Part shown: piece after piece, positions 1 to 32,000 of the stretch
How positions within the stretch are numbered: position 1 is the first letter of the stretch
How the letters are laid out: each line of letters opens with the position of its first letter
Assembly (NCBI GenBank): GCA_048939465.1
Contig: JBHLPL010000008.1
Coordinates: 454 to 32,453, forward strand
DNA length: 32,000 bases
Direction of reading: 5' to 3'
From: Promethearchaeota archaeon
Lineage (GTDB): Archaea > Asgardarchaeota > Odinarchaeia > Odinarchaeales > JBHLKK01
The notes under the pieces: generated by a model
Seen by the model: the letters and a program-made list of their open reading frames with translations, nothing else
What the model was told of the DNA's origin: nothing
Databases searched by the model: none
Made by a program: the position numbers and the translations under genes

Positions 1-1560
1 GAAAAATCAAACGGAACATGGGTCTACCACGATCCCGCGGATGTCTATGACAATGCTACCGTAGTTACATGCCCGTGGGAAATGTCCCCTTCAGGATATG
101 CACCACTGATACAATATATAAACTTCACAATCTATCCTGAAACCGGTTCAACCGAAAACTACGTCGTACACAATTCTTCAGAAATTGACCCAGATACATT
201 GGAGCCTATTGGACCCCCCGGTTCATCAGGTGATTATAGCTGGAACTTGAGTAAATCGGTAACTGCTGCGTCTGCGGACGTAGGATTCTGGTTCAAACTC
301 CAATTCCACATGGAGCTTACCAACACCTCAACATATGATAGTGCTAACGTTACAGTCTATTACTCGGATACCATTCCTTGTACAGACCCGAGTGTCACCG
401 TAGATCCTATGGATTCATCTGATTCAGATAATTATGTACGCGGAACATTCTATATAGACTGGGCAGTGGAACCGGCCTTTGCCGACTGGATCAATGTAAG
501 CGTTCTTCTGACAAATGGAACTGCCATCATTAACCAAGTCTATGACTGGATGACCTGGCCAGGATACGGATCGCATATTGTTCAGACAATAGGAGACGAC
601 GTTACAGATGGGGCTTATACTCTTTCAGTAATCGTCGTCGATAACACGACTGACGATGACAATCACGGAGTATCTATAGTCGGCAACTACACAGCGATAC
701 TCACGGTTGCTAACAACTACTACACCCTGACTGATGCTAATGTATACTTTGCCATGCCTCTGGTCTCCACTGAAAGCGAAGATGCCGTAGAAGGCGTTGT
801 CAACATACTGTTTGAAATCGTGATGGGTTCACTAATCGATGTGGAAGGTCTGGGTTCAGACGTATTCGCCGATAGCTCTGCCGATGGGGTTACCAGCTGG
901 TCAAACATATCCTGGTGCAACATGACCCTAATCTCACCTAACGCCACAACACTGATAGGACCCAATGCAAGTATAGCCTATCTCTATTCAGACTACTGGC
1001 TCCCAAGCGGACTGTGGTATTTGGACGCTGTAGGCTTCATGTCAACAATCGATACTGCTGAGTGGCCTGATGGAACATGGAGTGTTGAATACTTCGTAAA
1101 TGACACTTCTGGCCATTCCTTAATTGTCGAAGGAGAGGTTCTAGCTGATAACACGGTCCCTGCTGTTGCCATAACCTCGCCTGCGGATGGAGCAGAGGTC
1201 ACCGGAGAGATATCTATTGATTTCACGATAACTGAAGTCAATCCAGTGTCAGTTAGCATATCAATAGGTGGTTTGCCGACTGATCTTGTCATCGGGGAAC
1301 TCAACTTCACAGGCGGTACTAACTCATTCACCTTTGACACTACTACAGTCGGCGACGGAGAACTGGCCATTGAAATCAACGTTGAAGATAACAACCTGTT
1401 GGGCTCTGATTCAATTGCGGTGACTGTTGTCAATACCAGGAATTCAGCAAACAGCTTCTACAGTCAAGGTATGATTCTTGGTCTCGGCGTAGGCATACCG
1501 ATATTCCTGCTGATTGGGTACGCACTTGGTTCAGCTCTGATGCGCGGTAAATTCAAATAA
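1..1560 (+). CDS. Cell-surface/S-layer-like glycoprotein with Ig-like domain and C-terminal membrane anchor (5' end lies before the window)
   Basis: Frame 1 is open from base 1 (EKSNGTWVYH...) into the 82..1560 ORF. Acidic, Thr/Ser/Asn-rich, with at least 15 N-x-S/T sequons, an Ig-like DNTVPAVAITSP..GAEVTGEISI segment, and a hydrophobic C-terminal helix followed by RGKFK. Confidence 0.7.
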   Translation, partial: EKSNGTWVYHDPADVYDNATVVTCPWEMSPSGYAPLIQYINFTIYPETGSTENYVVHNSSEIDPDTLEPIGPPGSSGDYSWNLSKSVTAASADVGFWFKLQFHMELTNTSTYDSANVTVYYSDTIPCTDPSVTVDPMDSSDSDNYVRGTFYIDWAVEPAFADWINVSVLLTNGTAIINQVYDWMTWPGYGSHIVQTIGDDVTDGAYTLSVIVVDNTTDDDNHGVSIVGNYTAILTVANNYYTLTDANVYFAMPLVSTESEDAVEGVVNILFEIVMGSLIDVEGLGSDVFADSSADGVTSWSNISWCNMTLISPNATTLIGPNASIAYLYSDYWLPSGLWYLDAVGFMSTIDTAEWPDGTWSVEYFVNDTSGHSLIVEGEVLADNTVPAVAITSPADGAEVTGEISIDFTITEVNPVSVSISIGGLPTDLVIGELNFTGGTNSFTFDTTTVGDGELAIEINVEDNNLLGSDSIAVTVVNTRNSANSFYSQGMILGLGVGIPIFLLIGYALGSALMRGKFK

Positions 1561-1571
1561 TTTAAACACCC

Positions 1572-1587
1572 TTTCCTTTATTTTTTT
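1572..1587 (+). terminator. Archaeal T-rich terminator
   Basis: TTTCCTTTATTTTTTT immediately after the stop of the surface protein gene. Confidence 0.55.
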
Positions 1588-1650
1588 GAATTTTCAGCAT
1601 GGTAAATCTTTTAACGGTATATCCTTCTAGAATTCTCAGGTGCTAGTATT

Positions 1651-2100
1651 ATGGAGAGCCGTAATTCTAACATTGATGAGGACCAACCTACCCTGGTACT
1701 GAAGAGCCTGGACCAGGCGGCTAGAATACTCGATGATATTCTGGGCGCTCTTGATTCTGTGAGCAGAATGAGTGTCTCTCGTCTTATGCTAGGCTCTATC
1801 CTTTCCTACCCCAGGGGAATTGAAGAGAAGATGAAATATAAGAATGCCGCGATGGGTCTTAAGACCGTTAAGGAGCTTATGGACGTAGTTCGCAAGAATC
1901 AGGAGTATCTGCAGAATGAAGTAACTGACGACAGCGAATTCTTTGGACATCTATTGAAGATCCTTAATGCTGATTTCGACGGAATGATAACTGTCCTTCT
2001 TCAATATAAGGGTGCCCGGGCGATAGGGCTTAGGATAAAAGACATCTTTGAAGAGGTAAGAGAAGTTGCTTCAACGATAAGGCATTTTGTCGAGAAGTAG
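1651..2100 (+). CDS. Hypothetical all-helical protein (149 aa)
   Basis: ATG-started ORF filling the gap between features; amphipathic helical composition; no recognisable motif. Confidence 0.65.
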   Translation: MESRNSNIDEDQPTLVLKSLDQAARILDDILGALDSVSRMSVSRLMLGSILSYPRGIEEKMKYKNAAMGLKTVKELMDVVRKNQEYLQNEVTDDSEFFGHLLKILNADFDGMITVLLQYKGARAIGLRIKDIFEEVREVASTIRHFVEK

Positions 2101-2179
2101 CACATCGGGTTCTTCTGTAAATGAATGGATTTTCGAAAACAGTTCAGTTACCTCCCAGGCAGAGTTGGGGCAGTTCTAT

Positions 2180-2399
2180 CTTCTTCTCCGCAAGAAGACT
2201 CCACCCGAAAGCGTGAAGATGAATTGCGAGGAGTTTAAATAGTTGTTTTCACGAGAAGCATATTGAATTGAGTCGAGGTAAAACTCGCCAATTCTCAAAT
2301 AGGGTGTCAGGGCAGGAACTGCCCGCAGAGCCTGTGAGACATGTCCCGGTGGGGAATGGATGAAACAGGAAGCTCCATCCGAAGGGTGGGGTAGTTCAC
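2180..2399 (+). mobile_element. Non-autonomous IS200/IS605-like element, class A (left end, TATA, omegaRNA-like scaffold, right end), copy E1
   Basis: Starts CTTCTTCTCCGCAAGAAGAC after TTCTAT, then a left hairpin and TTTAAATA at 2234-2241. Contains GGGCAGGAACTGCCC and ends GGAAGCTCCATCCGAAGGGTGGGGTAGTTCAC, typical of archaeal IS605/IS1341 right ends. Homologous to 8146-8371 and 22851-23071. Confidence 0.85.
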
Positions 2400-2435
2400 A
2401 AACCGGTTGTTCTTACTAGTCTTGGTGATTCTGCA

Positions 2436-4403
2436 ATGATCCCGATACAGAGGGTAGTTTTATACAAACACGGAGTCGGATACTTCGAAAGGCGGGGAAA
2501 GGTCAGAGAAACAGCAGCGTTGAAATTAAGGTTCAAGAAAGCTGAGATGAGTGATGTTTTGAAAAGCCTTTCTGTGATGGATTTGGGCGGTGGAAGGGTT
2601 TCTACCGTATCCTATGAGGCCGCTCCCACCATTTCGAAACTGCTTGAGAATATCGCAGTCAATGTACCTGAAACGAGTTCCTTAACCGAGCTGATAAAGC
2701 AAATCACTGGTATTGAGGTTGAGATTTCTTTCAACGGAGAGAAAACTCAAGGAAGAGTTCTGGGAATCGAGACCACCGTGGAAGTGGAGGATAAGGTTAA
2801 ACGAAATATCGACCACATCGTCCTTTTGAAAGATGATTCAATAATTACTGTGAAGCTTTCAGACATCAAGAATCTAGCTATTATGGATGAGGATGTTAAA
2901 AGAGATCTAGCGTATTTTGCGGACATCATTTCAGACTCAAAGAAAGAGGAGCTTAAGTCCGTTACCATTCTTTTTGAAGGAGAAGGAGAAAGAGATGCTG
3001 TGATATCTTACATGATTGAGGTCCCGGTCTGGAAAACAAGCTATCGATTGATAATCTTTGAAGATCGGACAGTCCTTCAAGGATGGGCTATCGTGGACAA
3101 TATCTTGGATGAAGACTGGGATGGTGTGGGGCTTTCGCTGGTTGCAGGACTGCCGATTTCATTTCGTCACGATCTGTACACTCCCCGGTATGTTGTCCGT
3201 CCTGAGGTAGAAGTTGAAGAAAGACTTGGGGTGGCTCCAGTAGAACTTGAAGAAGGGGCTGAAGCTGCTGAGCGGGCCGAGATGAAGGCATATGCGCTGG
3301 CAGATAGACCAGCTCCCGTGGGGGGTCCCGGCCTAGCTAAGAAGGCCAGAGCTTTCCGCAGTGCCATGGAACCACGAATGGACCGTGCAATTGAGACTGT
3401 TGAAACCATCGCGGAGGCCAAGGAAGCTGGAGAATTCCTGGTGTATAATGTAACTGTGCCTGTTACCGTAAAAAGGAATCAATCTGCTCTTGTTCCCATT
3501 CTGACTAGTGATGTGGATGGAAAGAAAGTTCTTGTGTATCAAGAGCATGCAAGACGCGGCAATCCGATCATGTGTCTTGAACTGACCAACAATTCCGATC
3601 TGACTCTGGAAAGCGGACCGGTTACTGTCTACGATGGAGGTGTTTATTCAGGTGAATGCATGCTACCTTTTATGGCGGAGGGTGAAAAGCGTCTCTTACC
3701 TTATGCTGTTGATCTGGAAACGACGGTGACTCGTGAGGATAGAATGAAGGACGAATCCGTCCACAAGGTCATTGTACGGGGACCGGTTGTTGAGAGTCTA
3801 TATTATAGAGCCCGTGAAGCCAAATACAAAATCAGGAACAAGACCGATGAAAACAAGGAGATAATCGTAGAGCACGAAAAAGAGCATGGATTTGAGCCTG
3901 TTGATATGGAGAAGCCGAGCGAAGAGACTGCAAGCTATTATCGATGGAGAATAGCAGTTGATTCGAAAGAGACAACGGAGTTCGTTGTAAAACTAAGAAG
4001 GCTGATCTCATCAAGTTTGTCCGTTGTCGGAATTACTTCTTCCGTACTTGAATTCTATTTGAGAAACAAATTAATCTCAGAAGAGGAATCTGAATACCTC
4101 GGCAAAATAGTCAAACTCTCTGAAGAGAAAACTGGTATTGAAGCGGAAATAGCTAAGTTAGAAGGTATGCAGAAGAAGATCTTTGAAGATCAGCCGAGAC
4201 TGAGGGATAACCTTAAGGCGTTGGGCAAAACCAGACAGGAGGACGAGCTTAGGACGAAATATGTCACAAAGCTATCTGAACAGGAGGACGCTTTAGAGAA
4301 GCTCAAAAAGCGAAGAGATTCTTTGTCTTCGAAATCTCACAAGTTGCAGTTGGAAATTGATGCGGCAATCAATGAGTTTGCGAAGTCTCGACAAGACCAC
4401 TAG
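2436..4403 (+). CDS. DUF4139 family protein
   Basis: N-terminal RVVLYKHGVGYFERRG, WKTSYRL..QGWAIVDN..DEDW..V.LSLVAG.P motifs and a C-terminal coiled coil. Confidence 0.8.
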   Translation: MIPIQRVVLYKHGVGYFERRGKVRETAALKLRFKKAEMSDVLKSLSVMDLGGGRVSTVSYEAAPTISKLLENIAVNVPETSSLTELIKQITGIEVEISFNGEKTQGRVLGIETTVEVEDKVKRNIDHIVLLKDDSIITVKLSDIKNLAIMDEDVKRDLAYFADIISDSKKEELKSVTILFEGEGERDAVISYMIEVPVWKTSYRLIIFEDRTVLQGWAIVDNILDEDWDGVGLSLVAGLPISFRHDLYTPRYVVRPEVEVEERLGVAPVELEEGAEAAERAEMKAYALADRPAPVGGPGLAKKARAFRSAMEPRMDRAIETVETIAEAKEAGEFLVYNVTVPVTVKRNQSALVPILTSDVDGKKVLVYQEHARRGNPIMCLELTNNSDLTLESGPVTVYDGGVYSGECMLPFMAEGEKRLLPYAVDLETTVTREDRMKDESVHKVIVRGPVVESLYYRAREAKYKIRNKTDENKEIIVEHEKEHGFEPVDMEKPSEETASYYRWRIAVDSKETTEFVVKLRRLISSSLSVVGITSSVLEFYLRNKLISEEESEYLGKIVKLSEEKTGIEAEIAKLEGMQKKIFEDQPRLRDNLKALGKTRQEDELRTKYVTKLSEQEDALEKLKKRRDSLSSKSHKLQLEIDAAINEFAKSRQDH

Positions 4404-4540
4404 AAGGAAGCCTTTCCCTTCCTGTTTTGACCTCACTCAGATTCTTGTCTCCAAATTCTTTTAAGAATAATTCTTTCAGGAAGAATATTAAGGCCGGGAA
4501 TTTATCTTGGCGTGAACAGCGTTAGTTTGGAGGTCTTGAC

Positions 4541-5455
4541 ATGAGAATCTTGACAACGGTTATTGGAAGCTACCCTGTGTGCGGTAACGAAGGTCCAGAC
4601 GCTATTAGGGCAGCTGTAGATGTTCAGCTTAGTGCCGGCATAGACTTGATAAGTGACGGACAAGTTAGACATGATATGATAAAATACTTCACAAGTCATA
4701 TTCCCGGTTTCGAGATAAAGGGGAACGAATCGGTAATAGTTGGTAAAATCCATCCGAGTGATGACAAGTCGATAGCCGTAGACGATCTTATGCGGGTCAA
4801 AAAATATGTTAAGGGCAGAGCAAAGGTGAAGGGCATAATTACTGGACCCATGACTCTTATCTCTTCATGTAAGATCACCAAGGACTCACCTTATGATAAC
4901 ATTTTTGATAGAAGGCTTTATGAGGATGCAGCTGAAGCTCTAGCAGTGGAAGCGAAGCAACTGACAAAGGCAGGAGCTGATTCCATCCAGGTAGATGAGC
5001 CCTTCTATTCTGTGGGAGTCCCTATGGATCTTGCTAAAGAGTGCGTAGAACTTATTGTTAACAGCCTTCGTGTACCCGTTTCCCTTCACGCATGCGGTGA
5101 CATAGGAAAGGTATTCGATCGTCTGCTCGACTTCGATGGAGTGGACGTGCTCAGCCACGAATTTGCTGCCTCCCCCCGTAATCTTGAGGCCGTTACTCGA
5201 CAGAAGCTTGAAGAGCACGATAAGAAACTTGGAGTGGGCTGTGTAAAGACGAATACAGAGCAAATTGAGACGCAGAAAGAGGTCTTGACTTTACTCAAGA
5301 AGGCAGCTGAACTGGTTGGTTTTGAGAATATGTGGATTCATCCGGACTGCGGCTTGAGACTACTGAATTGTGATGTTGCAGAATTGAAGCTTAAGACAAT
5401 GATGAACGCCACCCGACAATTCATTGAGGAGTCAGACATAGAGTCCGAGATATAG
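4541..5455 (+). CDS. metE: Cobalamin-independent methionine synthase, archaeal core (catalytic domain only)
   Basis: TTVIGSYP, Q..AGIDLISDGQ.R, KGIITGPMTL, IQVDEP, Zn ligands LHAC and HPDCGL. Confidence 0.85.
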   Translation: MRILTTVIGSYPVCGNEGPDAIRAAVDVQLSAGIDLISDGQVRHDMIKYFTSHIPGFEIKGNESVIVGKIHPSDDKSIAVDDLMRVKKYVKGRAKVKGIITGPMTLISSCKITKDSPYDNIFDRRLYEDAAEALAVEAKQLTKAGADSIQVDEPFYSVGVPMDLAKECVELIVNSLRVPVSLHACGDIGKVFDRLLDFDGVDVLSHEFAASPRNLEAVTRQKLEEHDKKLGVGCVKTNTEQIETQKEVLTLLKKAAELVGFENMWIHPDCGLRLLNCDVAELKLKTMMNATRQFIEESDIESEI

Positions 5456-5489
5456 TTGTGGCTCTTAGTCCGTTCAATTCTCGGAGAGC

Positions 5490-6716
5490 TCAATCGATTC
5501 TAGGAGGAGCTTCCTTTCTGATTTCAGAAATTAGAAGATTGGAATCTAGGTATATTGTAAACGAGTGATCTTCATGTTTCAGTACCACGGGTACGGGGAA
5601 TTTCTCGGCCTTTTCTATTTTGGATTTATCAATTGAGAATTGTATTCTACTACTGCAGTGCGGGCAGACAACAACCTTCGATATTCTTCTCAGAGGCTCT
5701 GGCTCTTCTTCGGGTTCTATCTTGAATGCAGTTCGTTTCTTATCTATCCAGCTATGTATTGTAACTCTGGCTTCTGCCAAAAAGGACTTGAGATTGCTAA
5801 GCATATTCAGAACTGTAGTCTTGACTCGCTGCTTCTTGATTCCAGTCTCAGACATGAAGAAAAGTGATAGATTGTAACCCGGTTCCGGCTTCTCTAGAAC
5901 CGTGAAGACCCCCTTCTCGCCCAGCTTTCGTGTGAGTTTGTTCAATATGTAAAGGTCAAATTCATCTTTTACAGGAAATGCTAGTGACAAAACTGCGGAG
6001 TTGATGGTTTTTTTGGCGACTCCGTCACTGACTTTGAACTCCTGATATTTCGCATGTTCGCATATTTCGTCACTAAACACACACGGATAGTCTGGTCCGT
6101 GGGTTGGACAGTTGAATGGTTCTAGATTCAATATTATGTCTAGTACTTGATCTACTCCCATGAGCTTAGGAGGTTCCTTAACATCAATTCTGCAGAACTC
6201 AGCGCCTTCCCACATGCTACTGGCGAGTTCAATCTGGTGATTTGGGGCCAGAGCAGTCGTAATCTGATTCGAGGCAGGGATACATACAAAGTTACATAAG
6301 GCCACTTTTGAGAATTGTTTTCCCCTCTCAAACGCAGGGCAGTGTGTGATCTTGAGTGTGAGATTGCCTTCGCCGAACTTCTTTACATCAAACTCAAAGC
6401 CAAGAATTGGCAAACTGTTTTGATAGAATTCTTCTGTGACATCTATTCCTTTTCCGACTATTCGAAGAGTGTTCTTTATCTGAGACATTAACGCACCCAT
6501 CGATTTTTCCCTCTGCTCAGAAAGCAGGGTTGTTGCATCGCCCCCATATTTCTTCACGATCTCAGCGATGGCCTCGGTTTGAATTAGGAAGAGTGCATCA
6601 TGCAAAATCTTAAGCCTCGATTGGATATCCGTTTCGGATACTCCATCCACTATCGGTCTGTCATCCATTTCTATTACCTCTGTCGGTGGGTTTGAATCAT
6701 GTTCAAGCAAATACAC
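5490..6716 (-). CDS. Three-domain protein: V4R/ATC-hydrolase-like domain, ARPC4 (Arp2/3 subunit p20)-like domain, C-terminal CxxC Zn ribbon
   Basis: aa ~30-181 have LKITHCP..C..VC..G.EFCRI. aa ~186-331 contain TINSAVLSLAFPVKDEFD..K..R..VFTVLEKPEPGYNLSLF, matching ARPC4 SINSVRVSIAVKQADEIE..K..R..FFILRRKPVEGYDISFL. aa 351-354 are CPHC. The start may be Met17 (6668). Confidence 0.75.
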   Translation of the reverse strand: MYLLEHDSNPPTEVIEMDDRPIVDGVSETDIQSRLKILHDALFLIQTEAIAEIVKKYGGDATTLLSEQREKSMGALMSQIKNTLRIVGKGIDVTEEFYQNSLPILGFEFDVKKFGEGNLTLKITHCPAFERGKQFSKVALCNFVCIPASNQITTALAPNHQIELASSMWEGAEFCRIDVKEPPKLMGVDQVLDIILNLEPFNCPTHGPDYPCVFSDEICEHAKYQEFKVSDGVAKKTINSAVLSLAFPVKDEFDLYILNKLTRKLGEKGVFTVLEKPEPGYNLSLFFMSETGIKKQRVKTTVLNMLSNLKSFLAEARVTIHSWIDKKRTAFKIEPEEEPEPLRRISKVVVCPHCSSRIQFSIDKSKIEKAEKFPVPVVLKHEDHSFTIYLDSNLLISEIRKEAPPRID

Positions 6717-6822
6717 TCGATTCTCACTAATAAAGTCTTTCTAACGAATATGAGGCATAAGATAGAAAACATTTATTACACAAAATAAAGAGAACTTTAT
6801 TCAATGATAAGGAGGCAAAATT

Positions 6823-7332
6823 ATGGGAAATCTGAGAATTTTCAGGAAAGCTCTGACGATGACTACCAGATCAAAAAGGAGGTTCTTTTCTGCTATTGGC
6901 ATTTACTGCGTTCTCTCGTGGTGGGTTGCGATTTCAATACATCTAGGAGAAACCGTTCTCGCTATTATGGGAATCCTTGGCGGACTTATCGTTGCAGTTC
7001 TGTACGGCTTTGTCTTAACTCAATTTAGAAAGACTCAGATCGCCACCCTAAAATGCATAGGGTGGGGGAATGACAATATTCGACTTTTGATGATCGGTGA
7101 ACTCCTGCTAGTTTCTCTCCTAGGATTCATCATAACGCTGGAAATAGACATTCACATTTTGGGATTAAGTTGGTATGTTGGTGTAGCACCTGGTATAATA
7201 ACTCAGTTTGTTTTCTCAGGTCTTTCTCTGGCTCTTACGTTTGTGATAGTGATTTTCGCTCAAATGCCAGGAATTATTATCGCTCACTGGAGGACTCTTC
7301 AGGTTAGACCCATGGTGGCACTAAAGGCATAG
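6823..7332 (+). CDS. Minimal FtsX/MacB-type ABC permease (4 TM)
   Basis: RKTQIATLKCIGW...LMIGELLL FtsX-domain signature; four hydrophobic segments; directly upstream of a LolD-type ATPase. Confidence 0.75.
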   Translation: MGNLRIFRKALTMTTRSKRRFFSAIGIYCVLSWWVAISIHLGETVLAIMGILGGLIVAVLYGFVLTQFRKTQIATLKCIGWGNDNIRLLMIGELLLVSLLGFIITLEIDIHILGLSWYVGVAPGIITQFVFSGLSLALTFVIVIFAQMPGIIIAHWRTLQVRPMVALKA

Positions 7333-7349
7333 AATGAGGGGGTTAAAAA

Positions 7350-8054
7350 ATGTCAAAAGAAGAATCCATAATTCTCGCGCAAGGCGTCTCAAAAGAGTAC
7401 AAACGTGGGAGAGAAGTAGTCCAGGCGCTAAGAGGCGTGAACCTCGAAATCAGAAGAGGAGAACTTGTATGTATTTTTGGTCCCAGCGGAAGCGGTAAGA
7501 CGACTCTACTGAATGTGTTGAGCGGACTGGACCAGCCTTCTGTTGGACGTATCATACTGGATGGTACAGACACAAGTGTGCTGGATGAAAGACTCTTCCC
7601 CAGAATCAGACGAGAAAAAGTTGGTTTTGTCTTTCAAGATTTCAATCTAGTACCTGATATGACAACCATAGAAAACGTTGAATCTCCTCTCTGGCCCACT
7701 GATACCAAATCGAAAGCAATCGAAAACAAAGCCTTGGCCCTGCTAAGAGAGGTAGATCTCCTTGAAAGAAAAGATCACAGACCGAAGCAGCTTTCTGGGG
7801 GCGAGCAGCAAAGAGCAGCTATCGCTCGTGCGTTGGTTAACGATCCTACTGTGCTATTTGCTGACGAACCGACGGGAAATCTCGATACCAAGACTGGTCA
7901 GGAAATCATGAGACTCCTCAGAAGAATTAATAAGGAACAAGGAACGACCGTCATAGTCGTAACCCACGATCAGAGTCTACTGGAATATTCGGATAGAGCT
8001 TTCAACATCGTCGATGGAAAGGTATCGGAAGTTAAGTCGCGTAGGGCATCTTAG
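7350..8054 (+). CDS. ABC transporter ATP-binding protein, LolD/MacB/SalX type
   Basis: Walker [18 protein letters not shown], signature [21 protein letters not shown]. Confidence 0.95.
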
Positions 8055-8087
8055 GAGCTCGGTCTCCATTGCTCTACCGCCCCGCTC

Positions 8088-8095
8088 TTTTTTTT
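8088..8095 (+). terminator. Poly-T terminator of the ABC operon
   Basis: T8 run about 35 nt after the ATPase stop codon. Confidence 0.5.
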
Positions 8096-8145
8096 GGTGT
8101 TCCTCTTATATCAAGAGTTTTAAGAGCGTAGAACTAAGCTTTTAT

Positions 8146-8371
8146 CTTCTTCTCCGCGAGAAGACTCCGTCCGAAAGGATGGAGACGAATTGCGAGGAAT
8201 TTAAATACCTGTTCTGACGATAGACATGTAGAATTGAGTCGAGGTAAAACTCGCCAATTCTCAAACATAGAGTCTCAGGGCTAGGAAATGCCCGCAGAGA
8301 GCCTGCAAGACACATCCCTTTACGGAATGGATGAAGCAGGAAGCCCCATCCGAAAGGGTGGAGTAGTTCAC
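8146..8371 (+). mobile_element. Non-autonomous IS200/IS605-like element, class A, copy E2
   Basis: Follows TTTAT. Left hairpin CTCCGTCC-GAAA-GGATGGAG, TTTAAATA at 8200-8207, GAATTGAGTCGAGGTAAAACTCGCCAATTC identical to E1, right hairpin CCCCATCC-GAAA-GGGTGGAG then TAGTTCAC. Confidence 0.88.
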
Positions 8372-8408
8372 ATCTCTTCAACGAATTACTCTCTGAGAGT
8401 GAGTCCAA

Positions 8409-9035
8409 ATGAGTTCTGGCAAAAAATCCATGAAATCCATAATAAAGAAGATGGATCAGAACATTAACGAGGTCAATGTGAAGCAGATCGATGACATGGT
8501 AAATGAGATAATCTATACAAAAGCTAAGGATGGAAGAATCTTTGTAGCAGGAACGGGCCGATCCGGTCTCGTAGGAAAGGCGTTCGCCATGCGCCTGTAT
8601 CACCTAGGTTTTGATGTGGTTGTTCTTGGCGAAACCATAGTACCTTCAGCATCGAAAAGAGATTGTGTGGTGGCGATATCTGGTTCCGGTAAGACGGATT
8701 TCACGGTAGACACGGCAGGATTGGCCAGAAAGATTGGGGCTCGCGTTATTGGGGTTACCAGCGAGGAGGAATCCCCACTCGCAAAGATAAGCGATATTGT
8801 TGTTATTGTCAAAGGTAGAACTAAGGAAATGGTGGATGAATCGAAGGAGAAATTCAAGTGGGATGCTAGGCAAATAACGGGCCTTCATGCGCCTCTGAGC
8901 CCTCTCGGCTCGATGTTTGAACTTACGGTAATGCTATTCCTCGAAGGGATAATTGCAGCCCTGATTGAGAAGCTGAAGATATCGGAGGATACTATCCAAG
9001 AAAGACATGCAAACATTGAGACCATTACGTCTTGA
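8409..9035 (+). CDS. phi: 6-phospho-3-hexuloisomerase (SIS domain)
   Basis: RIFVAGTGRSGLVGKAFAMRL.HLG, GET..P, ISGSGKT, PLGS.FE, HAN.E. Confidence 0.9.
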   Translation: MSSGKKSMKSIIKKMDQNINEVNVKQIDDMVNEIIYTKAKDGRIFVAGTGRSGLVGKAFAMRLYHLGFDVVVLGETIVPSASKRDCVVAISGSGKTDFTVDTAGLARKIGARVIGVTSEEESPLAKISDIVVIVKGRTKEMVDESKEKFKWDARQITGLHAPLSPLGSMFELTVMLFLEGIIAALIEKLKISEDTIQERHANIETITS

Positions 9036-9078
9036 GTACCTCTTGGTCTGTATTTATCACGTGGTGTCGCGGCTGGTT

Positions 9079-9921
9079 CTATGTCGGAAGAAACTGGCTT
9101 ACCCATGGCCAAAGCATTCCGATTGCCACAGAGAACAAAAAAACACCAAAGATGATTTTGAGTTTTTTGGACGAGATGCCCAAAGCTATACGTGGGCCCA
9201 AGTATGACCCAATGATGCTACCAATGACAACAACGATGCCTAACACAACATCCAGACTACCAAAGACAGCATGTCCCATTGTTCCGCATATTCCTGTCAT
9301 TATGATAGTAAACGTTGATGTTGCTACAGCTATGTGAATCGGCATCCCGCAAATGAAAACCATGACAGGAACAATTACGGCGCCTCCTCCGAGACCAAGC
9401 AACCCCCCCGCCAGCCCCGCGAAAAATCCTGCAATGAGACTCGGAATTATCTGTATAATATACTCGCTCCTCCTTCCATTTGAGTCGATTATTGCTCGTT
9501 TCCAAGTGAATCTTTTGGGTGTGCACTCTGTCACCTCCTTTTCTCCAACATTTGCCCGTATCATCATGGCCAAGCTGGTAGCCATAAGGACGGCCCCGAA
9601 GATTGCTTGGAGTCCTAATGATTCTAATTGAGTGGAGAGCAAGGCTCCTAAGAATGCTCCAACAGCAGCGGGGAGCCCTAATGCCAGTCCTACTCTATAA
9701 TCTACCATATTCTTCCTTGCATAGGCGATCGTACCCGAGATCTTGGAAAAGATTATCATGAACATACTAACTGCCACTGCCGCGTGAATATCCACCCCAA
9801 ATATCATGACAAGAATCGGGACTAGGAGAGATCCTCCTCCGATGCCTATCATAGTAGATATACAACCTACTCCCACAGACATCAGCGAGACTGCCAACGC
9901 AATATACCACGGAAATATCAT
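9079..9921 (-). CDS. Sulfite exporter TauE/SafE family membrane protein
   Basis: Duplicated GIGGG..LVP / GLGGG..IVP motifs and A.A.S.F..I. Start taken at MIFPW (9921) because the ORF-track extension to 9948 lies inside element E3. Confidence 0.85.
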   Translation of the reverse strand: MIFPWYIALAVSLMSVGVGCISTMIGIGGGSLLVPILVMIFGVDIHAAVAVSMFMIIFSKISGTIAYARKNMVDYRVGLALGLPAAVGAFLGALLSTQLESLGLQAIFGAVLMATSLAMMIRANVGEKEVTECTPKRFTWKRAIIDSNGRRSEYIIQIIPSLIAGFFAGLAGGLLGLGGGAVIVPVMVFICGMPIHIAVATSTFTIIMTGICGTMGHAVFGSLDVVLGIVVVIGSIIGSYLGPRIALGISSKKLKIIFGVFLFSVAIGMLWPWVSQFLPT

Positions 9922-9926
9922 TCTAT

Positions 9927-10274
9927 CTTCTTCTCCACAGGGCTCCATCCGAGAGGGTCAAGATGAATTGCGTTGTGTTTAAATGACTTTCTGGTAATTA
10001 AGTTTTGGGTTTGCTGCTCGCAAGAGGAGGGTTGCCCGTGGGCATGGACATAAAACTCGGTCTGGGAGCGCAGGTCCTGCGGGCACGTCTTGCTCGACAG
10101 CGTGCTTGAGTGCTTGTGGTACAGTAGAGATCGAGCTCACCCGGAGGTGAAAGCCTTCCTGTGCGGTCATTGATCTAGAGCGTAAAGACCTGTCCTCTGA
10201 GGAGCCGAAGCGTCCTCGGGAGTATGAAGCCGAGAGGGAGAAAATTCCTTGTGAAAGCTAGGAGAAGTTCGCAC
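9927..10274 (+). mobile_element. Non-autonomous IS200/IS605-like element, class B (long structured RNA), copy E3
   Basis: Same left end as class A (TTCTAT|CTTCTTCTCC...CCATCCGAGAGGGTCAAGATGAATTGCG), TTTAAATG at 9978-9985, body collinear with 13787-14086, degenerate right end GGAGAAGTTCGCAC (end +/-2 nt). Confidence 0.75.
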
Positions 10275-10410
10275 AGTATTCTCCTAACACATTCTTCCTT
10301 CTCCTCTTGAATTTCTGGCAAAAACCTTCAATTGCTACTTAGGCTCTGTTCTTCACGATCGCTTTAGGCAGAAGAATCCACCAATATCGTTAAATCCTTT
10401 GGCATTTTAG

Positions 10411-11460
10411 GTGACATCTGAAATGTCCCAAGACGGAAAAAGCAAGAAGGAGTTGATTCGGGGAGTCTTCGACGGTATCGTTCCGGAAGAGATTCCACTG
10501 AACATCGAGCTGGGAGTCCCTGAGATTGAAGCGCAGTATGGGGACATAGTCAATATATCGTGCAGGATTTCACGCTTCCGAAGGTTCTATGAAACCGGTG
10601 GTCCCTTTGGAAGGAGCAAAGGAACCATCCGGAGATGGGCAGAACGATTTGACATAGATACATATAAGTGGCCTAATCCAAAGGCAATAGGTAAGACCCT
10701 AAGAGAAGAGATAGCTCATACTGTGAAACAATTTGGTAGCCGATTCATTATCTGCAAGATACTGGGTCCAACTGAAACAGCTGAAGGATTCTGCGCTTCG
10801 GGTCAGGATGAAAAGGCAAAGCGTCTTGATCAAGTACAGCACAATTTCGATTTTGCTATGCTGTCCTTTCTAAATCCTGAATCTGCCGGCGAACTACATA
10901 AGAGAGTCACTACCTACATCGAGGAATGTATTCGAACTGCTGGAAGTCTAATGGAAGTCGATGCGATTAGAATCGCAGATGACGCCTTTGATTACAACCG
11001 ACCCCTATATCCAAATGGCTTCATAGAAACCGTTTACTTGCCCACTCACGAGATTCTTGCCAATCTCATTCATAACACAGGAAAGCTTGGGATTATGCAC
11101 TGCGATGGAGACATTCTCATTCTCAATGTTGCCAAGAGACTAAGCAACTTTTACCGTGGATTTCATCCCTTGGACCTGGTATCCAGGATTACCGCGAAAG
11201 ACGCGCAGAATTGGATAAGACGCCTAGGGGAAGCCAGAAAAACCCTTCCCGAATCCGTTTTCTTCACGGGGATTCCAGTTGAATTCCTATATGATTCAAG
11301 AGTATCTTCAGAGGAATTATGCGAGGTCTGCAGGAAGGCGATACTGTCAGTAGGAAAAAGATATTTGGTTCTGAGTACGACTCACCGTCCTTTCCCAGGA
11401 TCTAGTATTAAAACACAAGGTGTGATAGAAAAAATCGGGTCAATAAGGAAGCTGATTTAA
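10411..11460 (+). CDS. Uroporphyrinogen decarboxylase-like / corrinoid methyltransferase (MtaA/CmuA superfamily) protein
   Basis: D.YKWPNP, ILGPTE, IRIADD.., IMHCDGD, LVLSTTH TIM-barrel pattern. The start may be GTG 10411 or ATG slightly downstream. Confidence 0.6.
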   Translation: MTSEMSQDGKSKKELIRGVFDGIVPEEIPLNIELGVPEIEAQYGDIVNISCRISRFRRFYETGGPFGRSKGTIRRWAERFDIDTYKWPNPKAIGKTLREEIAHTVKQFGSRFIICKILGPTETAEGFCASGQDEKAKRLDQVQHNFDFAMLSFLNPESAGELHKRVTTYIEECIRTAGSLMEVDAIRIADDAFDYNRPLYPNGFIETVYLPTHEILANLIHNTGKLGIMHCDGDILILNVAKRLSNFYRGFHPLDLVSRITAKDAQNWIRRLGEARKTLPESVFFTGIPVEFLYDSRVSSEELCEVCRKAILSVGKRYLVLSTTHRPFPGSSIKTQGVIEKIGSIRKLI

Positions 11461-11473
11461 AAAAAAGAAGGAG

Positions 11474-11872
11474 CTAGTGTTTCACGGACTTGATAAGCAT
11501 CTTAAGCGGTATGCTTTGAGACTCACCTGACGGTAGTCTCCTTAGAATCATTAGCGGCAAAACACCCGCGTTTAGTTCTTCTTCGGCTACTTTGATGGGG
11601 TCCATTTTCCCTTCTGTAATATTGAGGATGATTGGTGCTCCCATGGCGATTTGGATTGCTCTAGCGCCGATTATTCGACTTTTTTCATATCTTGTTAGAG
11701 TGGGTGGACCGATTTCTATTTCCATCTCCTCTTTTGACTTTATGCTCCTTTTAGCTCTTTTTGGGGTTTTCCGTTTCTTACTGGTGCTCTCGGTGCTCTT
11801 CTTAGGGGCTTTCTTGGTTTTCTTAATCTTTTTTTGTGTCTTAGTACTCTTCTTCTGGTCCCCCAACACCTT
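11474..11872 (-). CDS. rpoK: DNA-directed RNA polymerase subunit Rpo6/K, apparently with a Lys-rich N-terminal extension
   Basis: [41 protein letters not shown] core. Start is uncertain: GTG 11872 with GGAG 6 nt upstream, or the internal ATG of MEIEIG. Confidence 0.9.
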
Positions 11873-13484
11873 CAGCTCCGGGTGGCCCTCCCATTTTTTC
11901 TTTACTTGATGCTATTACATCGTCAATCCTTAGAATCATCTCTGCTGCTTCGCCAGCTGACTTGATTGCCTGCTTCTTAACAGATACAGATTCCCAGACG
12001 TCAAGCTGACTCATGTCTCTGACCCCACCGTCGTACACGTCGACGCCTGTCCATTTCTCACCCTTTTCATGCCTAGCTCTCAGTTCCACTAATATGTCGA
12101 TAGGATCGAGTCCGGCATTTTCTGCAAGAGTTCTCGGAACGGTTTCTATAGATTCCGCGAATTTGGTCACCGCCAGCTGTTCTCTTCCACTGAAGCTTTC
12201 TGCGTAGTCTCTTATATCCTTTGCAACCTCGATCTCAGATGCGCCGCCGCCAGCTACGACCTTTGATTCGTGAATAAGGTTCCTAACAACGCATAGCGCG
12301 TCATGAAGCGCTCTCTCTGCTTCTTCAACTATCAACTCTGTTCCTCCGCGAATCAGTATGCTTACTGACTTGGGATTCTTGCAACCCTCAATGAATACCA
12401 TGTCATTGTCTGAGATTTTTCGCTCTTCGACCAATTCCGCTTTCCCGAGATCTTCTGGTGAAATATCATCGAGGTTAGTAACGATTTTTCCTCCGGTGGC
12501 TCTGGCGAGCTTCTCCAAATCTGATTTCTTTACACGACGAACAGCCAGTATTCCCTGCTTAGCTAGGAAATGTTGAACAAGGTCGTCAATTCCTTTTTGA
12601 CCTAACACAACATTTGCGCCGCTGGCCTTTATCTTATCCACTCTTTCCTTCAACATGTTTTGCTCTTCTTCAAGGAATGCCTGCATTTGCTCAACCTTAG
12701 TTATATTGATTTTGGCGTCAAACTCTGTTTTCTCGACTTCCAATGGAGCATCTAGGAGGGCTATTTTGGCATTAGTCACCCTCTTGGGCATACCTGGGTG
12801 AACTACTTCCTTGTCTAAAATGATACCATTTATATAAATTGTGTCCTCCAGACTCTCCCCCTGTACCTTTTCGACCTTGATGTTATCAATATCGACTTTG
12901 TAGTCCTCACCGACTTTGTCAGCAACCGACCGAACAGCTTTGACGGCTAGCTCAGCTAGACGATCTCGAGACCCCGCAATAACCTTGGTAGACATTGTAG
13001 TCCGGGCAGCCTTTCTGAGCATTTCCTCATTGTCAACTTCGAACTCTTCCGCGATTTGATCTAGTACTTCAATCGCCCTTTCCGCAGCCTTCCTATAGCC
13101 TTCAAGGATTATAGTTGGATGAATATTCTTGTCTAGTAATTCTTCTGCTCTCTTAAGCAGTTCTCCGGCAAGAACAACAGCGGTTGTTGTTCCATCTCCT
13201 ACCTCATCATCTTGAGTCTTTGCGACCTCAACCATCATTTTTGCGGCTGGATGCTGGACATCCATTTCCTTAAGTATTGTGGCACCGTCATTTGTTATGG
13301 TTACATCTCCCAGGCTGTCCACAAGCATCTTGTCCATTCCTCTCGGTCCAAGAGCACTTTTGACCGCCTCGGCAATTACTATTGCAGCATTAATGTTTCC
13401 TCGCTGTGCATCTCTTCCTCTGGTTCTTTGCGCACCTTCCTTGAGGATCAGCACCGGTGTTCCGCCTAAACCCGATTGCGCCAT
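11841..13484 (-). CDS. ths: Thermosome (group II chaperonin) subunit
   Basis: [39 protein letters not shown]. Confidence 0.98.
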
Positions 13485-13733
13485 TAATCACACACCTCAC
13501 ATGGTTTCTCATTTATCCGATTTTAATCGTAAAAGATTGTTTTAGTAGCAACTAGAACTTCTATATAAACCTTACGCTCAAGAAGTCTTATGAACTATTA
13601 GAGATACTCTTATTCAAAGCAATAGGCTCCGATTTTAAAGGAATATTACTGCGATCAGTAATCACAATCCTATTCCGATAGTTCCCAGAAGAATTCAAAG
13701 TGTCAGCCAACCCTATTCTGGTCAATTGTCTTT

Positions 13734-14086
13734 CCTTTTCTACGTGAGGACAGCCCACCGAGAGGGTTGAGACGAGTTGCGGTATCTTTAAATAACTTTT
13801 TCGGCAATTAAGCTTTGGATAGGATGCTCGTAACAGAAAGGTTGCCCAAAGGCATGGGTGCAAAACCCAGTCTGGGGGTGCAGGCCCTGCGGGTATATCA
13901 TGCTTGGCAGGGCTGTCCCGTGTCTGCGGCGCACACAAAGGACGTGAAGCAGCCCGAAGGCGAAAATCTTCCTGTGTATCTGTAGATCCGGAGCACAGAA
14001 ACCCCCCTCCGAGAAGCCAAAGCGTTCTCAGACGCTAAGGAAAAAGAGAGGGAGGAGGCCCTTTGCGGAAGCTGGGAGTAGTTCAC
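13734..14086 (+). mobile_element. Non-autonomous IS200/IS605-like element, class B, copy E4
   Basis: Diverged left end CCTTTTCTACGTGAGGACAGCCCACCGAGAGGGTTGAGACGAGTTGCG, TTTAAATA at 13787-13794, body homologous to E3, ends GGGAGTAGTTCAC. Confidence 0.78.
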
Positions 14087-14109
14087 AGCTTTGACCTCCG
14101 GGCTTTAAG

Positions 14110-14928
14110 ATGAGTAGAATAGTTCCCTGGACAGACGGGGGTAGAACTTTGAGTGGAAGTAACAATGTGGGAAGTATCGAAAGCGAATTGCAGAAAAGAT
14201 TCGACAGTTTCATAGGTGCACTGGACTCCGTGATACGGAAACTTGAATCGGGTTTGGAGGACCTAACCTCGTCTTCCGATACTAGGTTGAATGAATTCTC
14301 GGGAGTAGTTAATGGTCTAAAAAGCTCATTTTCTGATTTTCTTCAGAAATCTGAAGAACAGATAGCTAAACTGGTTGAAGATTCGGGAAGGATGAGCCGC
14401 GATCTGGAAGGATTGAAGACTGCTGGTTTTGATAAAGTGGTTAAAGAGTTTGAGAATCTACATACCCAGATGGATAACCTAAATACACAGGTTAGTAATG
14501 TTTCATCCCGCATCGAGAATTTCGGAAGGGACATGGGGGGTTTAAGCGAATCGGAAGAAAAGCTTGATAACGTACTTACAACGGTGTCACGGCAAGCAAG
14601 TATGATTGGCACCATAGATGAGAACTTAAACAAAGTGATCCCTGAGATCCGCAAAGATGTTGAGCGGGTCATCGATATGACGGCTGCACTGACAACGGAA
14701 CTCACGGCCCATCTTGACGCTATGAACGCGAAGATTGAGTCTTCTAATAAATCACAGGAATCTCTTGAAAAGAGGATAGGGGAGCTTGAAAGCAGGATAA
14801 ACAACAGACTAGAGAAGATTTCAACGGTCATAGAAAGTAGATTAGATGGATTGCGGAAACAATTCGATGAAGATATGATTAGGTGGACAGAAAACACTGA
14901 AACAAGAGAGAAGTCTCTAAAGAAGTAG
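14110..14928 (+). CDS. Long coiled-coil protein, no TM
   Basis: Continuous heptad pattern over about 240 aa; start uncertain. Confidence 0.7.
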   Translation: MSRIVPWTDGGRTLSGSNNVGSIESELQKRFDSFIGALDSVIRKLESGLEDLTSSSDTRLNEFSGVVNGLKSSFSDFLQKSEEQIAKLVEDSGRMSRDLEGLKTAGFDKVVKEFENLHTQMDNLNTQVSNVSSRIENFGRDMGGLSESEEKLDNVLTTVSRQASMIGTIDENLNKVIPEIRKDVERVIDMTAALTTELTAHLDAMNAKIESSNKSQESLEKRIGELESRINNRLEKISTVIESRLDGLRKQFDEDMIRWTENTETREKSLKK

Positions 14929-14987
14929 GAATGACGGGACCAAAAGAAAAGGTGTCAACCGCAGAAGCTTCAAAAATAAAGAGTATT

Positions 14988-16211
14988 TTAATACGCACTC
15001 GAAAGCAGTTGCACATTTCCTATGCGCACTTTCTTCAGTCCCGCTTTTTTGGCCACTTCCAAGCATTCATGAGCGTGGTTCCTACTCGTAACGGGCAAAT
15101 CTGTCATGAAATAGTGAGGAAAGAAACCTAGTAGTGCATAGGGGATGTTCGGACTTATCTCAGCAATGAATCCTGCAATCTTTTGTACCTCCTCCTTGTC
15201 GATGTAACCAGGTATGAGCAGCGTGCTCGCTATCAAAGGGGGAGGGTCAGGTCTGGCTTCTATCATCTGTCCGAGCCGTTTGAAATTCTGAAGCGTATAC
15301 TCGTTTGAAACTCCGCACAAAGCAATGTTCAGATTCTCATCAAAACACTTCAGATCGAACTTCACACAACCCCCGCTCTCAAGAGAGAGTTCCATTGCTT
15401 TCATTGCCAGACTCCAATTCATAGAACCATTTGTCTCCCAGCAGACTCTAAATATCTGACCAAGTTCTTTTGCATTATTTGATGCTATCTCGGCGGTTTT
15501 CAGAGCATGAGGCATTTGAGGAGTCGGATCGCCTCCGAAAAAGCAGATGCAGGAAACTTTGTCATTCACCTTGCCCGCTAAGTCCTCTGAACTCATAATC
15601 GGTTTTAATTGCCTAGTATTCTCCCTGAAATGCCAGTTTTGGCAAAACATGCAGTCGAAGTTACACCCCCCCAAAAATACTGCCAAATTCGCATAACCGT
15701 ATTCTGGTCCGTTGCGGTTAGCATATTTTGGATAGCCCGCCCCTGTTCCTGCTGGGCACACCCAGTCTGCCACACAGTTTGTCGGCAACGGGTCATAGTA
15801 CCATGAGAGTACCCCTCGTTCCGGTATCCCTGCAAGCCTTACAAGCTTCTCACCGACGTTTGTGACCATACCACAGTATCCTTTTTCTCCGGGTAATATC
15901 TTGCATCTGTTTACACAGAATCCACAACTAATGCCCTCTTTGGGCGGCTGACTCGGCAAATCGTAAAGCCTCTTACTTTCTGCATGTTTCATTGAAGTAT
16001 AGACCAGAGCCTCCTCGGGCTTATTCCTAAGACAACTAAGACACACATCCACACCTCGTGATATGAGAATGCTTCTATTGCCACATATCTTGCACTCTGA
16101 TTCTGCACAGCCCGGCTCTCTGAATATTCTGTACAAATTCGTTTCCTCAATATCTTCTGTATCAAGTGATAACCGGCAATGATCTAATAACAGTTTGCTC
16201 GATCCAATCAT
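14988..16211 (-). CDS. Radical SAM protein (PflA-like / AmmeMemoRadiSam-type)
   Basis: CxxxCxxC in GCNFDCMFCQN, N-terminal CGFCVNRC..GYCG, FFGGDPTP, ETNG, KFDLK. The true start is probably downstream of 16211. Confidence 0.85.
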   Translation of the reverse strand: MIGSSKLLLDHCRLSLDTEDIEETNLYRIFREPGCAESECKICGNRSILISRGVDVCLSCLRNKPEEALVYTSMKHAESKRLYDLPSQPPKEGISCGFCVNRCKILPGEKGYCGMVTNVGEKLVRLAGIPERGVLSWYYDPLPTNCVADWVCPAGTGAGYPKYANRNGPEYGYANLAVFLGGCNFDCMFCQNWHFRENTRQLKPIMSSEDLAGKVNDKVSCICFFGGDPTPQMPHALKTAEIASNNAKELGQIFRVCWETNGSMNWSLAMKAMELSLESGGCVKFDLKCFDENLNIALCGVSNEYTLQNFKRLGQMIEARPDPPPLIASTLLIPGYIDKEEVQKIAGFIAEISPNIPYALLGFFPHYFMTDLPVTSRNHAHECLEVAKKAGLKKVRIGNVQLLSSAY

Positions 16212-16412
16212 AAACTGCAGTGCTGTAAAAACCTTTAGGTATTATCCACGTCTTTATTCAAAAGATGGCAACGTCAAAAAATAAGACTTAAATCGGAACT
16301 TCATGAGGAGACAACCCCCAAAAAGGCTGATATTCATTAATGCAATTAGTTAAACTTAAAAGGGAGAGTCCATTTAACTAATAGCAAATCAAACAAAGAT
16401 GAGGAATAAAGA

Positions 16413-16844
16413 ATGGCTGAGGGATTTGTCGGAGCTAAAATCGTTGGTGTAATTCTAGCAATCGTCGGAGTCCTACTGATCGTAGTTGGAGCAACCTCGT
16501 TACTTGCAATCTCAATTCCGGGCTTACCAGCTGAGATCATTACGGCACTTGCAGCACTGAGTTCGAACGCCTACATAATGATTGTCTACGGCATCATCGC
16601 TATGGGTGTCTCGGTCGGTCTGTTCCAGGCCCAAGAATGGGCTGCTGGGGCGGCTGCCGTTTTGCTATTAATCGTAGTTGTTTCTTCGGGATTTACATTT
16701 TACACTCTCTGGGTTTCTATGGGTTTGGCTGGTATTTGGGGTGCCTTGACAGGTCTGAGCATACCCGTTTGGATTGATATCGGTGTACTTATAGTATCAA
16801 TAATCTGCTTGGTCTATCTAGTTACCGCTAGTGGCTGGCGTTAG
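16413..16844 (+). CDS. Small integral membrane protein (about 4 TM)
   Basis: 143 aa, almost wholly hydrophobic; followed by a T-rich tract. Confidence 0.75.
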   Translation: MAEGFVGAKIVGVILAIVGVLLIVVGATSLLAISIPGLPAEIITALAALSSNAYIMIVYGIIAMGVSVGLFQAQEWAAGAAAVLLLIVVVSSGFTFYTLWVSMGLAGIWGALTGLSIPVWIDIGVLIVSIICLVYLVTASGWR

Positions 16845-16954
16845 AAAACCTCATAAATAACATCTCTTTTTTTTAATTGTCTGTTTATGATTCCTGTTTC
16901 CCAATTCCTATTTGTACGTATCAAGAGGCTTGGAGGGTAGTCAATCCGGTTTGT

Positions 16955-17659
16955 TTAATGGGTTTTTGCTGCCATGATATAGGCATCTTCCCCATCCTGA
17001 TAATATCTTTTGACGACGCTTGAGACTTCAAATCCCAGCTTCTTATAAAGACTGATAGCCGGAGCATTTGAAACTCTCACTTCCAATATATACTCGGAAG
17101 CTCCTCCTTCTTTCATTTCATTCATTGCCCTTTCCATTAATTCGAAGCCAACACCGTATCCCCTATAGGCATCTTCAACTGCTATTGACACAACGTGCCC
17201 CCTCTTGACCCAGGTGACATCAAAACTTGATCTCCCCTTCTCCAGCCGGCACATAATATAGCCGATTATTTTTCGATCACTAATGAGAAAATATCGTGAA
17301 CCTTCCAGTTCCAAGAATCTAAACCCAGCGCTCAATGAAGACGAAATCTCATAAAGTCTTGATAGCCTATCTTTCACCTGATCTTGGGCAATACCGGTGA
17401 TTATTGCGTATTCTTCAGCTGTTAGGCCGTTTTTTCTTGTCGTGCGCAGAGCGTTCAGGATTCCTTCTAGTTCCTTTTCACTGGCTAACAGGAGTTCAGG
17501 ATCCCTTTCTGCTACAACAAAAAGATTTGGATAGGTTCTGTGAAGGTTTTTGAAGAAAGAAGAGGGATAATTCTCCGGCAGGAAGGACATGTTGATCTCT
17601 ACTACTTCATCAATATCTTCCTCTTTGAATTCTCTCAACCGCCAGAGCCTTTTTCCCAA
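16955..17659 (-). CDS. ard1: N-terminal acetyltransferase Ard1/Naa10 family with a ~77 aa inserted winged-helix domain
   Basis: LPENYP, GYIMCR.E, GHVVSIAV..YRG.G.G, LEVRVSN..AI.LY.KLGF, YY.DGEDAY. The insertion lies between FVVAE and KIIGY. Confidence 0.88.
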   Translation of the reverse strand: MGKRLWRLREFKEEDIDEVVEINMSFLPENYPSSFFKNLHRTYPNLFVVAERDPELLLASEKELEGILNALRTTRKNGLTAEEYAIITGIAQDQVKDRLSRLYEISSSLSAGFRFLELEGSRYFLISDRKIIGYIMCRLEKGRSSFDVTWVKRGHVVSIAVEDAYRGYGVGFELMERAMNEMKEGGASEYILEVRVSNAPAISLYKKLGFEVSSVVKRYYQDGEDAYIMAAKTH

Positions 17660-17772
17660 GCCGCCCTCACCTCTTCGGAATCACAAATTAGTAGTAATAA
17701 CAACATATTTAAATTTTCCAAAGCCCAGTCTTTCCAAAAGACTTTTATCATGATTGCTGTTCACTTCAACCT

Positions 17773-18951
17773 ATGGAGTATTTCCGTTATGGCACACCAT
17801 CTTCCACCGGTTTGGCCTTTCGAGATTTACAAGAGATTGTCGAGTCTCTGTTTCAAGTATCGGCATCATATTTAGACCACACGCATTATGGCGTCCCCAC
17901 ATTCATCTTGGAGCAAGATCAAGAAACAGAAGAACCATTTGAAAAGCTTCGAGCAAAACTCGAAGAACACAATTTGATGCCGACCCTCAGGAACGAGAAG
18001 AGAACAATACCCACAATCACTTCAGCAATCGCATCAAAGTCTGAAAACAGACAAAGCGTAACGCTTCTTAGAATAATGCCAAAGATGGAACGTCCTCAAA
18101 GGGATCGCAAGTGGAACCTCATCTTGTTTGGAGCCACTATTATAACTGTGGCCATTACAGGATATTTAATGGCTACAAGCCCCGACTTTCAATATGTATA
18201 CGGGGTGTTGTACCCCCCGGTTGGACCATTGGAGGTAATTATTACATTCACCTTGGCACTGATTGGGATTGTAGGGTTACATGAATTAGGTCATTTGATT
18301 TCTCTCAAGAGACATAAGATCAAATCATCTTTACCTTATTTCATTCCTGGTCTTCCCTTTTGGGGTCTTCCGACGTTTGGAGCCGTAATAGTCCAGCGAA
18401 GTCCTCCCACAAACCGTAAGGAGCTTTACGATATGGGGATAAGCGGTCCCTTACTTGGTTTTGCAGTCTCATTAATAGTAACAATAGTCGGTATAATGGT
18501 TTCTGCAGTGCTCACCCAAACGGATTACAATAACCTTATACAGAACTTCGAACTGGGGAGCATACCAGAACCCCTGATTTTTACACTTCTTACCGCCCTG
18601 CTATTTCCAGGAGGTCATTACATTTACCTTCACCCAATAGGACTTGCCGGCTGGCTTGGGATGCTCATAACAGCACTTAATCTATTCCCAATTGGCCAGC
18701 TTGATGGAGGACATGCAACCAGATCTTTGTTTGGCTCGAACTCTAAATATGTTTCCATAGGCGGTGCAGTAATATTATCAGCACTAGGTTATTTTTTCAT
18801 GGCAATACTTGTGTTGTTTATGGGCGGGATAGATCATCCGGGACCCCTAGATGACGTATCAAAACTGCCACTCGGTCGGAAGATACTCTCGGTTTCAATC
18901 GTAATAATTATTGTACTTTGCACTCCGCCGCTTATACTGAGTTTCTTCTGA
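17773..18951 (+). CDS. Site-2 protease (M50 intramembrane metalloprotease)
   Basis: HELGH, PYFIP..TFGAVI, GISGP, NLFPIGQLDGGH. Confidence 0.93.
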   Translation: MEYFRYGTPSSTGLAFRDLQEIVESLFQVSASYLDHTHYGVPTFILEQDQETEEPFEKLRAKLEEHNLMPTLRNEKRTIPTITSAIASKSENRQSVTLLRIMPKMERPQRDRKWNLILFGATIITVAITGYLMATSPDFQYVYGVLYPPVGPLEVIITFTLALIGIVGLHELGHLISLKRHKIKSSLPYFIPGLPFWGLPTFGAVIVQRSPPTNRKELYDMGISGPLLGFAVSLIVTIVGIMVSAVLTQTDYNNLIQNFELGSIPEPLIFTLLTALLFPGGHYIYLHPIGLAGWLGMLITALNLFPIGQLDGGHATRSLFGSNSKYVSIGGAVILSALGYFFMAILVLFMGGIDHPGPLDDVSKLPLGRKILSVSIVIIIVLCTPPLILSFF

Positions 18952-18962
18952 GGGGAACAGCT

Positions 18963-19652
18963 ATGGAAGAATGGCAGAAGCATCTTATAGAATATCTGGT
19001 AAAGAAAGAAGCGATACTTTTTGGGGATTTCAAACTGAAAAGTGGCAGATACTCTCCTTATTTCTTCAATCTCGCCAACGTCATGCGTGATGGAGAAGGA
19101 ACAATGAAAGCTGCAGAAGCCTACGCAAACGCCATACATTCTTTCATTGGACTGGACACCGTTGATTACATACACGGACCTGCCTACAAGGGAATTCCTC
19201 TTGCAGGAGCAACTGCGGTTGCTTTGTTCCAGAGGCATCACGTGTCTAAGAGGTGGGGGTATGATAGAAAAGAACCCAAAACCTATGGAGCCCACGAGTT
19301 ATGGCTTGTAGGGGACATTCGAGATGGCGATAAGATACTGATAGTTGATGATGTGGCAACTACCGGAAGAACAAAGATAGACGCAATGAATAGGATTATG
19401 GAGACCTCTGAACGTACAAACCTTCAGTTCACAGGGGTTTTGATCATGCTGGATCGAAAGGAAATCAATGAACAAGGGCAATCAACTTCAAGCTATTTGA
19501 AGGAACGAGGGTTAAAACTCTACTCTATCCTTGATGCCCCCATGGTTTTCGATTATATGCATGGTCGTTTGGTTGAGGAAGCAGTCTATGTTGATGAGGA
19601 GAAGTACCGGAATTTCCAAGAGTATTTCAGGAAATTCGGTATAAAAGCCTAG
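18963..19652 (+). CDS. pyrE: Orotate phosphoribosyltransferase
   Basis: FGDFKLKSGR.SPYFFN, GPAYKGIP, DRKE.K.YG, ILIVDDVATTG. ATG at 18963 preferred over the ORF-track start at 18918. Confidence 0.95.
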   Translation: MEEWQKHLIEYLVKKEAILFGDFKLKSGRYSPYFFNLANVMRDGEGTMKAAEAYANAIHSFIGLDTVDYIHGPAYKGIPLAGATAVALFQRHHVSKRWGYDRKEPKTYGAHELWLVGDIRDGDKILIVDDVATTGRTKIDAMNRIMETSERTNLQFTGVLIMLDRKEINEQGQSTSSYLKERGLKLYSILDAPMVFDYMHGRLVEEAVYVDEEKYRNFQEYFRKFGIKA

Positions 19653-19655
19653 TTG

Positions 19656-20306
19656 CTAGGGGCTCTGCTCTGATCTCTCCTCGCTGTGGCCTTCCTCGAT
19701 CTTCTGTTCTTCTTCAGTCCCTTCCTGTTCTTTTTCCTTCCTTGCGCTGAGAACTATGTCAACAATTAGAATTACTAAGACTATAATGATTACGAAGATA
19801 AGAAGTGCTTGTGCACCTCCGACTCCGAAAACCGCTCTCAACCATAGAATGAATAAACCGATGCGAGGAATACTAAACACCGTTTTACCGATGATGTTCG
19901 AATAAGGAATTGGCTCGGGATCTGGAAGCGGATTAGTATCGGGGTTGTCTCCCTTAGTTCGGAAGTACCAGTCGCCGTTTTGCTGGTACTTGTCAATAAC
20001 TCTGTGTACAACAGGAATGCTTGGATCTATTCCCCACAAGCCAGGAGTCACGACGAAAAAGACAATGACTTCATCCACACTGATTTGGTCTGGCTGAACA
20101 TGTCTAACGAAAAGTATATCTCCTTCCCAATATGTAGGATGCATACTGCCTGAAGTAACGACAACAATTGGGGTCGAGGTACCCATGGCTGCTTGAAGCC
20201 CAAAATGGAAGCCATAAACCCCTGCTACAATTACCACGACTATTATTGCATAAGTGGCAACTTCCTTCTTCCAGGACTCTTTTGAACCTTCTGTATTCTT
20301 GGCCAT
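19656..20306 (-). CDS. sec11: Signal peptidase I, archaeal Sec11-type (S26B)
   Basis: VVTSGSMHP..GD, VVHRVI, TKGDN, IIGK; N- and C-terminal TM segments. Confidence 0.92.
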   Translation of the reverse strand: MAKNTEGSKESWKKEVATYAIIVVVIVAGVYGFHFGLQAAMGTSTPIVVVTSGSMHPTYWEGDILFVRHVQPDQISVDEVIVFFVVTPGLWGIDPSIPVVHRVIDKYQQNGDWYFRTKGDNPDTNPLPDPEPIPYSNIIGKTVFSIPRIGLFILWLRAVFGVGGAQALLIFVIIIVLVILIVDIVLSARKEKEQEGTEEEQKIEEGHSEERSEQSP

Positions 20307-20433
20307 TCAATATCCCGGGACCTGTCGATTTTCCACTTCATATGGAATTTCTTTCTTTTAAATTGTCTCCCCAGTGCCACCCCTTTTGTCTTTCAATGGA
20401 ACGTGGCAGCTCCCTTTAAGAAGTATTCTGTTT

Positions 20434-20478
20434 TCTTTTCTCCAAGGAGATCCTATCCGAAAGGGCGGAGTGGTTCAC
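20434..20478 (+). mobile_element. Collapsed mini-element (left-end 5' part, one hairpin, right-end tail), copy M1
   Basis: TCTTTTCTCCAAGGAGATCCTATCCGAAAGGGCGGAGTGGTTCAC aligns to a fusion of the E2 left end and the E2 right end. Confidence 0.7.
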
Positions 20479-20537
20479 CTTCAAATTAGTAATTCGCTGC
20501 TTTTCTGATGATTGATCTTCGTCGGGCCCGTGTGATG

Positions 20538-20990
20538 CTAATGACCAAATTCCTTCATCAGTATTTTGACGTAAGGTGGATAACAGCATCCTTCAAGTAT
20601 TTGCTGGAACCCCTCATAGGTTTCGGCGTTCCCATTTTGAGTCGTTAGTCTTCCTGAGTATATGTTCATGAATTTACGAGAAATATTATCAAGAAGATGG
20701 CTGACAGCCTCTTTCGGTAATTTTGTGGAGCAGATCATGGCAAATGTGATGCCTTGTTTGCTTTTGTGATACACTCTTGCAATTTCGCTGGTTGAGCTCT
20801 CTCCTGATTCAAAAGGAGTTGGGATTTTCAGACTCTGTACAGAATTCTCTAATGTGTTCATGATAGTCAGACTCATCTGGCCCTCAGGCAATGCTGTGTA
20901 TTTTACTAGACAGTTTCCTTCCTTGCTGAATACATATATCGCCTTAATGATTTTTTCATCGGTTTCTTGAAGCCCAGCCATCTTAAACAT
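20538..20990 (-). CDS. Longin-domain protein (eukaryotic signature protein)
   Basis: IKAIYVFSKEGNCLVKY beta hairpin; YHKSKQGITFAMIC strands; helix AVSHLLDNISRKFMNIY; YEGFQQIL helix. Confidence 0.65.
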   Translation of the reverse strand: MFKMAGLQETDEKIIKAIYVFSKEGNCLVKYTALPEGQMSLTIMNTLENSVQSLKIPTPFESGESSTSEIARVYHKSKQGITFAMICSTKLPKEAVSHLLDNISRKFMNIYSGRLTTQNGNAETYEGFQQILEGCCYPPYVKILMKEFGH

Positions 20991-21406
20991 TTCCTTGATT
21001 TTGTAGCCTAGCTACATAATTATACGTCACTATACTATAAAAGCATTTTGCTTGAATTCAATTATTCGCAAGCTCCTTGGTACCTTTGTTGAGATATTCG
21101 CAGATTGTGTGTAGAATTATTGTGATTCTCTTATTTAAACTCTGCTCATTGCGAAGTTTCATGAAAGAGCGTTGCTAATACTCTGACTGCGTACTGAATA
21201 GGTTTCTGAGTCTGAAAATCCCCGATGCAAAAAGATTAATCGAGAACGCCAATTCTTTCTACCTTGTTCAATTTTAGATCAGGAAGAGAAAGAGTGAGTG
21301 CTCCATATGACGTACAAGTATGAAGCTTAATCATCCTTTTTACCAAAAGGTTTATGAAAAAAGGTCTTTATATATTCTATAATGGAACCGGATAGATGTT
21401 AGGAGT

Positions 21407-21703
21407 GTGTTACGGGTGCCAATTCTGAAAGATTCTCAAAAAATCAAGCGATTTATCAAACTTGTTTTTGATATGGCTGGTCAGCAGAAAATTCCGATTT
21501 TGGATGAAAAAACACTGTCTGAAATTAGAATCAGTGGCAGTAACATCTGTTGGGAAGTAAGATTCAGGTATAACGGATCAGATGACGGACCTGTCAAAGC
21601 CTTTCTGATACTTGCGCAATACTTCCACAGTATAATCATAAAGAAGGGAGATGTTTTTTACATACCTCACGGCGCAGAGAGCTATAGATTAGAGTCGGAA
21701 TAA
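21407..21703 (+). CDS. Hypothetical protein (98 aa)
   Basis: GTG start after GGAG and an AT-rich TATA-like tract near 21368; converges on the next gene; no motif recognised. Confidence 0.4.
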   Translation: MLRVPILKDSQKIKRFIKLVFDMAGQQKIPILDEKTLSEIRISGSNICWEVRFRYNGSDDGPVKAFLILAQYFHSIIIKKGDVFYIPHGAESYRLESE

Positions 21704-21730
21704 TCATCAATTACTTTTTCAAGCAATTTT

Positions 21731-22309
21731 CTACGCTCTACCACCACTCATCAGAGTCTTCAGTTTTTTTAGTTCCTTCAACATTTCGGATTTCAATCCA
21801 CCAACGCTCGTCTCTTCCTCTGCTACCGCTGCGACCATTAACTCCCCAGGACTCATGGTTGGTGGGGCTGCAACTGGTGGTGCCACCATGGCTGGTGTTG
21901 TTGGGACTGCTGAGGGCGGGGCTGAAGCAGAGGGTGGAGCAGATGGTGGAGCAGAAGGAGGTCCTGATGGTGGAGCCGACGGGGGAACTGCAGAGGGCTG
22001 TTCCAGAGAAGGAGGTGCAGCAGATGCAGCAGGACTCCCGTGCAACGATGACCAAAGCTCCTGAGGAGACATCATTTCTCCTCTTTTTGCCAGTACTGTG
22101 GTCAACACTGCCGTTGAAGTTGTGGTTTCACTGGCAGGAAGTCTTCCGAGCTCAAGAGTCTCTAGATCTTTCCTTATCCGTTTTAGGCTTTCATTAATAT
22201 CTTTCGAGGCCTGCGTAATCATTGTACTGTACTTGTCGATAGCCTCCATGAAGTAGTCTCGAATGCGAGCTAGGACTTTCACACTTTTTGTGATTCTATC
22301 ATCCAACAA
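21731..22309 (-). CDS. Coiled coil + Pro/Ala/Ser-rich linker + C-terminal amphipathic helix protein
   Basis: N-terminal heptads (aa 1-55), PPSA-type repeats (aa ~99-150), C-terminal GLKSEMLKELKKLKTLM. Confidence 0.7.
   Translation of the reverse strand: MLDDRITKSVKVLARIRDYFMEAIDKYSTMITQASKDINESLKRIRKDLETLELGRLPASETTTSTAVLTTVLAKRGEMMSPQELWSSLHGSPAASAAPPSLEQPSAVPPSAPPSGPPSAPPSAPPSASAPPSAVPTTPAMVAPPVAAPPTMSPGELMVAAVAEEETSVGGLKSEMLKELKKLKTLMSGGRA
21848..22033 (-). repeat. Coding low-complexity repeat (PPSA/PPSG units, ~12 nt period)
   Basis: PPSAPPSGPPSAPPSAPPSASAPPSA with varied codons, so the repeat is at protein level. Confidence 0.8.
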
Positions 22310-22475
22310 TGATTCACTCCATTGTTTCCTAATATTTCTTAATCATTCTATCTTTTTAAATTAACCTATTCTCAAATCGTTCTTTAATTTAACTTACATA
22401 TTCTTAAGTATAGTTATACAACTCGCAATTAATTCCTTCTATCAATAAACCACATCTCTTCATAAAGATTTTTGC

Positions 22476-22522
22476 TTTCTTCTCCGCAAGAAGACCCCGG
22501 CCGAAAGGATGGGGCGGTCCGC
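22476..22522 (+). mobile_element. Collapsed mini-element, copy M2
   Basis: TTTCTTCTCCGCAAGAAGACCCCGGCCGAAAGGATGGGGCGGTCCGC. The tail GGGGCGGTCCGC differs from GGGGTAGTTCAC only by four transitions. Confidence 0.72.
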
Positions 22523-22587
22523 TTCAAAGAATTTCTGTACAATCATTCTTATTAGCTTTAAAAGTATTATGAGGCATCCAAAAGGCA

Positions 22588-22842
22588 TTGCTTGCTCTGG
22601 GAGGCTTACTCTTGGACTCAAATCTTATGCTAATTGGCTTTCTCATCATGATTGTGGGTATAGCAATGGTCATGTTAGGCGCTTTCTCATCCTTTGAAAG
22701 GGGAAGAAACGCTGAGACTGGAGGAGCCATTCTGATCGGCCCTATTCCAATAATATTCGGTGTCGGCAGGAAGTTGTTTTTCATCGCTGTGTTAGGTGCC
22801 CTGGCCCTCGCAATATTGATGGCCGTGTTCTTCCTGATTTAA
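22588..22842 (+). CDS. DUF131 (TIGR00304-like) small membrane protein
   Basis: GGAILIGPIPIIFG signature with flanking TM helices. Confidence 0.8.
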   Translation: MLALGGLLLDSNLMLIGFLIMIVGIAMVMLGAFSSFERGRNAETGGAILIGPIPIIFGVGRKLFFIAVLGALALAILMAVFFLI

Positions 22843-22850
22843 GGGTTCAT

Positions 22851-23071
22851 CTATTGCCCGCAAGAAGACCCCATCCGAAAGGGTGGAGACGAATTGCGAG
22901 GAGCTCAAATACTTGTTTTTACGACAAGCTTGCGGAATTGAGCCGAGCTAGCACTCACCAGTTTGCAGAGACAGAGTTCTAGGGCAGGAACTGCCCGTAG
23001 ACCCTCCCAGACATATCCCGCTGGGAGCGGATGAAATAGGAAGCTCCTCATGAAGGCCAAGAGTAGTTCAC
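22851..23071 (+). mobile_element. Non-autonomous IS200/IS605-like element, class A, copy E5 (decayed TATA and right hairpin)
   Basis: Follows TTCAT. Left hairpin CCCCATCC-GAAA-GGGTGGAG, CTCAAATA in place of the TATA, GGGCAGGAACTGCCC, ends GAGTAGTTCAC. Confidence 0.82.
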
Positions 23072-23254
23072 GATGACAAGACACAATCTCGCCTCTGAAA
23101 TGTAGGAACGCAAATGTTAAATAAGAGCCAAGAATTCTGATTTGCAGGTTAATCCCCCCTTAAAGATTAAATCGTTGCTAAAGAGGACCTGAGAGAATAT
23201 CCAGATTTGATACTGAGAACGTGAGAACATGAAAATCCGCTCAGGGAATTCAAT

Positions 23255-23797
23255 ATGTCACACATAACCTATAAACTGGCTTTAAGTGGAATATTGGGAG
23301 CATTAGGAATTATCCTACGATCTTTCTACCTAGAGATTATTGCAAATGTTCAGTTGACTCCTGGAATGATACCTCCTGCTCTAGCTGGAATGTTGATGGG
23401 ACTAAGAGGCGGACTCATGACCGGATTGATTGTCGGAGTATATGGAGCACTGATATCCGGAGAGTTTCCTTTGATTCCATTGGTCGGAAATGTGCTTCTA
23501 GGGGTAGGACCTGGGCTGATATGTGAGATCGTTGATGACAAGAGAACCCTCCTGAAAAGCGTACTGTATATTGTACTAACAGGAGTCGTCGGCGGATTTA
23601 TACCGACTTTCATTCTTATTCTCGCTCTTGGGCCACCGGCAATTGCTGCCTTTTCCGCACTGTTCGATCTGGCCAATGCAACGATAGCCGGAGTTATGGG
23701 GGTACTCATCTGGCTCTTACTGAGGAATTGGAGCTACGGTTATTCTTTGTTTAGAAAAGAACCGAAAAGCGAGTCTAACAAGGCTGATGAAATCTAG
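23255..23797 (+). CDS. ECF transporter substrate-specific (S) component
   Basis: KLALSGILGALGIIL first helix, P.ALAGMLMG..GG..TG, about 6 TM, 180 aa. Confidence 0.7.
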   Translation: MSHITYKLALSGILGALGIILRSFYLEIIANVQLTPGMIPPALAGMLMGLRGGLMTGLIVGVYGALISGEFPLIPLVGNVLLGVGPGLICEIVDDKRTLLKSVLYIVLTGVVGGFIPTFILILALGPPAIAAFSALFDLANATIAGVMGVLIWLLLRNWSYGYSLFRKEPKSESNKADEI

Positions 23798-23873
23798 ATT
23801 CTCAATGATGGGGGTAGAATCCGACAAGATATATATCATCGAAGTGATAATCTTCCTTGGGGGTTGATTCAGT

Positions 23874-24656
23874 ATGAGAGTTGCTCCAATAGGATTGGCT
23901 TCTTCCGGAAAAACGACCTTCATCGCCACATTGTTAATGCTAATTGAGAAAGATCCTTCGCGTACCCTAAATATAGAATACCCAGAAGATATTCCTAAGC
24001 TGAAGTACGTACGGGACATAATAAAAACCAGAATAAGTGGCGTTGGTCAAAGCTCCACCAATCCAAAAACGATGCACGAACTTCCCATTGTCGTAAACCA
24101 CAAGAAGAAACGTCTTTTTGATATGACCTTGTGGGATTACAGCGGAAGCGCTTTGAACCGTTTCTACGAAGGGAAGCACCTAGGTCTAATCGAAGATGAG
24201 TTCAAGAAAATGTTGAGATCTGCCGAAGCTTTCATATTCATGACGCCAAGTTCTGCAACTGAAGATCAAATATACGAATACGATCTGATATACTCACATA
24301 TTCTGCAACAAGCCAAGCGAAATAGGATTGGTGTATTCCTTATCACAAAGTGGGATGAGCAAGAGAATAGGCTGGATGAACAGGAAGAAATCACAAATCT
24401 AAAAGATACCTATCTGACAACGAGTCTCTTGGCTTCTATTGAGAGGAGCTGCAAGCGAGCTATCATATGCAATTGCTCCGCGGCTGGAAAGACTTACTTC
24501 GAAGAACATGTGGAAATTACTGAATATCTGGATACCTCTGTTGAGCCATGGGGAGTGGTTGAACCAATCCTCTGGATTCATAATCCCGACTGGCTGGAAG
24601 GTAGGGAGAGGCTGTGGCAACCTTCAGCGAAATATAGACAAGAAATCATTCTGTAA
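23874..24656 (+). CDS. TRAFAC-class small GTPase-like protein
   Basis: G1 GLASSGKT, G2 STN.KT, G3 DYSG, G4 ITKWD, G5 NCSA. Confidence 0.7.
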   Translation: MRVAPIGLASSGKTTFIATLLMLIEKDPSRTLNIEYPEDIPKLKYVRDIIKTRISGVGQSSTNPKTMHELPIVVNHKKKRLFDMTLWDYSGSALNRFYEGKHLGLIEDEFKKMLRSAEAFIFMTPSSATEDQIYEYDLIYSHILQQAKRNRIGVFLITKWDEQENRLDEQEEITNLKDTYLTTSLLASIERSCKRAIICNCSAAGKTYFEEHVEITEYLDTSVEPWGVVEPILWIHNPDWLEGRERLWQPSAKYRQEIIL

Positions 24657-24823
24657 AGGGCTTTTGGTCTGCAAAGTGTAGCCCTTAGAATGTAATAGCC
24701 CATTCCCTCCTGTTGACTGGAGGTTCTGACCGTATTTCTCATCGGATCCTGCCTTGGATCGTCCAGACAGAGTTTTTATATCTTTGTTTAGATATGGCAA
24801 GTTGATAATTGCAGGTGGAGAGA

Positions 24824-25558
24824 ATGGATCTAAAGGATAAAGTCGCTCTGGTTACAGGTGGAAGTGGAGGTATTGGCAGAGCAGCTTGCCTTGCGCTTTC
24901 GAGAGAAGGAAGTCATATCGCTGTCAACTTCAACGAACATAGAAAGCGAGCGGAAGAAGTTGTTGAGGAAATTCAAAGCGCTGAAGGCAGGGCAATATGT
25001 GTTAAGGCAGATGTCTCCAAGAACACGGAAGTCAATCAAATGACGAAAGTCATCATGGAAGAGTTTGGGCACATTGATGTCCTAATTAACAACGCAGGAG
25101 TATTAATTAATCAGCCATCTATTTTGGACATTTCCGATGCTGACTGGAACCGAACGATAGATGTTAACCTCAAAGGCACCTTCAACTGTTCAAAAAGCGT
25201 TGTTCCTCACATGATTAAACAGAGAAGTGGAAGAATAGTCAACGTTTCGTCGATTGCTGGAAAAATGGGTGGGACTGTCGGGGTACACTACTCGGCATCA
25301 AAAGCAGGTGTTATCGGGCTCACAATGGCGCTGGCAAGAGAACTTGCACCCTATTCTATTACAGTCAATGCTGTGGCTCCAGGTGTTGTGGACACTGAAT
25401 TACTGCCGTTGGGTTTCAAAAAGCGTGCAAAGGCTTCCATTCCGCTGGGTCGAATTGCGTCACCCGAAGATGTGGCAGACGCGATTCTCTTCCTAATACG
25501 GAACGGGTATATAACGGGAGAAGTAGTAAATGTGAATGGCGGCCGATACATGGATTAA
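24824..25558 (+). CDS. fabG: Short-chain dehydrogenase/reductase, FabG-like
   Basis: TGGSGGIG, NNAG, YSASK, NAVAPG, G.ITGE...VNGG. ATG 24824 preferred. Confidence 0.9.
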   Translation: MDLKDKVALVTGGSGGIGRAACLALSREGSHIAVNFNEHRKRAEEVVEEIQSAEGRAICVKADVSKNTEVNQMTKVIMEEFGHIDVLINNAGVLINQPSILDISDADWNRTIDVNLKGTFNCSKSVVPHMIKQRSGRIVNVSSIAGKMGGTVGVHYSASKAGVIGLTMALARELAPYSITVNAVAPGVVDTELLPLGFKKRAKASIPLGRIASPEDVADAILFLIRNGYITGEVVNVNGGRYMD

Positions 25559-25627
25559 GCAAAGAAGGGACCATCATTTATCGAGTCACCCAAAAAATAA
25601 TATTTGAGTGTTAACGATTATTCTTAA

Positions 25628-25666
25628 GAAGACACCTTGTCGAAAGCTGAAGGCTAGGGTGTCTTC
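25628..25666. promoter_or_regulatory. 9-bp perfect inverted repeat just upstream of the AMP-salvage operon TATA-like box
   Basis: GAAGACACC (25628-25636) / GGTGTCTTC (25658-25666), followed by TTTAAAA at 25669-25675. Confidence 0.45.
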
Positions 25667-25694
25667 AGTTTAAAAGACTAATGAGGGTGGTTTT

Positions 25695-26618
25695 TTGAAA
25701 ATCCTCGAATCCACGGCAGAAAAAATCAAGAACCTAAAGATACAAGGAGCAACGAACGTTGCAGTAGCTGCTCTTGAGGCTTTAACGTCATATATCAAAG
25801 AGGCTGAAATATCAGGCAAGGAAGATCTACTGAAACGTCTGGATTACGCAAAGAGGATACTATTCTCTACCCGCACAACGGAGCCCGCCATGCGCAACGG
25901 TATCCGCTCCGTGATATATCAGGTGGAGCTTTCACAAAAGACAGACCTAGGGGAGCTAGTAGGGTTGGCCTGTGAGAAGGCAAAAGAATTCATTGCAGAT
26001 CTGAAGAAAGCCAGGCAGAGAATTGCAGAGATTGGAGCAAAGCGAATTACTGATGATATGGATGTAATGACTCACTGCCACAGTTCGGCAGTAAGTTCTA
26101 TTCTTAGAGAAGCCTGGAGCCAAGGAAAGAAGTTCAGAGTCGTGTGTACAGAAACAAGACCCCTTTTTCAAGGAAGAATCACATCCAAGGAACTGACTGA
26201 AGCAGGAATACCTACAACTATGGTTGTGGATTCAGCCATGCGATGGGTAATAAAAACCAAGGAGATAGACTTTGTCATCGTCGGAGCCGATGCAATAACC
26301 TCTGAAGGGGTTATCATAAACAAAGTCGGAACGAGACTCCTAGCGCTTGCTGCCAAGGAATTTGATGTTCCTTTCTACGCTGCAACCCCTCTTGTGAAGT
26401 TCTCTCCAGAAACTGTGGCAGGAAAACTCGAAGAAATTGAAATGCGCGGCTCAGATGAGCTGTGGAACAGTCCCCCTCCGGGCCTCAACATCGAGAATCC
26501 AGCCTTCGAGACGGTTGCAAGAGAGTACATAGACGGATTTATCACGGAAGAGGGCATCTTTCCCCCTTCTTATATTATTGCTGTCGTTTCAAAAAAGTAC
26601 CCATTCATGCTTGAATAA
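25695..26618 (+). CDS. e2b2: Ribose-1,5-bisphosphate isomerase (eIF2B-like)
   Basis: IKNLKIQGA..VA, TRTTEPAMRN, MTHCHSS, ETRP.FQG, GADAI, NKVGT; adjacent to AMP phosphorylase. Confidence 0.9.
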   Translation: MKILESTAEKIKNLKIQGATNVAVAALEALTSYIKEAEISGKEDLLKRLDYAKRILFSTRTTEPAMRNGIRSVIYQVELSQKTDLGELVGLACEKAKEFIADLKKARQRIAEIGAKRITDDMDVMTHCHSSAVSSILREAWSQGKKFRVVCTETRPLFQGRITSKELTEAGIPTTMVVDSAMRWVIKTKEIDFVIVGADAITSEGVIINKVGTRLLALAAKEFDVPFYAATPLVKFSPETVAGKLEEIEMRGSDELWNSPPPGLNIENPAFETVAREYIDGFITEEGIFPPSYIIAVVSKKYPFMLE

Positions 26619-26641
26619 TCATCTTATTGGGAGGTGTCTCT

Positions 26642-28159
26642 ATGCCTAGATTCGCCACAAGAATCCTGGACATGGAGCTTGACGAAAAGGTAGTACTTAA
26701 CAGAAAAGATGCAAAGAAACTCAAGGTAGATAGTGAATCCCGTCTTTTTCTCAAATCAAAGAAAAGCGGCACTCTAAAGGAGATAATCCTCACAGATAGC
26801 CTGGTTCAACCGGGTCAAATAGGACTGACGCCACAGATCCAAGCGACGCTAGCGGCAAAAGAAAACGAAAATATTGATGTCTCTGCAAAAGATGAACCTA
26901 AGTCTTCCCCCTATCTCTCACGAATGCTCGAAGGAGAGAAACTGACACGAGACGAGATTTTCGCCATCGTTCATGATATCGTATCAAAGAATCTTTCAAA
27001 AGTAGAGATGTCAGCTTTTATACTCGCCCAATACTTCCGGGATATAACCATGGATGAAGTTGAGGCTCTAACTCGAGCAACTGCGGAAACAGGTCACGTA
27101 ATTGATTTTGAAGAGCCAGTCTACGATAAACATAGCATTGGAGGGGTTCCTGGGAACAAGGTTTCATTGCTCATCGTTCCGATTGTGGCTGCTGCGGGCT
27201 TACCAATACCTAAGACAAGCAGCCGGGCAATCACATCCCCTGCAGGCACAGCAGATACTTTTGAGGTCTTGGCCCCAGTCGAGTTCTCCGCGGATGAGCT
27301 GAAAAGACTGGTAAAGAAAGTCAGAGGGGCACTGGTCTGGGGGGGTACTCTGAATATCGCCCCGGCAGATGATATTCTTATTGATGAAGTTGAACACCCG
27401 CTGAAAATAGATCCTGTTTCACAGATGCTTTCATCCATTATGTCGAAGAAGCTTGCAGTGGGAATTGATGCATTAGTCCTTGACATTCCTATAGGAATGG
27501 GCACTAAAGTGCCAAACAAAGACATAGCGACAGACCTTTCACGGAAATTCGTTGAATTGGGAACTAGACTAAACATTAGAGTTGAGATAGGGATAACCTA
27601 TGGAGATCAACCCGTAGGTCATGCAATCGGACCCGCACTGGAAGCAAAGGAAGCCTTAGAATCACTTATGGGGGGCAAGAAATCAACCTCTCTTGTGGAG
27701 AAATCCACATCACTTGCTGGTATATTGCTTGAGATGTCAGGGAAAACAGCCAGAGGTCTAGGACATGTCCTTGCCAAGGAGATACTAAACAGTGGAAAAG
27801 CCTTGCAGAAAATGAAAGAGATCATTGATGCTCAAGGAGGGAATCCCAATATCAAACCTGAAGATATACAATTGGGAGATCACCGTGTTGATATCCCAGC
27901 CCCCGCCGCAGGATACATAGTTGAAGTCGACAATCTCGACATCAACAAGATAGCCAGAGCAGCCGGTGCCCCCGATCACAAAGGGGCAGGATTGCACATC
28001 TATAAGAAGAGAGGGGGGCACGTAAAGCGAGGTGAACCGTTAATAACGATATACTCAGAAACCGCATCGAAGTTAAGAGAGGCACAGAGCCTGGTGGTGA
28101 AGCTTAAACCAATCACAATTGAAGGTATGCTCCTCAAACGCGTCTCCGCATACTATTAG
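26642..28159 (+). CDS. deoA: AMP phosphorylase (NMP phosphorylase)
   Basis: DKHSIGGVPGNK, KTSSRAITSPAGTAD, SIMSKK.A.G, QPVG.AIGPALEA, ARAAGAP..KGAG, plus the N-terminal extension typical of AMPpase. Confidence 0.95.
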   Translation: MPRFATRILDMELDEKVVLNRKDAKKLKVDSESRLFLKSKKSGTLKEIILTDSLVQPGQIGLTPQIQATLAAKENENIDVSAKDEPKSSPYLSRMLEGEKLTRDEIFAIVHDIVSKNLSKVEMSAFILAQYFRDITMDEVEALTRATAETGHVIDFEEPVYDKHSIGGVPGNKVSLLIVPIVAAAGLPIPKTSSRAITSPAGTADTFEVLAPVEFSADELKRLVKKVRGALVWGGTLNIAPADDILIDEVEHPLKIDPVSQMLSSIMSKKLAVGIDALVLDIPIGMGTKVPNKDIATDLSRKFVELGTRLNIRVEIGITYGDQPVGHAIGPALEAKEALESLMGGKKSTSLVEKSTSLAGILLEMSGKTARGLGHVLAKEILNSGKALQKMKEIIDAQGGNPNIKPEDIQLGDHRVDIPAPAAGYIVEVDNLDINKIARAAGAPDHKGAGLHIYKKRGGHVKRGEPLITIYSETASKLREAQSLVVKLKPITIEGMLLKRVSAYY

Positions 28160-28283
28160 GCTTCGCAATACTTTTTCCGCATCCCTTTTAAATTTCTGCA
28201 CAACCTAAATATTGCCAAAGACTATTATCGTTCTGGTCAGATCAAACTCAGTGTTGCTGATTGAGAGCTGAGGAGGAAATCTT

Positions 28284-29507
28284 TTGAAAATACTCATCTA
28301 TGAGCATCTGTCTGGTGGTGGTCTCGCAGCAGAGGAAGCGGCAGTTTCGCAGCTTAGCGAAGGATTTGCGCTGCTAAGTACTCTGGCAGAGGACTTTCAG
28401 AAACTGAAGCAGGATGTGTATGCCACTCTTGACTATAGAATCGCAAATTATACACCTCCTATAGAGGCGAAGATTGCGACTATCCTCAGACCCCAAAACG
28501 ATTTCTTGGAAGTCTTCAAATTCAATTTAGCCGAGGTAGAGGGTGTCGTTATAGCCGCCCCCGAGTCAAGAAGCTGTCTCTTGAACCTTACCAAAGCTGC
28601 CGAAGAAAGCGACAAGGTCATATTTGGATCATCATCAGAGGCAATTCGATTAACGTCTGATAAGAGAAAGACCTTCAAAGTCGCCTCAGACCTAAACTTG
28701 CCCGTACCGGAAGCTAAATTCGTATCCTCCTCTCTCGAAATCGGAGAGATAGGCGCAATAGCGGAAGAAACAGGATTTCCGTTAATCTTCAAGCCCCTAG
28801 ACGGAGCCGACTGCAGGGGAATTACTATTGTAAGGGATAAATCGCGTATACCGTCCGCAATTGATAATTTGAAACGAGAATCCACACTTGAGGACTTCAT
28901 GATCTACCCTTATGTTAAGGGAACAGCAGCAAGCGTAAGCCTGATAGTTAATGAAGACGGGGCCTTTCCAGTAGGCCTCAGCGCTCAAGAGCTCTCCCTA
29001 TCTGCTGAAGGAAGCCTAAAATGTGAAAGCGGATATGTTCCACTAAAACACTCGCTGAAGGAAGAAGCGCTAGAACATGCCAAGCAGATGGCTCAAGAGG
29101 TCAAGGGCCTTGGAGGCTTAGTAGATATTGATTTCGTGTTAAGTGAACGTAAGGAACCCATCTTCATGGAGATCAATGCGAGAATTACAAAGAGCTATCT
29201 TGGAATTAGAAGGGCAGTGGCTGGAAACTTGGCCGAAATGATATTTGATGCGGTAGTCAGCCGAAAACTTCCTGAGGAAGTGTCTTTGTTGAACACGGCA
29301 TTCTTTTCAAAAATCCCCTTGAGAATAACAAAAATGTCTATTGCCCGTGTTAAAGGTTTGGCAGTCTTGCCTGGCATAGTGGGACCACCTTTCCCGTTTA
29401 AGGGAAATCCGACAACAGCCGTCGTTGTTTCGGAAGGAGAAGACCTCACCGAAGCGAAAGAAAAGCTTGATTTCAGAAAGAAAGCACTGCAAGAGATGTC
29501 TGACTAG
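28284..29507 (+). CDS. ATP-grasp ligase, MfnD (tyramine-glutamate ligase)-like
   Basis: MKILIYEH.SGGG start, IAAPES, DK.KT, KP.DGA.C.G, G.AASVSL, EINAR.T.SY.G. Confidence 0.7.
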   Translation: MKILIYEHLSGGGLAAEEAAVSQLSEGFALLSTLAEDFQKLKQDVYATLDYRIANYTPPIEAKIATILRPQNDFLEVFKFNLAEVEGVVIAAPESRSCLLNLTKAAEESDKVIFGSSSEAIRLTSDKRKTFKVASDLNLPVPEAKFVSSSLEIGEIGAIAEETGFPLIFKPLDGADCRGITIVRDKSRIPSAIDNLKRESTLEDFMIYPYVKGTAASVSLIVNEDGAFPVGLSAQELSLSAEGSLKCESGYVPLKHSLKEEALEHAKQMAQEVKGLGGLVDIDFVLSERKEPIFMEINARITKSYLGIRRAVAGNLAEMIFDAVVSRKLPEEVSLLNTAFFSKIPLRITKMSIARVKGLAVLPGIVGPPFPFKGNPTTAVVVSEGEDLTEAKEKLDFRKKALQEMSD

Positions 29508-29611
29508 AATTGTGGACCACACATCTATTGACATCATATGTGATTTTTTCAGGATTTTGAATCCCGGTTTTTCGTGTAGACGTTCTTACCAAAAATAGAG
29601 ATAAAGACAGC

Positions 29612-29643
29612 GGAAAGGGTTTTGGCGGAGTCAGAACCCTTCC
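29612..29643 (-). terminator. Hairpin between convergent genes
   Basis: GGAAAGGGTTTTGG-CGGA-GTCAGAACCCTTCC immediately after the stop at 29647; T-rich tract follows on the minus strand. Confidence 0.45.
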
Positions 29644-29646
29644 TAC

Positions 29647-30753
29647 CTATCCAGGGACTTTTTCCCATTCTTTGATCGTTTCTTGAAGTTCTTTTCTGAG
29701 GTTGGAGTCGAGTTTTTGAGTAGGTGGTCTGTTGACTAGTCGGCGATGGAATGTTCCCATTTCAAAGAGGGCTGGGTGAAATCTGTTCGTTTCTTCGAGC
29801 TGTTTGCGAACGGTGTCAATTGCTTTGGCTATCTCACCAGCAGGTGCATCTTCTTCGACTTTCTTGCTGCATTCTGCTAGCGCTGTGGGATAATCCAGAG
29901 TTTTTGTAGCCACCGGTTCCTCTAATCTGGGAGCTGGGGTTGCCTTAACACCGGCAAGACTCTGGATGCTTGTTTGTATTCCTGCGACATTTTGGGTCAC
30001 CGCCGTCAGGTCGCTTTTCATATCTGTTACTTCATCACGCAGAGCTGTGAGGCTTTCAATGGCAGAAGAGACTCTGTCAAAACTCTCTCTCAGTGTGGAT
30101 ATTATCTCTCCCATGCCGCTAAGCTCATTTGCGGATGATTTCAAATCCGAAATGTCTAATCGTTCCAGCTTTTCTTCAAGACTTGCTATTCTATTGATCA
30201 GCTCACCGGAAGTTTCCAGTCCTTCTCCTTTCGGTAGAGACGACAAGGATTTAACCCCCTCCTCTATGCCCCTAATTCTCTCTTCGAGCGCAGATATCTT
30301 CTCGATTTCTTCGGGTATCTCCTTGAATCTCTCCAGTGATTCTATTAGGTTCTTGATCTCACCTGTACCCGTTCCTCCGGCTTTTGATTCTGCAAGAAGA
30401 GTCTTAATATCAGATATGATCGGGAATAGGTCTTTTACGACCTGAATACCTTCTTTTATTTCTCCGACAGAAGCCGCCAGTTTCTCGTAACTAGCCCCAA
30501 CGTCCTTAACGGATTCCGGAACTATTTCTGTCTCGCTGATTCTTTTTAGCTGTCCTGCTATATCCTCTAGAACTGGCATGATTCCGCCTAGATCCGGGGA
30601 GGAAGCTACATCACCGCCTCCGCTTAATCCGATCTTTTCTGCTAGCTCGTCTATGGTGCTTTTTAGGCTGCCAACTTGCCGGATTATATAACGTCGTCCT
30701 TCGACAACCTCTTCGAGTTTCTTGTTAATATCTTCCAGGACATTCTGTCCCAT
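29647..30753 (-). CDS. Long coiled-coil protein with C-terminal four-helix domain
   Basis: Start at MGQNV (30753) has GGAGG 7 nt upstream and a TTATATAA box further upstream. The ORF-track extension to 30993 looks non-coding. Confidence 0.75.
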   Translation of the reverse strand: MGQNVLEDINKKLEEVVEGRRYIIRQVGSLKSTIDELAEKIGLSGGGDVASSPDLGGIMPVLEDIAGQLKRISETEIVPESVKDVGASYEKLAASVGEIKEGIQVVKDLFPIISDIKTLLAESKAGGTGTGEIKNLIESLERFKEIPEEIEKISALEERIRGIEEGVKSLSSLPKGEGLETSGELINRIASLEEKLERLDISDLKSSANELSGMGEIISTLRESFDRVSSAIESLTALRDEVTDMKSDLTAVTQNVAGIQTSIQSLAGVKATPAPRLEEPVATKTLDYPTALAECSKKVEEDAPAGEIAKAIDTVRKQLEETNRFHPALFEMGTFHRRLVNRPPTQKLDSNLRKELQETIKEWEKVPG

Positions 30754-31065
30754 TCTTAGACCTCCAAGAGCATAAGATGCTCTTATATAATTCTTTACTA
30801 AATACACATTTAACTTTGTCGGAGTGACTCGGGTAAAGCAAAAGTGTAGAAAATGGACTTGAAGCACTGATATTACGATGTGAGCCATGTATTCTTCGCA
30901 GTTTAAGGTGCAGAAACCGTTCTTACTCAGACTCTCGGAACAAGCTCGATCCAGGCAAAAGATCGACTGCGACTCTTCCCGCATTCTGAACAAGATATAG
31001 TTTTAAGGAATAAACGAGTAATTTTGATTAGTGATGTGTGTTGAAATCATTCAGGAGAGACTGAG

Positions 31066-31545
31066 ATGGCCGGAAGAACGATTGGTGCTCTCTTTTTGTG
31101 TCTTGTGATTACTTGGTTAATAACTTACTTCGTTGCTCTAGGAAACACCTTGGGCGATCTTCAGGCGATCCTAGGTCAGCAGCAAGAGATACTCAATACT
31201 TTGCTGGAGATAACGATAGCTCATTTCTGGATATATCCTTCCCTGCTCTTGGGAGCGTACGGGATGCTTATTGCGCTGATTGCTGGCGGTCTTATTGGAG
31301 GTCTCATAACTCGCAACCCTAGGCGTGCTGTACTGATGGCGGTGGCGTATCTTATAATCGTATTTCTTGTATGCGAAACAATTCTGGTTGTTGACGGGAT
31401 CGAGCTAACGTCTGCACTCTCTTATCTGATTCAAATCATCGGGACGAACACGCTTGAGATTGCCCTGGGTCTGGTGATTATGTCAGCAGCCGTTATTCTG
31501 CCAGCGGTCATCGGAGCGACTCTGACGCAGCCTCCTGCCGTCTAA
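31066..31545 (+). CDS. Integral membrane protein (about 4 TM)
   Basis: 159 aa, hydrophobic segments, GGAG upstream. Confidence 0.7.
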   Translation: MAGRTIGALFLCLVITWLITYFVALGNTLGDLQAILGQQQEILNTLLEITIAHFWIYPSLLLGAYGMLIALIAGGLIGGLITRNPRRAVLMAVAYLIIVFLVCETILVVDGIELTSALSYLIQIIGTNTLEIALGLVIMSAAVILPAVIGATLTQPPAV

Positions 31546-31597
31546 AGCACATCTCAAGTAGTGGGTTTCCTTGAGGGAGCTTGGTGAGGGTGAGACA

Positions 31598-31885
31598 ATG
31601 TCTAAAAGATATTCGGTCGAACAGATTTCCATAGAGAAACGAGACGCTTTATTCAAGAAGTATGAAGAGCGTTTTCTATACGAGAAGAAGGCTAACATAT
31701 ACGGAATCTGCGTTAAACTAATCACTGAGGATATTTTTGTAAAAGATATGTGGGAGGAGAATTTCTTTACGATGTCCGAGAACATCCGGTCTCATGGACG
31801 TCTCCTGGTCATAAATGACGAGAAGGAACCTCTCCGAGTTTTGTACGACCGGCAATCCAGAACCGTCATCCTCTTGAATTTTTAA
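31598..31885 (+). pseudogene. N-terminal fragment of the archaeal HPr-kinase-like P-loop protein family
   Basis: RYSVEQIS..LYE.KANIYG.CVKL.T..WEENFF.MSENIRSHGRL..YD....V.L.NF, then a stop. In the family as I recall it, the sequence continues DYYGW.KS and on to a Walker A; neither is present. Confidence 0.55.
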
Positions 31886-31911
31886 AAGAAAGCAAGGTTT
31901 AAAGATAAAAG

Positions 31912-32000
31912 TGCCGGTGGAGGGGTTTGAGCCCTCGACCTCCAGATTATGAGTCCAGCTGCATCCTGTCTGACCCATTCTTAGACGGATGATGTGTCTG
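31912..32000 (-). tRNA. tRNA-Met (CAT), elongator type, with a 43-nt intron at 32/33; 5' exon runs off the window
   Basis: Minus strand: CAGAC | ACATCATCCGTCTAAGAATGGGTCAGACAGGATGCAGCTGGAC | TCATAATCTGG AGGTC GAGGG CTCAAAC CCCTC CACCGGC A. Exon 2 is 31912-31952 and the intron is 31953-31995. Confidence 0.8.

Follow-up and report, generated by a model that had tools for sequence, protein, structure and literature searches.

The omegaRNA scaffold of IS200/IS605-type insertion sequences normally overlaps the 3′ end of tnpB. In archaea, a 2011 PATE paper in PLoS One (PMC3119063) reportedly described protein-less elements with IS200/IS605 ends from the intergenic DNA of the haloarchaeon Haloquadratum walsbyi; it is said to predate the omegaRNA and hence to make no guide-RNA claim. 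Gene-less IS605 PATEs often encode omegaRNAs that are used in trans by TnpB (Meers et al. 2023, doi 10.1101/2023.03.14.532601). ISGst2/TnpB2 of Geobacillus stearothermophilus has a TAM (TTTAT) and a terminal TTCAC identical to those of the family described here, and ISGst2 and its PATEs also share subterminal hairpins at both ends, many tnpB-only or protein-less copies per single tnpA, and a homing and retention logic. In ISDra2 TnpB/reRNA (PDB 8bf8, 8exa, 8h1j), the scaffold likewise extends over the 3′ end of tnpB and the right end, with the 3′ flank serving as guide. A further likeness is to TldR proteins, nuclease-dead TnpB transcription factors (doi 10.1101/2023.11.30.569447), in that guide RNAs are used by TnpB-family proteins outside transposition.

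Against this background, the elements analysed here are probably non-autonomous IS200/IS605 elements (PATE/MITE) that keep their ends, a promoter and a predicted omegaRNA scaffold for use in trans. Bacterial PATEs encoding trans-used omegaRNAs have already been published by Meers et al., and the original prediction's framing of these elements as a new class does not hold; rather, they would carry what is known of PATEs and omegaRNAs in bacteria over to archaea that lie near the stem of the eukaryotes. Compared with ISGst2, the host is an Asgard archaeon, a TATA-box promoter lies inside the left end, and the predicted type B scaffold described below is about twice the usual length. Compared with ISDra2, the TAM is TTTAT rather than TTGAT, and in the mini-elements a compact, perfect hairpin takes the place of the 5′ scaffold part that is otherwise embedded in coding sequence.

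The window, by which we mean the whole 32-kb stretch of DNA analysed, contains seven elements, all on the + strand and within 1–3 nt of where they had been predicted (Table 1). They fall into three size classes: three of type A (~220 nt), two of type B (~350 nt) and two of type S (~46 nt). The right boundary of B1 lies at 10272 here and at 10274 in the earlier prediction; the left boundary of B2 is degenerate and was placed within ~3 nt. Alignments confirmed the common left end (CTTCTTCTCC..), the hairpin with its GAAA or GAGA loop and the right end, GTAGTTCAC or a variant. They also bore out the TATA box of the five long copies, which reads TTTAAATA or TTTAAATG in four and has decayed to CTCAAATA in A3, where the right-end hairpin is degenerate as well. 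The elements (45–355 nt) have no protein-coding gene inside, type B is free of any coding ghost, and the window is indeed devoid of tnpA and tnpB, both of which were located on other contigs. The 3′ flank is locus-specific in each element, as proposed. No Rfam family was found in the window at gathering thresholds, the sole match at E up to 1 across three loci was a chance lncRNA, and no tRNAs were found in the window.

Table 1 Elements in the window and mapped parts of A1.
Feature	Position	Strand	Details
A1, type A	2180-2399	+	Sequence, type A alignment, empty site in two sister genomes
A1 left end	2180-2219	+	20-nt 5′ segment, then hairpin TCCACCC-GAAA-GCGTGAA
A1 TATA box	2234-2241	+	
A1 predicted omegaRNA scaffold	~2265-2399	+	Terminates in GTAGTTCAC
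A1 TAM TCTAT	2175-2179	+	Predicted guide begins at 2400
A2, type A	8146-8371	+	TAM TTTAT at 8141-8145; TATA box TTTAAATA
B1, type B	9927-10272	+	Left end, TATA box TTTAAATG, ~270-nt structured core, right end GAAGTTCGC
B2, type B	13735-14086	+	TATA box TTTAAATA; right end GTAGTTCAC
Type S minimal element	20434-20478	+	Left-end 5′ segment, one hairpin, right-end tail GTGGTTCAC
Type S minimal element	22476-22522	+	Decayed tail GCGGTCCGC
A3, type A	22851-23071	+	Left end variant CTATTGCCCGC..; TAM TTCAT

The family also proved to be genome-wide, as its density in the window had led one to expect. Searches with blastn and nhmmer found ~70–77 related places, with ~77 left ends, in the 1.96-Mb Asgard MAG, which is Hodarchaeales-like; such a repeat family is far beyond chance. 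The window is itself enriched, with 7 copies versus 1.25 expected per 32 kb (Poisson 3e-4), or ~5 times the genome average. Across the genome, type A has ~15 copies for its one cognate tnpB, type B has ~14 copies of ~345 nt that all carry a TATA box of their own, and type S has ~11 elements of 45 nt. Gene-less copies outnumber coding ones by more than in ISGst2, with roughly 50 of them to 3–4 tnpB genes and one tnpB-linked tnpA. Adjacent elements shared orientation in 24 of 36 pairs, but the contig that carries the window contributed to this figure, and the other contigs gave 18 of 30 (p = 0.18). For annotation, the family accounts for many of the places where contigs of these MAGs break, and for many of their 'orphan structured RNAs'.

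The partners in trans that the original prediction called for were found on other contigs, in coding elements with the same ends as the protein-less copies. One element, on contig C105, runs from a left end at 997 through tnpA (1150–1557) and tnpB to a right end whose last position is 2845. A second, on C2, encloses a 383-aa tnpB but no tnpA between its left and right ends, and a third tnpB type (C70/C55) forms a tnpB-only element. The C105 tnpA (Y1_Tnp, PF01797, 127 bits) is the sole tnpA in the assembly; in place of the HUH motif of its relatives it reads YFH, which makes present-day mobility doubtful. C2 TnpB gives a full-length alignment with ISDra2 TnpB (PDB 8bf8; E 1e-60), contains the RuvC D/E/D motifs (GVDVG, FENL and DRDVN) and keeps the zinc-finger cysteines. 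The third TnpB type likewise keeps these cysteines and, as read by eye, RuvC D, E and D. The C105 TnpB and a fourth type from a sister genome read D, GD and RD at the three RuvC positions, where aspartate may stand in place of the RuvC-II glutamate. These acidic residues, including the GD at RuvC-II in C105, thus predict nucleases and not TldR-like repressors.

The same evidence bears on whether the cassettes could form a domesticated TldR-type network, in which a nuclease-dead TnpB is steered to host promoters by dispersed guides. We regard this as extremely improbable, even though the cassettes are intergenic and far outnumber the nuclease genes (~15 type A to one cognate tnpB). In contrast to TldR, the C2 and C70/C55 proteins keep RuvC D/E/D and the zinc-finger cysteines (GD at RuvC-II in C105 and type 4), the tnpB genes remain within transposon ends, and the only host target of each predicted guide is the site where its element inserted. 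Each predicted guide corresponds to its own insertion flank; elsewhere in the genome, matches were at chance level (≤2 mismatches) and none was preceded by a TAM. With no second TAM-flanked target, the earlier idea of a domesticated regulatory system is not supported.

The preferred reading, that the mini-elements carry omegaRNA scaffolds, is supported by type A. Over its 3′ 93 nt, type A matches the 3′ end of the C2 tnpB plus right end (the omegaRNA module) at 91% identity, and the last 18 codons of that tnpB persist in type A as a ghost, its only coding trace. The same module, of 95 nt, lies 3′ of tnpB in Hodarchaeota, Borrarchaeum, Sifarchaeum, Promethearchaeota and Methanosuratincola, and the tnpB-adjacent form was seen at ~15 Asgard loci. 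In a hand-defined type A module, 18 pairs were 96.3% paired, 7 of them with compensatory change, a score reached by none of 500 shuffles; RNAalifold on whole elements gave muddled structures. A GAAC–GUUC pairing between a loop and the 3′ end was kept in 97.5% of cells and presumably corresponds to the ISDra2 pseudoknot. The tail is 94% conserved, the first stem and the scaffold core 85% each and the TATA box 84%, against 62% in both spacer and linker and 66–71% in the end hairpins; the conserved RNA part starts where a TATA-directed start is expected. These data uphold the proposal that protein-less IS200/IS605-type elements keep a conserved TATA box followed by a TnpB omegaRNA scaffold, and the pattern fits trans-acting guide cassettes for homing and retention.

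The hairpins of the left and right ends share TCCAYCC-GAAA-GGRTGGRG in the same orientation on one strand. Pairing was kept in 80.7% of cells, and the covariation score was reached by 0 of 500 shuffles; individual end hairpins folded as single-stranded DNA did no better than shuffled sequence. Support for these hairpins thus comes from conservation and covariation, folding energy not being distinctive.

We propose that the long forms derived from tnpB-carrying insertion sequences through loss of the coding region, and would have retained the left end with its TnpA-recognised hairpin, their own archaeal TATA promoter, and the right end with the omegaRNA scaffold. A Y1 (HUH) TnpA acting in trans would move them as single strands. 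Transcription from the TATA box would begin at the first conserved stem and produce a scaffold of ~140 nt (type A) or ~270 nt (type B), with read-through past TTCAC into the flank, and each copy would yield a locus-specific guide. Loaded with these RNAs, a TnpB made elsewhere could, once an element has been excised, cut the TTTAT-plus-flank site left behind, with recombination restoring the element; IS605 elements have been published to home and to be retained by such cut-and-restore. What has been preserved in most long copies is exactly the promoter and the predicted guide-RNA scaffold, which fits omegaRNA-mediated homing under which selection acts on the element itself, gene-less hitch-hikers included. 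Type A may also represent a compact, natural scaffold of ~140 nt, free of coding constraint, for a TTTAT-TAM TnpB, and type B an enlarged scaffold variant.

Comparison with relatives revealed how the elements insert, namely 3′ of TTTAT with no target duplication. In sister genomes G002 and G001 the A1 site is precisely empty, with ..TTTTAT joined directly to the 3′ flank, and at A2 the sister-genome alignment breaks exactly after ..GCTTTTAT, an exact 5′ junction. The 5′ flanks of ~30 copies read TTTAT, TTCAT, TCTAT or TTTAC. In the sister genomes, the intergenic region orthologous to that of B1 lacks the element, and different species hold copies at different loci. At the population level, we inspected contigs of four other metagenome runs (two studies) over positions 3150–23149. 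B1 and B2 were in place in these runs, with contigs bridging B1, and no empty sites were seen in the four runs, nor any contig joining across an element. Contig joints from ~8260 to ~22980 were set aside as cross-mappings of paralogous type A copies, not empty sites. Metagenome contigs break inside A2. Among the sequencing runs listed as containing this DNA (window positions 7000–15000), none was an RNA run.

Insertions fixed across samples would also suit inert relics, that is, immobile, decaying MITEs without functional guides whose omegaRNA region is kept only through adjacency to the right end. Other observations point the same way: the YFH of the sole tnpA, the 68–86% identity of the copies, which are therefore old, the decayed TATA box and right-end hairpin of A3, and the weak covariation in type B. 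Such relics nonetheless seem unlikely: in type A, the promoter and RNA (84–85%) are better conserved than the spacers (62%) and even than the transposase-binding hairpins. Moreover, type A copies of sister species are 81–87% identical to A1 versus 75–84% for the surrounding syntenic regions, and the difference between species in which loci carry copies indicates that the family has stayed active and constrained. The description of the elements as old and maintained accordingly stands for type A, through its region-specific conservation, and is weakly borne out by covariation for type B.

Persistence might alternatively reflect a role as portable promoters or 5′ leaders, with the TATA box driving or regulating the downstream gene. 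All five long copies in the window face a co-oriented ORF that starts 24–184 nt past the right end, and type B lies mostly in divergent intergenic regions, with the downstream gene on the same strand in 12 of 16 cases. Genome-wide, however, a co-oriented downstream gene follows 20 of 31 long copies and 8 of 15 type A copies, which is not significant, and sister genomes have the same genes without the insertion. Given that this role would also leave the conservation of the omegaRNA scaffold unexplained, we find it very unlikely.

For type B, the core aligns to the 3′ end of the fourth tnpB type, on contig C94 of sister genome G002, with partial matches at profile positions 143–222 and 305–348. 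Judged by sequence, it is related to, but larger than, the omegaRNA region of this TnpB type, which was met only in the sister genome. No full-length type 4 tnpB was found in the present, 91%-complete assembly, where tblastn with the sister protein returned C-terminal and N-terminal remnants only. As candidate parents of the core within this genome, all tnpB loci were searched by blastn and tblastn and rejected, as they gave only end similarities; BLAST beyond the genus, in 58 further genomes of the phylum, gave nothing except one right-end match. Type B copies were 87.5% paired; 18 of 500 shuffles attained their covariation score, and they had 19 compensatory cells versus 12.5 expected (reached by 10 of 500). 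There is a slim chance that type B is an omegaRNA-derived scaffold that roughly doubled once freed from coding and might work without a cognate tnpB in this genome, through a non-cognate TnpB or a role that benefits the host, such as that of a mobile promoter or a structured leader between divergent genes.

The 46-nt type S elements would be minimal one-hairpin derivatives without a scaffold. REPs, whose RAYT proteins are TnpA-like Y1 transposases, are single short hairpins with cleavage motifs dispersed in intergenic regions. Type S resembles them, but both of its terminal motifs recur in a genuine IS605 family of this genome. An independent type S insertion adjoins the empty A1 site in G001. 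As single-stranded DNA, the copy at 22476–22522 forms two hairpins (−9.6 kcal/mol).

The seven elements of the window belong to a real and well-delimited family, which is an archaeal (Asgard) example of an already known kind rather than a new class. The sequence bore out the coordinates predicted for them; all seven lie on the plus strand, and they are of types A, B and S. In all seven, the left end opens with some 20 nt resembling CTTCTTCTCC and continues with a hairpin that has a GAAA or GAGA loop, and the right end is a second, related hairpin with GTAGTTCAC or a variant of it. Type S uses a single hairpin for the two ends. In the long copies a TATA box, TTTAAATA or TTTAAATG, lies some 55 nt in from the left boundary; the copy at 22851 has CTCAAATA in place of the usual TATA sequence. 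As DNA, the end hairpins have no unusual stability, and Rfam and tRNA scans returned no matches. The genes around the elements are ordinary chromosomal ones (a thermosome subunit, an ABC ATPase, a SIS-domain protein, TauE and an ECF component).

Elements of the window and partner genes elsewhere in the same genome
Feature	Location	Positions	Strand	Basis
Type A, about 220 nt	window	2180-2399 (A1), 8146-8371 (A2), 22851-23071	+	sequence
Type B, about 350 nt	window	9927-10272 (B1), 13735-14086 (B2)	+	sequence
Type S, about 46 nt	window	20434-20478, 22476-22522	+	sequence
Coding element with tnpA and tnpB	contig C105	left end 997; tnpA 1150-1557; tnpB 1557-2840; right end GTAGTTCAC finishing 2845		
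tnpB-only element	contig C2	left end ~25978 after ATTTAT; 383-aa tnpB 26093-27244; right end finishing 27281		
Third tnpB, two halves split by a contig break	contigs C70 (start) and C55 (end)			

Across the genome (1.96 Mb in 152 contigs, 91% complete, with the window on contig C137), blastn found about 70 related places, and nhmmer profiles of both ends found 77 left and 71 right ends. When the ends were paired, type A accounted for about 15 elements, type S for about 11 and the 280-410 nt class for about 24 (type B, of about 345 nt, together with forms of about 290 nt), with three longer units besides, all these copy numbers being lower bounds because contigs break at family repeats, fragmenting the assembly; several contigs besides C55 and C70 also terminate in them. 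Copy density in the window is about five times the average, with 7 copies compared with 1.25 expected per 32 kb (Poisson 3e-4), and the same-strand arrangement of all seven is not general outside the window's contig. Each of the five long copies in the window is aimed at a nearby co-oriented gene, as would suit portable promoters, but genome-wide only 20 of 31 long copies have a co-oriented downstream gene, and such a role was not borne out.

The mode of insertion could be read from two same-genus genomes, in which the loci orthologous to the A1 and A2 regions (75-84% identity across syntenic blocks) lack both elements. The empty A1 site of the sister reads ..GGGGCAGTTTTAT joined directly to the window's 3' flank, and the A2 alignment stops exactly after GCTTTTAT. 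These junctions, which match the element boundaries originally drawn from the window alone, indicate insertion 3' of TTTAT without target duplication. B1 and B2 are likewise missing from orthologous sites in the sister genomes. In one sister (G001, contig C49, locus L191), a type S element lies in the intergenic spacer that carries A1 in the window, ~60 nt upstream of the unoccupied A1 position and directly after TTTTTAT, indicating that type S inserts independently. In about 30 copies the sequence just 5' of the element is TTTAT, TTCAT, TCTAT or TTTAC, and ISGst2/TnpB2 of Geobacillus stearothermophilus has in common with the window family both the TAM (the pentanucleotide 5' of the element) TTTAT and the terminal TTCAC. 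In contigs from four other metagenome runs, B1 and B2 were in place and no empty-site joints were found. Among the sequencing runs listed as containing this DNA, none was of RNA. Two of the four metagenome runs also carry a 12-nt insertion, GGTGGAGCAGAG, at window position 21944 within a minus-strand ORF, so that the populations differ there in length while the reading frame is kept.

The original prediction had looked to the rest of the genome for the partner genes, and both tnpA and tnpB are indeed present, on contigs other than the window's. The C2 TnpB aligns over its whole length with ISDra2 TnpB (PDB 8bf8; E 1e-60) and keeps the RuvC motifs GVDVG, FENL and DRDVN as well as the zinc-finger cysteines. 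The remaining TnpBs likewise have acidic residues at the three RuvC positions, and the ends of the two halves of the third TnpB, on C55 and C70, overlap in protein sequence. At RuvC-II, the C105 TnpB (P0002) and a fourth type (L102, on contig C94 of the second sister genome, G002) read GDL in place of the usual E-[DN]-L, where aspartate may substitute for the catalytic glutamate. The best relatives of the TnpBs are from Hodarchaeota (83% identity), Sifarchaeum, Borrarchaeum and Promethearchaeota MAGs, which makes the host an Asgard archaeon. A TldR-like regulatory network is unlikely given that catalytic RuvC residues are kept in the C2 TnpB and the third type, that GD occupies the RuvC-II position in the C105 and type 4 proteins, and that the predicted guides have no second TAM-flanked target in the genome.

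The sole tnpA of the assembly (C105:1150-1557; L055:1150-1554) matches Y1_Tnp at 127 bits and keeps the catalytic tyrosine (SYF), but reads D-Y-F-H at the HUH metal-binding motif, compared with D/E-H-x-H in ISDra2 TnpA and five of seven aligned Asgard relatives, and H-A-R in a sixth. It may be an impaired or unusual transposase. No tnpA was found in the two sister assemblies (78% and 82% complete), and the family may therefore be immobile at present. The coding element opens with a complete S-type unit ending GTAGTTTAC (C105:997-1120), and a second hairpin precedes tnpA; either the left end is double or the IS landed immediately behind the TTTAC tail of an S element already in place.

Type A is an internal-deletion derivative of the C2-type element. 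Over its final 93 nt it matches the 3' end of the C2 tnpB plus the right end at 91% identity, and a ghost of the final 18 TnpB codons is still encoded. A 95-nt module of type A also lies behind tnpB at about 15 loci in several Asgard lineages and Methanosuratincola. On a 30-sequence alignment, we defined by hand a structure of three helices and a loop-to-3'-end pairing (GAAC with GUUC), in which 96.3% of cells are paired and seven pairs show compensatory changes, a result reached by none of 500 shuffles. This 3' module is the omegaRNA (reRNA) region of a TnpB element.

Conservation along type A is uneven. Mean pairwise identity is 84% in the TATA region, 85% in both the first stem and the scaffold core and 94% in the terminal motif, falling to 71% in the left end, 66% in the right-end hairpin and 62% in both the TATA-to-start spacer and the linker. 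The archaeal TATA box would presumably direct transcription to start at the point where the RNA portion becomes conserved. Such unevenness fits selection acting on promoter plus scaffold; it fits neither uniform decay nor selection solely for transposase recognition. The sister species' own type A copies share 81-87% identity with A1 although they occupy different loci. The reading of the family as IS200/IS605-derived guide-RNA cassettes is correct: its ancestry, conserved structure, insertion signature and partner genes are evident from the sequences, and we infer transcription, TnpB loading and cleavage. Most likely the cassettes follow the published homing scheme: each would be transcribed into a scaffold plus a guide derived from its flank and loaded into TnpB, which in trans would cut the vacated TTTAT-plus-flank site once the element is excised, and recombination would then restore the element.

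The third and fourth TnpB types gave rise to the mini-elements of about 290 nt. Type B has no coding remnant in its core and no parent was found in the assembly, where the type 4 tnpB exists only as fragments. Its profile positions 143-222 and 305-348 match the 3' end of the type 4 tnpB on C94, directly downstream of the RuvC-III motif, and shorter intermediates occur in the window's own genome (C127) and in G002 (C59). Together, these sequence matches make type B an enlarged relative of the type 4 omegaRNA region; support for a secondary structure of type B itself is weak. Residual novelty lies only in this enlarged scaffold, which has no cognate tnpB in the assembly. The type 4 tnpB of G002 (L102:541-1854) is split across two reading frames (541-936 and 952-1854) and is probably a frameshifted pseudogene. 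One type B copy in the window's own genome (C48:18818-19219; L057) shows a nested insertion, being interrupted by an oppositely oriented S-type element of 48 nt.

Follow-up and report, generated by a model that had tools for sequence, protein, structure and literature searches.

A single archaeal polypeptide joins an ARPC4-like domain, related to a core subunit of the eukaryotic Arp2/3 complex, to a V4R/ATC-hydrolase-type domain on its N-terminal side and to a small CPxC/HxDH module on its C-terminal side, and we hold this three-domain architecture and the homology of its parts with high confidence. The gene lies in a 32,000-nucleotide stretch of DNA (the window) on contig C137 of an Odinarchaeales genome of 1.96 Mb, which is 91% complete in 152 contigs. 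An ARPC4 homologue has been listed as an Asgard eukaryotic signature protein with no function given (PMC7444086, PMC12583498, 10.64898/2026.10.28.762692), and it is among the least understood of these proteins. The fused protein is the only ARPC4-like gene in the source genome; such a lineage, its one ARPC4-like copy fixed to a sensor-type domain and a zinc module, gives a natural way into the role of this fold without the rest of Arp2/3, and the fusion reveals the inputs and partners that evolution coupled to it. As the reading made from the sequence alone (the sequence-only reading) had supposed, the fusion appears to be undescribed: we found no account of it in the literature on Asgard ARPC4/Arp2 or V4R, and the orthologue in Candidatus Odinarchaeum yellowstonii LCB_4 (WEU40407.1) is annotated as 'hypothetical protein OdinLCB4_000280'.

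The longest frame spans 5490-6716 on the reverse strand, with 408 codons from GTG 6716, and residues are numbered throughout from that codon, as in the sequence-only reading. The open reading frame is real, and it contains every motif that had been quoted from it: C126, C141, C145 and C175; KKTINS...VKDEFD; PEPGYNLSLFF; and CPHC...FPVPVV...HEDH...IYLDSN. The true start is probably the downstream ATG at 6668-6666, which gives a coding sequence at 5490..6668 (-) of 392 amino acids plus the stop codon. Codons 1-16 are unconstrained (dN/dS of 0.19-1.3, versus 0.02-0.06 further downstream, among same-genus orthologues), a Shine-Dalgarno-like GAGGT read from the sequence (6676..6680 (-)) lies 7 nt 5' of ATG 6668, and the 90% cluster of the protein includes 392-aa members; we therefore placed the start at 6668. 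GTG 6716 is not kept in one same-genus genome (G001), and residues 1-24 have pLDDT values below 50 in the full-length AF2 model, the mean for which is 80.7.

Full-length orthologues with the same uninterrupted frame were found in all seven genomes of the order, including that of LCB_4, a member of the sister family with a closed chromosome of 1,418,269 bp. Identity to the orthologues is 82-83% in both other genomes of the same genus and 43-45% in all four genomes of the sister family, and the two families have neighbouring genes in common: an ABC ATPase and an FtsX-like permease, transcribed divergently, and a convergent MetE-like gene. Among same-genus orthologues, dN/dS is 0.033 for the whole gene and lies between 0.02 and 0.06 in the two flanking domains; in the ARPC4-like domain dS is saturated, with a dN of only 0.07-0.08. 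The seven fused ARPC4-like domains formed one group with 99/98 support in a maximum-likelihood tree of 30 domains, which fits a single fusion event. Together, these data show one origin of the fusion, a conserved genomic position and strong purifying selection on each of its three parts. The draft state of the source assembly might have suggested an assembly or gene-calling artefact, but the same unbroken frame in seven genomes, one of them a closed 1.42-Mb chromosome, together with conserved gene order and purifying selection across the domain junctions, refutes that explanation and leaves it virtually no chance of being right.

A profile survey placed this architecture in a wider context. 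An ARPC4-like gene was present in 93 of 301 Asgard genomes, nearly always as one copy, and in 15 of the 30 Asgard families sampled, a spread wider than the statement that the homologue occurs in 'some Heimdallarchaeota' (PMC7444086). The frames bearing it are 150-215 aa long except in this order (383-436 aa) and in one other family (370-380 aa; G017/G027/G037, P0021), where the tail is different: a long, disordered low-complexity linker leads into a small helical C-terminal domain that Pfam does not recognise. Fusion of an ARPC4-like domain to a V4R-like domain and a zinc module is found throughout this order and, among the 301 Asgard genomes, nowhere else, so the joined frame that the sequence-only reading had picked out is a feature of the order and not a chimera of one assembly. 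Each of the three domain families also occurs as stand-alone proteins in other Asgard lineages. The stand-alone families of the flanking domains are commonest where no ARPC4-like gene was found, and in other genomes their genes are not adjacent to ARPC4-like genes; from this we conclude that the fusion is a lineage-specific invention and not a frozen operon. Stand-alone relatives of both flanking domains clearly work without an ARPC4-like gene.

All three domains score below the curated Pfam cut-offs when the protein is searched as a single sequence, and such searches against PDB sequences and NCBIfam gave no match. The central domain (aa 184-335; 5712..6167 (-)), delimited with a family profile, Foldseek, VIA-align and the ESM Atlas, matches Pfam ARPC4 (PF05856) with E 0.005 and 16.9 bits, against a cut-off of 22.2. 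An exhaustive HMMER search nevertheless returned about 17 stand-alone proteins, 144-191 aa in length, whose matches cover precisely these residues (E 1e-22 to 1e-4), and 14 of the 21 members of the resulting family alignment match Pfam ARPC4, the best with E 3.5e-12. The family profile matched the solved ARPC4 chains 3dwl_F, 1k8k_F and 9dlx_F with E 7e-13 to 1e-12 over ARPC4 residues 57-166, and ARPC2 was a far weaker second match among solved chains. Sequence comparison thus establishes homology to ARPC4 via the family; it does not establish strict PF05856 membership of the single sequence.

The predicted structure leads to the same assignment. In the full-length AF2 model the domain has a pLDDT of about 90 and is closed by a long C-terminal helix (aa 295-330). 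Its nine best Foldseek matches in the PDB are ARPC4 chains (E 1.5e-6 to 3.2e-5; TM by target 0.63-0.69). VIA-align, an independent all-against-all aligner, superposed model residues 185-334 on residues 9-167 of 1k8k_F with Z 14.5 and an rmsd of 3.2 A over 148 aligned residues, with the next match at Z 8.4, and an ESM Atlas shape search returned an ARPC4 cluster for residues 186-332. The model therefore has the ARPC4 fold, an alpha/beta domain followed by a long C-terminal helix. The claim of an ARPC4-like region is upheld by profile and structure alike, and the blocks aligned by eye in the sequence-only reading agree with the HMMER alignment.

Compared with eukaryotic ARPC4 (p20-Arc), the domain has the same fold and long C-terminal helix over 148 of 167 residues and the INS...D and P.EGY.(I/L)S.F blocks in common; by contrast, it scores below the Pfam cut-off as a single sequence, sits between two extra domains and carries a Cys-rich segment near its N-terminus. 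This segment (aa 203-221; 6054..6110 (-)), defined from the family alignment, has the consensus CP...PCVxCxxC, with C203, C212 and C219 invariant in the family and H206 and H221 close by; S215 of this genus is a fourth Cys in most members. To our knowledge, eukaryotic ARPC4 does not have the Cys cluster seen in the archaeal family. The stand-alone Asgard ARPC4-like proteins (about 150-215 aa) are homologous to the fused domain (E 1e-10 to 1e-22, 27-36% identity) and possess the same Cys cluster, again nearly always in one copy per genome, but lack the flanking domains.

The N-terminal domain (aa 28-183; 6168..6635 (-)) has a V4R/Bet3/H-NOX fold and belongs, through its relatives, to the ATC_hydrolase family (PF14196). 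As a single sequence it reaches only E 0.012-0.04 and 15-17 bits against the PF14196 cut-off of 28.1. A genome search uncovered stand-alone homologues of 158-200 aa in other Asgard families, and these pass the Pfam ATC_hydrolase cut-off with up to 58.9 bits (E 1.3e-15) and make weaker contact with MetOD1 and DUF6125; membership in PF14196 is accordingly proposed by transitivity through these sequences. The AF2 model of the domain (pLDDT 85.7) has its best AlphaFold DB matches in entries named ATC hydrolase or 4-vinyl reductase (4VR), with E 5.7e-8 and TM 0.74-0.75. Its best PDB matches are TRAPPC3/Bet3 (E 1.8e-4, TM 0.64), followed by the phenol-sensing domains of PoxR, DmpR and MopR and by H-NOX, and its profile found nothing significant among PDB sequences. 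In a 30-sequence alignment, G106, C126, C141 and C175 are invariant. Of the four-Cys pattern on which the V4R/ATC-hydrolase assignment was first based, three positions are thus fixed and C145 is only mostly conserved; the assignment itself is borne out by the stand-alone homologues, the fold matches and the Cys cluster. A 317-aa DUF7948 protein on a 1.3-kb contig (P0004), the last 59 residues of which are about 70% identical to aa 57-115, probably derives from a truncated or chimeric short contig.

In MopR and PoxR, the Cys cluster binds a zinc. Among the fold matches of the N-terminal domain, one entry carries the name SufR, which would leave an Fe-S cluster as an alternative to Zn. V4R, ATC hydrolase and MetOD1 share three clustered, conserved Cys and are related to one another and to HNOB (PMC5847659). 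The Odinarchaeal domain has the same fold and conserved Cys cluster as the ATC_hydrolase/V4R/MetOD1/DUF6125 domains and the sensing domains of PoxR, DmpR and MopR (PMC5847659); it differs in being joined to an ARPC4-like domain, whereas the known ones stand alone or are joined to AAA+/HTH or receiver domains.

The C-terminal module (aa 344-402; 5511..5687 (-)) is a small beta module with the pattern CPxC...FPVP...HxDH...YLDS, modelled by AF2 as five strands with pLDDT 83-93. C351, C354, P374, H381 and D391 are invariant in the module alignment and H384 is mostly conserved; C351, C354, H381 and H384 form a probable zinc site of the zinc-ribbon type, as predicted from sequence. The conserved CPxC...HxDH motif is what backs the zinc-binding module proposed in the sequence-only reading. 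Pfam zinc-ribbon families gave sub-threshold matches alone. ESM Atlas matches were confined to archaeal hypothetical proteins from Thorarchaeota and Promethearchaeota. By profile search, 78 of 121 Asgard genomes encode the module, frequently more than once. Its stand-alone homologues measure 65-100 aa, and in ORFs of 150-750 aa it occupies an end of the frame. It is a multi-copy module restricted to Asgard archaea and occurs in a wide range of domain combinations.

Several further copies were noted. In the source genome, a second copy on contig C34 heads a 347-aa protein (L139:1068-2108 (+)) with weak helix-turn-helix matches in Pfam, far below cut-off, and a third, weaker copy occupies the next frame, of 97 aa (L139:2202-2492 (+)). 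In other genomes the module heads coiled-coil proteins of about 726 aa, and the larger module-bearing proteins contain no confident Pfam domain. One genome has a 65-aa stand-alone module that starts 11 nt after a same-strand Ras/Arf-family small GTPase gene (L108:3421-4198), and a PRPP synthase gene always precedes the module gene in another Asgard family; across the module gene neighbourhoods there was no consistent functional partner.

The cytoskeletal complement of the source genome bears on what an ARPC4-like protein could do there. It has one actin-family gene, which is eukaryote-like (445 bits, Pfam Actin), and a gelsolin-domain gene above cut-off. Eukaryotic ARPC4 is a core Arp2/3 subunit; the archaeal genome, by comparison, is without the ARPC2 partner or other Arp2/3 subunits. 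In Pfam searches of this 91% complete genome, none of ARPC2, ARPC3 and ARPC5 was above cut-off: ARPC3 (PF04062) had no match, and ARPC5 (PF04699) reached E 0.087, below cut-off. An ARPC2 candidate (PF04045, P34-Arc; E 0.2) at L003:1105-2334 (-) on contig C116 was rejected as spurious, as it runs antisense to a gene for a 409-aa Orc1/Cdc6-like AAA+ protein. There are no Arp2/Arp3 paralogues, the actin gene being the single actin-family match. With one actin, no ARPC2, ARPC3 or ARPC5 and no extra actin-related proteins, an Arp2/3-type branching machine is unlikely, and we regard true filament branching as highly improbable. No ARPC4-like gene turned up in either of the two largest Asgard families of the survey, both of them actin-bearing (0 of 76 and 0 of 68 genomes), which indicates that actin function there is independent of them.

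The sequence-only reading had described the protein as a ligand-responsive actin-binding or branching module, a reading drawn solely from homology, in which ligand binding by the N-terminal domain is proposed only by analogy with its family. The explanation that we favour, tentatively and with a chance of being right as a whole that falls a little short of even, is a regulated adaptor, in which an ARPC4-like scaffold carries a metal-bearing V4R-like input domain. By analogy with ARPC4 in Arp2/3, the ARPC4-like domain would act as a protein scaffold, a role that its homology makes likely; it would probably use its long C-terminal helix for pairing and would have actin or some other molecule as its binding partner. 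Of the candidates in this genome, the lone lokiactin-type actin, or the filament that it forms, would be the likeliest. The V4R-like domain would coordinate Zn or Fe-S as its metal, perhaps together with a small hydrophobic ligand, and would gate the scaffold on a redox, metal or metabolite signal. Consistent with the sensor analogy, it superposes on H-NOX and on the domains by which PoxR, DmpR and MopR sense phenol. The zinc module may add a second contact, with a protein or a nucleic acid.

These parts differ in how probable they are. At least two of the three Cys/His clusters quite probably bind metal, and a direct connection to actin is possible but on balance doubtful. It is improbable that the protein is a one-polypeptide, signal-gated actin regulator, in which a V4R-type domain that senses a metal or ligand would switch an ARPC4-like part binding actin filaments or protomers. 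If it were so, the protein would foreshadow, in a prokaryote, the regulated Arp2/3-type control of actin and would provide the first function for Asgard ARPC4-like proteins. If instead the actin link fails, it would follow that only on the stem leading to eukaryotes did the ARPC2/ARPC4 fold acquire its role with actin.

The main rival to the regulated adaptor, and one of similar weight although doubtful when taken by itself, takes the ARPC4-like fold for a general-purpose dimerisation or adaptor module that plays no part in actin biology in archaea, and the protein for a sensor or regulator of some other target, for example a nucleic acid or another protein reached through the zinc module. The promiscuity of that module, which heads both the 347-aa protein with its weak helix-turn-helix matches and the 726-aa proteins, is consistent with this, as is the patchy occurrence of ARPC4-like genes across actin-bearing Asgard lineages; V4R-type domains are, moreover, typical sensors of transcription regulators such as PoxR, DmpR and MopR, and the SufR-named fold match points in the same direction. 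However, Arp2/3 subunits are the sole characterised relatives of the central domain, Pfam detected no DNA-binding domain in the protein, and the helix-turn-helix matches of the 347-aa paralogue are far below cut-off.

It is distinctly unlikely that the N-terminal domain is instead an ATC-hydrolase-type enzyme, catalysing C-S bond hydrolysis or related sulfur chemistry, with the rest of the protein serving oligomerisation or localisation. L-ATC hydrolase gave the family its name, and an enzymatic role has been raised for related domains (PMC5847659). The MetE-like gene, which encodes a methionine-synthase domain and is the conserved convergent neighbour in both families, gives a weak hint of the same kind, but its convergent orientation means that it is not co-transcribed with the fusion gene. 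The similarity to PF14196 is itself weak (16.9 bits), and the conserved residues are those of a Cys cluster that is common to non-enzymatic V4R sensor domains.

Still less probable, and very unlikely in our estimate, is a trafficking-subunit role of the Bet3/TRAPPC3 type for the N-terminal domain, which would couple a TRAPP-like function to an ARPC4-like one: TRAPPC3/Bet3 chains, including the Thorarchaeota TRAPPC3 7yh3_A, are the best solved-structure matches of this domain, but the likeness is at the level of the fold (TM about 0.64), with a different sequence family and no TRAPP context evident, whereas both the sequence family and the better-scoring predicted-structure matches are prokaryotic ATC_hydrolase/4VR proteins and the Cys cluster is a V4R/ATC-hydrolase feature (PMC5847659).

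The surroundings of ARPC4-like genes yielded some further observations. The conserved neighbours of the fusion gene give no cytoskeletal hint. Elsewhere in the window, two coiled-coil-rich proteins (14110-14928 (+) and 29647-30993 (-)) have numerous weak matches to eukaryotic coiled-coil families, none above cut-off, and Pfam gave no match at E 0.001 for the 655-aa protein encoded at 2436-4403. The stand-alone ARPC4-like genes of two other Asgard families are convergent to the gene for a conserved protein of about 400 aa (L073:2021-3220 (-), also L061, L063 and L065-L069), which combines an IFT52-type GIFT domain (PF23355, E 8.7e-16) with a coiled-coil tail.

Follow-up and report, generated by a model that had tools for sequence, protein, structure and literature searches.

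The window, a 32,000-nt stretch of DNA from a Promethearchaeota archaeon, contains two related elements, E3 (9927-10272) and E4 (13730-14086), which belong to the type we call class B. As the preliminary description had it, they are collinear yet substantially diverged (65% identity across a stretch of 295/300 nt). Class B elements have one layout in common: an IS200/IS605 hairpin at the left end (LE), the box TTTAAAT, some 270 nt rich in hairpins, another hairpin at the right end (RE), and GTTCAC as terminus (Table 1). In E3 the terminus reads GTTCGC and lies at 10272, not at 10274 where it had been placed earlier. The TCTAT preceding E3 is located directly 3' of a CAT (9919-9921) which aligns with the TauE start codon of congeners; the TauE ORF was over-extended into the left end of E3, and its start is corrected here. 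Inside E3 and E4 the + strand has no ORF that reaches 60 aa, and the frames are broken between class B copies. A small ORF starting at an internal ATG (consensus MGVKPSLGAQVLRVYPA) was rejected as a gene, its start codon or frame being lost in the copies C138a, C138b, C106 and C39.

Table 1. Features of the class B elements E3 and E4 (positions in the window; scaffold, promoter and guide assignments are predictions).
Feature	Position	Strand	Basis or remark
E3: TCTAT, target/TAM-like, 5' of LE	9922..9926	+	left-flank alignment, 12 copies; family consensus TTTAT
E3: left end, subterminal imperfect hairpin CTCCATCC-GAGA-GGGTCAAG (9943-9962)	9927..9977	+	direct-repeat families D2/D3
E3: TTTAAAT, archaeal TATA-like box, putative promoter	9978..9984	+	copy alignment
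E3: predicted omegaRNA scaffold	9998..10272	+	54/62 model pairs kept; MFE z -1.13
E3: H1-H4	10017-10093		
E3: H5/H6	10100-10142		
E3: S7-S8	10143-10185		
E3: S9/S10	10189-10241		
E3: right-end hairpin	10245-10264		
E3: terminal GTTCGC	10267-10272		
E3: putative guide (3' flank)	10273..10292	+	analogy with TnpB omegaRNAs (PMC10055086)
E4: left end, degenerate, hairpin remnant GCCCACC-GAGA-GGGTTGAG (13753-13771)	13730..13786	+	
E4: TTTAAAT, TATA-like box	13787..13793	+	
E4: predicted omegaRNA scaffold	13808..14086	+	57/62 model pairs kept; MFE -104 kcal/mol, z -2.2
E4: H1-H4	13827-13903		
E4: H5/H6	13910-13955		homologous to F4 tnpB 3' coding end
E4: S7-S8	13956-13998		absent from F4
E4: S9/S10	14002-14055		
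E4: right-end hairpin	14059-14078		
E4: terminal GTTCAC	14081-14086		
E4: putative guide (3' flank), reaching the start of ORF 14110-14928	14087..14106	+	

All full copies have subterminal imperfect palindromes at both ends, of the CTCCATCC-GAGA-GGGTGGAG type in the LE and of the CTCCTTGC-GAAA-GCTGGGAG type in the RE (the RE helix is 88% paired across the family), and lack terminal inverted repeats. TTTAT or a near variant (TCTAT, TTGT) is found directly 5' of the LE in most of 12 copies, there is no target duplication, and the left and right flanks of the copies are unrelated. The TTTAAAT box is nearly invariant in 11 of the 12 copies reaching that position and is likewise located 3' of the LE in TnpB-bearing elements. 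The LE of E3 is 80.6% identical to that of the shorter class A elements (positions 1-67 of copy A1), which confirms that class B is housed in transposon ends of the class A type. Only one Y1 transposase (TnpA) is encoded in the genome. Its domain (Y1_Tnp, G000:C105:1180-1545) adjoins a 433-aa TnpB in one complete tnpA-tnpB element with similar ends (G000:C105:991-2845). The ends of this element resemble those of classes A and B (80-87% for the LE, 92% for the RE); the LE of C24, a sister copy of E3, is 80% identical to its LE.

Class B is represented by 11 full and three damaged copies (about 13 counted) in this 1.96-Mb Asgard metagenome-assembled genome, by at least four copies in the congener G002 and by two distant relatives in G028, which belongs to another Asgard family. 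At 346-357 nt, class B elements exceed those of class A (227-232 nt) by the roughly 120 nt noticed before. The copies are 64-82% identical to each other and diverge in a star-like manner, each being nearer to the G002 copies than to one another, and all segments have diverged about equally (66-77%). E3 is the most decayed copy (64-71% identity to the others), and truncated or internally deleted copies occur on C125, C134 and C48. Overall, the copies look old and decaying. At the sites orthologous to those of E3 and E4, the congeners G001 and G002 have no class B element between flanking genes of 74-84% identity; their intergenic DNA is too diverged for a clean empty site to be aligned.

Rfam 15 has no match at gathering score anywhere in the window, and E3 and E4 have none at E<=10 either, ribozymes, riboswitches and introns included, in line with the earlier view that no named family is involved; the best sub-threshold match was a chance lncRNA hit of 19.8 bits. 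Degenerate 19-mer scans (GARGCCRAAGYGYYCTCAG) of genome contigs and of metagenome contigs yielded, among the matches listed, only chance ones, none of them class B-like by blastn. In five Asgard genomes the motif GGAAGGNTNCCCAACRGYAT detected the two G028 elements and otherwise chance matches inside coding genes.

The neighbourhood of the copies allows one reading in which the elements would act mainly in cis, as mobile promoters whose TATA-like box and structured leader drive the gene downstream of the right end. By crude ORF calls, a co-oriented ORF follows the element in 7 of 12 copies (starting within 140 nt in five of these, and 24 nt away in E4), and a divergent gene lies at the left end in 9 of 12. 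However, this orientation bias is weak and could be explained by insertion 3' of TTTAT, itself a TATA-like target; five copies have convergent or distant neighbours, and a role in cis leaves the conserved scaffold next to the right end unexplained. We regard this reading as very unlikely.

The origin of the interior is indicated by a family of TnpB proteins, F4, which is intact in sister genomes (394-417 aa, C-terminus ...NRDLNGAINIGNRLLGYMLKSRAVPQSV...EAPCES). Two parts of class B, its last ~110 nt and the H5/H6 module in the middle, show homology to F4 tnpB at the 3' end of that gene. Local alignment of the class B consensus gave z values of 15-16 with F4 3' ends and of 2-5 with those of F1-F3. 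R1, a covariance model restricted to the class B 5' domain, locates the H5/H6 module inside F4 tnpB 3' ends and has no matches at F1, F2 or F3 TnpB loci. In H6, GTGTC/GGCAC of class B is replaced in F4 by GCAGTC/GGCTGC or TCAGT/ACTGA, i.e., by double changes that preserve the pairs. At G002:C180, sequence collinear with class B encodes the ORF tail ...GNRLLGYMLKSRAVPQSVAATEREVNQPQ..., and the ORF extends to the RE hairpin. Judged by homology, class B would thus correspond to the tnpB 3' end, overlap the ORF and stop at the right-end boundary.

Decayed tnpB coding sequence had been named as one of the findings that would speak against an RNA. It does account for part of the extra region, H4-H6, but the RNA reading survives, since the omegaRNA of TnpB elements overlaps the 3' end of the ORF. 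As the F4 sequence is both coding and omegaRNA region, class B is best described as a PATE, or stand-alone omegaRNA cassette, that belongs to a second lineage of TnpB, and the earlier proposal of a second omegaRNA-type scaffold class inside common IS200/IS605 ends is borne out.

The same homology speaks against the guide RNA of another RNA-guided effector, be it IscB, IsrB or some unknown protein, an option that had been offered before. In favour of such an effector, the scaffold extends over ~270 nt with many stems and matches no Rfam family. IscB and IsrB omegaRNAs are located 5' of the gene and carry the guide at their 5' side, whereas the class B scaffold abuts the right end, so its guide side is 3', as in TnpB systems. 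The IscB-type RRXRR domain (PF14239) had no match in the genome, a weak argument given that the positive control was silent as well. Together with the homology of the 3' 110 nt and H5/H6 to tnpB, this makes a different effector type extremely improbable.

A search for parent elements with an adjoining ORF had also been suggested. For the class B 5' domain, no adjacent TnpB ORF and no full-length element with exactly the class B-type scaffold were found in 151 Asgard genomes. Nor did a PF07282 search and tblastn reveal an intact F4 TnpB in this assembly, which holds F1, F2 and F3 genes and F4 fragments only; the F4 gene may be unassembled, as the assembly is 91% complete and repeats lie at contig ends.

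Another reading assumes an accessory module: the 5' ~83 nt (H1-H3, AGAGGAAGGUUGCCCAACGGCAU...AAAACCCAGU) and/or the S7-S8 hairpin pair could have evolved in, or recombined into, ORF-less cassettes and may serve, e.g., stability, use by a further lineage of TnpB or processing when no tnpB mRNA surrounds the RNA. Between class B and the two G028 elements, this 5' block is conserved best; it lies beside no TnpB ORF in the genomes searched, is not significantly similar to the coding sequence of F4 tnpB (z <= 1.5) and agrees at 13/13 nt with the 3' tail of the unrelated F2 tnpB (z 3.6). S7-S8 (45 nt) is missing from F4, which weakly suggests the inserted functional domain considered in the preliminary description. 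On the other hand, the 5' part is weakly similar to, and collinear with, the Zn-finger codons of F4 tnpB at the expected place, and an independent F4 deletion derivative (G000:C69:36796-37011) retains nearly equal 3' extent. The 5' part may therefore be no more than that half of an ordinary scaffold which overlaps the ORF, in a diverged form. Neither the lack of ribozyme, riboswitch and intron matches nor the silence of R1 at F2 loci favours a separate module, and we consider it unlikely.

Support for an RNA fold was evaluated on 13 copies in a structure-blind MAFFT alignment. A 12-helix model is 89.6% paired, a value reached by 3 of 500 shuffles, and pairing drops to 35-50% once the partners are slid; 11 pairs have changed on both sides (27/500 shuffles). 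When the distant relatives are added, none of 500 shuffles attains any of the five measures and 22/27 pairs change on both sides, in an alignment fitted to the model. For the 5' domain of class B alone, the observed covariation values are reached by 40/500 to 269/500 shuffles. The 12-helix model has modest support from the family data; covariation is weak among the class B copies by themselves and strong with the distant relatives, in that fitted alignment. Which helices form exactly is uncertain, with rivals predicted for H2 (a long-range stem GCUUUGGGUAA/UUGCCCAACGGC) and for H4 (CGCAG-GUC-UUGCG).

The particular hairpins in which substitutions between E3 and E4 had seemed to keep the pairing did not hold up across the family. 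In the same 13 copies the four of them covary no more than shuffles do: they are 79.9% paired against 80.5%, and 437 of 500 shuffles reach this value. The GAGGA/TCCTC stem, proposed as compensatory, is 66% paired, with pair 247:259 unpaired in 10 of 13 copies, and is rejected as a family feature. The ACC-CGGA-GGT stem (77% paired) was discarded as well: a rival GAAGG/CCTTC helix fits better and shows an A-U to G-C change in three copies.

Comparison with neutral decay, simulated with the consensus as an approximate ancestor, gave a pairing of 88.4% versus an expected 79.5 +/- 1.6%; the corresponding values are 85.1 and 77.6% when the pairs are those of the consensus MFE structure, which is blind to variation. 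Deviating pairs are G-U rather than A-C in a ratio of 81:37 (expected G-U share 0.555, p 0.002), and within H1-H4 in a ratio of 24:9 (p 0.03), which counts in favour of the accessory module. The + strand of E4 is predicted to fold at -104 kcal/mol (z -2.2) and the opposite strand at -90.9 kcal/mol (z -0.75), a gap of 13 kcal/mol.

These figures bear on whether the copies are fossils, i.e., neutral relics of an ancestral omegaRNA cassette that have no partner nuclease and whose pairing is inherited, not maintained. The star-like divergence, the near-uniform identity of segments, the truncated and internally deleted copies and the failure to find an intact F4 TnpB in the assembly all fit this reading. 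So do the MFE z values: E3 (-1.1) folds no better than shuffles and the C77 copy little differently (-1.5), against -3.6 for a near-consensus G002 copy. Still, pairing 7-9 points above the neutral-decay expectation (approximate, as the consensus stands for the ancestor) and a strand-specific excess of G-U over A-C would be unexpected under free decay since insertion, and the F4 gene may merely have escaped assembly. We treat the fossil reading as a tentative one, possible but short of probable.

We conclude, with a probability of about 0.8, that class B comprises non-autonomous, protein-less IS200/IS605 elements (PATEs or stand-alone omegaRNA cassettes) which arose from the TnpB-only F4 lineage by internal deletion. 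Such a deletion would have joined the left end, with its TATA-like box, to the final 260 nt or so of an F4 element. In the full F4 element this part would serve simultaneously as the end of the tnpB ORF and as omegaRNA scaffold; in class B it would persist as a non-coding structured RNA ending exactly at the right-end boundary (GTTCAC). The single Y1 TnpA of the genome would mobilise the copies in trans via the common end hairpins, with insertion 3' of TTTAT. The TATA-like box may then drive synthesis of the ~270-nt scaffold, continued by flanking DNA as a guide. With this RNA bound, a compatible TnpB of the F4 type would cleave the donor site left empty, and recombination would restore the element. 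In this scheme the anatomy of the elements, their family, their absence from the orthologous sites of congeners, the homology to the tnpB 3' end and the strand-specific retention of pairing are observed, and transcription, TnpB binding and present-day activity are presumed.

Class B is a kind of element already known, and the find is real but largely ordinary: it reveals no new kind of RNA and no new effector. It is a new Asgard-archaeal example of stand-alone omegaRNA cassettes. Several TnpB lineages are represented by guide-RNA scaffolds in one small genome, where the protein families number at least four and the cassette classes at least three; these classes have their transposon ends in common, with a single TnpA. 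The find also helps annotation by accounting for about 13 structured repeats between genes, and it provides searches for genome-editing tools with a scaffold of ~270 nt and with TTTAT as its probable TAM, for related Asgard F4 TnpBs. If the accessory module were real, the cassette might mature outside the tnpB mRNA context or serve two TnpB lineages.

Protein-less elements of this sort include the PATEs and minimal IS200/IS605 elements of Haloquadratum walsbyi (Dyall-Smith 2011, PMC3119063) and Geobacillus stearothermophilus (PMC10055086). PATEs often encode omegaRNAs that need TnpB to act in trans (Meers 2023, PMC10055086). Like them, class B has subterminal hairpins common to the tnpA- and tnpB-bearing elements of its genome, is dispersed in many copies and retains the omegaRNA region. 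Unlike them, it resides in an Asgard host, has a long interior (~270 nt) after an archaeal TATA-like box, and its own assembly yielded no intact TnpB of the matching lineage. Stand-alone omegaRNAs function in trans with compatible effectors, as stated in the passage of PMC10691335 that cites Altae-Tran 2021. Those of OMEGA systems, as far as this passage describes them, are, like class B, mobilised guide-RNA loci with no effector or transposase gene and are expected to act in trans; class B copies differ in being old and diverged, and their function in trans is putative, by analogy.

TnpB turns its own mRNA into omegaRNA (PMC10278001), and for TnpB omegaRNAs the DNA that follows the right end on its 3' side provides the guide (Meers 2023, PMC10055086). 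Class B resembles the TnpB omegaRNA (reRNA) of IS605/IS1341-type elements, e.g., ISDra2, in its location at the 3' end of the element, its multi-stem structure and its end at the right-end boundary; overlap with the end of the tnpB ORF is seen in its full-length relatives. It differs from characterised omegaRNAs in having no sequence or Rfam-level similarity to them, and its two extra hairpins and 5' block cannot be aligned with tnpB-linked relatives. A further comparison is offered by class A, whose cassettes lie elsewhere in the window (2174-2400, 8140-8371 and 22844-23071). They have the LE, TATA-like box and RE tail of class B and are deletion derivatives of the same type. Unlike class B, they are ~120 nt shorter and derive from TnpB family F1 (384 aa, G000:C2:25971-27282), whose parent element is intact in the genome.

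E3 and E4, the two class B segments of the window, are collinear and 65% identical in alignment. In each, a left-end hairpin and a TTTAAAT box are followed by a hairpin-rich interior of about 270 nt and then by the right-end hairpin. Neither segment contains an ORF, no TnpB gene was found anywhere in the window, and a search of Rfam 15 gave nothing at gathering level (the best match at E<=10, 19.8 bits, is a chance one). The gene content is archaeal (thermosome, AMP phosphorylase, ribose-1,5-bisphosphate isomerase).

Features of the window and related loci (G000, this genome; G002, a congener; C, contig number)
Feature	Location	Remark
Window	G000:C137:454-32453	MAG of 1.96 Mb, 152 contigs, 91% complete, 43% G+C
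Left end, subterminal hairpin	window 9927-9977 (E3), 13730-13786 (E4)	
TTTAAAT box	window 9978-9984 (E3), 13787-13793 (E4)	
Right terminus	ends at window 10272 (E3), 14086 (E4)	GTTCGC (E3), GTTCAC (E4)
TauE/SafE ORF as listed	window 9079-9948 (-)	
Coiled-coil protein ORF	window 14110-14928	272 aa, weak matches to many coiled-coil families
Solo pieces	window 20426-20478, 22470-22512	match only the end-hairpin region of the same transposon family (repeat families D2/D4); probably terminal-only remnants
Sizeable ORFs (five, 349-655 aa)	window 2436-4403, 5490-6716, 10411-11460	no Pfam or NCBIfam match
	window 82-1560, 17773-18951	no NCBIfam match (NCBIfam scan only)
Class A cassettes	window 2174-2400, 8140-8371, 22844-23071	227-232 nt
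Class B, full copies (11)	C137 (two), C24, C138 (two), C106, C39, C77, C10, C69, C89	
Class B, damaged copies (3)	C48, C125, C134	insertion; no left end and internal deletion; degenerate
Class B, more distant relative	C69:8557-8708	
Complete IS605-type element	C105:991-2845	tnpA 149 aa (Y1_Tnp), tnpB 433 aa (F3)
F1 TnpB gene	C2:26090-27241	384 aa
F1 element	G000:C2:25971-27282	
F2 TnpB	G000:C70:3-926, G000:C55:5738-6043	N- and C-terminal parts, at contig ends
F4 TnpB, remnants	C69:36796-37011, C127, C116, C10, C23, C138, C151	
Further cassettes with F4 3' end	G000:C69:36796-37011, G002:C1:12870-13016, G000:C77:14755-14901, G002:C95:7755-7866	differing 5' parts

The class B copies of the genome were collected with blastn and a covariance model; the congener G002 adds at least four, mostly at contig ends. 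In most copies the left flank closes with TTTAT or a near variant, and the right flanks show no relation to each other. This arrangement marks IS200/IS605 insertion on the 3' side of a target motif. E3 begins directly after TCTAT, 5 nt from the real start codon of the TauE gene. This codon is placed at 9919-9921 by alignment with the two congener orthologues, which match only up to that ATG (9921-9919), so the listed ORF is over-extended, owing to an ATG inside the E3 left-end hairpin. In the congeners G001 and G002, the E3 and E4 sites are orthologous intergenic regions devoid of the element, with flanking genes 74-84% identical. According to crude ORF calls, a divergent gene adjoins the left end in 9 of 12 class B copies and a co-oriented gene follows the right end in seven, five of these within 140 nt. 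TTTAT, the target, looks much like an archaeal TATA box and might steer insertion into promoter regions. The coiled-coil ORF begins 24 nt past the right end of E4, so an E4 transcript would run directly into it.

A fourth TnpB family, F4 (394-417 aa), is intact in G001, occurs also in G002 and in a further genome (G018), and has a wide distribution among Asgard and other archaea. When the class B consensus is aligned locally with F4 3' ends, the score relative to shuffles is z 15-16, versus 5.5 for F1, 3.6 for F2 and 2.2 for F3. The first matching stretch runs from GGGAGCGCAGGTCTTGCGGGTATATCC (F4: GGTAACAGGCTCTTAGGCTATATGC) through the stem GGGCTG...CAGCCC (helix H5) and its inner hairpin H6; the second covers the last ~110 nt, AAACCTCCCC...GAGGGAGGAA...CCTTGCGAAAGCT.GG..AGTTCAC. 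On contig C180 of G002, the F4 ORF tail (...CGLEYNRDLNGAINIGNRLLGYMLKSRAVPQSVAATEREVNQPQTSP...REEAPCES) spans this entire 3' region, with its stop inside the right-end hairpin. The H5/H6 module of R1, the covariance model of the class B 5' domain, is found inside F4 tnpB genes, and differs there by paired changes: H6 reads GCAGTC-TGT-GGCTGC and TCAGTC-TGT-AACTGA in F4 versus GTGYC-TGT-GGCAC in class B, and H5 has paired substitutions in the G018 orthologue as well (GGCG/CGCC). The module is thus an RNA element in its coding context too. Class B itself is shifted by one base against the F4 frame in this region, with stops and indels varying among copies, and is non-coding.

A 45-nt insertion that F4 lacks forms two hairpins in class B, S7 (GAAGG/CCTTC) and S8 (CTGTGC...GCACAG). 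Over the ~83 nt that follow the presumed start, comprising H1 (CUC-GUAA-GAG), H2, H3 and some of H4, class B matches F4 Zn-finger codons weakly, if collinearly (z <= 1.5). An independent F4 deletion derivative, C69:36796-37011, has nearly the same 3' extent as class B, suggesting that this extent corresponds to the functional omegaRNA unit. The preliminary description had proposed a second omegaRNA-type scaffold housed in the same transposon ends, and this core reading holds. Class B is tied to a second TnpB lineage and represents neither a new RNA class nor a new effector. The extra 120 nt, which the description took for a possible inserted domain, resolve into three parts: that half of an F4-type scaffold which overlaps the ORF, the two added hairpins, and the 5' block with its weak match to F4. 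Other cassette classes join the F4 3' end to differing 5' parts, one of them being a mini class B with H1 joined straight to the right-end hairpin; cassette interiors are modular.

The four hairpins originally thought to keep their pairing by substitution do not covary across 13 copies (79.9% paired versus 80.5% in shuffles, 437 of 500 as good), and two of the proposed compensatory changes occur in E3 and E4 alone. A 12-helix model (H1-H6, S7-S10 and the right-end hairpin; 62 pairs), scored on a structure-blind MAFFT alignment, is 89.6% paired, versus 35-50% with slid partners, a level reached by 3 of 500 shuffles; 11 pairs are changed on both sides versus 7.2 +/- 2.1 (27/500). Such levels arise in 5-25% of unconstrained alignments and the helices were picked with the sequences known, so the shuffle tests lend the model modest support. 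It is one candidate fold, and several of its helices have rivals. Within the class, the 5' domain alone gives no significant covariation. With distant relatives added (two elements of G028, an Asgard genome of another family, the C69 relative, other cassette classes and F4 genes, in a model-fitted alignment that includes weak matches), all five measures beat every shuffle, and two-sided changes affect 22 of 27 pairs versus 9.9 +/- 2.2.

Neutral decay of the consensus under the substitution spectrum of unpaired columns would leave 79.5 +/- 1.6% pairing, and 88.4% is observed; for the variation-blind MFE structure the values are 77.6 +/- 1.4% and 85.1%. Departures from Watson-Crick consensus pairs favour G-U over A-C by 81:37 (expected share from the unpaired spectrum 0.555, one-sided p 0.002), with 24:9 in H1-H4, 46:20 in the 3' domain and 11:8 in H5/H6. 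Since these G-U pairs form on the + strand only, selection on a single-stranded + strand molecule is indicated. RNA is the most plausible candidate, as in the single-stranded DNA transposition intermediate the end hairpins alone matter. Predicted folding energies agree in direction: E4 has z -2.2, its fold being 13 kcal/mol more stable than that of the complement, and a near-consensus G002 copy reaches z -3.6, while the folds of E3 (z -1.1) and the C77 copy (z -1.5) are not distinguishable from shuffles.

Across 151 Asgard genomes, R1 matches only this genus and G028 (49 and 27 bits), whose elements are likewise ORF-less. The part best conserved between class B and its distant relatives is the block AGAGGAAGGTT.CCCAAC...AAAACC.AGT. 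A run of 13 bases (TGCCCAACGGCAT) recurs without mismatch in the 3' tail of this genome's F2 tnpB (codons MPNGIG; z 3.6), which may reflect a shared hairpin module, chimeric origin or chance.

Class B copies in the genome are 64-82% identical to each other and each is nearer (71-85%) to the consensus-like copies of G002; the segments are about equally diverged (66-77%), E3 being the most decayed. The pattern is that of an old burst followed by independent decay. The F4 gene itself survives in this 91% complete genome only as remnants, which together with this pattern makes a present-day function of class B here uncertain. The excess of pairing speaks for constraint during at least some of the time since the burst.

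The only Y1 transposase found in the genome is the C105 tnpA, which overlaps the start of the F3 tnpB. The ends of this element are similar to those of class A and class B, and it is the one autonomous IS605-type element and probably mobilises all cassette classes. Class A (about 20 copies genome-wide) consists of the left end of the F1 element and its last ~95 nt. The two F2 parts overlap at ...KPHYTSKEC, and their separation is an artefact of assembly rather than biology. NCBI names on TnpB proteins of the congeners include Candidatus Hodarchaeota and Promethearchaeota.

Protein-less IS200/IS605 derivatives, the palindrome-associated transposable elements (PATEs), have been reported in Haloquadratum (PMC3119063), and a summary by Altae-Tran et al. 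(PMC10691335) describes stand-alone, mobilised omegaRNAs that act in trans with compatible effectors. Overall, class B is real and of this already known kind, linked to a second TnpB lineage.
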